NCBI GenBank assembly: GCA_963666205.1
Contig: OY762654.1
Location: 800,001-864,000, forward strand
Direction: 5' to 3'
Origin: Synergistales bacterium
GTDB taxonomy: Bacteria; Synergistota; Synergistia; Synergistales; JAFGMB01
Length of the DNA stretch: 64,000 nt
The first letter of the stretch is position 1, and each line of letters starts with the position of its first letter. The notes below the pieces were generated by a model. That model worked only from the letters and a program-made list of their open reading frames with translations. It was not told the DNA's origin and searched no databases. This document shows, one piece after another, positions 1-64,000 of the stretch. Both the position numbers and the translations under genes were made by a program.

Positions 1-86
1 AAAAACCTTATTATTTATGTTCAAAGACTTCAATTAAAATAAAAAATATTTTATCTGGACAACTGCTATCTCCAGAGAGAGCTCAA

Positions 87-746
87 CTACTCACAAAGTG
101 AAGTTAATCCTTCTCTGATGGCAAATTTTGTCAGCTCTGCGATGGAATTAACATTGACCTTCTGCATGATATGGTAACGGTGCGTTTCTACAGTTTTCAT
201 GCTGACATTTATTGAATTGGCAATTTCTCTCGTGCTTCTGCCCTCAGCTATCAGCTGAAGGATCTCTCTTTCTCTTGAGGTAAGGGTAGAGACGGTTTCT
301 TCTCCATCATCATTTTCAAGCATTTTGATATATTCTTCTATCACCATCCCCGATATGGAAGGACTCAGGTAGAATTGACCCTCAGCTACAGTACGTATCG
401 CCCCGGAAAGCTCTTTGAAGGCACAGTCCTTGAGAAGATATCCCGAAGCACCTGCCCGAAGCATTTCTGCAACATAATGACGATCATCGTACATGGAAAG
501 GGCAAGAATCCTTATGGTTTCAAATTCTGAACGGATCCTTCTGGCAGCTTCTATACCATTCATATCAGGCATCATAACATCCATCAGTATTATGTCTGGT
601 CTATGTTTTTTTGATATGGAAAGAGCTTCTCTTCCGTTATCGGCTTCGGCAACAACCTTCATATCCTTTTCAGAATCTATAAGTATGCGAAGACCCTCTC
701 TCATAACCCTGTGATTATCTACAAGCATTATCTTTAATGCAACCAT
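87..746 (-). CDS. NarL/LuxR-family response regulator (REC + HTH)
   Basis: REC domain (LVDNH, DIILMDVMMP, GASGYLLK) and LuxR HTH (LTSREREILQLIAEG..TVETHR). Start set at ATG 746, directly after the kinase stop. Confidence 0.93.
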   Translation of the reverse strand: MVALKIMLVDNHRVMREGLRILIDSEKDMKVVAEADNGREALSISKKHRPDIILMDVMMPDMNGIEAARRIRSEFETIRILALSMYDDRHYVAEMLRAGASGYLLKDCAFKELSGAIRTVAEGQFYLSPSISGMVIEEYIKMLENDDGEETVSTLTSREREILQLIAEGRSTREIANSINVSMKTVETHRYHIMQKVNVNSIAELTKFAIREGLTSLCE

Positions 747-747
747 A

Positions 748-2403
748 TTATTGTTCCCTCGTTCCTGAAGCCAAAGGAAGAGAAATGGAGACTCTAGCTC
801 CCCCATTTCTGTTACGTCCAATACTCAAAAAACCTCCCAGGGTTCGGGCCTGTTCTCTTAGACTGAAGAGGCCGAAACTGTGATTTTTCTCTGAATATTC
901 ATGATCAGATAATCTGCGGATCCCCTTTCCATTATCCGTGACAGATATACGCAGATCACCTTTGGTAAAAGACGCGGAAACATCAGCTACTGTAGCATCT
1001 GCATGTTTGATAACGTTTGTCAGCAATTCACGAACTGCCCTGAAAAGAAAGGATTTTATATCATCAGACATTTCTGAAGGGATATTCTTAAATTGACAGG
1101 AAATCTTGATGTCAGACTGTCTCCCCAGTTTTTCGACCAGCCATTCTACTGCAGGAGAGAAGCCCAGTTCATAGAGAACAGGAGGGCTCAATTCAAAGGT
1201 AATGTTCCTGACACAGGATATGGCATTTTCAAGATTACGGCAAGCTTCATCCAGATGGGAACATGTTTCGGGATCACTGAGACCCTTCCGGGCCATTTCT
1301 AGTCTTAATTTCGAGAGAAGGAGATCCTGACCTATATTGTCATGGAGCTGATGGGCTAATGATCTTTTGGTCTTTTCCTCCAGATAAGTCATTCTATATG
1401 ACAGCCCCTGGAGCTGGCGCTGATATTTGTGGAATTTTACCTCCTGTTCCTTTCTTTCTGAAATATCTCGAGATATAAAGAGCATCAATAGCTCACCTCT
1501 AAGATGGAAAACATGAGCACTGATCTCCACATTAATACTTGACCCATCTTTTCTCACGTGGACTGCCTCAAAAATCATCCTTCTCTTTTTTCTGAGCATT
1601 CTCATGATCTTTTCCATATTTGCAGAACCGGCTATTCCATCAATATCCTGCAACTCCATAGATAAAAGTTCTTTTCTGGAATAACCCAGGGAACGGCATG
1701 CAGAGTCGTTAACTTCCACAAAACGACCGGGGAGACCATCATCACGAATTTTCAGCAGGAATATCTTGTCCGTAGCATTCTGGAAAAGATAACGGTACTT
1801 ATTCTCACTTTCCTTTAACTCTCTCTGGATGAGTTTCAGGGAAGAGATATCCCTCGCAATTGTTGCTGTAGCAATAACCTGACCCTCCGGGTCAAACATG
1901 GGAAACTTGCGACTCAGATAAAATTTTTCCACTCCGTCGGGATAAACAATATTTCGTTCTCTTTCAATAAAATTCCCCTTCGGGAGGGTCTGGGCAAGAG
2001 TTTCATCCAATGAATATTGCCTTATAGTCTCCATATCAAGATGGGGGCAATAGATCTCTTCATGCGTTTTTCCGACGACATCTGTAATATCATGTTTCCA
2101 GACAGCCTTTACAAAAGCCCTGTTAGCTGTTATCAGCTTAAGGTCAAGATCAAACATTGTTACTATATCTTCTGTTTCTTCGACTATGGTAGAAAGATAA
2201 CTTCTATCAAGGAGCTCATCATAAAACCGAAGTATCTGACCCCGAAAAGAGAAGGAATTATCATAAGAGACAGTACTGGAAAGAGGAAGAAGCAATTCAA
2301 TAACCTCTCCTCGAAAATCGGAGGTATCCTTCAAATTGAAGAGGTTATCAAAATAAGTGAGAAAATTGGACGATCCCTTCTCTGACCCCATTTCATCTAC
2401 CAT
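748..2403 (-). CDS. Cytoplasmic PAS-PAS sensor histidine kinase (HisKA_3/NarX type)
   Basis: Two PAS/PAC-like repeats, H-box LHDNIGQDL, N-box ELLTNVIKHA, DNGKG, FGLFS. GGGAGG RBS before ATG 2403. Confidence 0.9.
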   Translation of the reverse strand: MVDEMGSEKGSSNFLTYFDNLFNLKDTSDFRGEVIELLLPLSSTVSYDNSFSFRGQILRFYDELLDRSYLSTIVEETEDIVTMFDLDLKLITANRAFVKAVWKHDITDVVGKTHEEIYCPHLDMETIRQYSLDETLAQTLPKGNFIERERNIVYPDGVEKFYLSRKFPMFDPEGQVIATATIARDISSLKLIQRELKESENKYRYLFQNATDKIFLLKIRDDGLPGRFVEVNDSACRSLGYSRKELLSMELQDIDGIAGSANMEKIMRMLRKKRRMIFEAVHVRKDGSSINVEISAHVFHLRGELLMLFISRDISERKEQEVKFHKYQRQLQGLSYRMTYLEEKTKRSLAHQLHDNIGQDLLLSKLRLEMARKGLSDPETCSHLDEACRNLENAISCVRNITFELSPPVLYELGFSPAVEWLVEKLGRQSDIKISCQFKNIPSEMSDDIKSFLFRAVRELLTNVIKHADATVADVSASFTKGDLRISVTDNGKGIRRLSDHEYSEKNHSFGLFSLREQARTLGGFLSIGRNRNGGARVSISLPLASGTREQ

Positions 2404-2428
2404 TGGATACCTCCCTTGCTCCTTAGGC

Positions 2429-2480
2429 AACCTCAAAATGAAAAGACAAGGTTAAAACCTTGTCTTTTCATTTTGAGGTT
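2429..2480. terminator. Perfect 25-bp-arm inverted repeat after msrA
   Basis: aacctcaaaatgaaaagacaaggtt-aa-aaccttgtcttttcattttgaggtt, immediately after the msrA stop. Confidence 0.7.
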
Positions 2481-2481
2481 T

Positions 2482-3252
2482 CTATTCAGAAGCAGATACC
2501 ATCTTTCTGAGTTTATCCTGAGCCGCTGGAGATAGACCCAGGAGGTCTATCTCAGTTTCAAGCTGTAAAAGGTCACCCATCCCTGAAACATATCCATTCA
2601 GTCTTGCTGCAGCCGTTGAATCAGTAAGTTCTCTATCACTTAAGAAAATTTTTGAATAGTCATCCATAAATTCCCTGAACCTCTTCAAGCGGTATTTCTG
2701 GTGATATTCTTCAGCCAGATAAAATTCACGGAAAGGGATCACTTCTGTTAAAATGACTATTCCACGTTTTTTCTCTTCTTCTGATATACTTTCGATGATC
2801 TTTTGTTTCTGAGATTCATTATGATAGAAAAGAATAGAAATATACTGACGGGATGAAGTCTTTTGTGCAGGATCATGACTTGACCAGAAAACTTCAAGTA
2901 ATTCAGAAAAGGAAATCTTTTCGGGGTCGAAATCTATCTGAATACTTTCAGTATGGTCACCCAGATCATGGTAGGTGGGATCCTTTAAAGTACCTCCAGA
3001 ATAACCCACCCGTGTACGTATAACTCCTGGAATTATCCCGAACCGGGAATCAGGTCCCCAGAATCAACCTAAGGCAAATGTTGCAGTTTCAACCTTTAAT
3101 GGCAGTTCCCCATCTATAAGGGGTTTCTTTGCAAGAACACTCTCATCAGTTCTCATAGCTGTTGCCTCCCTTGAGCAGATAAACAAGAATGAAAATATCA
3201 GAAGGAAGAAGATAACTTTCCATGCTTTCACAGGCATGGAATAAGGATACAT
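2482..3252 (-). CDS. msrA: Selenocysteine-containing peptide-methionine (S)-S-oxide reductase with N-terminal signal/anchor (256 aa)
   Basis: ORFs 3064..3252 and 2482..3009 are in one frame, joined by TGA at 3064-3066. Readthrough gives ATFALG-U-FWGPDSRFGIIPGVIRTRVGYSGG, the GCFW active-site motif with U for C. Downstream motifs DHTE, QYIS, FYLAEEYHQKY. AAGGAGG RBS. Confidence 0.92.
3025..3063 (-). promoter_or_regulatory. Bacterial SECIS-like stem-loop
   Basis: mRNA after UGA: lower stem UUCUGGGG/UUCCAGGA, upper stem UCCCG/CGGGA, apical loop GUU starting with G 20 nt after the UGA. Confidence 0.78.
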
Positions 3253-3467
3253 GATTATTCCTCCTTACACAGGGCCTGAATAGTGTTATCAGGCTATATT
3301 TTTATCCTGCTAGCTAATGATACAGGCACAGACATTTTACCCCATAAGTTCCACCATCCACAAGCAGTATGTAAATAAGTAAACTTAACCCCTAAAGACG
3401 ACAGTTTTAAATTATAATCATGTATGTTCAAACAAATTATTTTTCAGATAAAACCGGAGGATATGAT

Positions 3468-3857
3468 ATGCCGATCGATGAATCTTCTATTCGAGGACAA
3501 ATATTGAAATTAAAGGATTTTCGAAGATGGTCGAACAAGAATGAACTGACTTTTTTGCCCCAGCTTATGGTTGAGGAGGAAATCATAAAGGGCCTGACCT
3601 CCGTCCTGTACAATGAAAGAAAGTGGCTTATGGTCTTAACTGATAGAAAGGTTATATTTCTTTACAGAAAGATGATCGATGGTATTCAGGAAAGCATTCC
3701 CCTGTCTGACATAGTTTCTGTTTCCTGTGAAACCGGCCTGATGTTTGCACGGTTGATTTTACAGACAGATAAAAAAGAAATGAACCTGGACTCTATCCTT
3801 AAAAAGGATGCCCTTGTAATCAAAGAACTCCTTTCAGATATGCTTATAGAAAAATGA
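3468..3857 (+). CDS. Bacterial PH-domain (YokE-like) protein
   Basis: LMVLTDRKVIFL...SIPLSDIVSVSCETGLMF pattern typical of bPH domains. GGAGG RBS before ATG 3468. Confidence 0.75.
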   Translation: MPIDESSIRGQILKLKDFRRWSNKNELTFLPQLMVEEEIIKGLTSVLYNERKWLMVLTDRKVIFLYRKMIDGIQESIPLSDIVSVSCETGLMFARLILQTDKKEMNLDSILKKDALVIKELLSDMLIEK

Positions 3858-4320
3858 AAACATCAGGGAGCTCCTGCTGATACGGGCTAAAAAGATCTGA
3901 TTTGAACCGGAAATACAATCCTATCTTGAGTGGAGATGGCAGATGGAACCAGGGGGATTCATCTCTTTCAGACCCCTGTGTCATAAATATTCATTACATA
4001 AAACGAAAAGCCGTGGGGACATCTTATTCCAGGTCTTGTAATGTTTATAGAACTAATAGATCCCGTTACTCCGGAATCAGGCCTTAATGCAAGATTACGG
4101 ATTTGCTGACAGACCCCTTTCGCAACCGCCTGCCAGGACAAAAAAGGAAAACCACTGATATCCAATTCATTACCATACGGAGAAATATGACTATACAAGG
4201 AACTCTGAAGAAAGTCTGTTCAGAATATAAGGACAAGGAGCAGGAGAAATTTATATAAAAAGACAGAATATACCTCAAAAACACTTGTAGCAGTTCTCCT
4301 GAATGCATAAAAGCAGCAAC

Positions 4321-6741
4321 TCAGATCAATACTTGTAAAAGGCGGCCCAGTTCCTCAAAATGGATCTTCCATTCTCCGTTAACCCCCTCAACATCCTTGA
4401 CCGAAAGCCCAGTATAACCACAATCAGTTTTTATTCTGAAAAATATGTTCTGACTGAACCAGAAATCCGGCTTCAAACCGATTTCATCAATCACTTTCAG
4501 AAAAGCCGCTAAATTTTTCAAAACAGGGATATCATGATAATTTTGTTCAAGATCCTTCATCCGGCTATTAATCCACCTGGAAGCAGAAAGTTCAAATACA
4601 TCCGTATCCAGGGGTATCTTCCATCGTTTTGCGGTATCGAAGAAATTTCTGATATTCTCGAGATCAGGTAAATCCTTGTCAAATTCTTCCCTGATCCCGG
4701 AGTTAAGGACAACCTCTGCAGCTTTAAGAAACTGTGGAGGCACTGGCATCTGTACTGAAGAGATAAAATTCATTAACAGATAATCATCTTCAATTATCTC
4801 CCTTAGAAAAGATTCAAGACGGAAAAGATCCTCTCGAATTATGGAATTAAAGATCTTCTGCTGTTCATTCCGGAAAATATGTCTCAGATCATAATCATGA
4901 GTACCGAAAAAGTCGTCTATGGTATTGATAATACCAGGTATATCTCCCTCGCTGAAGGATGACCGAACCACCTCAATGAATCTGTTGAAAGCATCTTCAC
5001 CAAGATCAGGAGAAAGGGAACATAGTACATTGTGCCCGCCAAGACCAAGAGAAGCATACCAGATACGACAAGATCCAAGGGTAATATCTGATTCAATGTT
5101 CAGGCATCCTCCGCAAAATCTGGTTTTACCTGCATTAAGAGAAAATTCTTTAAGTGGAATAACTCTGTAACAATACATGGATATGTTAGAAGGTTCATCC
5201 GTAAACAATGAAAGAATACCGTAATGTGCTCCCAACCTGGAAAGGTCAAAGCTGAATGGCTTCACAGAATTGCTGTAGATTTCCACCCCTGTTCCCTGAT
5301 CCGGAATGTTGCTTTTCGCCCTTCCAAGAAAATCGAGGAAAGCTGGTTCCAGGTTATTTCCAGATATCTCCAGGGCATATTGAATGGCATGAGCAGCATA
5401 ACGAAGTATCTGAAGAGATTCTATGCCCGAAATATCATCAAAGAACCATCCGCAACTGGTAAACATAAGCATAGCCGAGCGCTGCATCTCCAGAGATTTC
5501 ATTACCAGTTCCCTGTCTACAGCTGAAAGGTCATTTTCTGAATGATATTTTATAAAGTTATCCATATTCTCCTTTGATCTTTCAAGGATTAAATGTATAT
5601 ACTCATCTCTTGCGAACCATGGATCCCTGATCTTTCCTTTCAGGGACTCTGAAAAGATGGATTCGAGTTCCCCATGTAACCAGTCAAGTCCTTCCCTGAG
5701 GGGCTTACGCCAGGACTGGTTCCAATCGTGGTTCATTCCAGTACAGCAGCCACAATTGTCTCTCCATCTCTCCACTCCATGCACACAGCTCCAGGAACTG
5801 TTCTCTATTATCTCTACTTCCCTTGTGACGGGGTGTTTCTCCAGGAACTCGCCGAATATGGTAAGCTCTGTTCCCATTTCTCCTTCTATCCGGTCAAGAC
5901 AGTATGCAAGGGCCATGTCTCCATATTTTTGATGATGTCCATACGTTTCACCATCAGTCGCAACTGAAATAATTCTTCCTTCACCTGTTTTTCTGTCCCA
6001 TCTGGAAAGGAATCGCTGAGCAAACATCTCACCATTTCTGAGCAATCCGCCGAAAGCAATATCCTGTGAGATTCTTCCATCGTAGAAAAAAAGGGCTATA
6101 GTCCTTCCAGAAGGAAGCTGGCAACGATAAGGAGTGGACGGATCTATTTTCCCCCCCCTTACGCCTGTCCAGGGAACACCTTCTGAAAGACGTATCCTGG
6201 AAGCCTGAAATGGTGAAAGGATGGTGAACAATATGCCTTCTTCCGAGAGAAATTCCAGGGTTTTCAGATCCACTGCAGTTTCCGGAAGCCACATGCCTTC
6301 CGGAAAACGTTTAAATCTCTTTTCAAAATCAGCGATTCCCCATAATATCTGGGTTCTTTTATCCCTGTCCGAAGCAAGGGGAAGGATCATATGATTATAG
6401 GCCTGGGCGATAGCGGGACCATGGCCGGAAAATCTCTTCCGACCATCAGTATCAGCCCTCAATATATTTTCATAGGTATGAGGGGAATGCTCTTCCAGCC
6501 ATGATAGGAGGGTCGGCCCGAAGTTGAAGCTCATCCTGGAATAATTGTTCTGGATTGCGGTTATCAAACCTTTTTCGCCAAGAATACGGGCAGCTCCGTT
6601 AGGAGAATAGCATTCTGCCGTAATTCTTTCATTCCAGTTCTCATATGGGGCAGCAGTTCTCTGGATCTCGACTTCTTCCAGCCAGGGATTCTCCCTCGGC
6701 GGCTGGTAGAAGTGACCGTGAACACATACATAAATTGTCAT
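4321..6741 (-). CDS. GH57-family glycoside hydrolase with DUF3536-type C-terminus
   Basis: HGHFYQPPRENPW, WLPETAVD, ATDGETYGHH, WSCVHGVERW. Directly follows glgB. Confidence 0.88.
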   Translation of the reverse strand: MTIYVCVHGHFYQPPRENPWLEEVEIQRTAAPYENWNERITAECYSPNGAARILGEKGLITAIQNNYSRMSFNFGPTLLSWLEEHSPHTYENILRADTDGRKRFSGHGPAIAQAYNHMILPLASDRDKRTQILWGIADFEKRFKRFPEGMWLPETAVDLKTLEFLSEEGILFTILSPFQASRIRLSEGVPWTGVRGGKIDPSTPYRCQLPSGRTIALFFYDGRISQDIAFGGLLRNGEMFAQRFLSRWDRKTGEGRIISVATDGETYGHHQKYGDMALAYCLDRIEGEMGTELTIFGEFLEKHPVTREVEIIENSSWSCVHGVERWRDNCGCCTGMNHDWNQSWRKPLREGLDWLHGELESIFSESLKGKIRDPWFARDEYIHLILERSKENMDNFIKYHSENDLSAVDRELVMKSLEMQRSAMLMFTSCGWFFDDISGIESLQILRYAAHAIQYALEISGNNLEPAFLDFLGRAKSNIPDQGTGVEIYSNSVKPFSFDLSRLGAHYGILSLFTDEPSNISMYCYRVIPLKEFSLNAGKTRFCGGCLNIESDITLGSCRIWYASLGLGGHNVLCSLSPDLGEDAFNRFIEVVRSSFSEGDIPGIINTIDDFFGTHDYDLRHIFRNEQQKIFNSIIREDLFRLESFLREIIEDDYLLMNFISSVQMPVPPQFLKAAEVVLNSGIREEFDKDLPDLENIRNFFDTAKRWKIPLDTDVFELSASRWINSRMKDLEQNYHDIPVLKNLAAFLKVIDEIGLKPDFWFSQNIFFRIKTDCGYTGLSVKDVEGVNGEWKIHFEELGRLLQVLI

Positions 6742-6743
6742 TA

Positions 6744-8669
6744 CTACACCTCTGAAAGTTTAAAAATGATACAGCAGAGAGGGGGTAATGTAACCATAAG
6801 AGAGAAGGGACGTCCATGGTGTTGAATCTTCTCTGCTTCTATACCACCAAAATTTCCATGACCGGTCCCACCATATATATGGGAATCACTGTTCAGGATT
6901 TCACACCAGTATCCTGAATAAGGGACCCCTATCCTGTATTCATATCTGGGCTCAGGTGTAAAGTTACAGACAGTAAGGATAAGGGATTTACCATCTGATC
7001 TTAAAAAAGCAATTATACTTTTTTCTGCATCGCCAAAATCGATCCATTCAAATCCCTTTGGATCATCATCTGTGGAAAAAAGAGCTCTTTCATTTCGGTA
7101 CATACTGTTCAGGTCCCTTACCCATAAAGATACACCCTGGTGAGGGAGGTGATCCAGCAGATCCCAGTGCAGGTATCCGTCATGATTCCATTCAGACATC
7201 TGTCCCATCTCGACACCCATAAAAAGGAGTTTCTTTCCAGGGTGGGCATACATATAACCTAAAAAAGCTCTCATATTTGCAAATTTTCTCCACGTATCCC
7301 CCGGCATCTTGTTAAGAAGGGATCCCTTGCCATAAACTACTTCATCATGGGATATAGGTAACAGGAAGTTCTCGGTAAAAGCATACCAGATACTGAAGGT
7401 GAGTTTATCGTGATGATATTTCCTGAAGATGGGATCAGTGCTCATATATTCCAGGATGTCATGCATCCATCCCATGTTCCATTTCATTGAGAAACCAAGA
7501 CCTCCAACATGAACCGGTCTGGTAACCATGGGCCAGGATGTTGATTCTTCCGCGATCATCTGAACATGGGGGAATCGCTCAAAAACAGCTGTATTAAGTT
7601 TTCTCAGTAAATCAATGGCATCAAGGTTTTCCCTTCCGCCATACCTGTTGGGTATCCATTGTCCCTCCTCCCTGGAATAATCCAGGTACAGCATTGATGC
7701 AACTCCATCTATCCTCAGACCATCTGCATGGTAACGATCGATCCAGAACATGGCGCTGCTTATAAGGAACGCATGCACCTCTTTTCTCCCGTAATTGAAG
7801 ATACTGCTTTTCCAGTCAGGATGGAAACCCTGCCGGGGATCTTCATGTTCAAAAAGGGCCGTACCATCAAATCTGGCAAGTCCATATTCATCACTAGGGA
7901 AATGTGAGGGAACCCAATCCAGTATGACCCCGATACCCTGCTGATGAAGATGATCGATAAGGTACATAAGTTCCTGAGGAGTCCCGTAGCGGCTTGTCGG
8001 AGCAAAATAACCCACTGTCTGGTATCCCCATGAACCATAAAAGGGATGTTCCATAAGGGGAAGAAATTCCACGTGGGTAAAGCCAAGTTTTTTCACATGT
8101 TCTGAAAGAAGTGGGGCTATCTCCCTGTAAGTAAGAGGATCGGAACCATTGCCCCCGGCTCTCCAGGATCCCATGTGGATTTCATATATTGAGATTGGAG
8201 AGGTTGACAGGTTCATCACTTCACGCCGGGATATCCAGTCCTCATCACCCCATTCATATTCAAGGTCCCATACAACAGAAGCTGTTCTTGGAGACACTTC
8301 CCATAAAAAAGAGAAGGGGTCTCCCTTGTCAACAGAATAGTTATGATATCTGGAACAGATATGGTACTTATAAAGGGAACCTTTCCCTATGCCAGGGATA
8401 AAGCATTCCCATATACCCGATCCGTCATTTCGCAAGGAAAGCAGATTCTCTCCCTGTTTCCATTGATTAAAATCACCGATAAGAGACACTTCTACCGCAT
8501 TCGGAGCCCAGACTGCAAAATACGTACCCTTTGAACCAGAATTTACTAATTCATGGGAGCCAAGCTTTTCAAAAAGGTTACAGTGGGTTCCTTCCCTGAA
8601 AAGAAAAACATCAAGGTCTGAAAACAGGCTGACCTTTCCAATACTATCCTCTGATAAAGAATGATCCAT
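6744..8669 (-). CDS. glgB: 1,4-alpha-glucan branching enzyme
   Basis: FAVWAPNA, YEIHMGSW, DWVPSHF, DGLRIDGVASM, AEEST, SHDEVV. Confidence 0.97.
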   Translation of the reverse strand: MDHSLSEDSIGKVSLFSDLDVFLFREGTHCNLFEKLGSHELVNSGSKGTYFAVWAPNAVEVSLIGDFNQWKQGENLLSLRNDGSGIWECFIPGIGKGSLYKYHICSRYHNYSVDKGDPFSFLWEVSPRTASVVWDLEYEWGDEDWISRREVMNLSTSPISIYEIHMGSWRAGGNGSDPLTYREIAPLLSEHVKKLGFTHVEFLPLMEHPFYGSWGYQTVGYFAPTSRYGTPQELMYLIDHLHQQGIGVILDWVPSHFPSDEYGLARFDGTALFEHEDPRQGFHPDWKSSIFNYGRKEVHAFLISSAMFWIDRYHADGLRIDGVASMLYLDYSREEGQWIPNRYGGRENLDAIDLLRKLNTAVFERFPHVQMIAEESTSWPMVTRPVHVGGLGFSMKWNMGWMHDILEYMSTDPIFRKYHHDKLTFSIWYAFTENFLLPISHDEVVYGKGSLLNKMPGDTWRKFANMRAFLGYMYAHPGKKLLFMGVEMGQMSEWNHDGYLHWDLLDHLPHQGVSLWVRDLNSMYRNERALFSTDDDPKGFEWIDFGDAEKSIIAFLRSDGKSLILTVCNFTPEPRYEYRIGVPYSGYWCEILNSDSHIYGGTGHGNFGGIEAEKIQHHGRPFSLMVTLPPLCCIIFKLSEV

Positions 8670-8840
8670 TTATTCATTCCTCCCTCTTGAGGAAGCATTA
8701 CCCGCTGTCCCCAAAAGAATTATATCAGTCTGGATCCATACTCTGTAGATCAGGAAAAACTGAAAGCATTCCAGTCTAGTTGTTATATTTATTTTAAAGT
8801 GTTAACCTTTTAATATAAGGATAAAAGGAGGGAGTTTACG

Positions 8841-10358
8841 GTGATTCATAACGAAAGAAGAAGTGGTATTCTCATGCCCCTATTCTCCCTGCCTTCAAGG
8901 TTTGGAATCGGAGATATGGGACCCGGGTCAAGGTGTTTCTGTGACTTTCTTTCTAAATCAGGCCAATCAATCTGGCAGATCCTCCCTCTTTCCATGACAC
9001 AGCAGGCTACGGGCAATTCTCCATACAGCTCGGTTTCGGCCTTTGCAGGAAATCCTCTCTATATTAGTCCCCAGATGCTTTTTGAAAATGGACTGCTCAA
9101 CAAAGCAAGTCTCCTGGATACACCAGACTTTGGAAATGACAGGGTCCATTATGATCTCGTAGAAAAATTTAAAACAAAGATCCTTATAGAAGCATTTCAG
9201 AGATCACCAGAAATGGATCACACAAAGAGCTATAGCAGTTTCTGCAGAGGTAACAGTTATTGGCTTGATGATTTTGTTCTTTTTAAAGCATTAAAAGGAT
9301 ATTTCCGGGAAAAACCCTGGTATGAATGGCCAGAAGATCTCCGGGACAGGAATCCGGAATCTCTTTCCAGAGCCAGGGTTACACTGGAAAGGGAACTGGA
9401 TTATCTGAAATTCGTCCAGTACCTCTTTTTTCAACAGTGGACAGACCTTCATGAGTACTGCAGGCATAAAAAGATCGATATACTTGGTGATATGCCCATA
9501 TATGTTGATCTCGACAGTGCTGATGTATGGGCCAACAGAAAATACTTCCAGCTTGACGGATCCGGGCATCCTCAAGCTGTAGCGGGAGTTCCTCCCGATT
9601 ATTTCAGTGAAAGTGGACAACTTTGGGGTAACCCTCTTTACCTGTGGGATAAACTTGAAGAAGACGGTTTTTCATGGTGGTATAACAGGATCGGTCATGC
9701 TGGGCGGATCTGTGACCTTCTTCGTATAGATCATTTTCGGGGCTTCCTGTCATACTGGTCAATTCCCTCCGGTGAAAAAACCGCAGTAAAAGGTCACTGG
9801 GAAAGAGGCCCTTCAAATGCCTTTTTTGAAGGACTCGCTGAACAATTCACCGAATTTGCCATCATAGCTGAAAACCTGGGTGTAATAACTCCTGACGTGG
9901 AACAGGCCATGAAAAAACTCGGTCTGCCGGGAATGCTTGTACTCCAGTTCGCATTCGACGGGGACATGAACAACAACCCTTATCTTCCCCATAACCACAC
10001 ACCAAACAATATAGTTTACACAGGAACCCATGATAACAACACCACAAAGGGATGGTTTGAAGAGGAACTCTCTCAAAAGCAGAAACAAATCCTTAACCTG
10101 TATAATGGTTTTCTAGCCGATGGCGATAATGTATCATGGGAACTGATAAGAATGGCCATGGGGTCAGTTGCAAAAACATGTATTATTCCAATGCAGGATC
10201 TGCTGACACTTGGAAGCTGGGCCAGGACAAACAGACCTTCTTTCTCCAGAGGTAACTGGGAATGGAGGATAGATCCTTCCTATCCGGAAGGTTCTCTTGC
10301 TGAAAGATTTTATGAAATAACTGCAATATTCGGAAGGTTGAATATAGAGAGTTCCTGA
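8841..10358 (+). CDS. malQ: 4-alpha-glucanotransferase (amylomaltase, GH77)
   Basis: WQILPL, GVPPDYFS..GQLWGNP, RIDHFRG, AENLG, YTGTHDNNT. Confidence 0.96.
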   Translation: MIHNERRSGILMPLFSLPSRFGIGDMGPGSRCFCDFLSKSGQSIWQILPLSMTQQATGNSPYSSVSAFAGNPLYISPQMLFENGLLNKASLLDTPDFGNDRVHYDLVEKFKTKILIEAFQRSPEMDHTKSYSSFCRGNSYWLDDFVLFKALKGYFREKPWYEWPEDLRDRNPESLSRARVTLERELDYLKFVQYLFFQQWTDLHEYCRHKKIDILGDMPIYVDLDSADVWANRKYFQLDGSGHPQAVAGVPPDYFSESGQLWGNPLYLWDKLEEDGFSWWYNRIGHAGRICDLLRIDHFRGFLSYWSIPSGEKTAVKGHWERGPSNAFFEGLAEQFTEFAIIAENLGVITPDVEQAMKKLGLPGMLVLQFAFDGDMNNNPYLPHNHTPNNIVYTGTHDNNTTKGWFEEELSQKQKQILNLYNGFLADGDNVSWELIRMAMGSVAKTCIIPMQDLLTLGSWARTNRPSFSRGNWEWRIDPSYPEGSLAERFYEITAIFGRLNIESS

Positions 10359-10430
10359 TCAGGAGTATCAGATCTTACGCTTTTCTACAGGAAAATACTG
10401 GAGAGAAAAGGTAACAGGAGGTAGTAGATA

Positions 10431-12167
10431 ATGACACTTATAAAGTGTGGTGTTAACACGACAAAATCGCTTAAGGGTATCATGGACTTTGATCCGATTT
10501 TCAGGACCGTTGCATATTTTTCAATGGAAATAGGGATCAAGGCAAACATGCCCACTTACGCAGGAGGACTAGGGATACTGGCAGGAGACATATTGAAAAG
10601 TGCTGCAGATCTGGCAGTACCCATGGTGGGTGTTACCCTGCTCTACAGAAAGGGCTACTTTACACAGGAACTGGATGGAAATGGACGTCAGGTTGAAAAA
10701 CCTGCCGAATGGGATCCTTCTGAAGAGATGGAGCTCCTTCCCAACGAAATAATCATAACCCTCGAACAGAGGAAAATCATTATCAGGGTCTGGGTACATG
10801 AGATTACAGGAAATACTGGTTACACCATACCAGTTTATTTTCTGGATACTGATATTGAAGGAAATGATCCAAAGGACCGAGCCCTTACCGGCAGCCTCTA
10901 TGGAGGTGATGAAAGATATCGCCTCTGTCAGGAACTGATCCTGGGACTTGGCGGCTTGAGGATGCTCCGTTCCATAGGATTTAACAATCTGAGAAAATTT
11001 CACCTTAATGAAGGACATGCAGCATTCCTTGTTTTGGAAATGTTACGTGAGGAAGGTTTTGAAAATTTCCAGAAAATCCGGGAAAGGGGGGTATTCACTA
11101 CCCACACACCGGTTCCTGCTGGACATGACCACTTTTCTTATGAACTGGTTGAAAAGGTAATGAGCGTTAACATTGTAAACCAGTTAAGAAAGATGCTTTC
11201 CCAGGAAGGTGTTTCCATGACTGAGTTAGGAATGCGCTACTGCTCATTTGTTAATGGAGTATCAAAAAAACATGCTGAGGTCAGTAGAAAGATGTTCCAA
11301 AAAGAGGATATTTATTCAATAACCAACGGGGTCCACCCTGGAACGTGGGTCAGCCCTGAAATGAAACTCATCTTTGATTCATCCATTCCTGGTTGGATAA
11401 ACGCACCGGCGAGGATGGTACAGTCCGTCAATATACCCGGTAGCGAGATATGGAAGGCTCATATGTCCGCCAAATCAAGACTGATCTCATATATTAAGGA
11501 TACACAGGGCATCAGACTTGATGAAAACATTCTTACCATAGGCTTCGGAAGAAGAGCCACCCCTTACAAGAGGGCTGATCTTATTTTTTCCGACCTTCAT
11601 AAACTGCTGGATATAGCCTCGGGGAAAGTTCAGCTCGTATTTGCAGGGAAAGCGCATCCCCGGGACGAAGGCGGCAAAGGGATCATTCAGAAGATAATAG
11701 GCCTTTCCGAGGTTCTCGGAGACAATATTCCTCTTGTTTTCCTTGAAGATTACGATATGGAAACAGGTGCACTATTGACACAGGGAGTTGATCTCTGGCT
11801 TAACACTCCCCGCAGACCCAGGGAGGCATCAGGAACAAGCGGCATGAAATGTGCCTTGAATGGGGTCCCCAATTTTTCGATCCTGGACGGCTGGTGGATC
11901 GAGGGTTGCATCGAAGGAGTAACAGGATGGGCGATCGGGCCTGAGGCGATGGAAGATTTTCTGTCAAGTTACGATGAGACAAAAGATGCAGACGACCTCT
12001 ACAGAAAACTCGAAGAAAAGGTGATACCCCTTTATTACAAAAACAGGGAAGGCTGGATCGGGATGATGAAAAATATCATTGCCCTTAATGCCAGTTATTT
12101 CAACACTCACAGGGTTGTCCGTGAGTATTGTGAGCAGGCCTACGGTATCGAATTCCTGGGAATGTAA
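10431..12167 (+). CDS. glgP: Alpha-glucan (glycogen/maltodextrin) phosphorylase, short form
   Basis: YAGGLGILAGD, LNEGHAA, FTTHTPVPAGHD, RRATPYKR, EASGTSGMK. Alternative start at 10482. Confidence 0.95.
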   Translation: MTLIKCGVNTTKSLKGIMDFDPIFRTVAYFSMEIGIKANMPTYAGGLGILAGDILKSAADLAVPMVGVTLLYRKGYFTQELDGNGRQVEKPAEWDPSEEMELLPNEIIITLEQRKIIIRVWVHEITGNTGYTIPVYFLDTDIEGNDPKDRALTGSLYGGDERYRLCQELILGLGGLRMLRSIGFNNLRKFHLNEGHAAFLVLEMLREEGFENFQKIRERGVFTTHTPVPAGHDHFSYELVEKVMSVNIVNQLRKMLSQEGVSMTELGMRYCSFVNGVSKKHAEVSRKMFQKEDIYSITNGVHPGTWVSPEMKLIFDSSIPGWINAPARMVQSVNIPGSEIWKAHMSAKSRLISYIKDTQGIRLDENILTIGFGRRATPYKRADLIFSDLHKLLDIASGKVQLVFAGKAHPRDEGGKGIIQKIIGLSEVLGDNIPLVFLEDYDMETGALLTQGVDLWLNTPRRPREASGTSGMKCALNGVPNFSILDGWWIEGCIEGVTGWAIGPEAMEDFLSSYDETKDADDLYRKLEEKVIPLYYKNREGWIGMMKNIIALNASYFNTHRVVREYCEQAYGIEFLGM

Positions 12168-12199
12168 AATCAGAGAAGAGCTTCCCATCCGGAACAGAG

Positions 12200-13681
12200 G
12201 TGATCTTTTTGTCTGACCATTTAGAAAGAAGATTCAAGGTCCTCCATGTGGCTCCTGAAATGGCTCCTTTTTCAAAGGTTGGGGGACTTGCAGATGTTAT
12301 ATCTTCTCTACCTGGAGCACTTAACAGAATTGGGACCGATGCCAGGGTCCTGATCCCTGCATTTCCAGGTGTTTTCGAAGAAGCAGAAAAAATGGATTAC
12401 AGAGTCAGCAGGATCAGGCGGAACATAGACCTTTCAATAAACTGGCGGGTCTACTCATCCAGGCTCTGGAAAATACAGTATGGAACTACTCCTGTTTATG
12501 TCCTTGATAACCCTGATATTTTCAATTCTCCAGGGATATACCCTGGAGAATTGGACCAGACAACTGCTCTACCCTTCATCTTCCTTTCCCTCGCTGCATT
12601 TGAGATCTCCAATGCTATCCCCTGGACACCGGATATATTTCATTTACATGACTGGTCTACTTCCATAGTTCCTATAGCAATGAAATGGCATCCCTACTTC
12701 AGGCGTTATCAGAACCAATACCGGACAGTACTCACTATCCATAATCTGGCTCACCAGGGAATTCTAAAACCGGAAGTGCTTGAAGGATGGGGATTGAATA
12801 AAGCTTTTCACATGGAGGGCCTTGAGTATTATGACTCTGTCAATCTTCTGAAAGGAGCCATTATCACGTCTGATGCAGTAGTAACCGTCAGTCCCCGTTA
12901 CGCATCAGAGATAACTCATGAATCCATGGGAATGGGCCTTGAAGGGGTAGTAAAGGAAAACATATCAAAAGTTTCCGGAATCCTTAATGGTCTTGATACA
13001 GATTACTGGAATCCGGCAAGTGACAGTTTTCTTCCTTCCAATTATGACAGGAAGAACATGTCTGGAAAAAAGATCTGTCGATCAGCACTCTTTGAAAAAA
13101 CAGGCTGGGAAGAAAACGGCAGTCCGCTGATCACTATGGTGGGTAGACTTTACAAACAGAAAGGCATAGAACTGATGCTCGAAGGCCTTGAACAGATCTT
13201 CAACTGGGGAGGCAGGATATTCATCCTGGGAAGCGGCGAAAAAACGTATGAAGAAGCTCTTTTCAAAAAGACAAGGGAATATCCTGATAAAATCTCGTTT
13301 GTTAGAGGATACGATGAGTCTCTGGCACATCTTGTTTATGGTGCAGGAGATATTTTTCTGATGCCATCCCTTTTCGAACCATGCGGTCTTTCCCAGCTGA
13401 TTTCCCTCAGATACGGGACAGTCCCCGTTGTCAGGGCTGTAGGCGGACTTGCCGACACTGTTCTTGATGCTGACAGTAATAGTGAAGGTTATGGATTCGT
13501 TTTTTCTGAGTTTTCATCTCATGCAATGCTGTTATCTCTTCAAAGGGCTTTCATATCCTTTAAAAATAAGGAAATATGGAATAGTATAAAGGATAGAGGA
13601 ATGAAGATGGATTTCTCCTGGAACCATTCAGCCCCAGAATACCAGGCTGTTTATTCCCGGATATTCAATTCAGAAGCTTGA
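12200..13681 (+). CDS. glgA: Glycogen synthase
   Basis: KVGGLADV, HLHDW, TIHNLAHQG, PSLFEPCGLSQL. Confidence 0.96.
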   Translation: MIFLSDHLERRFKVLHVAPEMAPFSKVGGLADVISSLPGALNRIGTDARVLIPAFPGVFEEAEKMDYRVSRIRRNIDLSINWRVYSSRLWKIQYGTTPVYVLDNPDIFNSPGIYPGELDQTTALPFIFLSLAAFEISNAIPWTPDIFHLHDWSTSIVPIAMKWHPYFRRYQNQYRTVLTIHNLAHQGILKPEVLEGWGLNKAFHMEGLEYYDSVNLLKGAIITSDAVVTVSPRYASEITHESMGMGLEGVVKENISKVSGILNGLDTDYWNPASDSFLPSNYDRKNMSGKKICRSALFEKTGWEENGSPLITMVGRLYKQKGIELMLEGLEQIFNWGGRIFILGSGEKTYEEALFKKTREYPDKISFVRGYDESLAHLVYGAGDIFLMPSLFEPCGLSQLISLRYGTVPVVRAVGGLADTVLDADSNSEGYGFVFSEFSSHAMLLSLQRAFISFKNKEIWNSIKDRGMKMDFSWNHSAPEYQAVYSRIFNSEA

Positions 13682-13735
13682 GGTAAAGTAACCCCAATTA
13701 CACATTTTCGACAAGATCAGAATGGAGGGGGAAAT

Positions 13736-15016
13736 ATGAAGGCAAAAAAACATGGACGAGTTCTTGGGATAGTACTGGCAGGAGGGAAAGGTACCAGACT
13801 GATGCCTCTTACAAAATACCGTGCAAAACCTGCAGTTCATTTTGCCGGCAAGTACAGGATAATTGATTTCGCCCTTTCAAACCTTATCAACAGTGGAATT
13901 TATTCTGTTTATGTCCTTATCCAGTTCAAAAGCCAGTCCCTGACGGAGCACATTGAACGCAGCTGGCAGTTCGGTGGTGCAATGAGAGGCAGGGATCTTT
14001 TTGTAACCCTTGCTCCAGCCCAGATGTGGAGTGGAGAACACTGGTTTCAGGGTACAGCCGATGCTGTTTTTCAGAACATACACCTTATTACAAAATACGA
14101 TGCAGACAGGTTATGTATTTTTGCTGCGGATCACATATATAAAATGGATGTTCGACAAGTCCTGGATTATCACATGGAAAAAGAAGCAGATATTACAGTA
14201 ACTGCCAATGTTGTTCCAAAAAAAGAAGCATCCCAGTTCGGATGCATAGCTGTAGATGAAAGTGGGCAGATTACGGGTTTCGTTGAAAAACCTGCTGACC
14301 CTCCGGAAATACCCGGTAGGCCCGGTTTTTGCTACGTTTCCATGGGAAATTATATTTTTGAAAGAGAGATACTCGAAAGGACAGTCATCGGAGATGCCCA
14401 TGACCCTTCGAGCAGCCACGATTTTGGGAGGGACATTTTCCCCAAATGGCATGATAAATGCAGAATTTTTGCATATGATTTTTCATCAAACCAGTTACCC
14501 GGAAGAGATGAGCCATACTGGAGAGATGTGGGGACCCTGAAGGCCTACTGGCAAACGCACATGGATCTTCTCCAGCATAATTCCAAAATGACTTTATACA
14601 ACCCGGATTGGCCCATAAGAACCGTTTCTTATGCGGACCCACCTTCATATTTCTATCCTGTCAAGGGCCAGACCTGTTCTGTTATGGGAAGTCTTGCTTC
14701 CGAGGGAAGCCGTGTCTTCGGAGCAGTAGTTCACAGATCAGTCCTTTCAAGAAACTGCGTAATACATCCAAAATCGGTGGTTGAAGAATGCATTATAGGA
14801 CATGATGTTATTATCAACGAGGGATGCCAGCTTCGCAGAGTGATTGTAGATTCAAATAATGAAATCCCGGCAAACACCGTAATAGGTTATGACAGGCAAT
14901 ATGACAGAGAGAGATATCACCTGGATGAAGACTCGGGAATAGTAGTAATATCAAAACCGGCTATCAGATTACGTTGTGATCTGGATCCGTCCCTTGTTGG
15001 TGAAAAGGGTAGCTGA
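13736..15016 (+). CDS. glgC: Glucose-1-phosphate adenylyltransferase
   Basis: LAGGKGTRLMPLT..RAKPAV, GTADAV, DHIYKMD, FVEKP, WRDVGT. Confidence 0.97.
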   Translation: MKAKKHGRVLGIVLAGGKGTRLMPLTKYRAKPAVHFAGKYRIIDFALSNLINSGIYSVYVLIQFKSQSLTEHIERSWQFGGAMRGRDLFVTLAPAQMWSGEHWFQGTADAVFQNIHLITKYDADRLCIFAADHIYKMDVRQVLDYHMEKEADITVTANVVPKKEASQFGCIAVDESGQITGFVEKPADPPEIPGRPGFCYVSMGNYIFEREILERTVIGDAHDPSSSHDFGRDIFPKWHDKCRIFAYDFSSNQLPGRDEPYWRDVGTLKAYWQTHMDLLQHNSKMTLYNPDWPIRTVSYADPPSYFYPVKGQTCSVMGSLASEGSRVFGAVVHRSVLSRNCVIHPKSVVEECIIGHDVIINEGCQLRRVIVDSNNEIPANTVIGYDRQYDRERYHLDEDSGIVVISKPAIRLRCDLDPSLVGEKGS

Positions 15017-15032
15017 TAAATAACCGATACCT

Positions 15033-15086
15033 CAGTAACGAAAGAAGAGGCCCTTCCAGCTGGAAGGGCCTCTTCTTTCGTTACTG
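15033..15086. terminator. Perfect 54-bp palindrome, probable bidirectional terminator
   Basis: cagtaacgaaagaagaggcccttccag|ctggaagggcctcttctttcgttactg between convergent glgC and the AsmA-like gene. Confidence 0.8.
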
Positions 15087-15088
15087 TT

Positions 15089-18000
15089 TCACTGCTTGAA
15101 TATCTGTTTAAGGATCTCCTCTTTAATCTGTTCTTCAACATTCTTCTTATCTCCCACGTCAGGACTCTGTCCAGGCTGTTCCGGCATAACTTCCTGGGGT
15201 TTCTGAATTATATCTGCAGGTACAGACTGTTCCTGCTGCACCTGCTGTTGAGACTCGACCTCCGCAGGAGACTCGATTTTTAATGCGGAGACCTTTGGCT
15301 TCGTGAAGGTACCACCTACCTTGAAGGTAGCATCCCTGAAATCATTCTTGCCCGTCTGCTCTCCAGCACCCTGTATAACTCCTTTAAGTAAACCTTCTAT
15401 GGATTTATCCGCAGCAAGACCACCAGTTGCCCCTCCAAGCAATATATTAAGCAACTGAATATTAAAATTCCCTTTACATGAAAGGTCCAGCCTGGATTCG
15501 GGGCCTACTGGCCCCTCCGCCTTGAAATACCTGTAAAGGGGATCCCCATCGAATGCTTTAACCTCTGTATCTGTTTTAAGGATCAGTTTTCCGGTTCCCA
15601 GATCAAAGGGGGCATATACAGATCTGTAACGGAGTGATTTCATACCATGAAGGGCCGCTACAAGACTTATCCCCTTGAACCCGGATATATCCCCTTCCCC
15701 CACTTTTAACAATCCATTGCCCTTATAGGAAAATCCCCCGGCAAAGTCACCTTCAACCTTGGCAAACAACTGGGCTTTACCCGTAATATGGCCTTTGATA
15801 CCAAAGGCATCCCTCAGCATAACATCTAAATCGGTTCCTGTTATATCAATGCTCTCCCTGAATTTTAATTTCTGAATATCCAGAGAACCTTCTCCTTTTA
15901 CAGAACCACCATAAAGGTTAGCTCTACCCTCAGTAGCGGTCAGAATGTTTCCTTCAAGGGATATGGGATATTCGACTTCTGTAAATCTGATGCCCATGCC
16001 AGCTATCTGTGGAGAAGAGAGACTGCCAGAACCGGAATTACCGCCTTCTTCAAAATGTCCCTTGAAGTCAAGATCTATTTCCCCTGTAATGTTAAAATCC
16101 TTTACCTGGGGGAAACCGGCTGTAAGCACTGAAAGGTCCAGCTTCGACCCTTTTATGACAATATCTGCATTTGAGGCTTTTGGCTTTAACTGGCCGGATA
16201 TATCTACAGTACCTCCACCGGCGCGGGCCTGGAGTTTCTCTATCTTGACAAGAGACATATTCCCCGCAAGAGATGCAGAAATATCCTGCATTTTCATACC
16301 TCTCGCAGCAAAGGATGACGAACTGCCTGTAACTTTAAAGGATGGATCGGAGAGGGGCCCCTTAACCGTGACTTCTCCGGTCAGAACACCATCCAGTGGC
16401 ATCATATCCTTCATAGCGGAGGTGACTTCCTTCAGATCAATAGCAGAAGCCTTTATAATCAGATCCAGATCAGGATCCTTGTCCTTTGATGCAAGATTGA
16501 TAAGACCCGAAGCATTCAGGCTGCCATCACCAATAAAAGCCTTACTATCATTAATATTGACAACATTTCCTTTTTTCTCCAGGTTAAGGATAATATTGTT
16601 TACAGGTACATCGGCTAATCTGGCGGAAGAAGCGGAAAGAGAAATTTTGAGATCTTCCGGAATCTTTTTCGGAATCCGGGACAATGTAGTCTCTAAACTC
16701 AGGTTAGAGAAACTGTGCTTTTTCATTACGCCAAGAGAACTGGAAAAAAGATCTACGCTCATACCAGGATCAGGAAGAACGCCTTTAAACCTGACTTTAC
16801 CTGATATATTCCCCTTAAGGTCATATCGGGATACCACGGGGACGAATTTTTCGAAGAAACTGCTATCCATACCATCTGATCGAATCTCCAGATCTATTCC
16901 TCTTGACTTTGTTGAAAGTCCAGATATTTTTCCGCCCCCCGAAAGGGAAGCACCCCTCCATCCAGCTTTAATTTCAGAAAAACTCAGAGTGTCGTTACTG
17001 AATCTGAAGACAGTTAAAGGATTGGCCAATTCCTCTTTCTTCACCATTAACTTCCTGGACCAGATCTTTCCTGAAATTTCCGGATTGTCACTTTTGCCCG
17101 AAATTCTCAAGTCTCCATCCAGCATACCTTCCGCCTGAACCACTTCGAGAACGGGAACTATTGGCTGAAGGTTTTTTAAATTAAAAGACCGAAGGTTACC
17201 CCTGATATCAAGCACAGGAGAAGTCATAAAAGAGGCAACAGAACCCGAAAAATCAAGGGGTGCCTTGTCATATTCACTCTTACCCCTGATCTGCATATTT
17301 CCCCTGGAGATATTTATACCCAGATCGGAGTTATCAATTGAATATCCCATAAATTTGAGCTGACGGGACTGGATCTGGATCTGGCCATCAGGGGCGGAAA
17401 CCTTCCCTTGAAGTTTAATCTTTACCCTGTCAATCATCCCTTCCATACTCTCAAGCCGGGGAGAAAAATCCTTAAGGGATGTAAGATTTACTGAAGTGGC
17501 CTCAAGATCAACAAACATGTCGGGAGCTGCTTCTCTGAATACAAAGGCAAGATTTCCCTTCAGAGGAATCCCCATGGGATTGGCAACAAGGTCTGCTATA
17601 TCAAGCCTGTTTTCCCGGAAACGCCACCTGGAAGAAGCTTCGCTGACGGGGAAACCTGCAAGTTTTTTACCCTGGAAGTTCAGTTCACCGCTAAGATCAG
17701 GTTTTTGCCAGGATCCGATGCCCTTAATGGATGTTGATAAAGAACCTTCATAGGATGAAACATCCCCTTCAGGCCAGAAAGCCAGGATCTTTGCAACATC
17801 CAGTTCGCTCACCTGCCCCTGTACATCAAGAACGGGAAGGATCTTTCCCTCGGCTTTAACTCTGCCCTGACCAACATGGATATCAAGTTTGCCCAGATCT
17901 AGATCATTATCTTCCTTGAGAATCTCCACATTACCCTTGACCGGGAGATCATCAAGCATAAGGTCAAGCTCACTCCTGATCTGCCTGCTCGTGAAATCCA

Positions 18001-18466
18001 GAAGAATATTTTTTATTGTTCCCATGGCCCAGGGAGAACTGACAGTACTGTCAGCTATCTCAAGCTTCTCCAGCGGACTTTCTCCATCTCCCTCCCCAAG
18101 CTCCAGAAAATTAATTATTCTGTTGATCTTTTCAACATCTGAATCAAAACCCTCTATTCTCACCATGGATAGTTTGGGTTTCCTGGAAATAAGGGAGAGA
18201 ACCTTCGGCTTTACCGAGATCTGGCGGGACGAAAGGAGAGTTTCCCCATCTCTGACAAGTGTTATTCCACTTATGGCATAACCCCGAAAGGGATTTCCCT
18301 TGACTTCGTCGATCTTCAGATCGGCCTTCAGCATCTGGTTAACAGCTTTTCGAGCCTGTTCCCTTACTATATCCACTCCTATATCAACACTTGAAAGGAT
18401 CAGGGCAAAACCTGTAATGGCGATCAAAGCAAAGATAATATACAAATTCCGTTTATTTATAGACAT
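15089..18466 (-). CDS. AsmA/TamB-like large beta-rich envelope protein
   Basis: 1125 aa with a single N-terminal TM anchor and repeated Gly-rich beta motifs (GxWxxPxLSG, GPLSDP, GTFTKP). Confidence 0.75.
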   Translation of the reverse strand: MSINKRNLYIIFALIAITGFALILSSVDIGVDIVREQARKAVNQMLKADLKIDEVKGNPFRGYAISGITLVRDGETLLSSRQISVKPKVLSLISRKPKLSMVRIEGFDSDVEKINRIINFLELGEGDGESPLEKLEIADSTVSSPWAMGTIKNILLDFTSRQIRSELDLMLDDLPVKGNVEILKEDNDLDLGKLDIHVGQGRVKAEGKILPVLDVQGQVSELDVAKILAFWPEGDVSSYEGSLSTSIKGIGSWQKPDLSGELNFQGKKLAGFPVSEASSRWRFRENRLDIADLVANPMGIPLKGNLAFVFREAAPDMFVDLEATSVNLTSLKDFSPRLESMEGMIDRVKIKLQGKVSAPDGQIQIQSRQLKFMGYSIDNSDLGINISRGNMQIRGKSEYDKAPLDFSGSVASFMTSPVLDIRGNLRSFNLKNLQPIVPVLEVVQAEGMLDGDLRISGKSDNPEISGKIWSRKLMVKKEELANPLTVFRFSNDTLSFSEIKAGWRGASLSGGGKISGLSTKSRGIDLEIRSDGMDSSFFEKFVPVVSRYDLKGNISGKVRFKGVLPDPGMSVDLFSSSLGVMKKHSFSNLSLETTLSRIPKKIPEDLKISLSASSARLADVPVNNIILNLEKKGNVVNINDSKAFIGDGSLNASGLINLASKDKDPDLDLIIKASAIDLKEVTSAMKDMMPLDGVLTGEVTVKGPLSDPSFKVTGSSSSFAARGMKMQDISASLAGNMSLVKIEKLQARAGGGTVDISGQLKPKASNADIVIKGSKLDLSVLTAGFPQVKDFNITGEIDLDFKGHFEEGGNSGSGSLSSPQIAGMGIRFTEVEYPISLEGNILTATEGRANLYGGSVKGEGSLDIQKLKFRESIDITGTDLDVMLRDAFGIKGHITGKAQLFAKVEGDFAGGFSYKGNGLLKVGEGDISGFKGISLVAALHGMKSLRYRSVYAPFDLGTGKLILKTDTEVKAFDGDPLYRYFKAEGPVGPESRLDLSCKGNFNIQLLNILLGGATGGLAADKSIEGLLKGVIQGAGEQTGKNDFRDATFKVGGTFTKPKVSALKIESPAEVESQQQVQQEQSVPADIIQKPQEVMPEQPGQSPDVGDKKNVEEQIKEEILKQIFKQ

Positions 18467-18570
18467 ATTATCACCTTCCTGACGTGTTAAAGTAATCTAT
18501 ATGTTGCTATTTTATCACTTGAGCTCAGATTTACAAACCTCCCCCGGGTATCTCACGGATTGAACTATTT

Positions 18571-19032
18571 TCACGACACCGGCCATACATATGGAAGATC
18601 ATCAGGCTCGGCCCATCCAAATTGTCCATACCAGACAGGGTCTTTTCTAAGAAGATTCGAGCGATGGGAAGAATGAAAGGGTTCATTGCCGAACCATGGG
18701 GGAAGGAAAAGCCTACTCCTTTTGGCGAATGATATTTCAAGGTCAGATCTGGAAATATCTGTTTGAAGTTTTAAGAATATCTTTTCGTAGCATGTATCTT
18801 TATATCCTTTTTTAATCCATGCATCACACACCACGAGACCATAAAGGATAAGGGCAGTTTCATAACTCCGCCACATTTTTACAGCAGGATGGTTATTCCA
18901 GCCTTTCCGGGAATAGAGGGGATCCAGACAATTAAGGATCTGAAGAACTTCAACCCTCTGTTTGCCAAGTCGTTTTATATCAAGTACAGCAGCGGATCTT
19001 CTGAAATCAGCATAGGGCAAAAAGGTCTGCAT
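18571..19032 (-). CDS. MSMEG_6728-like / pyrimidine-dimer DNA glycosylase family protein
   Basis: MQTFLPY, LGKQRVE, HPAVKMW, SHRSNLLRKDP, YVWP. Confidence 0.85.
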   Translation of the reverse strand: MQTFLPYADFRRSAAVLDIKRLGKQRVEVLQILNCLDPLYSRKGWNNHPAVKMWRSYETALILYGLVVCDAWIKKGYKDTCYEKIFLKLQTDISRSDLEISFAKRSRLFLPPWFGNEPFHSSHRSNLLRKDPVWYGQFGWAEPDDLPYVWPVS

Positions 19033-19043
19033 CTTTTACAGGA

Positions 19044-19874
19044 TCACACCAGGGCTTCCTGTGTGATATCACCTTTTGCTATGATAACTGTCCTGCCTTT
19101 GAGACCGGCATTACAGCAATTCTCTTCAGCCTGAAAATCGAGAAATACTTCGTTTATTCCACCAGGATTATGAACTTTCACAGGGCTGGTTAAACCAAAG
19201 AGATGACACGATACTATAGCACTGGCTGTGGAACCGGTTCCACATGATTCTGTAAGTTCTTCCACGCCTCTTTCATATGTTACGACATTAATATCTCCTG
19301 GACCGGCAAGTTCTGCAAAATTCACGTTCGTACCCTGGGGAAAGATGTCCTGGTTATTTCTTATGGATCGCCCAAGAGTCACAAGATATTCCCTGGAACT
19401 CTCACCAAGAGTTTCCGTCCAGATAACACAATGGGGAACACCCACATTGAGAAATGAATATTTCAGACTGCCGTTACAGGTTTTAATTGTCCCATCCCAT
19501 ACAGCCCCGGATAGATCTATCCGGCCCATATCGAGAGTCACATAGGGCTCATCCACCGTTGCACCCATCACTCCTGCGAGGGTTTCAAAAGACATTACTG
19601 AAGGAGCTATTCCTTGTTGAAAGGCATATCTGGCTATACACCTGGCTCCATTACCACACATTTCTCCTTCAGACCCGTCGCTGTTGAAGAGGCGCATGGT
19701 AAAATCCGCCCTTTGTGAACCTTCCAGGACCAGAATGCCGTCAGCTCCGAGGGATTGACGTCTTCTGCATATCTTCATGGCCATTTCTGACAGCTGGGAA
19801 GAAGTATGTCTGGACTGAAAGTTTTCTATAACAATAAAATCATTTCCGTTACCCTGTATTTTGCAGAATTTCAT
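19044..19874 (-). CDS. dapF: Diaminopimelate epimerase
   Basis: GNGNDF, GADG, EMCGNGARC, GVPH, TNVNF, ERGV, SCGTG. Confidence 0.96.
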   Translation of the reverse strand: MKFCKIQGNGNDFIVIENFQSRHTSSQLSEMAMKICRRRQSLGADGILVLEGSQRADFTMRLFNSDGSEGEMCGNGARCIARYAFQQGIAPSVMSFETLAGVMGATVDEPYVTLDMGRIDLSGAVWDGTIKTCNGSLKYSFLNVGVPHCVIWTETLGESSREYLVTLGRSIRNNQDIFPQGTNVNFAELAGPGDINVVTYERGVEELTESCGTGSTASAIVSCHLFGLTSPVKVHNPGGINEVFLDFQAEENCCNAGLKGRTVIIAKGDITQEALV

Positions 19875-20012
19875 AAATTATCACTCCCTGACATGCTGTT
19901 TAGGATGTAAATACACTGGAGAACTGAAATATAATTATATCAAGTTCAGGAAGAAAACATCTTCCATCCCGTTGTTTTAAGCTCTACCCGGTGACATAAT
20001 TATATCGAGGAG

Positions 20013-21020
20013 GTGGTGAAATTGCTTTCTCTACTTCGGCAGGGTGCAAGAAGCCTTATCATCAGAACCGGGAAAATTGATTTAACTGCAGAATGGCTGA
20101 AAACCAATTTGCCTTTAACAGAATATCAACTCAAGGAGAGCATTAACAGAGCAGAACCCGACCAGACCGTTGTTATTCTTTCCAGCACATGGAAAGTGGA
20201 GGACTCTTACTCCTCCTTTGTTGTTGACAGGTATGCGGAAGAGATGATTCAGATCCTTTTCAATTATCACCCGGACCTCCCTGTTGACATCAGTTTAAGG
20301 CTCCTTCCCCGTTTTATTCATTTCAGGGTAACCGGAAATCCTGAACCAATTATTGAACAGATCGAGAAGGATTTTAACGGAGTTCGGGGTAAGCTTGATG
20401 AATTGCTTTATGATACTTCGGATAAAGGTATCGCTGTTCTTTTCACAGATAAACCACTTAACAGGAATCTCTACCTGGAACATCATTTCAAAGATATACT
20501 CTATATTAACATGCCTGCCCACCTTCTTCTAAGGCATCTCCAATGGCGTGCCGTATCATACTTTAACGAAGGTCTCGATGAAAAGGAATGGAATCTTGTT
20601 GAAATAAGGATATATGACACCTACTCCAGATATCTGCTTCATTGCAGGCGCCTGAGACTTTTCCTTGAAGCATGCGAGATGGGACTTACCATTGGAGAAG
20701 GGTGGGGCAGGGATTACGCACACATACTGATGCCACTTCGGGTCTATACCATGAAAATACTTACATTTTATCCACCGAAGGTCCTTAAGAGAGCCCTCAT
20801 GGGTCTTGAATATTCAGAAGAAGGAGAACGCTTTGTTGACCTGGATCTTTATTTTAACCGGAGGAAAATAGGCTGGACAGAACTGACAGTGGACAGGAAT
20901 AAAAACAGGGAAGAAAATTCCATGGACTTCAGAAAAAGCGTCATGGATAATCTTACTGACCTTCACAAACAGGAAATACGCAGCATCGAAAAAGATATAT
21001 TAAAACAGCAGAGAGGATAG
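20013..21020 (+). CDS. Hypothetical protein, C-terminus weakly CitX-like
   Basis: 335-aa ORF with RBS-like GAGGAGG. Family not confidently recognised. Confidence 0.7.
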   Translation: MVKLLSLLRQGARSLIIRTGKIDLTAEWLKTNLPLTEYQLKESINRAEPDQTVVILSSTWKVEDSYSSFVVDRYAEEMIQILFNYHPDLPVDISLRLLPRFIHFRVTGNPEPIIEQIEKDFNGVRGKLDELLYDTSDKGIAVLFTDKPLNRNLYLEHHFKDILYINMPAHLLLRHLQWRAVSYFNEGLDEKEWNLVEIRIYDTYSRYLLHCRRLRLFLEACEMGLTIGEGWGRDYAHILMPLRVYTMKILTFYPPKVLKRALMGLEYSEEGERFVDLDLYFNRRKIGWTELTVDRNKNREENSMDFRKSVMDNLTDLHKQEIRSIEKDILKQQRG

Positions 21021-21025
21021 AAAGG

Positions 21026-21053
21026 ACCGGGAAGCGAAAGAACGCCCCCCGGT
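21026..21053. terminator. GC-rich hairpin between convergent genes
   Basis: accggg..gcg-aaagaa-cgc..cccggt, imperfect. Confidence 0.5.
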
Positions 21054-21083
21054 TGAGATAGTGATTGTATTTTTATGAGCTCC

Positions 21084-22745
21084 TCAGGGTACAGAAACTT
21101 CGATGGGCCTGGATATGATCCTGAAGATAACACAGGCTACAAATGCTGATATGATAACGTTAGCAATGGCAGGGAATCCCATTGCTACCCCTGCATAGCC
21201 CACAAGAGCTCCTGCTGCTGCAGTAAGAGCATATGGTATCTGGCTGTTTACATGATCCATGTGGTCAGCTCCACTGAACATGGAAGACATAATGGTGGTA
21301 TCGGAAATCGGGCTGCAGTGATCCCCCCAGACAGCACCAGCAAAGACTGCTCCAATGGTGGGGATCATGAACATCATGGGGTCTATACCTGCACCCTGGG
21401 AAACCTTGTAAACCAACGGTACAACAATGGGCATAAGGATACCCATTGTTCCATAGGATGTACCTGTACAGAAGGATATTATCGCTCCGGTAATAAAGGT
21501 TATAACAGGTATCCAGCCAGGAGAAAGGATATCTCCTGCAATGCTCACGATGTATGATGCAGTACCCACCTGTTTTATGGATGATCCGATCCCCCAGGCA
21601 AAGACAAGTATTATGGTACCGACAAATATTGACATCATGCCTTCCATATACCCTTTAAACATTTTCTGGGTTGAAGCGAGCCCCTGTACACCATAAAGAG
21701 CTATGGTTAGAAATACAGAACCAAAAGCACCCCAGACAAGAGCCTTGGAACTGCTGCCTTCTCCTATTGCTGTGGATACAGGCACTTCTGGCCACCCTCC
21801 GGTAATGATAAGCATCAGGAAGATGAGTGAAACGAGAAATACTATTGGAAGAATAAAGTTGATACCTCTCCTGGGACAATTCTTATCTGCACTAGTTCCC
21901 TCCACGCTTGTATTGACAAGGGGTTGTGCCCCATCCCGAAGGACTTTACCAGTCTTCCTGGCCCGCCTTTCAGCGGTAAGCATGGGACCAAAATCCCTCT
22001 GGGAAAAGACAACGTAAGTTAGAAGAACAAGGGCTACGATGTTATAGAGAACGAAGGGGATGGATTTCAGATAAGCAACGTATGGAGAAACAGTTATGCC
22101 GAGTTCATTGAACTGGCTTCCAATCTGTCCCACCATGTAGGCTATCCATGAAGAAATACCCGCGATACATGCAATAGGCGCCGCAGTTGTATCAACTATA
22201 TAGGAAAGTTTTTCCTTTGATATTCTGTACCGGTCAGTAATAGGTGACATGGTTGTCCCTACAACTGCAGTGTTGACATAATCCTCGAAGAAAATTATAA
22301 AACCTGCAAGTTCTGTGAAGAACATGGCTCCCCTTGGACTTTTGACCCTTCCTGTTATCCACTGTATTGCGGCATCTATACCGCCCCCCACTTTCATGAC
22401 ACCCACAAGTCCACCCATGGTAAGACTCGTCAGTACGATCCTGGCGCCCCAGGGATCGCCAAGACTGTTCCAGAGGGATTCCACTGCTTTACCGAAGCCC
22501 AGGATCGGGTTCCAGCCTGCAAGCATGGTCCCTGCAATCCATATACCGACGAAAAGAGAGGGTATCACTTCCTTCGTAATGATACAGAGACCTATTGCAA
22601 GAAGTGGAGGCAGTAAAGAGAGAATCCCGAAATTCGGCATATCTCCTTCCGCTCCCAGACTCATTCCCGCAAAAGCTAGAACAATAGAGACAGCCAAAGA
22701 AAAAACAGTAACCCGATGATTAGTTTTTTCACTCATTATTTCCAT
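21084..22745 (-). CDS. NhaC/Na+:H+ antiporter-family (LysW-like) amino-acid transporter
   Basis: Polytopic membrane protein with FFEDY, DTTAAP, TGTSYGT, GDHCSPISDTTIMSS, DHVNSQIPY. Co-oriented downstream of lysA. Confidence 0.88.
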   Translation of the reverse strand: MEIMSEKTNHRVTVFSLAVSIVLAFAGMSLGAEGDMPNFGILSLLPPLLAIGLCIITKEVIPSLFVGIWIAGTMLAGWNPILGFGKAVESLWNSLGDPWGARIVLTSLTMGGLVGVMKVGGGIDAAIQWITGRVKSPRGAMFFTELAGFIIFFEDYVNTAVVGTTMSPITDRYRISKEKLSYIVDTTAAPIACIAGISSWIAYMVGQIGSQFNELGITVSPYVAYLKSIPFVLYNIVALVLLTYVVFSQRDFGPMLTAERRARKTGKVLRDGAQPLVNTSVEGTSADKNCPRRGINFILPIVFLVSLIFLMLIITGGWPEVPVSTAIGEGSSSKALVWGAFGSVFLTIALYGVQGLASTQKMFKGYMEGMMSIFVGTIILVFAWGIGSSIKQVGTASYIVSIAGDILSPGWIPVITFITGAIISFCTGTSYGTMGILMPIVVPLVYKVSQGAGIDPMMFMIPTIGAVFAGAVWGDHCSPISDTTIMSSMFSGADHMDHVNSQIPYALTAAAGALVGYAGVAMGFPAIANVIISAFVACVIFRIISRPIEVSVP

Positions 22746-22789
22746 TCCTCCCTGTTCTGGATGAAATAAATATTTAAAGCTCGATAAAT

Positions 22790-24079
22790 TTATTCAAGAT
22801 GTTCAGGAATGATTTCTCCTCTGAGGAGATCTTCATAGGTCTGTCTTTCCACTATGATATCAGCCTTTCCTTCACTGACCAGCACCACTCCCGGTCGAGG
22901 ATTTCTATTATAATTACTGGCCATGGAAAAATTATATGCTCCCGTGTTAAAAACAGCCAGAATATCCCCGGATCTGGTTGAAGGAATTTCAAGATCGCGG
23001 ATCAGCACATCCCCCGATTCACAACATTTCCCTACAACTGACACTTTCATGGAAGCTTCTGCATCCATTCTGTTGGCCACCACCCCATGATAAAGCGCTC
23101 CATAGAGTGCCGGCCTGGGGTTATCCGTCATCCCGCCGTCTACACTGACATAGGTAATGACACCAGGAATTTCCTTGAGTAAACCTATGGAATACAAGGT
23201 AATACCAGCTTCGGATACTATCCATCGTCCAGGCTCTATTATAATCCGGGGTATTTTCAGATCTCTATCCTGACATCCAGAGATGATCCTCTCCATTATG
23301 GGATCAGTAAAATCAGAAAGCTTTACCGGATCTTCACCAGGTAACTCGGGCACTCCAAAACCGCCTCCCACATTGAGTTCCTCAGTTAGAAAACCAGACC
23401 TGCCCCTCACATTGGAGATCAGATCCAGAAGGACATTAACCGCCATAAGATGGGACATATTATCTTTCAGTTGTGAACCTACATGAAAATGAAATCCCCT
23501 GAGATGGAAGAACCTTGATGTCATTGCTCTCTCGACGACCCTTGTTATTGAATCTCCCAGTACAGGCATGCCAAATTTGGAGGCGGTGTGTCCGGTAGCT
23601 ATGTATTTATGGGTATGGGCATCCACCCCAGGAGCAACCCGAAAAAGGATATCTGCCTCACCCCCCACTTCTGCTGCTATCCCTTCGAGGATGTCATATT
23701 CATTTTCACTGTCTACTACTATTCTGCCCACACCATTTTCAAGGGCTAACCTGAGTTCATCAGGTGATTTGTTATTCCCGTGGAAGATCACTTTTTCCAT
23801 GGGAAATCCTGCTTTTACTGCCGTATATATCTCTCCTCCCGAAACAACATCAAGCCCAATTCCCTCAGTTTCAAGAATGCGACACATGGCAAGGGTAAGA
23901 AAAGCCTTGCTGGCATAGACAGCATGGGTATTTTCATACTTTTTCAGAAAACATGACTGAATCTCCCTGCACCGGTTTCTTATCGCATCCTCTGAAAGGA
24001 CATAGAGAGGAGTCCCAAAACGGGAAGCCAGATCAACTACATCCCATCCTCCAAAGATCAGATTATTTTTTCTTTTCAT
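22790..24079 (-). CDS. lysA: Diaminopimelate decarboxylase
   Basis: GTPLY, YASKA, HGNNKS, HFHVGSQ, GGG, EPGR, CESGD, TGAY..MASNYN. True start ATG 24079 with GGGAGG RBS; the longer ORF runs into the T-box leader. Confidence 0.96.
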   Translation of the reverse strand: MKRKNNLIFGGWDVVDLASRFGTPLYVLSEDAIRNRCREIQSCFLKKYENTHAVYASKAFLTLAMCRILETEGIGLDVVSGGEIYTAVKAGFPMEKVIFHGNNKSPDELRLALENGVGRIVVDSENEYDILEGIAAEVGGEADILFRVAPGVDAHTHKYIATGHTASKFGMPVLGDSITRVVERAMTSRFFHLRGFHFHVGSQLKDNMSHLMAVNVLLDLISNVRGRSGFLTEELNVGGGFGVPELPGEDPVKLSDFTDPIMERIISGCQDRDLKIPRIIIEPGRWIVSEAGITLYSIGLLKEIPGVITYVSVDGGMTDNPRPALYGALYHGVVANRMDAEASMKVSVVGKCCESGDVLIRDLEIPSTRSGDILAVFNTGAYNFSMASNYNRNPRPGVVLVSEGKADIIVERQTYEDLLRGEIIPEHLE

Positions 24080-24129
24080 CCAGATACCTCCCGGCATGTT
24101 TATCTTTCCATCCTGTTTTCCGAACACAT

Positions 24130-24388
24130 AAAAAAGAGACTCATCCCACTGTAGGGACGAGTCTCTTATATATGATCTCGCGGTACCACCCTGCTTGGAC
24201 ATTCTACGAATATCCCGCTTATAAGCCCTTTTACGGAGGCCTGATCCGGGAAGCTTACTTCGAATAATCTCTTTCAGCCCCAGCTCCGCGGGCTTTATGC
24301 CTTAAGTGTTCGTTGAGGATATTTTTCAGCCGGTGAATATCCTTCTCTGTCAACGATTATCTCCTAAGACGTCCCGTTTCATAGCCTT
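24130..24388 (-). promoter_or_regulatory. T-box riboswitch, Lys (AAA) specifier
   Basis: Stem I with AGAGA bulge and GGCUGA distal loop. Specifier loop AUAAAG (AAA at 24294-24296). T-box AGCAGGGUGGUACCGCG (24179-24195). Terminator AAGAGACUCGUCCC..GGGAUGAGUCUCUUUUUU. Confidence 0.92.
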
Positions 24389-24436
24389 TACAATATTCAC
24401 ACGGGAAAGACCTTAAAGTATCCCGGATTGCGGGTT

Positions 24437-24466
24437 ATTATACAAAGGGCCCAGACTCTATGTCAA
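24437..24466 (-). promoter_or_regulatory. Sigma70-type promoter of the T-box/lysA operon
   Basis: TTGACA-N18-TATAAT just upstream of the T-box leader. Confidence 0.8.
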
Positions 24467-24500
24467 TAAGCAATAATTAACAGTACCCGGGAATCTCCTC

Positions 24501-25163
24501 TCATAACAAGGGATTATCCTCAACAATCACTCCCTTTAACAGGGGGACAAACTGACAGTAATCATACCATGTATCCTTAAATTGAGAACCCCGTTTTATC
24601 CTTACAAGTAGCTGTTCCAGACCTGGTTTTACCCTGAGAGGTATTACGATCCTTCCTCCATTCGCCAACTGATTCATCCATGCATCCTCTATCCTGTCTG
24701 AAGCAGCTGTTACAATAATACCGTCATAGGGAGAATCTGGTTCATACCCTTTTCTTCCGTCAGATACCAGAACCTTAACAGAATAGCCAAGCTCCCTTAA
24801 CACGTTCTGTGCCCTTTTCCCCAGTTCTTCTATCCTCTCAATGGAATTCACTACCATCCCCATCTCAGAAAGGACAGCCGCCTGGTAACCGGATCCTGTT
24901 CCTATCTCAAGTATCTTTGTCCCCTCTTGAGGTGATGGAACCAGGAGGTCTGTCATTTTAGCCACCATATATGGCTGAGAAATGGTCTGGTCCAACCCTA
25001 TGGGTACAGCACAGTCCGAATAGGAAAGTCTCTGATATTCAGGTGGGACGAACATATGTCTTGGAATGTTTTTCATGGCCTCAAGAAGGCTGGTGTTCAA
25101 TATCCCTCTGGAGCAGATCTGTGCAGTAACCATTTCTCCGGCATAAATTCTCCAGCCTTCCAC
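24501..25163 (-). CDS. pcm: Protein-L-isoaspartate O-methyltransferase
   Basis: PRHMFV, QTISQPYMVA, LEIGTGSGYQAA, PYDGIIVTAA, FVPL. Confidence 0.95.
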   Translation of the reverse strand: MEGWRIYAGEMVTAQICSRGILNTSLLEAMKNIPRHMFVPPEYQRLSYSDCAVPIGLDQTISQPYMVAKMTDLLVPSPQEGTKILEIGTGSGYQAAVLSEMGMVVNSIERIEELGKRAQNVLRELGYSVKVLVSDGRKGYEPDSPYDGIIVTAASDRIEDAWMNQLANGGRIVIPLRVKPGLEQLLVRIKRGSQFKDTWYDYCQFVPLLKGVIVEDNPLL

Positions 25164-25261
25164 GGATATCTCCTCTTTTCAGCATATAACATGACTATAT
25201 TATACATCTGAACAGGTGAATAGCCGATCGCAACCCTTTGATTAAAAGTCTAGTCGACTCT

Positions 25262-26476
25262 TTACCCTGTTGCCACAAAATTCTTCAAGGCTCTGTTGAG
25301 ACGAATAACACCCTCCCTGGACTGATCCTCAAGAACCTGGGCAAAGGAAAAACGCAGATAGTTCTCTCCTCCTGTTCCTACGAAAAAACCTTCTCCAGGT
25401 ATTACTCCTATCTTTTCATTGATAGCGGCATAACGTGAAAATTCCAGTCCTTTAAGTCCCTTCATACTTCCCCAAATAAAGAAACCGCCCTCCGGAGGTG
25501 AAAAACTGAACCCCAGGGGTGTTAACAGTTCATATACATTTTTCACCATACTATCCCGTCTTGACCTGTATGTACTTCTGATGTTATCAAGGTGCAGAGG
25601 AAAAAGAGGGTCATCGACCACATTTAAGACTGTTTTATGGATAATGGAAGGAAGATTGATCTCGAGGGCGACCCTTAGTTCTGCTGCTTTCTTCATAATG
25701 GAAAGGGGCAGTACCATATATCCACATCTCAGCCCGGGAGCAATGATCTTGGAAAAACTGCCAAGGTAAATGACCCTTTCGTCATCTCTGGAAAGGCTCA
25801 GGAATGTAGGAGGCGGAGAAGAATCAAACCATAGTTCCCGATAGGGATCATCTTCCACTATCAGGAAATCATATTTCTCTGCAAGATCGAGGATCTCTAC
25901 CTTTCTTTCTTTGGAAATACTTCTTCCGGAAGGATTCTGGAAGGTAGGGATTGAATAGAAAAAGGAAACCCTGTTCTTTTTCAGGAAATCTTCCATAACC
26001 TGAAGGTCTGGCCCTTCTTCCTTCAACGGTACAGGGAGGAAATTCACACCTTCCTTTCCAAAAGACATTATGGCCTCTGTATAGGAAGGATCTTCAACAA
26101 GTACATTATCCCCTTCTTTCAAAAACATAAGGGAGATAAAATTAAGACCTGCCTGAGAACCATTGGTCAGAAAGATCCGCTCCATTCCCGGATTGCCTGC
26201 GCAGTATTGATTTGTCTCCAGCCATGAGGAGATCCATGCCCGGAGGCCGGGGTCTCCGGAAGGTTCCGAATAAGCGAGTGTTCCCGGGTCATTCAGAAGA
26301 GTTTCATCAATGGCAGATCTGATCTTTTCCAGAGGGTGAAGATCCATTGAAGGTTCTCCAGCTGTAAAACTTATACAGCCGGGCCTTGAAACAAGAGTCA
26401 TCATCTCCTGAATAATCGAAGGTTTAAGCCTTTTCATTCTGATGTTGAATAAACTGCTCCAGGACAAAGGGACCAC
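25262..26476 (-). CDS. PLP-dependent class I aminotransferase (2-aminoadipate/aromatic type)
   Basis: TNGSQ, PTFQNPSG, EDDPY, GSFSKIIAPGLRCG, LRFSF. Confidence 0.9.
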   Translation of the reverse strand: MVPLSWSSLFNIRMKRLKPSIIQEMMTLVSRPGCISFTAGEPSMDLHPLEKIRSAIDETLLNDPGTLAYSEPSGDPGLRAWISSWLETNQYCAGNPGMERIFLTNGSQAGLNFISLMFLKEGDNVLVEDPSYTEAIMSFGKEGVNFLPVPLKEEGPDLQVMEDFLKKNRVSFFYSIPTFQNPSGRSISKERKVEILDLAEKYDFLIVEDDPYRELWFDSSPPPTFLSLSRDDERVIYLGSFSKIIAPGLRCGYMVLPLSIMKKAAELRVALEINLPSIIHKTVLNVVDDPLFPLHLDNIRSTYRSRRDSMVKNVYELLTPLGFSFSPPEGGFFIWGSMKGLKGLEFSRYAAINEKIGVIPGEGFFVGTGGENYLRFSFAQVLEDQSREGVIRLNRALKNFVATG

Positions 26477-26591
26477 CTCTTTTTTCTATATATACACTAG
26501 ATTAAATACCAGAAAGCGCTCAAGTTCTCAACATTGAGAAATCCGTAACCAGATAATTTGTATCTCTCTGTTGATTTTTCAGTTTACTCTA

Positions 26592-26620
26592 TTGACAAAA
26601 AGGACTTAACCCATTATTCT
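26592..26620 (+). promoter_or_regulatory. Candidate sigma70 promoter
   Basis: TTGACA-N17-TATTCT upstream of the binding-protein gene. Confidence 0.55.
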
Positions 26621-26690
26621 TTCTGGAAAAGTATTATTGTTTATAAAAAGTACTAATACTTAACTTTAGTTTATATGGAGGAAATTTATA

Positions 26691-27446
26691 ATGAAGAAAT
26701 TATCTATGATAATTTTACTTGTTACTGCAGTTCTATCTGTCAGCGTTACTACTTGGGCAGGTGTTCTCGATAATGATGTCATAAAAGTCGGAACCGAGAG
26801 CACCTACCCCCCCTATGAATTCAGAGATGAAAATAATAACCTTAAGGGATTCGATATTGAGATGATGGAGGCTATTGCGGAAAAGATCGGGAAAAAGATT
26901 GAATGGGTGGATATGCCCTTTGACAGCCTGATACCCGCTCTTCTCTCGAAAAAGATCGATATTATAGCTGCTGGATTGAGCGCTACCGAGGAAAGGGCAA
27001 AAAAGGTCTCCTTTTCAACTCCCTACGAAATATCTCTAAGCACTTTCATAGTCAAGGCAGACAACAATTCAATCAAAAACATTGACGACTTGAAAGGTAA
27101 AGTGGTAACAGCCCAGCTCGGGACGGTCCAGGACGCTTACGCTAAAACCATCGAAGGAGTTTCGGTAAAACCCTTCCAGAAATTTGACGACTGCGTAAGG
27201 GAAGTTGCATTGGGAAGGGCTGACGCAACTCTGATGGACAGACCGGTTGCATTGAAATTCGTCGAACAGAAGGACTTCGAAGGCAAGGTCAAGATCGCCT
27301 TTGATCATGAAATAACTGGTTCTGGAAAGGCCCTGGCCATGAACCTCGATGAAGGAGATTTTACCGAAGCAGTAAACAAGGCCCTTGATGAAATGGTCAA
27401 ATCAGGTGAACTGGATAATATGAAGGCTAAATGGTTCACGGAATAA
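26691..27446 (+). CDS. Polar/basic amino-acid ABC transporter substrate-binding protein (family 3)
   Basis: Signal peptide; YPPYEF, GFDIE, FDSLIPAL, TEERAK, GTVQ, C-terminal KWF. Confidence 0.93.
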   Translation: MKKLSMIILLVTAVLSVSVTTWAGVLDNDVIKVGTESTYPPYEFRDENNNLKGFDIEMMEAIAEKIGKKIEWVDMPFDSLIPALLSKKIDIIAAGLSATEERAKKVSFSTPYEISLSTFIVKADNNSIKNIDDLKGKVVTAQLGTVQDAYAKTIEGVSVKPFQKFDDCVREVALGRADATLMDRPVALKFVEQKDFEGKVKIAFDHEITGSGKALAMNLDEGDFTEAVNKALDEMVKSGELDNMKAKWFTE

Positions 27447-27467
27447 AGTCAATATAAAACCTTTTTC

Positions 27468-27509
27468 AATAAATACGGAGGGATCCCTGAGGGTCCCTCC
27501 GTATTTATT
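27468..27509. terminator. Bidirectional terminator hairpin
   Basis: aataaatacggaggga-N10-tccctccgtatttatt between convergent genes. Confidence 0.8.
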
Positions 27510-28752
27510 TTATCTTAAGGATAACGCAATTTCCTGCAGGAAGGATAATACCTCTCGTGGCCGATAAAGACATTTTCTCAAGACAATTCATAGCTTCTCC
27601 GATGGAATGATATACCTGACCGGGAAAGGGAACATCCTTTTGAGGAGTTACAAGTATGGCATGGTGTGACTGAAGATCCATGACCAGCTTTAAGGCACAA
27701 AATGCAGGGATAGTAAAATTGCTCTTCAGTTCATGCAGTATCCGGTGTGGATCTCTCATGCTGATTTCAAGGGCTTCACCATAGTTCCCGGGACCGGATC
27801 CATCGTAAAGATCTGCCACCATAATAATGGTGCCACCTTCCTTTAAAGCTCCCAGAACTGCACTGACTGATTTTGTAGCCTGGTACAGGTCTATGTCATA
27901 GGGATATCCCCCGGGCGACACAATTGCCCAGTCTGCCTTCTCTTCTACCAACAAAGTCTGAAGACCTTCAGCGATGGCAACACCTCGCAGCCAGGCAGCA
28001 GTGGGATCTCCAGCCACATATCTCCAGGGTAGACCCCTTTCATCCGGGATAACATTGAGGATAAATGTTTTTTTACCTCCTAAAGCAAGTTCCGCGTACT
28101 CCATCATATCCTCATGGACAGGATTACCTTTAAGTTTCCCGCATCCGATCGAAGGGGCTAAACGTCCTCTCTCAAGGCATAGGGAATGGTTCTTGATGAT
28201 CGATCCCCTTCCGCTCACACCTGGAATTATGGCCTTTCTGCCACCACTGAAACCAGCTAGCTCATGATAGGTTATACCGCCGATAAGTACTGCAAGTTCT
28301 GCCTCAAAGACTCGTCTATGAAGGGTTACAGCATTGCCCCATGAGGTAACCAGTCCCGTATCTACAGAGGAACTGGAATCATGGCAATAAAGGTGATCCG
28401 TTTCACGCCTGGCATTTCCCAGAAGAAGATCTATCTCCTCTTTCAATGGAGGACGATGCTGTCCACCTCCTATGATCCAGTCCACACTGACAGCATTTTC
28501 AAGAGAATTCCGAACAGCCTCAGCCATGGTCCTTACATTCTGCCAGGATCTTGTGGCGTCTGGAATTACTACAGCTATGCTGGAAACTCTTTCGGCCATT
28601 GTTACAAGTCCAGGAGAACCCAGTGGGTTTTTCAGCGCTTCTTCCGGCGTATTGGAATCAATCTTCACGACCGCCCCCCTTGGACAAATGACGGAGCTTT
28701 CAAGATCAAACTCAACATGGGACTTTCCGGATAAAAGGCTATGTCTCCCCAT
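27505..28752 (-). CDS. LarA-family nickel-pincer-dependent racemase/epimerase
   Basis: PDATR, GGGQHR, HELAGFSGGRKAIIPG, NH, GNPVHEDM, GGYPYDIDLYQATK. Confidence 0.87.
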   Translation of the reverse strand: MGRHSLLSGKSHVEFDLESSVICPRGAVVKIDSNTPEEALKNPLGSPGLVTMAERVSSIAVVIPDATRSWQNVRTMAEAVRNSLENAVSVDWIIGGGQHRPPLKEEIDLLLGNARRETDHLYCHDSSSSVDTGLVTSWGNAVTLHRRVFEAELAVLIGGITYHELAGFSGGRKAIIPGVSGRGSIIKNHSLCLERGRLAPSIGCGKLKGNPVHEDMMEYAELALGGKKTFILNVIPDERGLPWRYVAGDPTAAWLRGVAIAEGLQTLLVEEKADWAIVSPGGYPYDIDLYQATKSVSAVLGALKEGGTIIMVADLYDGSGPGNYGEALEISMRDPHRILHELKSNFTIPAFCALKLVMDLQSHHAILVTPQKDVPFPGQVYHSIGEAMNCLEKMSLSATRGIILPAGNCVILKIK

Positions 28753-28770
28753 AATATTTCCCCCTGAAAT

Positions 28771-29397
28771 TCATTTATCAATACACCATCGGTAGGATGA
28801 CCTGGGACGTCCCGGTCTCCCATCCTGTAAAATACTGGTTTTCACAACCAACCCCCGGTTAGAGAGATATTCCAGATATCTGTGGGCGGTAACATAGGAG
28901 AGATCACATTTACAGGATAAATCTTCACAGGTAACATCAGTTCCGCTATCCCTTACAAAGATAATTATTCGATGTAGAGTATCACTGCTTATTCCCTTCT
29001 TGCGTTCATCCCAGTTAAGGGATCTTCTCTGAAGAACAAGTTTTCCATGAAGTCTTATTCGCGCTTTAAAATCGGCAAGGTGTATGGGCTTGGTAATAAA
29101 ATCGTCAGCTCCTGCCAGCAGAAGTTCTGAAGCAAGTTTCTCATCATCTTCTATGGTAAGGGCTATGAGTACAATTTCTCTGGATAACTGTCTGGACTTC
29201 TCTATAACCTCAAGCCCGTTCATTACAGGCATATGAAAATCTACAAGGAGTATATCGATCTCTTTACCTGATATCCATTGGAAACAGGTGTTAGGATCCG
29301 TAGCTGTGATCATGTTCCATCCCTGGGTCGAGGCCATGGCCTCCAGAGTGTAGAGTATATAAGGGTCATCGTCTATTGCACCAATATAAAGAGACAT
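28771..29397 (-). CDS. Response regulator (REC + CitB/DcuR-like HTH)
   Basis: IDDD, VDFHMP, FITKP; C-terminal LSYVTAHRYLEYL..GRP. Confidence 0.88.
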   Translation of the reverse strand: MSLYIGAIDDDPYILYTLEAMASTQGWNMITATDPNTCFQWISGKEIDILLVDFHMPVMNGLEVIEKSRQLSREIVLIALTIEDDEKLASELLLAGADDFITKPIHLADFKARIRLHGKLVLQRRSLNWDERKKGISSDTLHRIIIFVRDSGTDVTCEDLSCKCDLSYVTAHRYLEYLSNRGLVVKTSILQDGRPGRPRSSYRWCIDK

Positions 29398-29430
29398 GAT
29401 ATTCCCCCCATCCTTTATTCAGTATCTGTT

Positions 29431-30783
29431 TTAACGTGGTAATCTGAGTGTGACGATCGCTCCTCCGTCAAAACCATCGGAAAGGGTCATCTGTCCTCCG
29501 TGATCATCAATGACCTGCTTGACAAATCCCAGACCGATACCTGTAGAATCCCAGCCAGAGCAATTATGAATATAGCCTTCAGGGCCAAATCCCGGACCAT
29601 TATCAATAACGATAATTGTAACTTGACAGTTATCCGCAGAAACTTTAATTTCTATCAGCGGATCCTTTTTCGAACTTACTGCCCTGCGGGAATTATCAAG
29701 AAGATTTACCAAAGCCCTTGATAAACGAACCAGGTTAATGGATATTTCAGTGGAAAGAACACCTTGATCTGCGGTAATAAAGACATTATCCTTCCAGCCG
29801 AAGGGACTGATCTGGTTCAGAGTATAGTCCAGAAATTCAGAAAAAAGTATGTTTCTCCTGGCATTCGCATGGAGAATTTCCGAGATCATATCGTTCATAT
29901 TCCCTGCAGCTTTTGAAATAACCCCTGTATGGCAGATCATTTTTCCGGGATCGTCCAGAGCAAGTATCACATCTGTAAGACCAGTTATTGTGGTGAGGGG
30001 TCTTTTCAGGTCATGAACAAGCTGCTGGAGTTCAACCGCACCCCTGTTTCTGATATTCTCTTCTCTCAGTCGAGCCAGATTTTTTTCATTTTCACTCAGG
30101 AGAGCCATCTGTTTTAGCTGGTAACTATATGCAACCAGAAGTTCTGAAGTTATTACTCCACCGAGAAAGAGGCTGCTGAAAATAATGAAACCTGAAATAT
30201 TAAGTACCATTTCCCTATCCATCAGTGTCGCAAGCTCCTTGAGCGACATGGATAGTTCTCCCCAGCCCGCACCATAGGGTGTTAAAAGAGGTATTATATC
30301 GAACCATTGAAAGGAAAAAATGAACAGGGCAAGAGCTATTGCCTTGTTGAACCAGCCTGAAACCTCCCTTGTCATGTAATGAAGGATCAGGACACTGGCA
30401 ACACTAAGGACGGCAGGAATACCGAAATGAGGAACTATTCCCCTTCCCAGGGATGATACCAGAAGATATGACAGTGGTATGGCAAAAAGTGGGATTAACC
30501 ACGAGGAAAAGGATCTCTTCGGGAAAAACCTTGCCATACCTTCACCAAAGAGGAACCAGCCAAGATAAAGGGAAATTGCCCTCGTTGAATTTATTATGAC
30601 AAGGACAACCCCTGAGGCAAGGATGTATCCACTATCCCAATGCTCCACTGCCATATCCATAAAATGGAAGACCTTCGAAGTTGGAACAGACTGGGACATT
30701 ACCCACAGAAAAAGAAACCCCATGCCTGAAAAAAGATATTGCGAAGGAGTGTTATCTTTCCGTATCCCGGAAATATCAGCCAT
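29431..30783 (-). CDS. Multi-TM membrane sensor histidine kinase
   Basis: About 6 hydrophobic N-terminal segments; HDLKRPLT, NLLDNS, DNGPG, GIGLG. Start overlaps the pgsW stop. Confidence 0.9.
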   Translation of the reverse strand: MADISGIRKDNTPSQYLFSGMGFLFLWVMSQSVPTSKVFHFMDMAVEHWDSGYILASGVVLVIINSTRAISLYLGWFLFGEGMARFFPKRSFSSWLIPLFAIPLSYLLVSSLGRGIVPHFGIPAVLSVASVLILHYMTREVSGWFNKAIALALFIFSFQWFDIIPLLTPYGAGWGELSMSLKELATLMDREMVLNISGFIIFSSLFLGGVITSELLVAYSYQLKQMALLSENEKNLARLREENIRNRGAVELQQLVHDLKRPLTTITGLTDVILALDDPGKMICHTGVISKAAGNMNDMISEILHANARRNILFSEFLDYTLNQISPFGWKDNVFITADQGVLSTEISINLVRLSRALVNLLDNSRRAVSSKKDPLIEIKVSADNCQVTIIVIDNGPGFGPEGYIHNCSGWDSTGIGLGFVKQVIDDHGGQMTLSDGFDGGAIVTLRLPR

Positions 30784-31843
30784 TACTGCAAGTGTCCTTC
30801 CCCCATCTTTGATATCTCGATACTGCCAACAGGAAAATAATTATACCGGCCAGTGAATACATAGGGCTCTCCCGTCTATTGATATCCTTTTCGGGCTCTG
30901 AATCAAAAGGAATGCCTACCCTTTCTCCAAGTAACTTCAGGTTCAGAAAATGTATAACGGGAATATGGGTAGATAAAGCTCCTGCTATAACACCATTACC
31001 AGCCTTCAGTTTCTCTGAAGGAAGGATCAGGCCTCCTGGTAGATTCAGAACTTTTTCATCAGTACCAAGTGCCGACGATGATCCACCGATATTTATCAGA
31101 AGCCGGACCTGCTCTGTCTTGAGAAGATCCAGTTTTAACCTTGTCATTTCTTCCAGGTCCTTTGTCTTGATTATTTCAACATTGGCATTTCCTGCTGCCT
31201 TTTCAAGTATATCGAGACCTTCAGGTGCTATCCCGCCACCGATCTCTTCCCCACCTCCAATGGTATAGAAGGATGAAACTGTCCTTATAAAACCACCCTT
31301 CCTCAAAAGGGTTTCCATCTCAGGCCAGGGCAGATCCGGTCTGTTAGCTCCCCACGTGGACGCTCCCAGAGAGACGGCAAGGAATACTTCCAGATTCCGC
31401 TGCTCCGCGGCACAGAGAACATTAAGGAGCATGCCCGGAAAGGATCCGGAAGAATATATGGCAACTTTGTCTCCTTCTGAAAGTCCCAACTCGTCAAACC
31501 ATCTGCCGGCAACAATTGACCATCGGGGATCTCCTGCAGTCCTTTTCGAGGGCAGGCTGCCCAGCGTGGTCGTGATGGAACTCCATTCAAGACCTATGAG
31601 GCCTGTTTTCCATGGATCATATTCCGGGGCAGTTTCCATAAGGTTGGAAACCCTCCATTCATAAATAAAATCCTCGGCTCTTCTGACCCTCTCCCATAAA
31701 CGGTCTTCATCAGAAGTCAGAATGGTTCGCCCTGGAATAAACCACAAGACAAGAAGGATAAGGGTAAGAATGTAAAGCAGCCAGGAATTGGTCTGAATAA
31801 ACAGATTGTTCTTATCAAGGTATGGTAATTTCGTCTTCTTCAT
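30776..31843 (-). CDS. pgsW: Poly-gamma-glutamate system protein (PgsW-like)
   Basis: DPWKTGLIG..ITTTLGSL.SKRT, SGSFPG, GASTWGAN, INIGG, PVIHFLN; adjacent to capC/capB. Confidence 0.8.
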   Translation of the reverse strand: MKKTKLPYLDKNNLFIQTNSWLLYILTLILLVLWFIPGRTILTSDEDRLWERVRRAEDFIYEWRVSNLMETAPEYDPWKTGLIGLEWSSITTTLGSLPSKRTAGDPRWSIVAGRWFDELGLSEGDKVAIYSSGSFPGMLLNVLCAAEQRNLEVFLAVSLGASTWGANRPDLPWPEMETLLRKGGFIRTVSSFYTIGGGEEIGGGIAPEGLDILEKAAGNANVEIIKTKDLEEMTRLKLDLLKTEQVRLLINIGGSSSALGTDEKVLNLPGGLILPSEKLKAGNGVIAGALSTHIPVIHFLNLKLLGERVGIPFDSEPEKDINRRESPMYSLAGIIIFLLAVSRYQRWGKDTCSNG

Positions 31844-31862
31844 GTTTTAAACCCTTTCAGGC

Positions 31863-32309
31863 TCAGAATACCATGATGAAATTCCGGACCAACTCCACAG
31901 ACATGAGGGAAACCATGCTGATGGAAAGGGTGCCGGAAAGAGTCCTGAACAGGCCCTGTTTCTGTATATCGGAAGCAATAAGAGCAGGAATGACCCATCC
32001 TATCCAGAGGGAAGTGAAGGGAAACAACCTGAGAGTTCCTATCCTGAACAGAAGAGCAAGAAGCATAGCAAGGGCTATCCGCTGTCTCCCGTAAAGAGAA
32101 TAAAGCCTTACGATTATTTCCAGCACTAAGGATATAATTACAGCCGAAAGAAATGAAAAGATAATCGCTCCAGGATAGGCAATATTTACAGCTATTAATC
32201 CGGGCGTGATTATCCCTCCACAGGACCACCCTGTCTTATGATAATAAAGCATACCCCAGAAAATCCCTGTCCCCAGGACAAAAAGTTCCATATAAGACAT
32301 CCCTGTCAT
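31863..32309 (-). CDS. capC: Poly-gamma-glutamate biosynthesis membrane protein
   Basis: GGIITPG, LYGRQR, IGWVIPALIA..KQG in a hydrophobic 148-aa protein. Confidence 0.9.
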   Translation of the reverse strand: MTGMSYMELFVLGTGIFWGMLYYHKTGWSCGGIITPGLIAVNIAYPGAIIFSFLSAVIISLVLEIIVRLYSLYGRQRIALAMLLALLFRIGTLRLFPFTSLWIGWVIPALIASDIQKQGLFRTLSGTLSISMVSLMSVELVRNFIMVF

Positions 32310-33298
32310 TCCTCCATTCCAAGAACAAACTCCAGGGGCAGACCGGCTACATTCCCGCAGCCAAAGACCCGCATCCCCAGACTGGAGCTCGTTAAAAGAT
32401 CAGACAAGTTTTTAGAACGCCTGTAATATTTCAGAGTCCATGGGAAAAAAGGATAATCCCCGATCACACATATGGATCCCCAGGGATTGTCTAGAATCCA
32501 CTTCTTAAAACTCTTCAACCTGCTGGATCTATCTCTCCTATGGTTATAAAGAACCATAGTTTCTTCAAATGGCCACTCCAGGAGCCTGAATAATTCCCCG
32601 GTACTTTCAATATCATTGGCAGAGAAGGCAAAGGCAAGTTCACAGCTTCCCCTACTTATTACTCTGAAGTCTGCTATGTCCGGAGGGGTATTCCTCATAG
32701 CTCTTTCAGCTATATCCATATCAAGGTGAAGGAACTCACATAACCTGGATGCGGTAAGAATGTTCTTCTCTCTGAAATCAAGGATATTTTTCCCAGACCT
32801 GGATTTCATGATTTTACAATTCTTGAAGTCCAGGACCTCCAGCAGGAATTTTTTATTTTCAAGGCCAGGTCCCAATATTACCCTCGCCCCAGGCCCGATA
32901 CCCCTTAAAAGGGCAAGGGCTGCATCTATCTCATCTGGTCCCCATGCTTCCTGGTGATCAGGATGGATATTCGAAAGAAGAGTTATCCCTGGAGAAAACC
33001 ATTTTGAGGCAAGGGACTGGAGATCAGGTGAAACAGCGCTGTTCTCCATCACAACGGCTTGAACATCTTCGGGAATAGAAGAAAGCCACCATTTCATCTC
33101 CTCCACATGACCTCCGCTGCTACGAAGGATCTGGACTTCTCCATCAGGTTTCAGTTCCCTCGGAAGAACACCGGTTATTCGTCCATAAGCCTTTATTCCA
33201 TTTGCCAAAAGAGCTGAATGGACAAGCCTTACCAGAGAGCTTTTGCCTCTGCTCCCGGTAATCATGATTTTAATGGGATATTCTCTATTTACTTCCAT
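32306..33298 (-). CDS. capB: Poly-gamma-glutamate synthase CapB/PgsB-like amide ligase (short, divergent)
   Basis: P-loop TGSRGKS, NIHPDH, AFSAND, NHRRDR, GCGN. Overlaps the capC start. Confidence 0.82.
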   Translation of the reverse strand: MEVNREYPIKIMITGSRGKSSLVRLVHSALLANGIKAYGRITGVLPRELKPDGEVQILRSSGGHVEEMKWWLSSIPEDVQAVVMENSAVSPDLQSLASKWFSPGITLLSNIHPDHQEAWGPDEIDAALALLRGIGPGARVILGPGLENKKFLLEVLDFKNCKIMKSRSGKNILDFREKNILTASRLCEFLHLDMDIAERAMRNTPPDIADFRVISRGSCELAFAFSANDIESTGELFRLLEWPFEETMVLYNHRRDRSSRLKSFKKWILDNPWGSICVIGDYPFFPWTLKYYRRSKNLSDLLTSSSLGMRVFGCGNVAGLPLEFVLGMEE

Positions 33299-33335
33299 GA
33301 AGACGATTTTAACATCTTTCCAGAGAAGAAACCTG

Positions 33336-33383
33336 CCAGGAGAAAAGAGGAGAGCCCTTAAGGGCTCTCCTCTTTTCTCCTGG
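33336..33383. terminator. Perfect 48-bp palindrome after ggt
   Basis: ccaggagaaaagaggagagccctt|aagggctctcctcttttctcctgg. Confidence 0.72.
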
Positions 33384-33430
33384 TGATCTGCTGACCAGGA
33401 ATACTCCGGTTACAAAATCCTTTACGGGAT

Positions 33431-35155
33431 TTAATACCCTACAGGTACACCAAGACGTCTTCCATCAGCTCCACCATCCATCGTTCCGCTTTCAACATCA
33501 AAAAGGATACCCTGTGCTGTACCGAAATAGCCGCCTCTGGGTCTGACTTCCATTTTATGACCTCTCCACTCAAGGAATTTAACAGTCATCGGATCCATTG
33601 TATCCTCGACTCTGAGGGGACCTCTTTCACCATTGGAGGAATAACAGAATATCCTGGGCTGTTCAATTGCTTCATCCATGGTCATTCCGAAATCAACGAC
33701 ATTCATTACTATCTGGCTCACCGCTGTGATTATTCTCCATGCCCCAGCTGCTCCTATAGTCATAAAGGGACGGCCTTCAGGATCAAGGACTATACTGGGA
33801 GACATTGAAGAAAGAGGTCTTTTACCTGGTTCCGGAGCGTTAACGCTTTCCGGATTCTGCGCGAAATCATCCATCTGGTTGTTCAGCACTATACCATATT
33901 CCGGTTCCACTATTCCCGAACCAAAGAAATAATTTACGGTATTTGTAGAGGCGACTATGTTACCTTCCTTGTCGACAACGGAGAAATGACTGGTGGACAG
34001 GTGTATGTCATCTGTACCTCCAGTATAGGACGAAGCGACGGAACTCTCATTATATGGCCATGGATCACCCGGCTGCACTTCGACCATTACTTTATTTTTC
34101 CCGATCCTGGAAGCGAGCATCTTTGCATATTCCTTACTGGTCAAGCCTGTAAGAGGAACATTTACAAAAGCCGTATCAGCCATATATTTCTGTCTATCGG
34201 CAAAAACCAGTTTCATACTTTCTGCAAGATAATGAAGATATTCTGGTGAATTATGTTTCAACCGGCTTACAGGAAAGTTCTCCATTATGTTGAGAAGCTG
34301 GACGATGTGAGTACCTCCGCTTGAAGCGGGGGGAGTTGAATAAATACCATATCCTCTGTAAGTCCCATGTACGGGTTCACGAAGAAGGACCTTGTAGTTG
34401 CGGAGATCTTCCATGGACATATTCCCGCCAGCTTTATTAACAGCTTTGACAACAGCTTCACCTATGGGACCATTATAGAATGCTTCCGGGCCTTTTTCAG
34501 CAATCATTCTAAAGGCCTTCGCGATACCGGGAGATTTAAGGATCTCTCCTTCTGAAACCGGAAGTCCGTCCTTCAGATAAACGTTGTTCTCGCTGTACTT
34601 TACGAGTTTATCGAAATTATCTGTGATGATCTGAGTCTGCATGGGGTGGACCTTGAAACCTTCCTCTGCAAGCCTTATGGCTGGTTCGGCTACCTCGCCG
34701 AAACTCATGGTTCCATATTTCTGAAGTGCTGTCCAGATACCCATAAGTTCTCCAGGTACTCCTACAGCCCTGCCCCCAAGCTGTGACCACTTCTCTTCTT
34801 TGGATTTTTCTGAGGCATACATATCTTTTGTGGAAGAGCCCGGAGCCACCTCACGATAATCCAGTTCTACAACTTCACCGGTTTTTGCAAACCTTATGAC
34901 CATAAACCCGCCTCCGCCTATACCAGATGCATTGGGCTCCGCCACATTGAGAGCAAGCATGGTAGCACAGGCCGCATCCACCGCGTTACCGCCTTTCTTC
35001 AGTATCTCTACTCCGGCTTCTGAAGCCAGCTCATGGGCCGAGGAAACCATACCGTTACGAGCAGTAACATCATTTACTTCTAAAGCAACGGCCATACCGG
35101 TAAATCCAAGCAGGATCACAGTAACAACAAGACAAAGTATCTTTTTCATCTTCAT
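33431..35155 (-). CDS. ggt: Exported gamma-glutamyltransferase (CapD/GGT family)
   Basis: Signal peptide; GGNAVDAA, SGIGGGGF, DYRE, nucleophile TSHFSVVD, NNQMDDF, PLSSMSP. Start at 35155 or 35149. Confidence 0.95.
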   Translation of the reverse strand: MKMKKILCLVVTVILLGFTGMAVALEVNDVTARNGMVSSAHELASEAGVEILKKGGNAVDAACATMLALNVAEPNASGIGGGGFMVIRFAKTGEVVELDYREVAPGSSTKDMYASEKSKEEKWSQLGGRAVGVPGELMGIWTALQKYGTMSFGEVAEPAIRLAEEGFKVHPMQTQIITDNFDKLVKYSENNVYLKDGLPVSEGEILKSPGIAKAFRMIAEKGPEAFYNGPIGEAVVKAVNKAGGNMSMEDLRNYKVLLREPVHGTYRGYGIYSTPPASSGGTHIVQLLNIMENFPVSRLKHNSPEYLHYLAESMKLVFADRQKYMADTAFVNVPLTGLTSKEYAKMLASRIGKNKVMVEVQPGDPWPYNESSVASSYTGGTDDIHLSTSHFSVVDKEGNIVASTNTVNYFFGSGIVEPEYGIVLNNQMDDFAQNPESVNAPEPGKRPLSSMSPSIVLDPEGRPFMTIGAAGAWRIITAVSQIVMNVVDFGMTMDEAIEQPRIFCYSSNGERGPLRVEDTMDPMTVKFLEWRGHKMEVRPRGGYFGTAQGILFDVESGTMDGGADGRRLGVPVGY

Positions 35156-35168
35156 TCCCCCTCTTTGA

Positions 35169-36308
35169 TTATATTTCACCATTTTTAAGGAAAGAACCCA
35201 CACCCTTATTGATGACATCATCATATTCAGGTATCCCCTCCACCATCACTCCCTTCTCTTCATCTATAAATTCCAGATTTTCGAGAAAAAGTTTGACTGC
35301 CGCAGTATGCCTTGCAACCCGTAGGGAAAGGGGTTGATCCCCTTCATAGGGTATATATAGTTTGCCCAGTTCAAATGCTTTGGAATAGCATTTATCTTCT
35401 CCGGTAACCACAAGATCACCATTTGTCCGTCCCCTTAGCCGCCCCTGGCTTGGATTACCTGTTTCCATAAGAATGGGCATAGTATCAGTAAAATCTCCCC
35501 ACTCCCTATGGCTAAGGCCGTGAAGATTTTTAGGAGATGGCTCAAGCCTGATGGGAATTCCCATAGCCTCGATCTCCATCGTTACCATTGCCGCTAGCTC
35601 CATACTTTTTTCATGGGCAACTATGGCGTTTACCACAGGATATTCAGGAGAAGCTTCATGAAGATCAAAGGCAAGGTCCACATTTTCCTTCTTGATCATT
35701 TCAACTATTGCATAGGCCATTTTTTCAGTTATGGAACCGTCAGGTCGCCCCGGGTAACACCTGTTCAGATTGCTTCTTTCTTTTCCCGACAGGTTCTGAC
35801 CTGATGTGGGATGAATGTAGATATCCGGGTCCGGCCACTGGTAGATGGGATTTGATAACCTGTTGCCATAGGGAAACCACCTCTTACTTCCATCGGAAAG
35901 GTCAATGAAGTATCCCTGGGGATGGCCTTCCTGGGGGCCATTGTGACTGAAACCCATTATGTTGGCAGTCGGGATAACGATAAGTCTTCCTCTGTGTACT
36001 TTTGCATTCTCAAGAAATAGAACTCCTGTAAGGTTGCTTGCCGGTTCGTTCGGGTGAGTTCCACAAAGCAGAAGTACTGTACCTCCCTTTTCCGGACCTT
36101 CCTGAATAAACACCGGCTGATCAGCAGGTGTTCCTTTTATACCCGAGAAATAATCCGACAATTTTTTCTGCTGAAATTCCTCCACCGGATAGATAGTCTC
36201 CGCTATCCACATGGATGTAAAACTTTCAGCAGCAGCGAAACATACAAGGCAGGATAGCCCCAGCAGTATAAAGGCGGTTAACCTGTTTCCCTTAATTTGA
36301 TATTTCAT
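35169..36308 (-). CDS. Succinylglutamate desuccinylase/aspartoacylase (M14-like) deacylase with N-terminal signal/anchor
   Basis: GTHPNE, NLNRCYPG, DLHE, ETG zinc-carboxypeptidase motifs. Confidence 0.85.
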   Translation of the reverse strand: MKYQIKGNRLTAFILLGLSCLVCFAAAESFTSMWIAETIYPVEEFQQKKLSDYFSGIKGTPADQPVFIQEGPEKGGTVLLLCGTHPNEPASNLTGVLFLENAKVHRGRLIVIPTANIMGFSHNGPQEGHPQGYFIDLSDGSKRWFPYGNRLSNPIYQWPDPDIYIHPTSGQNLSGKERSNLNRCYPGRPDGSITEKMAYAIVEMIKKENVDLAFDLHEASPEYPVVNAIVAHEKSMELAAMVTMEIEAMGIPIRLEPSPKNLHGLSHREWGDFTDTMPILMETGNPSQGRLRGRTNGDLVVTGEDKCYSKAFELGKLYIPYEGDQPLSLRVARHTAAVKLFLENLEFIDEEKGVMVEGIPEYDDVINKGVGSFLKNGEI

Positions 36309-36317
36309 AAGAACACC

Positions 36318-36461
36318 TCATTTAAACATCAGGACCCGCAGGATCAGGGGTATAACTACAAGGGCAGCAGTGACCTGTTTCCAGAAATCCTTTTCTTTAA
36401 ACAGGCACCTGATAACCAGGGCAAGAACAATGAACACTATACCTCTATAGATAAGGGTCAT
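36318..36461 (-). CDS. Small two-TM membrane protein, 47 aa (absent from ORF track)
   Basis: AGGAGG RBS, then MTLIYRGIVFIVLALVIRCLFKEKDFWKQVTAALVVIPLILRVLMFK*. Fills the gap between permease and deacylase. Confidence 0.82.
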   Translation of the reverse strand: MTLIYRGIVFIVLALVIRCLFKEKDFWKQVTAALVVIPLILRVLMFK

Positions 36462-36473
36462 TTATCCGACCTC

Positions 36474-37766
36474 CTAATAAGGGAGAATGGAAGCGATGTA
36501 GTTTGCTCCCAATATAACTGCTATACCCCAGATGGCTGTAACGATCCCGGGGATAAGACAATATTTCAGGACCTTGAAGTAATTCTTCTCTCCTACTACC
36601 TGCGCGGCAAAGATGCCAGCTAGAGCAGTAGGCGGCATAAGGTCTCCAAGACCTGCTATAAGGCTCAGAGCAGAACCCACCATGATCTCGTTTCTTCCAA
36701 GCAGTGCGAGAAGAAAAGGTACTCCCAGCACGGAAGCGGATCCAAAGGCAGATACGGCTCCAAAAAGGGGCATGGACGTGGCTATTCCCACATAGAGAAG
36801 CCATGCCGGAAGAGCAAGGGCTGAAACAACAACAAAACCTCTTACTCCGATGAGGGTCATTACCTGGATGAACATTCCCACACCCATAAGAATACCCATA
36901 ACCGGCAAAGCATCATTGACAGCTTCAGTGGCAGCTTCCACGGGATTCCATTGGCTCCCCGAAAGAAGACCGCATAGTGAAGCTATAAGGAAATCCAGAG
37001 GCATTCCCAGAGATGGCCAGAATGCAGGGAATGTCCGTTCACCCACCATAAGTACGATAAGAATAAGTATGGGAAGGAATAGTCGAAAAGAGAGTTTTGT
37101 CCTTTCCATTCTCTTCAGTTCATCCTCAAGAGCCTTTTCGTCCATATTTCTTGATCTGAAATGAGGATAGACCAGAAGAAGGGAAGAAAAAATGGCAAGG
37201 GGGATGGTGCAGACGAGAAGAGGCAGACCAAAACCCACATAGGGCATATCTATGCCGCCTCCTATTATCATTGCAGGAATATTGATTGGAGGAGCTATCA
37301 TTCCATAAATGGCACCCATGGCTATAACTGCCGCTGTTTTCACCGCCGGAACTCCAAGTCGAATAAGCACGGGAGCAACAAGGGCACCGGTCGTCAGCAC
37401 TGCTGCGGTTGAAGAACCTGTTATCATCCCTGGTATCATGATCAGAAGCATGATACCAAGACTTAGAAGCAGGGGAACCCTGCGAAATTTCCGGATAACC
37501 CAGGCCGCTATCGCCTCCAGAAGGCCTATTTTCTGGACAGTCTTCATAAAGATCATCGCCGTAGCTATAATAAGGATAGTATCAAGGTATCCGAAAGTAC
37601 CTTCTACCAGATGCCTGAGTGGAATGCCCGATCCGGACAGAAGGGCACCAACAATAGCCGCCAGGGACATAGCCACAGCAATGGGAAGACGGAAGCCGAA
37701 AGCTCCGATGGCAAAACTCCCCACCATTGCTATGGTATAAAAACCTTCAGGCCAGAACCAGTCCAT
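36474..37766 (-). CDS. DctM-like (IT superfamily) permease
   Basis: Polytopic protein with ITGSSTAA, GMIAPPIN, GDLMPPT hairpin motifs. Confidence 0.85.
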   Translation of the reverse strand: MDWFWPEGFYTIAMVGSFAIGAFGFRLPIAVAMSLAAIVGALLSGSGIPLRHLVEGTFGYLDTILIIATAMIFMKTVQKIGLLEAIAAWVIRKFRRVPLLLSLGIMLLIMIPGMITGSSTAAVLTTGALVAPVLIRLGVPAVKTAAVIAMGAIYGMIAPPINIPAMIIGGGIDMPYVGFGLPLLVCTIPLAIFSSLLLVYPHFRSRNMDEKALEDELKRMERTKLSFRLFLPILILIVLMVGERTFPAFWPSLGMPLDFLIASLCGLLSGSQWNPVEAATEAVNDALPVMGILMGVGMFIQVMTLIGVRGFVVVSALALPAWLLYVGIATSMPLFGAVSAFGSASVLGVPFLLALLGRNEIMVGSALSLIAGLGDLMPPTALAGIFAAQVVGEKNYFKVLKYCLIPGIVTAIWGIAVILGANYIASILPY

Positions 37767-37771
37767 AGTCT

Positions 37772-38329
37772 TTACTCTACCGTTACTCCCCATCCGCCAA
37801 GAACTTCCTTAAGAGGTTCAGAAGTTGATCTGACGTTGGGTACCATCCTTATCCCTATATCCTTGCCTTCTATAAGGCTGTCAAAAAGACCATCCTCGTT
37901 GGCACCTTCAACCACAATAAGTTCATCAGCAAAAGGAACAGCGGTTACAATAAAGGCATCTGAGAGCTTGCCTCTCCTTCCTGCTCCGCCAACGTGCATT
38001 ATCAACACCCTGATCCCTTTGTCCCTGGCCGATGAAAGAAGGTCTGTGGCTCTCTGGTTTTCCTGGTCCTTGTCTATCCCCGCAGCTCCAAGTCCCTTGG
38101 AACTGCCTCCAACAACAGCTATAAGGATCTCCTTTCCTTCGAGCCCCTCAGCCTTAAGCAGGTTATCTGTATCGGGAGATACTTTCATTTTCTTAAGGAC
38201 GACCTTAACCATCATTGCATCAGGGCTCTGCCCTATGGTTGTAAGTGCTATATTGCCGGCCCAGGCACTGCCGGCAATTAATAACAGCGTAATCGCCAAC
38301 AATCCGAACATAATTCTTTTTGTTCTCAT
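37772..38329 (-). CDS. Exported DUF6305-like protein
   Basis: Signal peptide ending AWA; TTIGQSPD, VGGSSKGLGAAG, HVGG..RRG.LSD, NEDG.F. Confidence 0.75.
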   Translation of the reverse strand: MRTKRIMFGLLAITLLLIAGSAWAGNIALTTIGQSPDAMMVKVVLKKMKVSPDTDNLLKAEGLEGKEILIAVVGGSSKGLGAAGIDKDQENQRATDLLSSARDKGIRVLIMHVGGAGRRGKLSDAFIVTAVPFADELIVVEGANEDGLFDSLIEGKDIGIRMVPNVRSTSEPLKEVLGGWGVTVE

Positions 38330-38450
38330 TCAGAACGCCTCCTTGTTAAACATTAACTACGATCAAAGTCTATAATGTGTCGGTAAATTGTCCATATTTT
38401 TTATCATTTATTTTATGAACCTGTGCTGCACATAAAGTACTGTCGAATAG

Positions 38451-38480
38451 ATAAAGGAGACTCACCAGAGTCCCCTTTAT
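38451..38480 (-). terminator. Hairpin after the ZIP gene
   Basis: ataaaggagactc-acca-gagtcccctttat. Confidence 0.6.
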
Positions 38481-38530
38481 GTTTGAATAAGGCATATTGA
38501 AAAACTTCGTAAAAACATGGTAACCCGGAG

Positions 38531-39340
38531 TTATCCCAAGGCAACATCCAGTATCATCATAATGGTAAATCCCAACATAACACCCGCTGTAGCAAGATCT
38601 CCGTTGCCGCTGTGCTGCGATTCGGGAATGACCTCCTCTACGACAACAAAGATCATGGCACCCGCGGCATAGGCAAGAGCATAAGGGAGAAGAGGTCTTG
38701 AAACAATTACAAGTGCAGCCCCTATAACTCCAAAGATCGGCTCGACTATTGCAGAAAGCTGACCATACCAGAGACTTTTCCCCGCAGAGAGACCTTCCCT
38801 TCTCAATGGCATGGATACTGCGAGTCCTTCAGGGAAATTCTGGATACCTATTCCAATAGCAAGAGCAATTGCACCGGATAGAGTGGCTGAAGGGATACCG
38901 TAAGCCACGGCCCCGAAGGCAACTCCCACCGCCATCCCCTCGGGGATATTGTGGAGTGTAATGGCCAGTACAAGCAGAGTTGTCCTTTTCCACGCGGTCG
39001 GGACTCCCTCGGCATCTTCCATGGGGAGCCCCAGATGAAGGTGCGGAAGAAATCTGTCTACAAGCCTGAGGGAAGCACCGCCTAGGAGGAATCCGATAGC
39101 TGCAGGGAACCAGGGTATTGCACCCATCTGTTCAGACATTTCTATGGCTGGAGCAAGAAGGGACCAGTAACTTGCGGCTATCATAACTCCAGCCGCAAAA
39201 CCAAGCATTACATCAAGCATCTTCTGACTTGGTTCTTTACGTACAAAAACGAGAGATGCACCTAACGCTGTCATTGCCCATGTGAAGAGAGTGCCTAAGA
39301 AGGCCTGCACAACAGGATGAAGATCGGCAAAGGCTTCCAT
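38531..39340 (-). CDS. ZIP-family (ZupT/GufA) metal transporter
   Basis: [26 protein letters not shown]. Confidence 0.94.
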
Positions 39341-39469
39341 GACGAAATAATCCTCCAGATATTTTTTTGAAAAACAAAAACACTCATTGAACATAATAAT
39401 ACATTAAATCTATATCACGTGTCATTTTTTTTCAAATTGTCTCCGGCTTTCAGAAAAATCAGGAACTAT

Positions 39470-39498
39470 TTGACAATCAGTCACCTAAAGAATAAAAT
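39470..39498 (+). promoter_or_regulatory. Candidate sigma70 promoter of rlmN
   Basis: TTGACA-N17-TAAAAT. Confidence 0.65.
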
Positions 39499-39621
39499 CT
39501 GGTCTCCCATTCAATGGTAAAGATATATAATGAAGAACATTATGATTCAGATTCATATACTTCAATCTTTGATCATTTCCGATCCGGGAGAATAAAGAGA
39601 AGACAGGCAGGTGACTAGATA

Positions 39622-40653
39622 ATGACCGATATAATAAATACCCTAGATCTCGATTATGAGGAATGGGTCAAACTATGCACAGATAAGTGGAAACTTCCCC
39701 GTTACAGGGCAGATCAGATCTGTCAATGGATCTACCAGAAAAAGGTCTTTAATATTCCCGACATGACCAATCTTTCCAAGGAACTGAGAAATGACCTGAC
39801 ATTAGAGATGTTCATTCTTCCTCCTTCTTTAATGAAAGAAGAAGTTTCTTCCATCGATGGTACTACCAAATATCTATGGTCTCTTCTTGACGGAGAAACC
39901 ATAGAATCAGTTGTCATTTTTCACGGGAACCATACCACTGCATGCATTTCCAGCCAGGTAGGATGCCCTCTCGGGTGCGGCTTCTGCGCCACAGGTCAAT
40001 CAGGTTTTGCGAGAAACCTTTCTGTTGCAGAGATAGTGGGACAATTCCTCGCTATGGAAAAAAGAGTAGGAAGGGATATCAATAATATCGTTTACATGGG
40101 AATGGGAGAACCCCTCCTTAATATCGATAATGTACTTAAGAGTATAAAAATACTTAATCACCCGAAACAGCGAAAGCTGGGCATCCGTAACATCTCAGTT
40201 TCAACATCAGGGATAATTCCTGGTATAGAGACCATCGCTGAATTTGACCTTCCTGTCAGATTGTCAATATCCCTTCATGCACCCACTGACAGGATCAGAA
40301 GCAGACTCATGCCTGTGAATAACAAGTATCCTCTTAATCCCCTGATAGGATCACTGAAGAATTACCAGGAAAAAACAGGAGAGCGCATCACTATTGAATA
40401 TATTATGATCGACGGGATCAATGACAGTAAAGATATGGCCTACGAACTCATCTCTCTCTTATCCGGCCTTGATGTCTTCGTCAACCTGATCCCCTGTAAC
40501 CCCGTAAATGACAAGTATCGACGATCTTCACCGGAAACAGTAAAAGCCTTTTCCCAAATACTGAAGAAACTTGAGATTGAAGTCGAGATAAGGAAAGAAA
40601 AAGGTACAGACATAAATGCTGCCTGCGGCCAATTAAGAAAAACACTCAGGTAA
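39622..40653 (+). CDS. rlmN: 23S rRNA A2503 C2-methyltransferase (radical SAM)
   Basis: CISSQVGCPLGCGFCATG, MGMGEPLLN, ISLHA, AACGQL. Confidence 0.96.
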   Translation: MTDIINTLDLDYEEWVKLCTDKWKLPRYRADQICQWIYQKKVFNIPDMTNLSKELRNDLTLEMFILPPSLMKEEVSSIDGTTKYLWSLLDGETIESVVIFHGNHTTACISSQVGCPLGCGFCATGQSGFARNLSVAEIVGQFLAMEKRVGRDINNIVYMGMGEPLLNIDNVLKSIKILNHPKQRKLGIRNISVSTSGIIPGIETIAEFDLPVRLSISLHAPTDRIRSRLMPVNNKYPLNPLIGSLKNYQEKTGERITIEYIMIDGINDSKDMAYELISLLSGLDVFVNLIPCNPVNDKYRRSSPETVKAFSQILKKLEIEVEIRKEKGTDINAACGQLRKTLR

Positions 40654-40691
40654 AAAAAGAAAGATGGGGGATAACTCCCATCTTTCTTTTT
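40654..40691 (+). terminator. Intrinsic terminator of rlmN
   Basis: aaaaagaaagatggg-N8-cccatctttcttttt. Confidence 0.8.
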
Positions 40692-40702
40692 GATACAGAC
40701 TA

Positions 40703-40720
40703 TGTTAGACTTGACTAACA
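40703..40720. promoter_or_regulatory. DtxR/MntR-like operator upstream of feoAB
   Basis: TGTTAG-acttga-CTAACA dyad (TTAG..CTAA core). Confidence 0.6.
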
Positions 40721-40769
40721 AAATGATAAGAGTTATTTATTTCTTTTAACAAGGAAAAGAGATGAAAAT

Positions 40770-41006
40770 ATGACAACCACCCTTCAACTTCTACCGAGCG
40801 GATACAAGGCCACCATAATTTCGATTCCCGGTGGAGAATGTCTTCATCGCCTTGAAGCTCTGGGACTGAGAAAGGGAAAAATCATATCGAAAGTATCGGG
40901 TATGCCCTTCAAAGGACCCGTTACCATAATTCTGGATGGTAGACAGATAGCCATAGGATGCAAAATCTCCGGAAAGATCCAGGTAGCACCCATTGAAAAA
41001 GAATAA
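40770..41006 (+). CDS. feoA: Ferrous iron transport protein A
   Basis: RLEALGLRKG, PFKGPV, IAIG; precedes feoB. Confidence 0.92.
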   Translation: MTTTLQLLPSGYKATIISIPGGECLHRLEALGLRKGKIISKVSGMPFKGPVTIILDGRQIAIGCKISGKIQVAPIEKE

Positions 41007-41027
41007 CAGAAAAAGGTGAAACCTTAA

Positions 41028-42794
41028 ATGAGATGCTGTACGACAGACTCCCCGAAGAACCAGAACCTCCCTGAAAAAAAGATCCTTCTCATCGGTAATC
41101 CAAACGTAGGGAAAAGTGCTATATTCACGAGACTGACAGGGGTCCATGCTCTTTCTTCCAATTACCCGGGGACAACTGTTGGCTTTCTGGAAGGATGGCT
41201 CAGGGCTGGAGATGCACAATACAGACTTATAGATGTTCCAGGAGCCTATACTCTTGAACCCACAAATGAGGCAGAAGAGGTAGCTAACAGGATAATTGAC
41301 GAAGGGGCCGATCTGGCAGTAGTAGTTCTGGATGCCACTGCTTTGGAACGGAACCTTTACCTGGCCTTTCAGGTCCTGGAAAAAGGGATCAACGTTATCG
41401 TAGCCCTTAACATGATAGATGAAACCCGTCACAAGGGAATAAGCATTGATACAGAAACCCTGGAAAAACTTCTGGGAGTCCCTGTTGTCCCTACCATAGG
41501 TGTTACAGGGCAAGGCATACGGACTGTTCTTGAACGTATGCCGGAAGCAAGAACTTCATTTTTCCCCCACATGTCAAAGGAAGAACGCTGGACAGAAATA
41601 GGAAATATCATCGAAAAGGTCCAGTCCGTGGTTCACCGTCATCACACTCTGAAAGACAGATTGGAAGATTTTTCAGTGGATCCGGTATGGGGTGTAGTAC
41701 TCGGTCTTTTTATACTCGCTACAAGCTTTTACCTTGTAAGACAGGTTGGTGAGGGTCTTATAAACTACATTCTGGATCCTCTTTTTGCAAGACTATGGGT
41801 TCCTTCTCTTGAAGGTCTTTCTGACCTGTTAAAGCAGGAGGGGGTGCTCCATCAGGTTCTTATCGGTACTCTGTTTGATGGCTCCATAGATCTCGAGCAG
41901 AGTTTCGGGTTACTCTCCACCGGCCTTTATGTACCTGTTGTCATGGTTCTTCCCTACGTAATATCCTTTTACGGGGTACTGAGTTTTCTGGAAGACTGGG
42001 GCTATCTCCCCCGTATGGCTGTTATTTTTGACTCACTGATGCATCGCCTTGGACTTCATGGTTTTGCCATCGTTCCGGCGTTACTTGGCCTTGGCTGTAA
42101 CGTGCCCGGTATAATCGCAACAAGGATCCTTGAATCTCCACGGGAAAGGTTCATTGCAGCGACCCTGATATCAGTAGCCGTACCATGTGCCGGACTTCAG
42201 GCTATGATAATTGGTGTCCTTGGAGATATTGGTCTCAAGTACGTTATCATAGTATACGTATCACTGATAATCGCATGGATAGTTATAGGCAGGATCCTGC
42301 ATCTTTTGCTTCCCGGGTACAGTCCGGAACTTATCGTTGAGATCCCCCCATACAGGTTACCCTCCTTCAAAGGGCTTTTCTATAAGCTATGGTTCAGAAC
42401 AAAGGGGTTCCTGATAGAAGCGATCCCTCTTGTTATGGTAGGAGTTCTTATTGTGAATTTCCTTTACATGACAGATCTTATGGGACATCTGGGAATCATA
42501 CTCAGTCCGGTTTTCAATGGGCTGCTTGGGTTACCTGTAGAAACAGCAGGCCCTATCCTGCTGGGTCTTCTACGAAAAGATGTAGCAGTGGGAATGCTTA
42601 TGCCCCTGGGACTCACTCCGGATCAGCTTGTAATAGCAACGGTGACCCTCGCAATGACCTTCCCCTGTATTGCGACGTTTGTGGTCCTGTGGAAAGAACT
42701 GAGGGCCAGGATGTTTGCAAGTCTCCTGATAATGGTCTTATCTGCACTCACCACTGGTATCCTTCTTCGCATTTTTCTTTCTCTGGAATTCTGA
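41028..42794 (+). CDS. feoB: Ferrous iron transporter B
   Basis: GNPNVGKS, NYPGTTV, DVPG, NMID, LED.GYLPR, GLGCNVP. Confidence 0.95.
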   Translation: MRCCTTDSPKNQNLPEKKILLIGNPNVGKSAIFTRLTGVHALSSNYPGTTVGFLEGWLRAGDAQYRLIDVPGAYTLEPTNEAEEVANRIIDEGADLAVVVLDATALERNLYLAFQVLEKGINVIVALNMIDETRHKGISIDTETLEKLLGVPVVPTIGVTGQGIRTVLERMPEARTSFFPHMSKEERWTEIGNIIEKVQSVVHRHHTLKDRLEDFSVDPVWGVVLGLFILATSFYLVRQVGEGLINYILDPLFARLWVPSLEGLSDLLKQEGVLHQVLIGTLFDGSIDLEQSFGLLSTGLYVPVVMVLPYVISFYGVLSFLEDWGYLPRMAVIFDSLMHRLGLHGFAIVPALLGLGCNVPGIIATRILESPRERFIAATLISVAVPCAGLQAMIIGVLGDIGLKYVIIVYVSLIIAWIVIGRILHLLLPGYSPELIVEIPPYRLPSFKGLFYKLWFRTKGFLIEAIPLVMVGVLIVNFLYMTDLMGHLGIILSPVFNGLLGLPVETAGPILLGLLRKDVAVGMLMPLGLTPDQLVIATVTLAMTFPCIATFVVLWKELRARMFASLLIMVLSALTTGILLRIFLSLEF

Positions 42795-43075
42795 ACAGTA
42801 CAAACCGGAAACCTGTTTTCCTGTTGTACAAAGTTCTCTTTATGCTCTCCATATTTTTTATGATCCACAGGTTCAACCATATCCCCTTCCCGGAGGAAGT
42901 TTTCGGGGAATTACCCATATTCAGACTCATGAGCAGGATGTTATCCCTCATTAAGATGGTCAGTTCTGATCAGTTTCTACATACTCATTTTACTAAAAAC
43001 AGCTATCACTGAAAGGTAACATCTATTATGAGGATGGATCCAGAAGCAGATCAGTCCCTCCAATAAAGAGTATTC

Positions 43076-44449
43076 TCAATGCCTTGAAAATCCGGTTTTT
43101 CTTTTCAGAAAATTACCCCTACCCATGTCGCCGATAAATTCACCTTTATAAAAGATCATTTCACCACGGGATATAGTTGCGATGACCCTACCTTGTACGA
43201 TCAGCCCTTCATAGGGAGAAAAATCTGTTTTCATATGGAGATCACTGGCATGGATGGTCCATTTTGAAGAGGGGTCAAATATAACCAGGTCCGCATCAGA
43301 ACCAATTGCAAGAATTCCCTTTTGAGGGAACAGGCCATATACTTTTGCCGCATTTTCCGACAGGATTTTTGTAAGATCCTCCAGGGATAATCTATTTTTC
43401 ATTATCCCCTCTGAAAAAATAAGGGGTAACATCGTTTCAGTTCCCGGTAACCCTTTGGGCAATCTGGAAAAGGAACCCTGCCATTTCTTCTGTTCTTTTC
43501 TATACTGGCAATGATCGGAAGCGACAAAGGATAAGGTCCCCTTTGAAATAGCATCCCACAAAGAAGCCCTGTCCTCTGTTTTTCTCAACGGGGGAGCTAT
43601 GGAATACAGATATCCATGATCTGTTTCATACAGGCTATCATCAAGAAGAAGATACTGGGGGCAAGTCTCGCCTGTTACTGATACACCCTCACGCTGGCCT
43701 CTTCGAAGTTCCTCAAGTCCCTGAGAAGAACTCACATGAACGATATGCAAATTGGATCCAGTAATTCTGCCATAGAATATGACCTGTGCGATCGATGAAG
43801 CTTCAGCTGCTGGTGGTCTGGAATACGAGAATTTTGACATTCTGGACAAGTCCTGGGGAGTCATTCTATTGAGAAGTCCTTTTATAAGGTCATCATCCTC
43901 ACAATGGACCAGGGCCAACGCTCTCATATCAGCTATCTCTCTGAAAGCATGGTATAGGACATCCGAGCCGGATCCCCTCCCCGAATCAGAGTATGTAGTA
44001 AAGAATTTAAAACTCGAAACCCCCATTTCAAGAGCTTTTCGGAATTGCCATTCATCTCCCGGCAACCAACCTGTTACTTCGGCATGAAGACCAAAATCGA
44101 TCACACTTTCACTTGCAGATTGGAGCCTGGCGTTAATATCCTCGGGAATGGTTCTATGAGGGGAAGATGAATTGGTAAAGTCTATAATTGTCGTTATTCC
44201 TCCTGCTGCTGCTGCTACTGTGCCATTATAGAAATTATCACTGGTCACAGTCTCCCCTGTTTCAAGGTCCATATGGGTGTGGGGGTCTATGATCCCGGGT
44301 AGAACATACATTCCACGTGCTTCTATTTCCTCTTTCCCTCGAAAACCGGTTCCTATAGCTGCTATTCTTTCTCCCATAACCGCAAGATCCGCTTGGATAA
44401 TGCTTCCTGATAAGTGTAGTTGCCCGTTCCTGATAACAAGGTCATACAT
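43076..44449 (-). CDS. hydA: Dihydropyrimidinase / D-hydantoinase
   Basis: DPHTH, GGITT, FKFF, VHCE, VHVS, ETCPQYL, PPLR, SDHC, GSDAD. Confidence 0.88.
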   Translation of the reverse strand: MYDLVIRNGQLHLSGSIIQADLAVMGERIAAIGTGFRGKEEIEARGMYVLPGIIDPHTHMDLETGETVTSDNFYNGTVAAAAGGITTIIDFTNSSSPHRTIPEDINARLQSASESVIDFGLHAEVTGWLPGDEWQFRKALEMGVSSFKFFTTYSDSGRGSGSDVLYHAFREIADMRALALVHCEDDDLIKGLLNRMTPQDLSRMSKFSYSRPPAAEASSIAQVIFYGRITGSNLHIVHVSSSQGLEELRRGQREGVSVTGETCPQYLLLDDSLYETDHGYLYSIAPPLRKTEDRASLWDAISKGTLSFVASDHCQYRKEQKKWQGSFSRLPKGLPGTETMLPLIFSEGIMKNRLSLEDLTKILSENAAKVYGLFPQKGILAIGSDADLVIFDPSSKWTIHASDLHMKTDFSPYEGLIVQGRVIATISRGEMIFYKGEFIGDMGRGNFLKRKTGFSRH

Positions 44450-44577
44450 TTTCCCAACCTCCATGTCTGTTCTCGAGATGTACAGATACATATTACTGGC
44501 GGGAAGAAATAAATGTAAATGATGCAAAAGGCTGACAGGTAATAAGGCGATTATACTGGAGAGGGTCTCCTGTCAAC

Positions 44578-44626
44578 AATACACAAGCCGGATCAGCTGA
44601 AAATGAGCTGATCCGGCTTGTGTATT
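44578..44626. terminator. 21-bp-arm inverted repeat after folD
   Basis: aatacacaagccggatcagct-N7-agctgatccggcttgtgtatt. Confidence 0.75.
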
Positions 44627-44645
44627 TACCGCCTGTCTAATTTAG

Positions 44646-45491
44646 TTATTGTGCTTTAAAAGCCTCGAGGGTATTGAGTAGGAGCATGGCGATGGTCATG
44701 GGTCCTATTCCCCCCGGTACAGGTGTTATCCAGGAGGCCTTTTCCTTCAGGGCCTCGAAGTCCACATCTCCCACGAGTCCCTCTTCCAGCCGGTTTATCC
44801 CCACGTCAACTATTACTGCTCCCTCTTTGACCATTGGTGCGGTGAGGAACTTTGCCTTTCCTATGGCTGTCACTATGATGTCCGCCTCTTTCGTGTAACT
44901 GGCCATGTCCTTCGTCCTGCTGTGACAGACGGTCACCGTGGCGTTCTGCGCCATGAGCATGGAGGCTACGGGCTTGCCCACTATGTTGCTCCGGCCCAGC
45001 ACAACGGCCCTTTTCCCTTCAAGTTCTATCCCATACTCCCTTAGAAGGTACATGATACCCTTGGGGGTGCACGGTTCCGTCCCCTTAAGCCCCGTAACGA
45101 GCTTTCCCATGTTTATGGGGTGGAATCCGTCCACGTCCTTTTCCGGCCTTATGGCGGCTATGATGCTGTCGCTGTCCATGTGCCGGGGAAGGGGAAGCTG
45201 CACCAGGATCCCGTCTATGCGGGGGTCGTTGTTCATCTCTTCCACAAGGGATAGGAGTTCCTCCTGGGTGGTCTCCTCGGGCAGGCGGTGTAGAATGGAG
45301 TCAAAACCTGCTGCCCTGCACGCCTTCTCCTTCTGTCCCACGTATACCCTGGATGCGGGGTTCTCTCCCACTATCACTACGGCAAGGCCGGGAACTCCCC
45401 TGCCTTCTCCCCTTAGCCTTTCCACTTCCGCCGCTATCTTCTCCCTTACCAGGGCGGCTGTTTTCTTTCCGTCAAGAAGCCGGGCTGTCAA
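44646..45491 (-). CDS. folD: Methylene-THF dehydrogenase / methenyl-THF cyclohydrolase
   Basis: YVGQK, GILVQLPLP, KDVDGFH, PCTP, GRSNIVGKP, DVGIN, PVPGGIGPMT. Confidence 0.97.
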   Translation of the reverse strand: MTARLLDGKKTAALVREKIAAEVERLRGEGRGVPGLAVVIVGENPASRVYVGQKEKACRAAGFDSILHRLPEETTQEELLSLVEEMNNDPRIDGILVQLPLPRHMDSDSIIAAIRPEKDVDGFHPINMGKLVTGLKGTEPCTPKGIMYLLREYGIELEGKRAVVLGRSNIVGKPVASMLMAQNATVTVCHSRTKDMASYTKEADIIVTAIGKAKFLTAPMVKEGAVIVDVGINRLEEGLVGDVDFEALKEKASWITPVPGGIGPMTIAMLLLNTLEAFKAQ

Positions 45492-45642
45492 TATAAAGAC
45501 ACTTCCTTTCAGTTTCCTCGTATTTCAGTTATCTCTTTCCTTATTTTCCTGGTTTCTTACTTCTTTCTCTGGTCCTTCTATTATTTTTTTGCGGTTTCCC
45601 CTGACCGCTCTTTCATGTTCCCCTCCGGTCCAGGAGGCTCCT

Positions 45643-46188
45643 TCAGCTGGTGGTTCCCCTCAGGGGTGACGCCACTTTTCCTGCTATCCTCTCTGCAAAG
45701 AGGGCATAGAGGGGTACGGTGAAGCAGAAGGATATGGCCCTCGGCGGAAGGGTGGTCCACAGGGGTATGCCGAAGAGCATCTTCAGAAAACAGGGCACCA
45801 GTACCATGGATGTGACGAAGAGGCCCGCTCCGCTGGCTATGGCCAGGCGGATAAAGGTCACCCTCTCCCTGCCCATAAGGGTCAGTACGAGGCCGGGGAT
45901 CATTCCGGTGAGGGCGGCGCTGAGGGTGAAGTGGGGCATGTAGACTCCCATGGGGTTCAGGATGAAGCCCAGTATGTCTCCAAGGGCTCCTGCCATACCT
46001 CCTGCCGCGGGTCCGAGGAAGAGCCCCGCAAATACCACGGGAAAACTTCCCAGTCCTATCCTTATCCCTTCCACTCCCCCTATGCTTATCCTCACACTGG
46101 CAAACCTCACCAGGATTATGTTAAGACCCACCAGCAGCCCCAGGGTCACCAGTCTGTGGGTGTCCATTCTTTTCATGGCTTCTTTCAT
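45643..46188 (-). CDS. folT: Folate-family ECF transporter S component
   Basis: Hydrophobic ~180 aa with GIRIG, GP..G, DILG, Y.PHFTLSAAL.G.IPG; between fhs and folD. Confidence 0.85.
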   Translation of the reverse strand: MKEAMKRMDTHRLVTLGLLVGLNIILVRFASVRISIGGVEGIRIGLGSFPVVFAGLFLGPAAGGMAGALGDILGFILNPMGVYMPHFTLSAALTGMIPGLVLTLMGRERVTFIRLAIASGAGLFVTSMVLVPCFLKMLFGIPLWTTLPPRAISFCFTVPLYALFAERIAGKVASPLRGTTS

Positions 46189-46356
46189 TGCTCCTTTGTC
46201 TTCTTTAATAAAGGAAGGGGAGATCCGCCTAAGGAGGTGTAATCCTTTGAAGGGGGGGTCGGGGGATCTCCCTGCGCAGTAATGGCTCGTTATGTTATGC
46301 TGCTGTTTCTGTTCTGTTACTGTCCGCTTTCTGCTGCTCTATGGTCCATGCTCTTC

Positions 46357-48024
46357 CTAGAAGAGACCGGAGATGTTACCTTCGTTGTCTATGTCTATCT
46401 TCAGGGCTGCGGGTTTCTTCGGCAGGCCGGGCATGGTCATTATGCTTCCCGTTATGGGTACAAGGAAACCGGCTCCTGCTGAAAGCCTCACTTCCCTCAC
46501 CGTGAGGGTGAAGCCTTCCGGCCTTCCCAGCTTGGCGGGATCATCAGATATGGAGGACTGGGTCTTGGCCATGCATATGAGAAGGTCGTCCATTCCCTGT
46601 TCGTGGATGGCCGCAAGGTCCTTCTCAGCCTTGTCCGTGTAGGTAACGGCTCCTGCTCCGTAGATCTTCTTCGCTATGGCTTCTATCTTCTCCTTTGGCG
46701 TCGCCTTGGCGTCGTACTGGTAGTGGAAGCTGTTCTCCTTCTCGCATGCCCTTACCACTTTCTCCGCAAGGTCTACGGCTCCTTCCCCGCCTCTGGCCCA
46801 TACTTCGGACAGGGATACGGTGGCTCCAAGCCTTACGCAGTGTTCCTCCACGAGCTTCAGCTCGGCTTCGCTGTCGGTGGGGAATCTGTTTATGGCCACC
46901 ACTACGGGTACTCCGAAGGAGCTCAGGTTCTCTATGTGCTTCTCAAGGTTGGGGATCCCTGCTTCAAGGGCCTTCAGGTCCTCCCTGCCAAGGTCGGTCT
47001 TCGGCATGCCTCCGTGCATCTTCAATGCCCTCACTGTGGCTACGAGAACCACTGCGCTGGGATGGAGCCCTGCCATGCGGCACTTGATGTCCAGAAACTT
47101 CTCCGCTCCAAGGTCGGCTCCGAATCCCGCTTCGGTGACGAAGTAGTCCGAGAGCTTCAGTCCGTACTTCGTTGCCTGGACGCTGTTGCATCCGTGGGCT
47201 ATGTTGGCGAAGGGGCCTCCGTGGACGAAGGCGGGCACTCCTTCAAGGGTCTGGACCAGGTTGGGCTTCAGGGCATCCTTGAGCAGAACTGCCATGGAGC
47301 CTTCGGCCTTCAGGTCCCCTGCTGTAACGGCTTCTCCGCTGTATGTATAGGCTATTACCATCCGGGACAGCCTTTCCTTCAGGTCGGCTATGCTCCCTGC
47401 AAGGCAGAGGATGGCCATCACTTCACTGGCTACGGTGATGTCAAATCCCGATTCCCTCGGTATTCCGTGGGGTTTGCCTCCAAGGCCCACTATCACGTTG
47501 CGAAGGGCCCTCTCGTTCATGTCCATGACCCGCCTCAGAACTATCTGACGGGGGTCTATGCCCAGCTCGTTACCCTGCTGGAGATGGTTGTCAAGCAGGG
47601 CTGCCAGAAGGTTGTGGGCGGTGGATACGGCGTGGATGTCGCCTGTGAAATGAAGGTTTATGTCCTCCATGGGCACCACCTGGGAGTAGCCTCCTCCGGC
47701 TGCTCCTCCCTTGACTCCGAAGCTGGGGCCGAGGCTGGGCTCACGAAGGGCTATGGATACCTTCTTTCCTATCTTTGCCAGTCCCTGGCTGAGGCCCACT
47801 GTGGTGGTGGTCTTTCCCTCTCCTGCAGGGGTGGGCGTTATGGCCGTCACCAGAATAAGCTTGCCGTCCTCGTTCCCCTTGACCCTTTCCCACAGGTCGT
47901 AGGATACCTTAGCCTTGTACCTCCCGTAGAGCTCCAGCTCCTCTTCCTTTATTCCCAACCCTTCAGCTACCTCCACTACCGGCTGCATCTTCGCTGACTG
48001 GGCGATCTCGATGTCACTTAACAT
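46357..48024 (-). CDS. fhs: Formate-tetrahydrofolate ligase
   Basis: [50 protein letters not shown]. Confidence 0.98.
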
Positions 48025-48066
48025 TCTCGGTTCCTCCTGTTCTGTTATTTACAGCTATAAAAAATA

Positions 48067-49692
48067 TTATTCGGTTGATCGGGCCGATCTTTTAAGGATC
48101 CTGCCCGGTCGAGCCTGGGTAAATCTTCCTTTCTCCACCACTGCTGATCCGTTAACAATAACGTAATGTATTCCTTCAGGGAAATGGTGTGGTTCCTGGA
48201 ATGTAGCCCTATCGATAATAGTTTCAGGATCAAAAATCACGATATCCGCCCAGAAACCCTCCTTGAGAAGGCCTCTGTCCTGAATACCCATTTTTGATGC
48301 AGGCATAGAAGTCATCTTTCTTACGGCTTCCTCGATAGAAAGGACCTTTTCATCCCTCACGTATTTTCCAAGAACTCTTGGGAAAGAACCATAGGCTCTT
48401 GGATGGGGTTTACCTCCGGAATCTGGAGAGGTTACCCATGAATCCGATATTATTGCAGAAAAAGGGCTTGCTATGACTGTTTTGACATCCTCTTCGCTCA
48501 TCGCAAAGACGACCATTGTGGCATTTCCATCTATCTCCAGAAGGAGATCCAAAAACTTTGAATAGATTTCCCCGTCATGGGGAACACAACGAAATATCTT
48601 ATTAAGAGAAAGCCCTTCATAATCAGTTCGTGAAGGACATTCTCCAATGAATATCCTGTCAATTCCAAGTTGCTTTATAAGACTGTCATTACCACCTTCA
48701 GCTCGTGCAAGGGCACAAATTATAGATTCTCTTGCATCCGGATCATTCAGTCTTTGAAGCATACTCTCTATTCCGCCTTCAAGAGCCCAGGTCGGAAGAA
48801 GGGATGTAATAGTGGTGCTTATAGCAGTATATGGATATACATCACAACTTACATCCACACCATCTTCTCTGGCCCTTGCTATCATAGCCAGGGAATCATG
48901 GACTTTCCCCCAGTTCCTGTTTGACATTGCCTTGTGATGAGATATTTCTACTGCAATACCATTTGCACGACCGATATCAATAGCCTCCTGTACTGATTCG
49001 AGAAGATCATTTCCCTCATCTCTCAGATGAGTCGCATAAATTCCACCATATTCGGTTAAAACAGAAGCAAGTTCAATTAACTCATCTTTTCGGGAATAAG
49101 TCCCAGGGGGATAGATCAGGCCCGTTGACATGCCAAATGCTCCATCCTCCATGCTCTGTTTAAGAAGAGACTTCATTTCCTCCATTTCAACCCTTGAAGG
49201 GTCGCTTCCTTTAAAACCCATGACTGCAACTTTCAAGGTTCCATGGCCGACAAGGGGCACAAGATTCAGGGCAATGCCTTTTTCAATCACTCTTTCATAA
49301 AAATCCCCAAGGCTTTTCCAGTTCCACATATAGTTATAGTGTTTAGCCAGAAATGGAGAATTGTATTTCTTGAGCTGTTCAAGTCTTTCTGGATTCACAG
49401 GAGCCATGGAAAGACCACAATTACCAACTACAGAAGTTGTCACTCCCTGCATGGTATAAGAATCACCCAGTGGAAATGCCAGAATACCCTGGTCCACATG
49501 ATTATGAAGATCGATAAAACCAGGCGATACGACAAGTTTATCCGCATCTATTTCAATTTTTCCCTGCTCATGGATCTTTCCTATTTTTGCAATCTTTTCA
49601 TCTTTTATTCCAATGTCCCTGAAAACAAAGGGGTTCCCGGTGCCGTCAACGATTTTTCCGTTCCGTATTATCAGATCATATCGTGCTTCCAT
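48067..49692 (-). CDS. N-acyl-D-amino-acid deacylase family amidohydrolase (copy 2)
   Basis: PGFIDLHNH, GNCG, STGLIYPP, THLR, SHHK, DVYPY, SD, HPRAYGSFPR. Confidence 0.9.
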   Translation of the reverse strand: MEARYDLIIRNGKIVDGTGNPFVFRDIGIKDEKIAKIGKIHEQGKIEIDADKLVVSPGFIDLHNHVDQGILAFPLGDSYTMQGVTTSVVGNCGLSMAPVNPERLEQLKKYNSPFLAKHYNYMWNWKSLGDFYERVIEKGIALNLVPLVGHGTLKVAVMGFKGSDPSRVEMEEMKSLLKQSMEDGAFGMSTGLIYPPGTYSRKDELIELASVLTEYGGIYATHLRDEGNDLLESVQEAIDIGRANGIAVEISHHKAMSNRNWGKVHDSLAMIARAREDGVDVSCDVYPYTAISTTITSLLPTWALEGGIESMLQRLNDPDARESIICALARAEGGNDSLIKQLGIDRIFIGECPSRTDYEGLSLNKIFRCVPHDGEIYSKFLDLLLEIDGNATMVVFAMSEEDVKTVIASPFSAIISDSWVTSPDSGGKPHPRAYGSFPRVLGKYVRDEKVLSIEEAVRKMTSMPASKMGIQDRGLLKEGFWADIVIFDPETIIDRATFQEPHHFPEGIHYVIVNGSAVVEKGRFTQARPGRILKRSARSTE

Positions 49693-49711
49693 AACTCTAT
49701 CCTGTTGGTCC

Positions 49712-51043
49712 TCACCATGGACCAACTATCTGATGACCCAGGGCAATTGTAGGCAGCCAGCAGGATAGGAATGGAATATAGGTTGTAAGGAGCAGGACAG
49801 GAATTCCTACAAGAATCAGGAAAAGCATCATAGGTTTGATCAATTCTCCTGCCGGCACTCCGGAAAGTCTCGATCCTACAAAAATAGACATTGCAAATGG
49901 AGGTGTCATTACTCCCAATCCTATATTAAGTATTATCATGGAACCAAGATGTACAAGATTGATATTCAGTTCCTTGGCAAGTGGAAGGATAAGAGGAACG
50001 GCAAGGATGAGGATCGGTATTCCATCAAGGAACATCCCCAGAAGAAGCAGAAAGGCATTGATCGATATGAGGATCAGGTATTTACTGTGGAAAAGACCAA
50101 GCATAAATGCTGCCAGACTCTGAGCTACACCCTGGCGTGTCAGGAACCTTGTCAGGACAGTTCCTCCACCGAGCAGTAGAGCTATCATTCCGAGAGTAAT
50201 CACTGTGCTGGTCATGGCTTTCACGAAATTCCCCAATTTCAGATCCCGGTAAATAAAGAAGCCTACTGCCATGCAATAGAATACTGCAATGGCTCCAGCT
50301 TCGTTGGGAGTACAGATACCACCATAAATTCCCACAAGAATCAGCAATGGACATCCAAGGGCCGGAAGAGCCGCCCATGTTGCTGATACAAGCTCTTTCA
50401 TTGAATCTCTGAATGTTTCTGGCATGTCCGGAACTTCCGTACTTGGAATAGTGTATTTATCAACTATAAAATAGTTAAGGATACCGTAACCTAGAGCCAG
50501 AAGAAGCCCTGGAAAAACTGTAGCGAGGAAAAGAGCGGCAACTGACTGCTGCGCTACCAGACAATATATCAAAGCAGGTACGCTCGGAGGAATAAGATAC
50601 CCCAGAAAACTTGAAGAACAGAGGACTGCCGTAGTATAGCTTTTTTTATACCCGTACTTTTCAAGTCTTGGAACCAGCAATGGAATGAGAGCCGAAATAC
50701 ATGGTACAGATGAACCTGTAAGAGCACTCATAAAAAGAGTAGCTATAATACCGACCACTATAAGACCACCCTTGACCTTACCAACAAGGGCGTACGAAAA
50801 ACGTACAATTCGATCTGCCAGACCCGCCTCAGAGATCAGAGCACCTGCAAAAACAAAAAACCCTATTGCCATTACCACCGGAGTAAACAGGGAATGGAAG
50901 AAAGTACCAGCGATGAACGACAGGGGTGCTTCAATAAGGAAGAGGCCCAGTGCTGTACTTGCAAGGAAAACCCATCCCAGGGGAAGGCCTATCATTATAA
51001 GGACAAGAAATGAGATTAGAGAAATAATGATCCCGGTTTCCAT
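49712..51043 (-). CDS. dctM: TRAP transporter large permease
   Basis: TGSS, LIPPS, TPNEA, TPPF. Confidence 0.93.
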   Translation of the reverse strand: METGIIISLISFLVLIMIGLPLGWVFLASTALGLFLIEAPLSFIAGTFFHSLFTPVVMAIGFFVFAGALISEAGLADRIVRFSYALVGKVKGGLIVVGIIATLFMSALTGSSVPCISALIPLLVPRLEKYGYKKSYTTAVLCSSSFLGYLIPPSVPALIYCLVAQQSVAALFLATVFPGLLLALGYGILNYFIVDKYTIPSTEVPDMPETFRDSMKELVSATWAALPALGCPLLILVGIYGGICTPNEAGAIAVFYCMAVGFFIYRDLKLGNFVKAMTSTVITLGMIALLLGGGTVLTRFLTRQGVAQSLAAFMLGLFHSKYLILISINAFLLLLGMFLDGIPILILAVPLILPLAKELNINLVHLGSMIILNIGLGVMTPPFAMSIFVGSRLSGVPAGELIKPMMLFLILVGIPVLLLTTYIPFLSCWLPTIALGHQIVGPW

Positions 51044-51568
51044 TTACTTATTTCCTCCTTCTATCTGTTCCCATCGCTTTTTCTGAATCTCATGAATACC
51101 GTTGAATACATGGTAAAGAAGGTGTATTGCTGAGAGAACGACAACTCCAAAAAGGATATACACCAGCCAGCTTGTGTTGAACCAGCGAACAAGAGTACCG
51201 TACTCCGGATATTTAATCGATCTTAGAAAGAATTTGTACACTGGCTGGGCAAAAACCAGTATTACGACAAGGGAAATAATATCCATTACAAGTAGATAGA
51301 CACGAAGCCCCCATGGTTTACCAGCAAATACTTTTACCTGGATCATTTCTACAGCTATATGGCCCTTGTTTGCTGCTGTAAAAGCTATAGCCAGGATATA
51401 GGAACTCACAAAAATATAGAGAGCAAGATCACCTATCCACATAACTTCAAAATGAAGCCAGTAACGGTTTAATACCTGAGCAAAAACCAGGGTTGTAGAA
51501 ACAAGCAACCCTATGGAACATATCAGGTTTTCGATCTTTGCAATTCCATTCTGGATATTTTTGAACAA
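51044..51568 (-). CDS. dctQ: TRAP transporter small permease
   Basis: Four TM segments; QVLNRY, GHIAVE; between dctP and dctM. Confidence 0.9.
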   Translation of the reverse strand: MFKNIQNGIAKIENLICSIGLLVSTTLVFAQVLNRYWLHFEVMWIGDLALYIFVSSYILAIAFTAANKGHIAVEMIQVKVFAGKPWGLRVYLLVMDIISLVVILVFAQPVYKFFLRSIKYPEYGTLVRWFNTSWLVYILFGVVVLSAIHLLYHVFNGIHEIQKKRWEQIEGGNK

Positions 51569-51780
51569 CTTTTATCACTCTCCTCGTGATGAAGGATATG
51601 GGATATTGAAGGTTTGACTTGAATTGAAGATACCGAGTCGGAAATTCATATACCGATGTGTGCTCAAATAATTACGACTTCAGTTATAACAGGACCTTAA
51701 CCTTAAATTTAATGCAACACATATACCCTGATTAAACAAAGACAGTTAAAATAAGGATCTTTCATAAATCTTTCCAGGAT

Positions 51781-51822
51781 TCCAGCCACGTATCCGGAGT
51801 TAAGTCCGGATACGTGGCTGGA
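51781..51822. terminator. 18-bp-arm inverted repeat between dctP and dctQ
   Basis: tccagccacgtatccgga-N6-tccggatacgtggctgga; no U-tract, so possibly an mRNA-stabilising hairpin. Confidence 0.6.
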
Positions 51823-51865
51823 GGTAATAGAGATTCGATCTGACGAAAATAAAAAAGGTTAAAGC

Positions 51866-52951
51866 TTAAAGAGATCCTGTTTTTTCTACCCTGACTCTGA
51901 TAGCATCCAGCTCGTCAAGGATCTTCTGTGTCATGTTCTGACCGGGATAATGTTTGTCAAGCCATGGTTTGCATAGCTCTTCCCATATGGAAAGCATTTC
52001 GGCCTTATCCCTGAAAGCGGCTCTTTCTGCTGCTGAAGGATAGTAAATCTCGAAATTATCTTCATTGGCAAGCTGTTCCTGCATTTGCCTTACAGCCCTG
52101 CGAGCCAGCTCGTACTGGTGAATTTCAGCTGTTTTGGCTGCTCTTGTAATGGCATCCTTCATATCCTGGGGAAGGGCATCCCATTTCTCTTTGTTGACAG
52201 CGATCTGGTTACCATCCCACATCCAGTCAAGGGATGTGTAATATTTCAATACTTCGTAGTGTCTCTCTTCAATAAGGGAAGGCCACATGTCCCAACAACC
52301 ATCAACAACACCTCTGCTAAGGGCATTGTAAAGCTCGCCCCATGCAACGGTTTCAACGGTCATACCGGTACCTTTACCCATATTAACAAGGGCCATTACG
52401 CATCCAAGGGAGGAAGATACCCTCATCTTCAGATTCTTCAAATCTTCAGGAGTCTTGATGGGTCTTTCATTATTACCAAGGCCGTAGGGGCCCTGGCTGT
52501 TCGTGTAAAGGGTGTGCATTCCCACTTCGTTGTAGGCTTCTTCCATGACTTTGTAAAGAATTCCGTCCGGCTGTGAAAATGCGATGATAGCTTCGTCCCA
52601 TGATGAAAGGGTCCAGGGCATCCAGTTGAACATTCCACCAGGAACAAGATTTACGTAGGGAGCAAAGTTACCGATCTCTATGCTGCCCTCCTGAACGGCA
52701 TGGAATATCTCGTTATGACTTCCAAGAATTCCATTTTCGAAGAATTTGATCTCCATACGACCATTTGTATAGGCCTTGACCAAATCACAGAACAGCTTCA
52801 TTGATTCACCCTGGGTAGCTCTAACTGTCGTTTGAGCAAATTTCCACTGGTACTCCGGACCATCCTTTGCCATTACCGGAGCACTTGACAGGGTAAATAC
52901 CAGACCTGCTACGAGCAGAAGACAAATCACATATTTCATCGTATTTCTCAT
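51866..52951 (-). CDS. dctP: TRAP transporter substrate-binding protein
   Basis: Signal peptide; TNGRMEI, PEDLKNLKMRV, ELYNALSRGVVDG. Confidence 0.92.
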   Translation of the reverse strand: MRNTMKYVICLLLVAGLVFTLSSAPVMAKDGPEYQWKFAQTTVRATQGESMKLFCDLVKAYTNGRMEIKFFENGILGSHNEIFHAVQEGSIEIGNFAPYVNLVPGGMFNWMPWTLSSWDEAIIAFSQPDGILYKVMEEAYNEVGMHTLYTNSQGPYGLGNNERPIKTPEDLKNLKMRVSSSLGCVMALVNMGKGTGMTVETVAWGELYNALSRGVVDGCWDMWPSLIEERHYEVLKYYTSLDWMWDGNQIAVNKEKWDALPQDMKDAITRAAKTAEIHQYELARRAVRQMQEQLANEDNFEIYYPSAAERAAFRDKAEMLSIWEELCKPWLDKHYPGQNMTQKILDELDAIRVRVEKTGSL

Positions 52952-53138
52952 ATTGAAGCCTCCTCTTCTTAAAGTGCACATTTTAGTGATGCAGACTTTT
53001 GCCAAAGATCCAACCTGAAAAACCAACAAAGAATCTCCTTCCTACCCCTCCTTTTACAGTCATATAATCAGGAAATAGTGTTGCAACTCTTGATTCCAAT
53101 ATAAAGAACATCAGTTATTAATACTCTAAAGGCTATAA

Positions 53139-54737
53139 TTACGTTCTTTTAGTGAAGCGAATTACCTTACCTGCTTTTTGAGGGGTGTGATTTCCCTCAC
53201 GTACAAGGACCTTCCCGTTAACAAGAACATACTCGATACCTTTCGGGAACTGTATCGGATCAGCATAATCTGCCGTATCGACAACACTTTCCGGGTTAAA
53301 AACAACGATGTCTGCCGCATATCCTTCTTTGATAAATCCTCTGTCGCAGATCCCGAGCATGGAAGCGGGTTTCCCCGTCATCTTGTGAATTGCAGTAGCC
53401 ATATCCAGAACATTTTCATCCCTAACATATTTACCCAGTATTCTGGGGTAAGTCCCGTATACTCTGGGATGTGGCTTCCCTCCCAGGATCCCGTCTGTAC
53501 AGATATTCTGTTCCGGTCTTTGAAGAATCCTGATAACATGTTCCTCCAGGCCATAAAAATCAACAAGTCCTGCGGTGCACTCCTCTTCAAGAAGAAGGTC
53601 ATAGGTTGCCTCCAGAGGTTCCTTGCCCCTCATCTCACCAAGTTCAACCAGACTTTTACCAACGGCATTCTGATTCTTTTCTGTCTTCACAAATGTTACG
53701 TAAATCCCGTCAAGACCAGCAAAATCAACAAAGTTATCCCAGCCATGAATCCCATTAATAATGTCATGGGTCATTCGTTTCCTTGCTTCAGGATCTTTCA
53801 GCCTTTCGAGAAGTTTTTCAGTTCCTCCGTCATGGACCCAGGGAGGAAGTATTACACTCAGGGTAGTGCTCCCTGCGACATAGGGGTACTGATCAACGGA
53901 AACCTTTATTCCCTTCTGTGAACATAAATCCAGCTTCTTGAGAACTGCGTCAAAGTATTTCCAGTTTTTCTTTCCAGCAACTTTAAAATGAGAAAAATGG
54001 ATTCTACAACCACTCTGTTCGCCTATGGAGATGATCTCATCCATGGAATCAAGGATAGTATCGGCTTCGCTTCGCTGATGGGTCACAAAAACTGCATCAT
54101 TTTTCTTCAGGACTTTCGAGAGCTCTACAAATTCGCGGGTATGGGCAAAACTGCAGGGGGGATAGATCATTCCTGTAGACATACCAAAACAGCCTTCATC
54201 GATACATTTCTGGAGGAGTTCTTTCATTTCAAGGAGCTCTTCAGATGTGGGCTCCCTGTTATCCAGACCCATAACACATAATCTGACATTGCTGTGTGGA
54301 GCAAGATAGGCAAAATTGGGACCAAGATCCATAGCATCCAGTCTGTTAAAATAATCTGTCACAGACCTCCATTCCCAGTCTGCCTTATAATCCCCTTCAA
54401 GACCAGCCATTGATTTTTTCCAGGATTCCACGTACTTGTCAACGATAGGAGCAAGCCCCATTGCATCCTGTCCGACCAGACAGGTGGTTATTCCCTGCAT
54501 TATATTATGCGGCGTCTGGGGATGGACCAGAGCTTCCAGTCCTGAATGACTATGGGTATCAATAAAGCCCGGGGATACTACCATTCCTTCAGCATCGATA
54601 ACGGTCGCGGAATGTGACCCCGAAAGGTCCCCTAGAGCTTCTATATTGCCTTCCTTGATCCCGATATCTGACCGGGATCCTTCATTACCCGTCCCATCAT
54701 AGATTAAGCCATTTTTAATAATTACATCAAACAACAA
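53139..54737 (-). CDS. N-acyl-D-amino-acid deacylase family amidohydrolase (copy 1)
   Basis: PGFIDTHSH, STGMIYPP, THQR, SHFK, DQYPY, CTDG, HPRVYGTYPR. Probable TTG start near 54737. Confidence 0.9.
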   Translation of the reverse strand: MLFDVIIKNGLIYDGTGNEGSRSDIGIKEGNIEALGDLSGSHSATVIDAEGMVVSPGFIDTHSHSGLEALVHPQTPHNIMQGITTCLVGQDAMGLAPIVDKYVESWKKSMAGLEGDYKADWEWRSVTDYFNRLDAMDLGPNFAYLAPHSNVRLCVMGLDNREPTSEELLEMKELLQKCIDEGCFGMSTGMIYPPCSFAHTREFVELSKVLKKNDAVFVTHQRSEADTILDSMDEIISIGEQSGCRIHFSHFKVAGKKNWKYFDAVLKKLDLCSQKGIKVSVDQYPYVAGSTTLSVILPPWVHDGGTEKLLERLKDPEARKRMTHDIINGIHGWDNFVDFAGLDGIYVTFVKTEKNQNAVGKSLVELGEMRGKEPLEATYDLLLEEECTAGLVDFYGLEEHVIRILQRPEQNICTDGILGGKPHPRVYGTYPRILGKYVRDENVLDMATAIHKMTGKPASMLGICDRGFIKEGYAADIVVFNPESVVDTADYADPIQFPKGIEYVLVNGKVLVREGNHTPQKAGKVIRFTKRT

Positions 54738-54904
54738 GAAAAAGACCCCTTCCTCTTTGTGCCAGGATCCTGATATCACACAGGTATATCGCTTCCCTTA
54801 CATGAAGATTTTTCTCGTTACACTGCCTGGAGCGTTGCACATCAGCAATCCAGCATCCATCTTTTCTTCAAAATGTTCTTGAAGACATATCTATAAATCA
54901 GGAC

Positions 54905-54937
54905 GAGGCAGAGGTTCCTGAAAGAAACCCCTGCCTC
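54905..54937 (-). terminator. Hairpin after the PLP-enzyme gene
   Basis: gaggcag..ctgcctc imperfect stem. Confidence 0.5.
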
Positions 54938-54943
54938 ATCCAT

Positions 54944-56407
54944 TTAAAGTAATCCTGTCATCTTGTTGAATTCATTGATTTTTTCGTCGATGCTTGAAGC
55001 CATTCTGTGAATGCTACCCCAATATTCCTCTGCATCGTACCACTGGGCGTTAAGCTCATCAAGCTCTTTTCCCTGCTGTTCGATCCATGTATAGTACTTG
55101 AGATTATGAACAGTCTTTCTGTCGTAATAAGTGAGTTCCTTCATCCAGTCAGTACCGAGACCGAGAATATGCTGGTGATAGTCGACGGCAGCATCTATTT
55201 CCCTGTACTCTCCATACTCCTCTTCCATTTCCTGAAGCCTTGAACCATAGAGTTCCATGGAATCAGTAAACACAGTGAAGATAAGGTCATTCTCTGTAAG
55301 CTCATAATACTTGGCCATCTTGATGGCCATGATAACGTTGGCAGCACTGGAAATGCCCATTAACGGGAGCTGCTCCATCAGTTCCGGTGATACTCCCTTT
55401 TCCTTGAGGTAAGCCCTGCCTGCAGGTTCATTGAAAAGGCGGATCATGGCCATACTGTCTGCATCATCTACATCTATTACCATATCTGTATTCTTGACAT
55501 TGTGGATCCAGGGAACATGTTTGTCGCCTATACCCTCTATCCGATGGGCCCCAAATCCGTTATAAAGAAGGGTTGGACACTGAAGAGCCTCTCCTACTGC
55601 GATCTTGCTGGTGGGGTATAGATCTTTCATATAATCCCCAGAAGCAAGGGTCCCACCGGAACCGGATGTGAGGGTTACACCAAAGAACCTGTCCTTGGGA
55701 CCAGCTATCTGCTTGAAAACTTCATCCATGGCACTTCCAGTAACTTCATAGTGCCAGAGGTGGTTTCCAAACTCTTCGAACTGGTTGAAAGCTACCACAT
55801 TATCCCTTGTCTTTTTGAGTTCCCAGGTTTTGTCAAAGATCTCCTTTACGTTGCTCTCACTTCCCGGAGTAGCTATGACCTCTCCGGCCACTTTGGCCAG
55901 CCATTCAAAGCGTTCTTTGCTCATTCCTTCAGGAAGGATAGCGATGGACTCACATGCAAGCAACTGGGAATTATAGGCACCTCCACGACAGTAATTACCG
56001 GTGGATGGCCAGATAGCCTTCTGGGTTGTCGGATCAAACTGACCAGTTACAAGACGGGGGACAAGACATCCGAAGGTGGCACCAACCTTGTGTGCCCCAG
56101 TGGGGAACCATTTACCAACAAGAGCAACTATTCTGGCATCTACTCCTGTTATCTCTTTTGGAAGCTCTACAAAGTTAACCCCGCCGTAAAGTCCGCCTTT
56201 CTTAACAGGTTCATTTTTCCAGGTAATCCTGAAGAGGTTAAGGGAATTAACATCCCATAGGCCTACATCCTTTAACTGATCCTTGACCTTCCGGGAAATA
56301 AGATCAGGATTTTTCATCTGTTCAAAGGTGGGAATTGCAATTTTCCTTTCCCTGGCCCGCTGAACAGTCCTCTTAAGCTGTTCCTCATTAATGGTAAGAT
56401 CGATCAT
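54944..56407 (-). CDS. PLP-dependent fold-type II enzyme (cysteine-synthase-like, uncharacterised)
   Basis: FPTGAHKVGA (PLP Lys), PSTGNY, NQF, GSGGT, IEGIG. Confidence 0.82.
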   Translation of the reverse strand: MIDLTINEEQLKRTVQRARERKIAIPTFEQMKNPDLISRKVKDQLKDVGLWDVNSLNLFRITWKNEPVKKGGLYGGVNFVELPKEITGVDARIVALVGKWFPTGAHKVGATFGCLVPRLVTGQFDPTTQKAIWPSTGNYCRGGAYNSQLLACESIAILPEGMSKERFEWLAKVAGEVIATPGSESNVKEIFDKTWELKKTRDNVVAFNQFEEFGNHLWHYEVTGSAMDEVFKQIAGPKDRFFGVTLTSGSGGTLASGDYMKDLYPTSKIAVGEALQCPTLLYNGFGAHRIEGIGDKHVPWIHNVKNTDMVIDVDDADSMAMIRLFNEPAGRAYLKEKGVSPELMEQLPLMGISSAANVIMAIKMAKYYELTENDLIFTVFTDSMELYGSRLQEMEEEYGEYREIDAAVDYHQHILGLGTDWMKELTYYDRKTVHNLKYYTWIEQQGKELDELNAQWYDAEEYWGSIHRMASSIDEKINEFNKMTGLL

Positions 56408-56474
56408 TACAGCACATCTCCTTAATCAAGTATTAAATAATAGTCTCGTATATTAATTCAGGTTTTACTGATAT

Positions 56475-57731
56475 CTAATAACCGGCATACAGTGGAAATC
56501 TGCCGCATAGATCCATAACTTCGGCTCGTATCTTCGCCAGGCCAGTTTCATTCTCAATATTTACTACCGTCCGGTCTATCCAGTCTGCCAGAAGGTCCAT
56601 CTCGGGTTCCCGGAACCCCCTGGTCGTGACTGCCGGGGTTCCTACCCGGATACCGCTCGTCACAAAGGGGCTCTTCGTCTCAAATGGAACAGTATTTTTG
56701 TTCACTGTTATTCCAGCCTTGTCCAGAGCCTTCTCCAGATCCTTACCTGTAACTTCCCTGCTGGTGAGGTTGATCAGGATAAGGTGGTTATCCGTTCCCC
56801 CTGACACAAGATGGAAATCCCTCTTCAGCAATGCTTCAGCGAAGGCTTTCGCGTTCTTTACAACCTGCTCCTGGTATTCCTTGAATCCAGGCTGAAGAGC
56901 CTCCCTGAAAGCTACAGCCTTTGCCGCGATAACGTGCATCAGGGGACCTCCCTGCATACCCGGGAAAATAGCCTTATCAACAGCCTTGGCATATTCCTCC
57001 CTGCACATTATCATTCCGCCCCTGGGACCGCGCAGGGTTTTATGGGTCGTTGTTGTTACGAAATCACACCATGGAATGGGATCCTTATGGAAACCGGTGG
57101 CTATTAGCCCTGCTATATGGGCTATGTCGAACATTAAATAGGCTCCTACCTTGTCAGCTATGTCTCTGAACTTTTGTGCGTCAATCTCCCGGGGATAGGC
57201 ACTGGCACCGCAGACTATCATCTTCGGTTTGTGCTCAAGGGCCAGACGCTCCACTTCTTCAAAGTCTATGGTCTCTGTTTCATGGCTAACTCCGTAAGGT
57301 ACTATGTTGTAGAGCTGGCCCGAAAAATTGACGGGGCTGCCATGGGTGAGATGACCACCATGGGAAAGGTTCATTGCCAGTAGTGTATCCCCTGGTTTCA
57401 GTACTGAAAAATAGACGGCCATGTTTGCCTGGGAACCGGAATGGGGCTGGACATTGACATGGTCACAGCCGAAAAGCTCCTTTGCTCTGTCCCGGGCAAG
57501 ATCTTCGGCCTTATCAACTACTTCGCAGCCTCCGTAATATCTTTTGTGAGGATAGCCTTCCGCATATTTATTGGTAAGAACTGAACCCATAGCCGCCAGG
57601 ACAGCCGGGGTCACCACATTCTCCGATGCTATAAGCTCTATCCCGTGTCTTTCTCTCTCCAGTTCTTCACTGATCACTTCGAATATGGCCGGGTCGATAC
57701 TCTGGAGACACTCTCCTGCTTTACCGAACAT
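56475..57731 (-). CDS. glyA: Serine hydroxymethyltransferase
   Basis: [42 protein letters not shown]. Confidence 0.98.
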
Positions 57732-57767
57732 TTTTATTCCACCTTTCTCTTCAATTATTGATTCTCT

Positions 57768-59009
57768 CTAGTTCATTTCACCAAGTTTACGTGTAAGATC
57801 TTTCATATCGGGATCAGCCAGGATGGGAGACCCAACAGCTTTTTGGGCACTTACAATATCTTTAAGGCCATTCCCAGTTACGATAAAAGCTATTCTCTCA
57901 TCTGGTCTGATATCACCCTGGAGGGCCATTTTTTTAAAACCGGCAAATCCCGTAACGCCTGCAGGCTCTCCAAAAACTCCAGTCTCTCTTGCCAGTTCGG
58001 GCATAGCCTCAAGTATCTCCTGATCAGAAACGGTTATCATATCTCCTCCGCTTTTTCTTACAGCTCTAAGTGCTTTGGCCCAGTTCCGGGGAGAACCTAC
58101 AGAAATGCTGTCAGCAATAGTATCTGCAGAGGTAAATGTAACCCTTTCAGTTCCAGACTTCACTGCGTTGTATATGGGCGACGCCCCTTCAGCCTGAACT
58201 CCTGTAATTCTTGGAATTCTCTCTACAAGACCAAGCTGGAAGAGATCAAAAAAAGCTTTATAAACACTGCTGATAATGCATCCATCTCCGACCGAGACAA
58301 ATATCCTGTCTGGAACATCCCAGTTCAACTGTTCGGCAATTTCAATAGCACAGGTCTTCTTGCCTTCAACAAGATAGGGATTTATGGCACAGTTACGGTT
58401 ATACCATCCCCATTTCTCGATAGCTGCAGTAGCCAGGTTAAAAGCGTCTTCGTAATCTCCTTTAACCAGTATGACCTGCGCACCGTAAACAAGGAGCTGG
58501 GTCACTTTGGCCGCTGGAGCTTTTTCCGGTACAAAGATATAGGATCCAAGACCTGCACATGCAGAAAAACCTGAAAGGGAACTTGCAGCATTACCCGTTG
58601 AAGCACATGCTACAATCCGCTGGTTGAAATCAAGGGCTTTTGCCACTCCGACAGCACTTGCCCTATCCTTGAGCGATCCGGTTGGGTTTCGTCCATCGTC
58701 CTTGACATATACATTTTTTACACCATATTTTGAAGCAAGCTTGGGGCTATCGTAAAGCGGAGTCCAACCCACCTCCAGACAGGGAATATTCCTTTCATCT
58801 TTAACAGGAAGAATAGAACTGTAACGCCACAGGCTTCTTTGCTGAAGCTTTGAAAAATAATCCCTTGAAAGCTTCTTCTTATTCTGGTCATAATCATAAA
58901 GAACATCCAGCGTTCCATCCAGACCACAGGATGGACATGTATACATGACTAAATCAGGATCATATTCTTTTCCGCAAAGAACACATCGTAAAGTACTGGG
59001 AACGGCCAC
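57768..59009 (-). CDS. Threonine-synthase-like PLP enzyme with N-terminal Zn ribbon
   Basis: CxxC..CxxC; NPTGSLKDR, ASTGN, NPY..EGKKT, TGNGLKD. Confidence 0.85.
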   Translation of the reverse strand: MAVPSTLRCVLCGKEYDPDLVMYTCPSCGLDGTLDVLYDYDQNKKKLSRDYFSKLQQRSLWRYSSILPVKDERNIPCLEVGWTPLYDSPKLASKYGVKNVYVKDDGRNPTGSLKDRASAVGVAKALDFNQRIVACASTGNAASSLSGFSACAGLGSYIFVPEKAPAAKVTQLLVYGAQVILVKGDYEDAFNLATAAIEKWGWYNRNCAINPYLVEGKKTCAIEIAEQLNWDVPDRIFVSVGDGCIISSVYKAFFDLFQLGLVERIPRITGVQAEGASPIYNAVKSGTERVTFTSADTIADSISVGSPRNWAKALRAVRKSGGDMITVSDQEILEAMPELARETGVFGEPAGVTGFAGFKKMALQGDIRPDERIAFIVTGNGLKDIVSAQKAVGSPILADPDMKDLTRKLGEMN

Positions 59010-59026
59010 TGTAAATATCCTCCTGC

Positions 59027-60214
59027 CTACTCAAATACAGAACGGACTATACCGTAATAGCCCTCACAAGCTTTAACCAGCTGTTCTATTTCTATATATT
59101 CATCATCAACATGGGCTAGTGTTTCAAGGGAACCTCCGTAACCCAGGGTCGGGATTCCAGCCTTGCCTGCGTAGTAACTTCCATTAGTACAGAAATAATA
59201 ATGGGAAAGGACAGGATCCTGACCTGCAGACCTGAGGCCCTTGAGTGCAATCTGTACAAATTCATGGTCTTCAGGAAAGAGCCAGCCGGGCGCAAATCTT
59301 GTTGCTTTTATCGGCTCTCCGGTATAACACATGTCTTTACCCACTGCGAGATAGAGCCTTGTCTTCAGTTCAGGATCAGATAAAGCGACTTCATCAATTA
59401 TCTGCTGTACCTGCTGCAGGACTATCTCTTCGCTTTCCCCGACAAGCAGCCTCCTGTCAAAAGTCACTCTGCATTGATCAGGAACTACACTGGCACCCGG
59501 ATATGGTGAAGATATGATATCCGTGACCTCCAGGATGCCTTCTCCCAGAACGTCGTTCGATGCTGGAACAAATTTCTTCTCTATCTCTAAAAGGACTTTC
59601 ATCATCTTCTTGACAGCGTTAAGACCCACAGAAGGGTTTGAGGAGTGGGCAGTCTTGCCCAATGTTTCAAGAACCACCTCTGCTCTGCCCCTCTGTCCTC
59701 TTTTCAGGGTAAGATTGGAAGCCTCTCCGATTATTACAAGATCAGGCCGATATCGCTCTCCTATCAGCTCCGATGCAACACCCTCAAAACATTCCTCATG
59801 AACGGAACCGGCAACGATAATTTCACCATCAAGATCATCTCCATGATCTTCCTTCAGGTAAGCTGCTGCCTGGATCATAGCTGACAGGTTTCCCTTCATG
59901 TCTGAAGTAGCTCTGCCATATATCTTTCCGTCTACTACCTCCGCTCCAAAGGGGTCATAGTTCCATTTGGAAGGATCACTGATATCAACGTGATCCATAT
60001 GACCTTCCAGAAGGATTTTCCGGCCCCCTTTTCCAAGGATTATCCGGCCTATAACATTACCATAGGTATCTACTTCCACACTATCAAACCCCAGATCCAC
60101 CATTCTGGACCGGACGAGTTCTGCTACATTCTTTTCCTGGCCGGACAAGCTTGGCTGCTGGATCATTTTCCGGCAAAAGCAAACGAGTTGTTCCTTTCTC
60201 TCCTGTGTGATCAT
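59027..60214 (-). CDS. YgeY-family M20 metallohydrolase (intact motifs)
   Basis: GHMD, GRATSDMKG, HEE, IGE, GQRGR, TNG, AH..DE. Confidence 0.88.
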   Translation of the reverse strand: MITQERKEQLVCFCRKMIQQPSLSGQEKNVAELVRSRMVDLGFDSVEVDTYGNVIGRIILGKGGRKILLEGHMDHVDISDPSKWNYDPFGAEVVDGKIYGRATSDMKGNLSAMIQAAAYLKEDHGDDLDGEIIVAGSVHEECFEGVASELIGERYRPDLVIIGEASNLTLKRGQRGRAEVVLETLGKTAHSSNPSVGLNAVKKMMKVLLEIEKKFVPASNDVLGEGILEVTDIISSPYPGASVVPDQCRVTFDRRLLVGESEEIVLQQVQQIIDEVALSDPELKTRLYLAVGKDMCYTGEPIKATRFAPGWLFPEDHEFVQIALKGLRSAGQDPVLSHYYFCTNGSYYAGKAGIPTLGYGGSLETLAHVDDEYIEIEQLVKACEGYYGIVRSVFE

Positions 60215-60244
60215 TATGAACTCAACCCCTATGCAAAGATTTTT

Positions 60245-61438
60245 TTATTTTGACAGGACTTCCCTGGCTATACCATAGTAGCCAAGGAACCCTTTCAAGA
60301 GCTGATCAATCTCAATATACTCATCTGTAATATGGGCGAGGACTTCTCTGGATGGACCAAAAGCAATTGTCGGTATATCGGCTTCTCCTCCATAGTAGCA
60401 ACCATTGGTTCCGAACCCGGCTCTATTCGATAGTACTGGTTCAAGTCCCACATTTTCCAACCCCTGAAGAGCTGTCCTGATAAAATCATGGTCATCAGGA
60501 AAAAGCCATGCTGGAGCAAAATGCTCCCCCCTTATAGGAACTCCGGTATAACATGAATCTTCAAACCTTGAAAGCCTGACATTTACCTTCATATTCGGGG
60601 TTTCCCTCGAAGCAATTCCAATAATTTCTTTTATCTGGGCGAGAACTCCATCCCTTGTATCGTTCAATAAAAGCCTGCGATCGAAGACTGCCCTGCATCT
60701 GTCGGGAATAGCGCCAGTGTTGCGCTCCGGAAAAGAGAGAAGGTTTGTCAGCTCAAGAATGCCCTCCCCCAGAAAGTTATGATTTTGAGGAACAAAGTAC
60801 TTCTGAATGGCAGAAAGAAGGGATATCATGTGCATCGCAGCATTAATTCCATAACCCGGGTTGGCTGAGTGGGCCATTTTCCCCATGGTCTCCAGAATAA
60901 TTTCAGCTCTGCCCCTCTGCCCTCTTTCCAGCTTGAGATCTGAAGCTTCTCCGATCACCACCATGTCCGGACAATATTTTGAGGCTATAAGATGAGATGA
61001 AACTCCCTCAAAACGTTCCTGATGAACCGTTGCTGCAACAATAAGTTCACCTTCCATTTCGTCCTGGCGATCCTCCTTGAGCGATGCTCCGGCAAATATC
61101 ATGGCGGAGAGACTGCCCTTCTGATCGGACGCTCCTCTGCCATAGATTCTTCCATTTTCAAGAAATGCGCCGAAGGGATAGTAAGTCCATTCAGATGGAT
61201 CCCGCACCTCCACCTGATCCATCTGAGCTTCCATGAGGAGTGTTTTCCCGGGTCTGGGAAATTTTATTCTACCAATTACATTACCGTAATAATCCACATC
61301 AACCGAATCATAATCAAGGGAGAACATTGTTTCTCTAACGAAAGAAGCAACTTTTCTTTCATGGCCGGAAACACTGGGATATCTTATCAGGTCCTGGCAT
61401 AGTCCAATTATTTCTTCTTCTCTCTTCTGATTAAGCAT
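60245..61438 (-). CDS. YgeY-family M20 paralog with substituted metal/catalytic residues
   Basis: Same architecture as its neighbour, but AQMD and HQE replace GHMD and HEE. Confidence 0.85.
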   Translation of the reverse strand: MLNQKREEEIIGLCQDLIRYPSVSGHERKVASFVRETMFSLDYDSVDVDYYGNVIGRIKFPRPGKTLLMEAQMDQVEVRDPSEWTYYPFGAFLENGRIYGRGASDQKGSLSAMIFAGASLKEDRQDEMEGELIVAATVHQERFEGVSSHLIASKYCPDMVVIGEASDLKLERGQRGRAEIILETMGKMAHSANPGYGINAAMHMISLLSAIQKYFVPQNHNFLGEGILELTNLLSFPERNTGAIPDRCRAVFDRRLLLNDTRDGVLAQIKEIIGIASRETPNMKVNVRLSRFEDSCYTGVPIRGEHFAPAWLFPDDHDFIRTALQGLENVGLEPVLSNRAGFGTNGCYYGGEADIPTIAFGPSREVLAHITDEYIEIDQLLKGFLGYYGIAREVLSK

Positions 61439-61540
61439 TAGCTATCTCCCGTAAGATAGTGACATAATGTAAAAACCTGAACTATTAACAATTATAGATG
61501 GGTATGTATTATTTTCAATAAACATTTTCTGATATAATTG

Positions 61541-61555
61541 ATAGTAAATTTCTAA
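61541..61555. promoter_or_regulatory. LysR-type T-N11-A recognition site
   Basis: ATAG-taaattt-CTAA in the divergent ygeY/lysR intergenic region. Confidence 0.5.
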
Positions 61556-61574
61556 TGTCATGGGGGGGGTAAGC

Positions 61575-62483
61575 TTGATCACTTTTTATCAACTGGAATC
61601 TTTCTGCAAGATCGTGGAAGAAGGTTCCTTTCGCTCCGCAGCTGAAAAACTTTTTATTTCACAGCCCTCCATCAGTCAGCATGTAGCCAGCCTTGAAAAA
61701 CACTTCCAGATCCAGCTTTTTATAAGACAGGGAAGAAAAATAAGACTCACACCCGAAGGAAGGTTACTCTACACTACTGCAATTCAGATAATCGAAAAAA
61801 TCGGGACCCTGGGAGAAAGATTCAAGGATCTGAAAAACCTGAAATTTGGAGAACTCAAGATCGGATGCTCGAACTTTACCGGTTCTTACATACTCCCCCA
61901 TGCCCTGGACTTTTTCCGCCATAAATACCCTCTGATAAAGGTATCAATAATATCTGGAAGGGTCCGGGAGATACTCCAGAACTTGAATGACAATAATCTG
62001 GAACTGGTCATTCTCGGGAAAAACCTGAATTGGGCAACTGAACCTCAACTGACTTATAAATCCATAGGTATGGACGAACTGGTTTTCGTCGCAAATTCCG
62101 CCCATCCACTTGCAAACAGTACCGTCAAGGTCCGAACCCTTGAGAAAGAAACTCTTATAACCTATTCCGAAAGGAACAACCTTAATTCCTATATAAAAGA
62201 TTTCATTTTGAGATACGAACTGAGACCCACTAATATCATAGAGGTGGATGACCTGGGCATAGCTAAAAAGCTCACTCTTCAGGGTCTGGGTATAACCCTG
62301 GCCAGTAAACTGGCTGTTGCGGAAGAGATAAAAGAGGGAACTCTCAGCCTGATCGATCTGGAAGACAGGGAAAGACTGACATGGGAGATAAATGCCATTT
62401 ATCACTCCAGCAGGGGACTTACTTATGCAGGATGGGAAATGCTGAAGATCCTTGAAAAAATGGCTGGTCTCACTCTCACTTAA
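61575..62483 (+). CDS. LysR-family transcriptional regulator
   Basis: GSFRSAAEKLFISQPSISQHVASLE..LFIR..LTPEG; divergent from the ygeY cluster. TTG start 61575 or ATG 61560. Confidence 0.95.
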   Translation: MITFYQLESFCKIVEEGSFRSAAEKLFISQPSISQHVASLEKHFQIQLFIRQGRKIRLTPEGRLLYTTAIQIIEKIGTLGERFKDLKNLKFGELKIGCSNFTGSYILPHALDFFRHKYPLIKVSIISGRVREILQNLNDNNLELVILGKNLNWATEPQLTYKSIGMDELVFVANSAHPLANSTVKVRTLEKETLITYSERNNLNSYIKDFILRYELRPTNIIEVDDLGIAKKLTLQGLGITLASKLAVAEEIKEGTLSLIDLEDRERLTWEINAIYHSSRGLTYAGWEMLKILEKMAGLTLT

Positions 62484-62586
62484 GGCAAATTATGATAATT
62501 ATCAGTTCGTATCCCCATTTCAAAATGATTTATTCTCTATAAAAAGGTACAATTCTGAATGATTCCATTGAAAGAGGAGGTATAAA

Positions 62587-63636
62587 ATGAAAAGCATTTT
62601 TGACGACGACAAATTCTTTGATGAAGAGAAAGGGGAAAAACAGAAGTTCAACAAAGAGGAAATGAAAAAATTCTTCAACATGAAGTTAGGATTCCTTAAA
62701 TATATAGTTATCCTCTTAATATTGGCCTTGGTTGCCAAACAGGGATTTTACATCGTTCCCGCTGCTTCAAGAGGCGTAGTTTTCAGACTTGGAAAAGTAA
62801 TAAAGGTCGCAGACCAGGGAGTTAATTTCAAGATACCCCTGATCGACATGGTTACAATAGTCAATACTGAACAGATCCAGCGTTTTGAATATGGTTATCG
62901 AACTGTCTCCGTTGGACCTCCTGCCCGTTATACTGACAGGCCGGAAGAATCCAAGATGCTTACGGGTGATAACAAGATAGTCGAGATAGACTGGGTACTC
63001 CAGTTCCAGACGGGAGACCCGGCAGCCTTTGTCGTTAATGTTCCCAGTGACAGGGACTCACAGGTAAAGATGATCCGGGATATAGCCGAAGCGACCCTCA
63101 GGGAGGTAATTGCATCTCGCAAACTTGACGATGTTCTTACCACGGAGAAGGAAGCTTCCCAGACGGAAGCCAAGCAGCTCATCCAGCAAAAGATGGATGA
63201 ATTGAAAACAGGTGTTTTTGTAGTAGCTGTACAGTTTCAGGATGTAGTCCCCCCCAAAGCTGTCCAGGCTGCTTTCAGCGAAATAAATTCTGCCCGTGCG
63301 GAAAAGGAAAGATTTATTCTTGAAGCCGATAAATATACCAACGAAGTACTCTCAAAAGCCGCCGGTGAAGCCGAGAGGGTACTTAACGAAGCAGAGGCCT
63401 ACAAATTCCGCAGGATCAACCTTGCAGAAGGGGAAGCAGCCAGAATAACATCCCTCAACAAGGTCTACAGGGAAAACCCGGACCTGGTCCTTAAAACCCT
63501 CTGGCTTGAGAACATGCAGGAGGTATGGCCGAAACTGAAAGTAGTCATAGTGGACGGAGGAAGTGATTCCCTTCAGATACTTCCCATCGAGCAGTTACTG
63601 CAGATGCAGGGCGAAAAAGCCCCGCAGCAGAATTAG
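62587..63636 (+). CDS. hflK: FtsH modulator HflK
   Basis: TM plus SPFH domain; MLTGDNKIV, QDVVPP..VQAAF, A.GEAER. Confidence 0.92.
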   Translation: MKSIFDDDKFFDEEKGEKQKFNKEEMKKFFNMKLGFLKYIVILLILALVAKQGFYIVPAASRGVVFRLGKVIKVADQGVNFKIPLIDMVTIVNTEQIQRFEYGYRTVSVGPPARYTDRPEESKMLTGDNKIVEIDWVLQFQTGDPAAFVVNVPSDRDSQVKMIRDIAEATLREVIASRKLDDVLTTEKEASQTEAKQLIQQKMDELKTGVFVVAVQFQDVVPPKAVQAAFSEINSARAEKERFILEADKYTNEVLSKAAGEAERVLNEAEAYKFRRINLAEGEAARITSLNKVYRENPDLVLKTLWLENMQEVWPKLKVVIVDGGSDSLQILPIEQLLQMQGEKAPQQN

Positions 63637-63654
63637 GAAAAGGAGGGTGCAATT

Positions 63655-64000
63655 ATGAAAGATATGAAGAAGATCATTTTCTACCTTGTATTAATAGTCC
63701 TCCTTATGGGAATGACTGGCTCTTTCTACCTTTTGAGACAGGACCAGCAGGCAGTAATTCTTCGACTGGGGAAAGTCGTTGCCTCTAAAACAGAACCCGG
63801 GTTGTATTTCAAGATCCCCTTCATGGACAAGGTCACGAAATACACAAAGAAACTCATCGAATATGATGCCCAACCCGTTGCCGTAGTTACAAGTGATAAA
63901 AAGAGCCTTGTTTTTGATACCATAGCTCTATTCAGGATCTCCGATCCTGAGACTTTCTATCGAAGGGTACGAACTGTGGCTTCTGTTCAACAGCGGCTGG
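63655..64000 (+). CDS. hflC: FtsH modulator HflC (5' part, runs off window)
   Basis: AGGAGG RBS; MKDMKKIIFYLV..QAVILRLGK..EPGLYFKIPF..VTSDKK; follows hflK. Confidence 0.9.
   Translation, partial: MKDMKKIIFYLVLIVLLMGMTGSFYLLRQDQQAVILRLGKVVASKTEPGLYFKIPFMDKVTKYTKKLIEYDAQPVAVVTSDKKSLVFDTIALFRISDPETFYRRVRTVASVQQRL

Follow-up and report, generated by a model that had tools for sequence, protein, structure and literature searches.

A UGA-interrupted msrA gene in a Synergistales genome very probably encodes a 1-Cys selenoprotein methionine-S-sulfoxide reductase

INTRODUCTION

Selenoprotein genes contain an in-frame UGA codon that standard gene finders take for a stop. At one locus of a Synergistales bacterium, a TGA stands where methionine sulfoxide reductase A (MsrA) has its catalytic Cys codon, and the question is whether this TGA breaks the gene or is read as selenocysteine (Sec). 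Positions below are those of the window, the whole 64,000-nt stretch of DNA that was analysed (contig OY762654.1, positions 800,001 to 864,000). An earlier note, made from the letters of the window, had proposed a hidden selenoprotein. Our analysis leaves us highly confident, as judged by sequence comparison, that the product of the gene is a functional methionine-S-sulfoxide reductase A, a 1-Cys selenoprotein of the CoMsrA type. The enzyme type is already known: a Sec-MsrA has been characterised in a Clostridium, and the Pfam family PF20939 is named after Sec-MsrA. We describe the evidence for Sec at this codon, and also a more tentative reading in which the gene has two translation starts.

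RESULTS

Reading frame and active site

Translated with TGA as Sec, positions 2482-3252 of the minus strand form a single frame of 256 codons, from ATG 3252-3250 to a TAG stop at 2482-2484. The two open reading frames called there, of 62 amino acids (3064-3252) and 175 amino acids (2482-3009), both lie in it, so the earlier note was right to treat them as one. The only internal stop is the TGA at 3064-3066, which gives residue U63 in the context TATFALG-U-FWGPD. As the sole recoded codon, and in this context, it falls on the exact Cys position of GCFWG; the motif here reads G-U-F-W-G (residues 62-66), and the placement at the Cys of the MsrA GCFW motif had been correctly seen.

The full frame matches MsrA families well above their cut-offs: PF01625 (PMSR) with 140.2 bits against 23.7 (E 8.5e-41; residues 56-192, positions 2677-3087) and TIGR00401 with 123.7 bits against 108.1. 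The C-terminal helical domain that is peculiar to MsrA of the selenoprotein type (residues 204-241, positions 2530-2643) matches PF20939 with 33.3 bits against 23.7 (E 4.2e-8), and the alignment to PDB entries runs on to residue 249. The top PDB matches are chains 4u66 and 4lwj (E 1.5e-56; 197 residues, 53-249), which are CoMsrA of Clostridium oremlandii (PMC4479559, PMC4333827). In that alignment Y94, E102, Q136, Y137, H184 and Y187 correspond, with an offset of 47, to the active-site residues Tyr47, Glu55, Gln89, Tyr90, His137 and Tyr140 given for CoMsrA (PMC4333827); all except Y187 are invariant in a 13-sequence ortholog alignment. The sole Cys of the protein is C26, within an N-terminal hydrophobic segment, and no other follows it, U63 aside. 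The protein thus has no resolving Cys and falls in the 1-Cys type.

A 20-bp hairpin directly after the stop codon (2431-2478, minus strand) is the probable transcript end; a terminator scan gave it a terminator-like score on the plus strand only, and a metatranscriptome contig of run X5, spanning 2418-3313, is only a weak hint for such an end. ARAGORN found no tRNA within the window.

Annotation and conservation of the UGA codon

The protein collection of the source genome holds this MsrA only as a 175-residue fragment (P0002) that lacks the active site; pipelines had been expected to split the gene, and this one did. Such a fragment is also in keeping with a pseudogene, in which a nonsense change from TGY to TGA destroyed the codon for the catalytic Cys and the part downstream is decaying or yields an inactive fragment. 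One relative does look decayed: at locus L035 of genome G021 the codon is TGG, and an in-frame TAG follows 144 codons later. The wider comparison speaks against decay. TGA occupies this codon in 13 of the 14 clade members found by searching 41 related genomes (41-88% identity), and in 75 of 80 loci of a species collection covering many phyla, the other five having Cys. Altogether 88 of the 94 clade loci examined have TGA, five have Cys and one has TGG with a broken frame, so that alignment of homologs, a check that the earlier note had proposed, returns UGA in most and Cys in a minority. Downstream of the UGA the orthologous frames stay open and conserved for 186-211 codons. The clade as a whole has 590 relatives confirmed in the species collection. 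Moreover, the gene is the only one with a PMSR domain in a genome scored 100% complete, and a pseudogene would have to be its sole MsrA. With the Sec machinery and the synonymous-site constraint described below also standing against it, we consider a pseudogene very improbable.

A sequencing or assembly error, with TGC or TGT as the true codon, was a further concern of the earlier note; we found nothing in its support. Contigs from four runs of four studies (two DNA, two metatranscriptome) all have TGA at 3064-3066, with no variant letter in these independent assemblies, and their flanking synonymous sites vary; the RNA-library contigs report the letters of the codon and are not proof of transcription. 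A genome of the same genus (G001) is identical over the 48 nt from the TGA onward, and 87 other loci have TGA at the codon. We give an error practically no weight.

The codon might instead be read as Trp or Gly through a change of code, genome-wide or local. Four of 13 database homologs that were fetched are indeed deposited with GWFWG, that is, with the TGA read as Trp by some pipeline. TGA is, however, the terminator of 14 of the 40 long open reading frames in the window, the genome has a dedicated tRNA-Sec with selA and selB, and Trp as the nucleophile would abolish catalysis, going by the established chemistry of MsrA (PMC4479559). Reassignment is accordingly about as improbable as an error in the letters.

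Sec machinery of the genome

A profile search of the genome, another check suggested earlier, found selA, selB, selC and selD, all above curated cut-offs. The selA (564.7 bits) and selB (364 bits) genes adjoin; selC encodes a tRNA-Sec (77.1 bits, anticodon TCA) and is sited elsewhere in the genome, outside the window; selD (333.7 bits) has one in-frame TGA of its own. The genome also encodes, at G000:C1:2711604-2711783, a cytoplasmic selenoprotein glutaredoxin with a UPWC active site, and it has one other glutaredoxin. Both the selD and the glutaredoxin genes have hairpins with G-rich loops at a spacing similar to that of the msrA hairpin. Further gene products of interest are a single MsrB carrying an N-terminal signal, a DsbD_TM/CcdA homolog, and an Omp85/BamA homolog that makes an outer membrane probable for the host.

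The hairpin 3' of the UGA

The bSECISearch model looks for a stem-loop right behind the UGA whose apical loop holds a G roughly 16-37 nt away. For the 48 nt from the UGA, the minimum free energy and centroid structures agree on a tiered stem-loop of -14.8 kcal/mol (3021-3066, minus strand), in which nt 1-7 pair with 40-46 and nt 9-12 with 35-38. Its upper hairpin, UCCCG-GUU-CGGGA (3036-3048), occupies nt 19-31, with the U of UGA as nt 1, and has the apical loop G24-U25-U26, with the first loop G 20 nt past the A of UGA, which fits the model. The two-tier stem-loop of the earlier note therefore folds as described, with its G-first loop at the distance given.

Taken alone, the hairpin of the window does not stand out, a point on the side of a pseudogene. 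Against 200 dinucleotide shuffles of the 48 nt its z-score is -0.45 (59 of 200 as stable or better), an 81-nt piece (z = -0.24) is not beyond shuffled sequence, and 11.5% of synonymous recodings of the window sequence yield an equally stable local hairpin. Its upper stem, of five pairs, is among the weakest in the family.

The family presents a stronger case. Across 76 sequences, columns 16-23 pair with 27-34, and 91-99% of the sequences retain the CCC/GGG pairs at the core. Double-change cells number 22 against 7.7 in shuffles, a count that none of 500 shuffles reaches; because the 76 sequences are related and not independent, shuffle counts overstate the significance. Compensatory changes include UA to GC, CG to AU and GC to AU. 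With columns held fixed, pairing is seen in only 76% of cells, and the four outermost pairs are broken in 17-37 of the 76 sequences, in part through register shifts. When each sequence is instead compared with its own synonymous recodings, 69 of 76 have a local hairpin that outdoes 95% or more of them. Third positions are fixed at codons 7, 8 and 10 after the UGA (in 72, 74 and 69 of 76), whereas other four-fold sites vary freely; this constraint forms the hairpin exactly after the UGA. Of 76 distinct TGA forms, 60 have the core CCCRGUUYGGG, which is absent from all five Cys forms.

RNAalifold, given the 76-sequence, 48-nt alignment, did not recover the hairpin and returned a weak alternative (-1.89 kcal/mol) free of covariation. 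For this reason the pairs were defined by hand and then counted, a procedure that leans toward the proposed structure. Conservation in the family alignment does not reach the lower tiers, and the lower tier needs a Pro codon missing from many orthologs; we rejected it as a family feature, so of the earlier two-tier proposal only the upper hairpin carries over to the family, and that hairpin draws its significance from the comparison. A search of positions 2400-3400 against Rfam (E<=1) yielded 13 matches below threshold, none of which covers the SECIS. The long hairpin that follows the stop codon accounts for twelve, and MIR828, at 2736-2837, is the other; we rejected all 13 as generic hairpin matches.

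Judged from the alignments, the UGA and its hairpin are under family-wide conservation, with comparative evidence far beyond chance. Together with the sel genes and the TGA at most loci, the conserved hairpin supports the Sec-MsrA reading that the earlier note had put forward from the window.

N-terminus and start sites

The long form begins at ATG 3252, seven nt behind a Shine-Dalgarno (SD) sequence AAGGAGG (3260-3266). Residues 13-26 (3175-3216) form a hydrophobic segment, VIFFLLIFSFLFIC, that resembles a signal peptide or membrane anchor: its Kyte-Doolittle 12-mer mean is 3.18, two Lys precede it and ATA|M lies behind it. L-F-I-C is not compatible with a lipobox, so a lipoprotein reading of this protein was rejected. 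A second candidate start lies within the frame, where GGGAGG (3170-3165) is followed after an 8-nt spacer by ATG 3156-3154 (Met33; whole element 3154-3170). Initiation there would give a leaderless form of 224 amino acids. A sigma-70 scan of the minus strand over 2300-3600 found no promoter-like site, and promoters thus do not help in choosing between the two starts.

Both elements recur in the family. An in-frame hydrophobic segment is present in 55 of 76 orthologs and in none of the 76 in either of the other two frames; among 87 orthologs, 62 have a hydrophobic segment, 22 a lipobox-like motif and nine a loose RR motif. Forty long-form orthologs have an ATG that precedes the UGA by 27-40 codons; in 30 of them a GGAG or GAGG core lies 5-17 nt upstream of that ATG, against 15.3 expected from synonymous resampling (background SD rate 12.4%). 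The co-occurrence of an export or anchor segment with a conserved internal SD-ATG in most orthologs suggests exported and cytosolic isoforms. We put forward tentatively, from these sequence patterns, that a single Sec-MsrA gene in many anaerobic phyla may yield two isoforms by alternative initiation, an exported or anchored long form and a leaderless cytosolic form. The long form could, as tentatively, carry different signals in different lineages (Sec-type, lipobox or RR), and the cytosolic form might arise from the conserved internal SD and ATG some 30-36 codons before the UGA.

Somewhat less probable, in our view, is a purely cytoplasmic selenoenzyme that starts solely at ATG 3156, the upstream hydrophobic codons lying outside the working protein. 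The internal SD is strong and well spaced, the 224-residue form resembles the 209-residue CoMsrA, the SD and ATG are conserved as nucleotides whichever of the three codon registers they fall in, and short forms free of the extension exist (e.g. L027, L029, L031, L032). The UPWC glutaredoxin of the genome is cytoplasmic and belongs to a known reductant class (PMC4479559). Yet the SD of ATG 3252 is better still, and the frame-specific hydrophobic segments and the lipobox-like motifs of orthologs also speak against this reading. Upstream of codon -33, substitutions in the pairs L063/L072 (6, 3, 12 by codon position) and L100/L101 (11, 7, 22) have a third-position bias, of which other close pairs have little or none. 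An RNA-library contig also extends 61 nt past ATG 3252, which is weak evidence in the same direction.

DISCUSSION

Comparison with known systems

The protein is closest to CoMsrA (Clostridium/Alkaliphilus oremlandii OhILAs; PDB 4LWJ, 4U66, 4W8C and others), with which it shares GUFWG with a catalytic Sec, the 1-Cys type (PMC4333827, PMC4479559), the catalytic and distinctive C-terminal helical domains, and the active-site Tyr, Glu, Gln-Tyr and His. A selenoprotein glutaredoxin is likewise encoded here; the pairing of CoMsrA with glutaredoxin is attributed to references cited in PMC4333827 and PMC4479559. CoMsrA has 209 residues with Sec16 and no N-terminal extension, while the window protein has 47 additional N-terminal residues, made up of the hydrophobic segment and a PxID linker that is conserved. 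The hosts differ too: C. oremlandii is described as gram-positive (PMC4479559), and the host here probably has an outer membrane. Activity, an approximately 20-fold advantage of Sec and glutaredoxin dependence are described for CoMsrA and may hold for the MsrA of the window. Bacterial Sec-MsrA with GUFWG is listed among experimentally verified selenoproteins (PMC13188914). The selenoprotein was thus hidden in that annotation had missed it, as the earlier note had claimed, but it represents no new class, and PF20939 already exists for it.

In the SECIS of E. coli fdhF, G23 and U24 lie in the loop, and the minimal upper stem-loop lies 11 nt from the UGA. The msrA hairpin resembles it in its place within the coding sequence right behind the UGA, in an apical loop where G and then U come some 20 nt past the UGA, and in conservation confined to the upper stem-loop. 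It differs in having no identified bulged U, in the loop GGUU(C) or AGUU(C), and in a stem of only five pairs in this genome; it is a candidate SelB site.

Extracytoplasmic MsrA and MsrAB of Neisseria, Haemophilus and streptococci are described as Cys-based enzymes that bear a signal peptide or a lipid anchor and have a CcdA/DsbD-type electron supply (PMC9404787, PMC6372556, PMC7034828). The window MsrA has a putative N-terminal export or anchor signal, the only MsrB of the genome carries one as well, and the DsbD_TM/CcdA homolog is present in the genome too. Those enzymes are usually MsrA-MsrB fusions, with or without Trx, that rely on resolving Cys or Trx partners; the window enzyme is a single-domain 1-Cys selenoenzyme with no partner gene adjoining. 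Eukaryotic MsrA reaches several locations from one gene by an alternative first exon or initiation (PMC1431549), and the outcome here would be similar if starts 3252 and 3156 are both used, though by a different mechanism, internal SD-driven initiation in a bacterium, to which the conservation of the SD and ATG points. A limited literature search found no exported bacterial Sec-MsrA and no dual initiation of bacterial msrA, which is not proof that these are unpublished.

Proposed mechanism

We infer a mechanism that covers insertion of Sec and binding by SelB, the activity of the enzyme and its reductant, the start used and protein location. The mRNA would be translated from ATG 3252 and possibly from ATG 3156 too. 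At UGA 3066-3064 the hairpin at 3048-3036, with its G-first loop about 20 nt after the UGA, would recruit SelB and Sec-tRNA(Sec), so that Sec goes in and translation does not terminate. Sec63 of G-U-F-W-G would attack the Met-S-SO sulfoxide and free Met, itself becoming a selenenic acid. Since there is no resolving Cys, an external thiol or selenol reductant would recycle the enzyme; a glutaredoxin, such as the UPWC one of this genome, is the likeliest.

Implications

Correct reading of the gene restores a complete Met-S-SO repair function to the organism and adds one entry to its selenoproteome, beside SelD and the UPWC glutaredoxin. Standard gene finders truncate such genes, and some relatives have been deposited with Trp at the catalytic position. 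As the enzyme type has been characterised before, our main result is confirmatory. Potentially weightier is the large clade whose members mostly combine export or anchor signals with a conserved internal start. If the two-isoform reading is true, the long form would be an exported 1-Cys selenoenzyme in need of a periplasmic reductant, and single genes would give both compartments methionine-sulfoxide repair, here through a lone MsrA and a lone MsrB, each with an N-terminal signal, alongside a cytoplasmic Sec-glutaredoxin.

Reading frame and protein identity

On the minus strand, 3252 to 2482 is one frame of 256 sense codons followed by TAG, with the TGA at 3066-3064 as its sole internal stop. 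Translation table 11 splits it into a 62-aa ORF (3064-3252) and a 175-aa GTG-started ORF (2482-3009), which the earlier note had rightly joined. That note had also placed the TGA at the C of GCFW, and translation agrees: in ...ETATFALG-U-FWGPDSRFG it occupies the nucleophilic Cys position of MsrA. The read-through protein matches Pfam PMSR (8.5e-41) and PF20939, ‘Selenoprotein methionine sulfoxide reductase A, helical domain’ (4.2e-8), and exceeds the cut-off of NCBIfam TIGR00401 (msrA). The gene very probably encodes a functional 1-Cys selenocysteine (Sec) MsrA of the type known from Clostridium oremlandii (CoMsrA).

Among solved structures the best matches are chains 4u66, 7c13 and 4lwj-4lwm (E ~1.5e-56 over residues 53-249). 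According to PMC4333827 and PMC4479559, 4LWJ and 4U66 are CoMsrA, a 209-residue native selenoprotein in which Sec16 lies in GCFWG and there is no further Cys (‘1-Cys type’); its Sec form has 20-fold the activity of the Cys version. Its reductant is glutaredoxin, not thioredoxin, and it requires a C-terminal helical domain that other MsrA structures do without. Every sequence-level feature of CoMsrA is also found in the window protein. The helical domain PF20939 is present, U63 (the Sec read at the UGA) is followed by no Cys and none precedes it after residue 26, and Y94, E102, Q136, Y137, H184 and Y187 match the CoMsrA active-site residues at an offset of 47. Residues 44-52 (KPLIDGELP) belong to a motif, consensus (I)PPID-x3-P, found 10-19 residues before Sec; it is conserved in long forms and absent from the 209-aa CoMsrA. 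A 2026 review lists MsrA (motif GUFWG/H) among experimentally verified bacterial selenoproteins (PMC13188914), so the family is already known and the window gene is a new member.

Conservation of the UGA

The read-through protein was searched against 41 related genomes, the window's own counted, with matches in 21. Among 14 same-clade loci, 13 have TGA exactly at G-TGA-F-W; their proteins are 41-88% identical to that of the window. The other, L035 (G021:C79), lies close to the end of a contig; its catalytic codon is TGG (Trp), an in-frame TAG follows 144 codons further on, and from its sequence it looks like a one-time Sec-MsrA gene now in decay. Eight remoter matches are without an in-frame stop; all six that were fetched and read have GCFW, and five of the six are MsrB-MsrA fusions.

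The 13-sequence alignment, with 43 invariant columns and a well-conserved post-UGA region, was scanned against a one-genome-per-species collection, and 590 relatives were confirmed. Among the best 80 of these 590 the catalytic codon is TGA in 75 and Cys in five; by record titles these 80 come from Chloroflexota, several Deltaproteobacteria/Desulfobacterota lineages, Nitrospirae, Synergistetes, Planctomycetota, Clostridia and others. The frame 3′ of the UGA stays open for 186-211 codons among orthologs. Conservation at the same codon, together with this open and conserved downstream frame, makes it very unlikely that the UGA is a lesion.

Assembly error is very unlikely as well. The earlier note had held that TGC or TGT at this codon would count against it, and contigs of two DNA and two metatranscriptome runs (four studies) covering 3064-3066 have TGA throughout, while synonymous positions nearby (3067, 3055 and 3022) vary in one run. 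The same-genus genome is identical to the window for 48 nt from the TGA onward.

Several loci differ in architecture. An MsrB domain is fused in frame upstream of Sec-MsrA in L081, a ~50-residue upstream domain resembling by eye a heavy-metal-associated fold is found in L090 and L117, and a second MsrA, a CFWC-type Cys enzyme, is encoded just downstream in L065 and L093. L067 and L091 are Sec-MsrA paralogs on CAVZNY010000007.1 whose bodies are 98.9% identical in nucleotides. An RR/lipobox-type leader precedes one of them; the upstream sequence of the other is unrelated and shows no obvious start between 15 and 45 codons ahead of the UGA. In the window, a perfect 20-bp inverted repeat (2431-2478) follows the msrA stop, ahead of the next minus-strand ORF (748-2436, 562 aa); several sub-threshold Rfam miRNA-precursor matches to this repeat were dismissed as generic hairpin matches.

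The hairpin after the UGA

Folding of the 48 nt that begin at the UGA gives a tiered stem-loop (-14.8 kcal/mol, MFE = centroid), with an upper hairpin UCCCG-GUU-CGGGA (3048-3036, minus strand) whose first loop base is a G 20 nt after the UGA. The hairpin resembles the E. coli fdhF SECIS (the Sec-insertion hairpin 3′ of the UGA), in which the loop carries G23/U24 and the upper stem-loop is sufficient. The two-tier stem-loop of the earlier note stands as to fold and G position; its lower tier is not conserved, depending on a Pro codon absent from many orthologs.

Taken alone, the window hairpin does not stand out from chance (z -0.45, matched by 59 of 200 shuffles; z -0.24 for an 81-nt piece), and 11.5% of synonymous recodings of its peptide give an equally stable local hairpin. 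The family comparison settles the question in its favour. Sec-form loci gave 76 distinct 48-nt sequences, whose gapless alignment has the consensus GAC UCC CGG UUC GGG AGU C. Stem third positions are near-fixed (Ser/Ala C in 72, Arg/Gln G in 74, Gly G in 69), and the four-fold sites just outside (Gly nt 10-12, Pro 13-15, Gly 40-42) vary freely among the four bases. In 69 of the 76 the local hairpin exceeds at least 95% of synonymous recodings in stability, with a median of -10.9 kcal/mol versus -4.6 for recodings. The core CCCRGUUYGGG occurs in 60/76 Sec forms versus 0/5 Cys-form orthologs, three of which fold to only -2.5 to -3.6 kcal/mol.

Covariation was counted on a helix chosen by us, columns 16-23 with 27-34. 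Its three core C-G pairs are kept in 91-99% of the 76 sequences, and two-sided changes occur at three pairs (UA to GC, CG to AU, GC to AU). Cells with such changes number 22 versus 7.7 in shuffles, none of 500 reaching 22, the sequences being related and not independent. Only 76% of all helix cells pair, outer pairs failing in many sequences, partly by one-base register shifts; sliding the helix by -1 gives a similar covariation score, and RNAalifold on the 76-sequence alignment did not recover the tested helix. Judged by these comparisons, the SECIS hairpin is conserved in the family yet weak in the window genome.

Sec decoding in the host

The window genome is a single 2.95-Mb contig (2,948,783 bases; completeness score 100%), and all four sel genes sought are present: tRNA-Sec (selC; 77.1 bits, gathering score 47, anticodon TCA), selA (564.7 bits) adjoining selB (364 bits), and selD (333.7 bits). 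The last has one in-frame TGA, and SelD is itself a predicted selenoprotein. At this locus (L018, G000:C1:2905894-2906826, outside the window) the TGA lies within …KTSG-U-AAKIGP…, and a 7-bp hairpin with a GGC loop spans nt 14-30 after it. TGA is otherwise an ordinary stop, ending 14 of the 40 ORFs of at least 250 aa in the window.

A glutaredoxin-family gene of 82 codons (L127, G000:C1:2711604-2711783), also outside the window, has TGA first in its U-P-W-C site and a hairpin (loop AGGA) ~16-33 nt after it. In both the selD and the glutaredoxin gene the distance from UGA to hairpin is similar to that in msrA. The L127 product is a candidate selenoprotein glutaredoxin and a possible reductant of Sec-MsrA, a pairing paralleled by the Sec-Grx/Sec-MsrA pair cited in PMC4333827 and PMC4479559.

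N-terminal extension and a possible internal start

The long frame opens at ATG 3252 behind AAGGAGG (spacer 7 nt) with the N-terminus MYPYSMPVKAWK-VIFFLLIFSFLFIC-SREATA, whose appearance suggests a signal peptide or membrane anchor. An upstream hydrophobic 12-mer is in frame in 55 of 76 loci (four of 80 excluded for N runs or short flanks) versus 0/76 in each other frame. Among 87 Sec-form loci, 62 have a hydrophobic segment, 22 a lipobox-like motif after it and nine an RR motif, loosely defined, ahead of it. Upstream substitutions are biased to third positions in two close pairs (L063/L072, L100/L101), with little or no such bias in other close pairs, including the window versus the same-genus G001 ([5,6,9]). 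We take the extension to be real coding sequence in the family.

The genome has an Omp85/BamA homolog, which would place an exported form in the periplasm; a DsbD_TM/CcdA homolog lies ~24 kb before the window. The sole MsrB (G000:C1:904717-905061; L124 1489-2064, minus strand), outside the window, is a 191-aa ORF behind the SD GAGAGGTGA with the signal-like N-terminus MTRKYKPTVFFAIFLQIFLSASFF...LSA|EP. Since both start in this manner, it appears that each of the organism's two methionine sulfoxide reductases is exported or anchored.

A candidate second start also appears conserved: ATG 3156 (Met33) has GGGAGG upstream with an 8-nt gap. ATG occurs 27-40 codons before the UGA in 55 of 80 loci; 40 of these have the hydrophobic extension, and 30 of the 40 carry a GGAG/GAGG core 5-17 nt ahead of the ATG, where synonymous resampling gives 15.3 (background 12.4%). 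The motif occurs in all three codon registers, which marks it as a nucleotide signal, not a peptide motif. ATG 3156 is thus a possible initiation site for a leaderless cytosolic isoform, though the SD and ATG might equally be a relic of an ancestral start; an RNA-library contig (2418-3313) includes both ATGs and is proof of neither start. An exported selenoenzyme accompanied by a cytosolic isoform made from the internal start is possible.

Annotation and physiology

The earlier note expected pipelines to split the gene, which is right for generic gene callers: the protein collection holds only the 175-aa C-terminal fragment (P0002) for this contig, and a close relative is likewise represented by a C-terminal fragment (P0003). 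Among 13 homologs fetched, seven have a genuine GCFWG and four have GWFWG; the latter (P0007, P0010, P0013, P0015) are public metagenome gene calls. In the GWFWG deposits an alternative code has evidently been applied, giving Trp for the Sec UGA, a systematic mis-annotation.

The window genome has one MsrB gene and a single PMSR-domain gene, the Sec-MsrA; read as a terminator, the UGA would leave the organism without MsrA.

Follow-up and report, generated by a model that had tools for sequence, protein, structure and literature searches.

A recent study described a reductive uric-acid (2,8-dioxopurine, 'yanthine') pathway in E. coli and Clostridium sporogenes (published in 2025: PMC12507026; bioRxiv 10.1101/2025.04.24.650524; commentary PMC12990295). 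Its parts are XdhD/XdhAC, YgfK, SsnA, HyuA, YgeW with YqeA, YgeY and YgeX, and the ring-opening amidohydrolase SsnA serves the authors as the marker of the pathway (PMC12507026). In Clostridioides difficile, UacX (PydA-like) replaces YgfK, and UacY, a D-aminoacylase homologue of PF07969, replaces YgeW/YqeA (PMC12507026). As summarised in two of these papers, the clostridial xanthinase (Rabinowitz) fermentation of purines ends in glycine, formimino-/formyl-THF and ATP, the last via Fhs (PMC12507026, PMC12990295).

We analysed a window of 64,000 nucleotides from a Synergistales bacterium (contig OY762654.1, positions 800,001 to 864,000). Like the E. coli/C. sporogenes pathway, this locus has a HyuA-family hydantoinase and a YgeY-family M20 protein in the window and XDH and SsnA-like genes elsewhere in the genome, and ring opening would again precede the loss of two ureido groups from a three-carbon skeleton. 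Unlike in that pathway, the two halves lie 100 kb apart, no YgeW, YgeX or YgfK was found in the genome, and a ThrC-like enzyme, a 487-aa PLP enzyme (PLP487) and a degenerate M20 protein appear in the position of YgeX; the window adds a TRAP importer, serine hydroxymethyltransferase (SHMT), Fhs, FolD and FolT. With the C. difficile variant the genome shares a PF07969 D-aminoacylase homologue, proposed here for hydrolytic ureido removal, and a DHO_dh UacX-like gene that adjoins the SsnA-like gene. It differs from that variant, which retains YgeX, in having two PF07969 genes, whose likeness to UacY is by family and one of which codes for a variant with a conserved Cys-to-Asp change. The Rabinowitz pathway has in common with the scheme proposed here the end products, glycine and a folate-bound C1 unit, ATP formation by formate-THF ligase, and a role for glycine reductase. 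Its xanthinase logic is not visible here: the C1 unit is proposed to come from serine C3 instead of formiminoglycine, and the window shows no formiminotransferase. The hydantoinase/carbamoylase route to D-amino acids and the D-aminoacylases (PDB 1M7J, 3GIP/3GIQ) draw on the same enzyme families, with D-hydantoinase, M20/amidohydrolase decarbamoylation and the D-aminoacylase fold, but the enzymes here belong to a regulated catabolic gene cluster that also encodes PLP and folate enzymes, and in the cell they probably act on a diureido acid derived from purines.

Because XDH, SsnA-like and UacX-like genes lie elsewhere in the same genome, the window most likely carries the lower half of the anaerobic, reductive breakdown of uric acid, in a modular form characteristic of Synergistota, a reading to which we give a probability of roughly 60%. 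The first-pass annotation of this DNA, made from its letters, had put the cluster forward as a candidate for an undescribed system. That description is apt for the last steps with their PLP enzymes in place of YgeX, the importer and the C1 link; it does not extend to the whole system, since the lower-half hydrolase set matches the published pathway. Four observations are new here: SHMT beside PLP487, a recurring fhs/folD end, PLP487 carriers that lack an SsnA-like gene, and a degenerate M20 protein.

Hydrolases and importer of the window

All of the 14 co-oriented minus-strand ORFs (43076-61438) and the divergent LysR ORF reported in the first-pass annotation are present, and the families it named agree with our Pfam and NCBIfam profile searches, by which gene families are named throughout. 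The LysR-family regulator (61560..62483, plus strand; PF00126 and PF03466) matches NF040786 at 173 bits, under the cut-off of 250. It is divergent from the operon, and the promoter region between them (61439..61559) holds consensus matches to sigma-70-like sites, one predicted on the minus strand at 61518-61491 (TTGAAA-16-TATAAT, 11/12, the best of the region) and one on the plus strand at 61485-61512. For comparison, 20 loci were picked, one from each of 20 other Synergistota genomes.

The hydantoinase Hyd (43076..44527, minus strand) is a HyuA-type D-hydantoinase/dihydropyrimidinase (TIGR02033, 409 bits, cut-off 393); we take IPR011778 and TIGR02033 to be the same HyuA family. Its orthologues (47-53%) close the cluster in 8 of the 20 picked loci. 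Two M20 proteins of the YgeY family follow one another on the minus strand, M20a at 60245..61438 (NF009555, 386 bits) and M20b at 59027..60214 (466 bits), both above the cut-off of 321. The link to purine clusters with YgeY and a hydantoinase that had been drawn earlier is thereby borne out at the level of family membership. M20b, a YgeY-type ureido hydrolase by family, retains the complete set of canonical residues for the metals and the base (H, D, D, E, E, E). In M20a, Gln is found at the positions of M20b's H72, the first His, and E140, the general-base Glu, these roles being presumably the same as in DapE. The Q/Q pair occurs in 19 of 19 M20a-type sequences, and all 46 of the other M20 neighbours retain H and E. 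Altered at two catalytic positions, M20a is a probable pseudo-hydrolase, though a member of NF009555 by sequence.

Two proteins previously labelled deacylases are indeed PF07969 amidohydrolases; they belong, more exactly, to the D-aminoacylase family, which is also that of UacY. Amh546 (546 aa, 53139..54779, minus strand; UacY-type by family) matches the D-aminoacylases 1M7J and 3GIP at 266 and 242 bits, and Amh552 (552 aa, 48067..49725, minus strand) matches them at 298 and 296 bits. According to residue roles that we assume from the 1M7J literature, Amh552 retains every canonical residue (HxH, bridging Cys, two His and catalytic Asp), and Amh546 retains HxH, H, H and D, its bridging Cys being replaced by Asp, as in all 10 of its orthologues. 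Although the likeness of both proteins to UacY is predicted at family level, the absence of ygeW can be explained by it, because UacY replaces YgeW in C. difficile. An OTCase gene occurs in 11 of the 20 picked loci and an Amh546 orthologue in seven, and none has both.

The TRAP genes (49712..53029, minus strand) encode DctP (51866-53029, PF03480), DctQ (51044-51568, PF04290) and DctM (49712-51043, PF06808), with Amh552 overlapping dctM by 14 nt. Orthologues of the transporter (DctP 61-79%) adjoin the Amh546 orthologue in five of the seven loci that have one. TRAP binding proteins are known mainly for carboxylates; the closest solved relative of DctP, an isethionate binder, matches at 98 bits, too weakly to indicate a ligand.

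Judged by family and context, Hyd would open ureidomethyl-hydantoin, Amh546 and perhaps Amh552 would hydrolyse one ureido group in place of YgeW and carbamate kinase, and M20b would hydrolyse the other; the product would be 2,3-diaminopropionate (DAP) or a closely related compound.

Probable upper-half genes and the place of YgeX

Profile searches find no OTCase, XDH, SsnA or DpaL gene in the window, in agreement with the earlier statement that YgeW, SsnA, Xdh and DpaL are missing from it. It had also been considered that the canonical genes might lie elsewhere and account for the pathway, and this proved half true: at C1:961-971.5 kb, about 100 kb from the window, XDH genes occur in two sets, together with one SsnA-like and one UacX-like gene, and ygeW and dpaL were not found in the genome. 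The XDH region, putative by family, comprises two Mo subunits (780 and 768 aa) as well as Fe-S and FAD subunits. The SsnA-like gene (C1:964639-965934) is flanked by XDH genes and by the UacX-like gene, which encodes a DHO_dh protein of 306 aa, and it scores under both relevant cut-offs (NF005540, 377 bits against 444; TIGR03314, 344 against 455.5). Over the whole genome, the best YgeW match reached 43 bits, taken as not found, the best TIGR03528 (DpaL/YgeX) match was 51 bits against a cut-off of 532, and a YgfK-like tblastn query detected no YgfK.

The ThrC-like enzyme (57768..59009, minus strand; PALP 256 bits, NF006050 316 bits with a cut-off of 303, TIGR00260 236 with a cut-off of 167) matches threonine synthases in the PDB at up to 234 bits. 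It is an extra copy and not the housekeeping gene, the canonical thrC being next to thrB at C1:434131-435333. PLP487 (54944..56407, minus strand) is a CysK-fold enzyme that matches PALP at 45 bits. Assignment as a cysteine synthase or cystathionine beta-synthase was rejected, every cysK/CBS model being far under its cut-off (TIGR01139, 90 bits against 351; TIGR01137, 72 against 510); what it shares with those enzymes is limited to the fold and the PLP-lysine, Asn-loop and Gly-loop motifs. Across 46 sequences from several phyla, column identity averages 73%, and K107 is invariant. The folds closest to the structure model of PLP487 (pLDDT 89.7) are beta-cyanoalanine synthase, CysK and CBS, all beta-replacement enzymes.

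Among 80 loci with PLP487 relatives, drawn from many phyla, a ThrC-like gene is adjacent in 54, and the neighbours include OTCase (25), carbamate kinase (16), the XDH Mo subunit (14), hydantoinase (12, the window excluded) and YgfK-like genes (5); the ThrC-like copy is found in purine-type clusters throughout the loci examined. These neighbourhoods suggest that ThrC-like and PLP487 occupy the place of YgeX in the cluster, and that the module of LysR, degenerate M20a, ThrC-like, SHMT and PLP487 may substitute for this DAP ammonia-lyase.

The cluster could instead be a pathway of its own, unconnected with urate, for a compound taken up from outside: a D-amino acid with an N-carbamoyl or N-acyl group, or a hydantoin acid, examples being albizziin from plants, N-carbamoyl-D-serine or a D-amino-acid derivative from peptidoglycan. 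We regard this account, which runs from TRAP import through deacylation to the PLP enzymes and is near that of the first-pass annotation, as rather unlikely. It would fit the TRAP system found within the cluster in 13 of the 20 picked loci, the distance of 100 kb to the XDH genes, and a paralogous module of PucR, TRAP, D-aminoacylase and alanine racemase at C1:609-616 kb of the same genome. A survey of 201 Synergistota genomes gave evidence on both sides, in counts that overstate the support because related genomes are not independent: PLP487 is present in 92, an SsnA-like gene in 80 and DpaL in 47. In favour of a stand-alone pathway, 38 of the 92 PLP487 carriers have no SsnA-like match (the five checked reach just 128-178 bits). 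Against it, PLP487 and DpaL are near-complementary in the 80 SsnA-like carriers, 48 having PLP487 only, 19 DpaL only, six both and seven neither. Moreover, the PLP pair lies amid XDH, SsnA-like and UacX-like genes in the Synergistota loci L119 and L120, and amid such genes, OTCase and carbamate kinase in many loci of other phyla, and the hydrolase set is that of the urate pathway (PMC12507026). The two readings would coincide in part if the import substrate were a ureido acid derived from urate. In the lower-half reading that we prefer, the TRAP system would indeed take up an anionic ureido intermediate, e.g., 2,3-diureidopropionate or albizziin, so the module could act alone on ureido compounds released by other purine degraders, and the upper half (XDH, UacX-like and SsnA-like) would supply the same module from urate.

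One-carbon genes and the proposed serine route

GlyA, an SHMT (56475..57731, minus strand; PF00464 567 bits, NF000586 655 bits), directly adjoins PLP487 at less than 150 bp in at least 42 of the 92 Synergistota genomes that carry PLP487. SHMT is present in 90 of the 92 carriers, as against 45 of the 109 non-carriers. The clade of the in-cluster GlyA is also found in genomes without PLP487, and it is probably the main SHMT rather than a dedicated paralogue. The fhs-folT-folD cassette (44655..48038, minus strand) comprises fhs (46357-48024, Fhs 915 bits) and, by family match, folT, encoding a FolT-family ECF S component (45643-46188), and folD (44646-45491). It is a recent duplicate with a foreign G+C content, its 3384 bp being 99.47% identical to C1:1116665-1120047 and its genes having 56-58% G+C as compared with 44.5% for the genome. 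Fhs and FolD close the cluster in four other loci (L021, L109, L118 and L124); no FolT was found at the other loci compared. The genome has two GrdA genes (glycine reductase), and no GcvP was found in it.

Because SHMT lies inside the module and fhs/folD at its end, serine rather than pyruvate is proposed as the product: the two beta-replacement-type PLP enzymes would convert the C3 diamine to L-serine, from which SHMT, FolD and Fhs would yield glycine, NAD(P)H, formate and ATP, with glycine passing to glycine reductase. More specifically, ThrC-like, PLP487 and, in Synergistota, the degenerate M20 protein might constitute a new enzyme system that turns DAP or albizziin into L-serine through beta-replacement by water, a suggestion we make tentatively. 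Families and neighbourhoods are the basis on which we infer the substrate, what the PLP pair makes and which way the C1 units flow, and the outline previously given (TRAP import, ring opening, decarbamoylation, PLP steps and a GlyA-FolD-Fhs carbon route) holds as a putative scheme of this kind.

Alternatively, the C1 genes might work in the assimilatory direction, as in a reductive-glycine type of route, with Fhs, FolD and GlyA making serine from formate and glycine, and ThrC-like and/or PLP487 forming pyruvate by deamination of serine (and DAP); the PLP pair would then simply be analogous in function to YgeX or to serine dehydratase. Fhs, FolD, GlyA and fold-type II PLP enzymes are the gene set of that route, and urate breakdown in Enterococcus is known to use formate as a co-substrate (PMC12507026). 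Furthermore, GlyA occurs in the retrieved flank of 0 of 76 loci outside Synergistota, as a pyruvate product would predict, and because of these loci the serine route may be confined to one lineage or mistaken altogether. We consider the assimilatory scheme improbable, given that the fold of PLP487 is closest to beta-replacement enzymes and not to ammonia-lyases, that the two GrdA copies offer a sink for glycine, that ATP would be spent in a fermenter, and that GlyA lies near DpaL in none of the 21 DpaL carriers with listed coordinates, though DpaL clusters would profit likewise.

Modularity of the array and its meaning

The proposed check of neighbourhood conservation was run, and the core LysR<-M20a-(M20b)-ThrC-like-(GlyA)-PLP487 recurs at all of the 20 picked Synergistota loci, so the gene arrangement is more than chance; LysR is divergent at the same place in 15 of them, and GlyA is present in 12. 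A terminator-like hairpin (54901..54941, minus strand; a stem of 19 pairs, 10 of them G-C) starts at the PLP487 stop codon and marks a module boundary. Nucleotide similarity to a same-genus genome stops exactly there (54944), and the downstream half of the cluster differs in that genome, where the start of the same cassette is placed after Hyd. Because of the hairpin, this breakpoint and the duplicated cassette of foreign G+C, it is unlikely that the 14 genes form one transcription unit. RNA-library contigs from two marine-sediment studies match the cluster at 95% identity or more, bridging ThrC-like/GlyA and GlyA/PLP487 and, in a single contig, Amh546, DctP, DctQ and DctM.

The same hairpin, breakpoint and cassette (57% G+C) could mean that three or four neighbouring units (a LysR/M20a to PLP487 operon, an Amh-TRAP-Amh uptake module, a newly inserted fhs-folT-folD cassette and the hydantoinase) were brought together by recombination and that the C1 link is accidental, but this is very unlikely, as the same kinds of module co-occur in varying order across many genera, both same-genus genomes carry the fhs cassette on the cluster at different places, fhs/folD end it at the four other loci named above, and GlyA stays within the conserved operon in its 42 or more genomes.

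If the conversion to L-serine takes place as suggested, then in combination with SHMT, FolD, Fhs and glycine reductase it would allow the anaerobic fermentation of urate to meet its own need for reducing power and would yield extra ATP. In addition, the TRAP-linked module would let bacteria without urate-ring chemistry use ureido intermediates from other purine degraders.

The gene array and the reductive uric-acid pathway

The reductive uric-acid pathway has been understood only since 2025 (Li et al., PMC12507026). In it, urate reduction involves XdhD and then YgfK or UacX, SsnA opens the ring to yield ureidomethyl-hydantoin, and HyuA turns this into 2,3-diureidopropionate. The first ureido group is either taken off via YgeW or hydrolysed by UacY, a D-aminoacylase homologue of PF07969, the second is taken off via YgeY, and the known end of the pathway is the conversion of diaminopropionate to pyruvate by YgeX (PMC12507026). 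The hydantoinase, M20 and PF07969 genes of the window fit the lower half of this pathway.

The first-pass annotation described a co-oriented, 14-gene array divergent from a LysR gene, and both the reading frames and their Pfam/NCBIfam families bear this out. Fourteen minus-strand reading frames run from 61438 down to 43076, opposite a LysR reading frame at 61560-62483. The array is headed by two M20 proteins, M20a (60245-61438, minus strand) and M20b, that exceed the cut-off of 321 bits of the YgeY model NF009555 (386 and 466 bits, respectively). These are followed by a threonine-synthase-like PALP protein (ThrC-like), a serine hydroxymethyltransferase (SHMT; GlyA) and, in fifth place, PLP487, a 487-aa PALP protein that falls below every curated cut-off. 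The sixth gene codes for Amh546, a PF07969 amidohydrolase of 546 aa; it is followed by the TRAP components DctP, DctQ and DctM and by Amh552, another PF07969 member (552 aa). Fhs, a FolT-family ECF S component and FolD come next, and a D-hydantoinase (Hyd; TIGR02033, 409 bits, cut-off 393) ends the array. Judged by their sequences, Amh546 and Amh552 are clear homologues of the D-aminoacylases in the PDB, scoring 266 and 298 bits against 1M7J and 242 and 296 bits against 3GIP. The flanking genes, FeoB, RlmN and HflK and, farther out, genes for glycogen and signalling functions, are unrelated to the cluster. An Rfam search over the window found no family at gathering score, and no tetrahydrofolate (THF), ZTP or glycine riboswitch.

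The genome is complete (2.95 Mb), with the window at C1:800001-864000. An upper module at C1:961-971.5 kb codes for FAD and Fe-S subunits, two xanthine dehydrogenase (XDH) molybdenum subunits, an SsnA-like protein and a DHO_dh protein resembling UacX, and a YedE selenium transporter lies upstream of this group. The SsnA-like gene scores 377 and 344 bits, under cut-offs of 444 and 455.5. Within the surrounding locus (C1:957000-971500), the first molybdenum subunit is XdhA-like, the second XDH, which is pucD-like, has its Fe-S and FAD parts fused in one subunit, and a 301-aa protein of metallo-beta-lactamase fold is also encoded. Profile searches of the genome found neither YgeW (best 43 bits) nor DpaL (that is, YgeX; best 51 bits). 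The possibility raised earlier, that the canonical genes lie elsewhere and account for the pathway, is therefore half right, since ssnA-like and xdh genes do occur outside the window, but no ygeW or dpaL was found anywhere in the genome. An OTCase/carbamate kinase pair at C1:1911625-1913605 was considered as YgeW and dropped at 43 bits on the YgeW model. We regard the cluster as real and conserved and most likely as a variant of the reductive uric-acid pathway, with predicted biochemistry.

Anatomy and distribution of the cluster in Synergistota

Cluster anatomy was compared over about 20 kb around PLP487 in 20 Synergistota genomes, hand-picked for long contigs and diverse families. A divergent LysR gene lies upstream in 15 of the 20 loci, an M20a orthologue opens the cluster in 16, the ThrC-like gene is present in 17 and the TRAP system in 13. 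Twelve loci include GlyA in the cluster; in 11 of these PLP487 follows it immediately, and in the other (L120) it lies upstream. Two downstream modules are mutually exclusive, no locus having both. One (11/20 loci) consists of a YgeW-like OTCase, a canonical M20, a Bmp/PnrA ABC transporter and Hyd; the other, which is the version in the window, has an Amh546 orthologue (7/20 loci, 56-79% identity). In L119 and L120, XDH, SsnA-like and UacX-like genes lie inside the same cluster, and the TRAP system is missing.

The OTCase version is also that of a genome of the same genus (G135), whose proteins are 94-96% identical. Its nucleotide similarity to the window, 91.6% from LysR onward, ends at the PLP487 stop codon (54944), precisely where a 19-pair hairpin (54901-54941) starts. 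On this evidence, the array is modular and probably comprises at least two transcription units. RNA-library contigs from two marine-sediment studies map to the cluster at 95% identity or above and span ThrC-like/GlyA, GlyA/PLP487 and Amh546/DctP/DctQ/DctM, with DNA carry-over possible; they show neither levels nor transcript ends, and their coverage gaps and depths are not interpretable. One such contig breaks off 27 nt before the hairpin, which hints weakly at best that a separate transcript exists.

The distribution of the key genes was followed in a single set of 201 Synergistota genomes, with thresholds of E up to 1e-40 for SsnA-like and for DpaL (TIGR03528) and up to 1e-60 for SHMT, and with lists collated by hand. 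PLP487 was found in 92 genomes, SsnA-like in 80, DpaL in 47 and SHMT in 135; since related genomes are not independent, these counts are descriptive. Among the 80 SsnA-like carriers, 48 have PLP487 only, 19 DpaL only, 6 both and 7 neither, and by coordinates DpaL adjoins the SsnA-like gene in many DpaL carriers. Such a distribution would be expected if PLP487, together with its partners, substitutes for DpaL.

PLP487, its partners and the altered hydrolases

PLP487 is highly conserved, with a mean column identity of 73% over 46 sequences from several phyla. Lys107 is invariant and, in an alignment with cysteine synthase, matches the lysine that binds PLP; a Ser-Thr-Gly-Asn loop, a Gly-rich loop and Ser353 are further conserved features. 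The closest folds to its AlphaFold model (pLDDT 89.7) are beta-cyanoalanine synthase, CysK, CBS and lanthionine synthase (TM to target 0.75-0.85, 21-26% identity); on the predicted structure, then, its nearest folds are enzymes that add a nucleophile to aminoacrylate and not ammonia-lyases. An ESM Atlas search with PLP487 returned clusters of 'putative cysteine synthase / PLP enzyme' and nothing else.

At least 595 relatives of PLP487 occur in a species-level genome collection, spread over many other phyla, and the nearest named ones come from Synergistaceae MAGs. The best 80 loci of these were kept, all their reading frames were clustered, and one representative per cluster was annotated. The ThrC-like gene adjoins PLP487 in 54 of these best 80 loci. 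The window's own copy exceeds the threonine-synthase profiles; the canonical thrC of the genome sits elsewhere, beside thrB and aspartate kinase, and the cluster copy is therefore one of three extra paralogues. Other neighbours in the 80 loci include an OTCase-type carbamoyltransferase (25), M20 (20), a carbamate-kinase-type AA_kinase (16), the XDH molybdenum (14) and FAD (13) subunits, parts of a nucleoside-type ABC transporter (12-16), hydantoinase (12) and a YgfK-like protein (5). A ~183-aa conserved reading frame that matches no Pfam family lies directly 3' of PLP487 in 10 loci (for example, L063:11566-12117). A second context is sugar-like, with PGI (9), a xylose-isomerase-like TIM barrel (7), PfkB (3) and DeoR (3), so that the substrate range of the PLP487 family may be broader. 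Such loci (L045-L047, L056-L060 and others) belong to Christensenellales/Oscillospiraceae, their PLP487 relatives are about 66% identical and have no ThrC-like partner, and a GNAT gene is also found among the neighbours.

Two hydrolases of the array are altered at catalytic positions. M20a has Gln at the positions of His72 and Glu140 of M20b, which we take to be, as in DapE, the first metal ligand and the general base, respectively. Both Gln residues occur in 19/19 M20a-type sequences, and His and Glu are kept in 46/46 other M20 neighbours. Because all 19 share the two changes, M20a looks like a conserved pseudo-hydrolase heading the operon, a candidate pseudo-enzyme or partner subunit. Amh546 and its 10 orthologues have Asp at the position of the metal-bridging Cys of D-aminoacylase (1M7J), and Amh552 retains the Cys.

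Import, one-carbon units and the proposed product of the alternative ending

The SsnA-like gene is absent from 38 of the 92 PLP487 carriers, including all sampled genomes of three families; in five of these (94-99% complete), the best match to the SsnA model is 128-178 bits. Since the clusters of these five (L106-L109, L114) keep the TRAP system or hydrolases, import of an anionic intermediate by the TRAP system, for example diureidopropionate or albizziin, is suggested. The same clusters suit equally well a TRAP-linked module that serves an unrelated ureido or acyl amino acid. Against PDB sequences, DctP has weak matches, the best being an isethionate-binding protein at 98 bits, a level that permits no ligand inference. 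A paralogous module (L102, C1:609500-616330) consists of PucR, DctP/Q/M, a D-aminoacylase homologue and alanine racemase; its DctM and DctP are 69% and 55% identical to those of the cluster, and its composition suggests that an N-acyl or N-carbamoyl D-amino acid is taken up, deacylated and racemised. In another genus (G030, L111), the main cluster has as neighbours a PucR gene and a DctP of the paralogous type.

A link to one-carbon metabolism is suggested by the association with SHMT. In at least 42 of 92 carriers, no more than 150 bp separate GlyA from PLP487, a minimum based on coordinates from the best 150 SHMT matches, and in none of the 21 DpaL carriers with GlyA coordinates among the matches listed does GlyA lie near DpaL. 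In a genome with both PLP487 and DpaL (G175), GlyA is beside PLP487. SHMT is present in 90/92 PLP487 carriers versus 45/109 non-carriers; the two exceptions (G104, 93% complete, and G189, 85% complete) both have DpaL. At E up to 1e-60, 66 of the 201 genomes are without SHMT, 35 of them from a single genus. Many SHMT-less Synergistota genomes are rated 97-100% complete. Two observations count against a dedicated role for GlyA. The clade of the in-cluster GlyA also occurs in genomes without PLP487, for which reason a specialised SHMT paralogue was dropped, and of the 80 cross-phylum loci just 4 have GlyA, each with a Synergistaceae or Acetomicrobium label. A second SHMT paralogue of the genome (L104, C1:2222243-2224688; 49% identical to the cluster copy) directly follows another M20 peptidase and is itself followed by Ppnp nucleoside phosphorylase and RidA, a second M20-SHMT pairing.

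Fhs and FolD also stand at the cluster end in L021, L109, L118 and L124, and FolD alone in L107 and L114. The fhs-folT-folD cassette of the window (44655-48038, 3384 bp) reaches from 14 nt before the fhs ATG to 9 nt before the folD stop and has an inverted second copy of 99.47% identity at C1:1116665-1120047, between IclR regulator/panB and an amino-acid permease. With a G+C content of 56-58% versus 44.5% for the genome, it looks laterally acquired and then duplicated. In G135, its first 42 nt follow Hyd at a contig end; the cassette has therefore joined the cluster in both genomes, in different places. Just beyond the duplicated cassette, a perfect palindrome (44578-44626) in the folD-Hyd spacer could represent a terminator or the scar of a recombination event. 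With the Rfam threshold relaxed to E 0.1, it gave the only match in the window, to a microRNA model on either strand, which we take as chance.

Serine is proposed as the product because the PLP enzymes are of the beta-replacement, water-adding type, because SHMT accompanies them but not DpaL, and because two GrdA selenoproteins, but no GcvP, are found in the genome. The C3 diamine would be converted to L-serine by the PLP enzymes, SHMT would split serine into glycine and methylene-THF, FolD and Fhs would draw NAD(P)H, formate and ATP from the latter, and glycine would pass to glycine reductase. On paper, this route from serine to glycine, formate and ATP would return the reducing power spent by urate reduction; we give it about one chance in three.

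In the main texts of the literature searched, we found no description of a PLP487-type ending and no report of an SHMT link, a TRAP-linked stand-alone module or a degenerate M20. The searched text of the Liu et al. preprint contains no mention of threonine synthase, cysteine synthase, serine hydroxymethyltransferase, TRAP, formate or a variant. The window offers the first contextual clue to the product of the alternative ending, which would be serine or glycine together with a C1 unit on folate, and the conserved M20a, resembling a dead enzyme, is a further notable feature. Because 38 carriers have no ring-opening enzyme, the cluster points to microbe-to-microbe trade in pathway intermediates, and all these ideas bear on purine mineralisation in sediments and guts.
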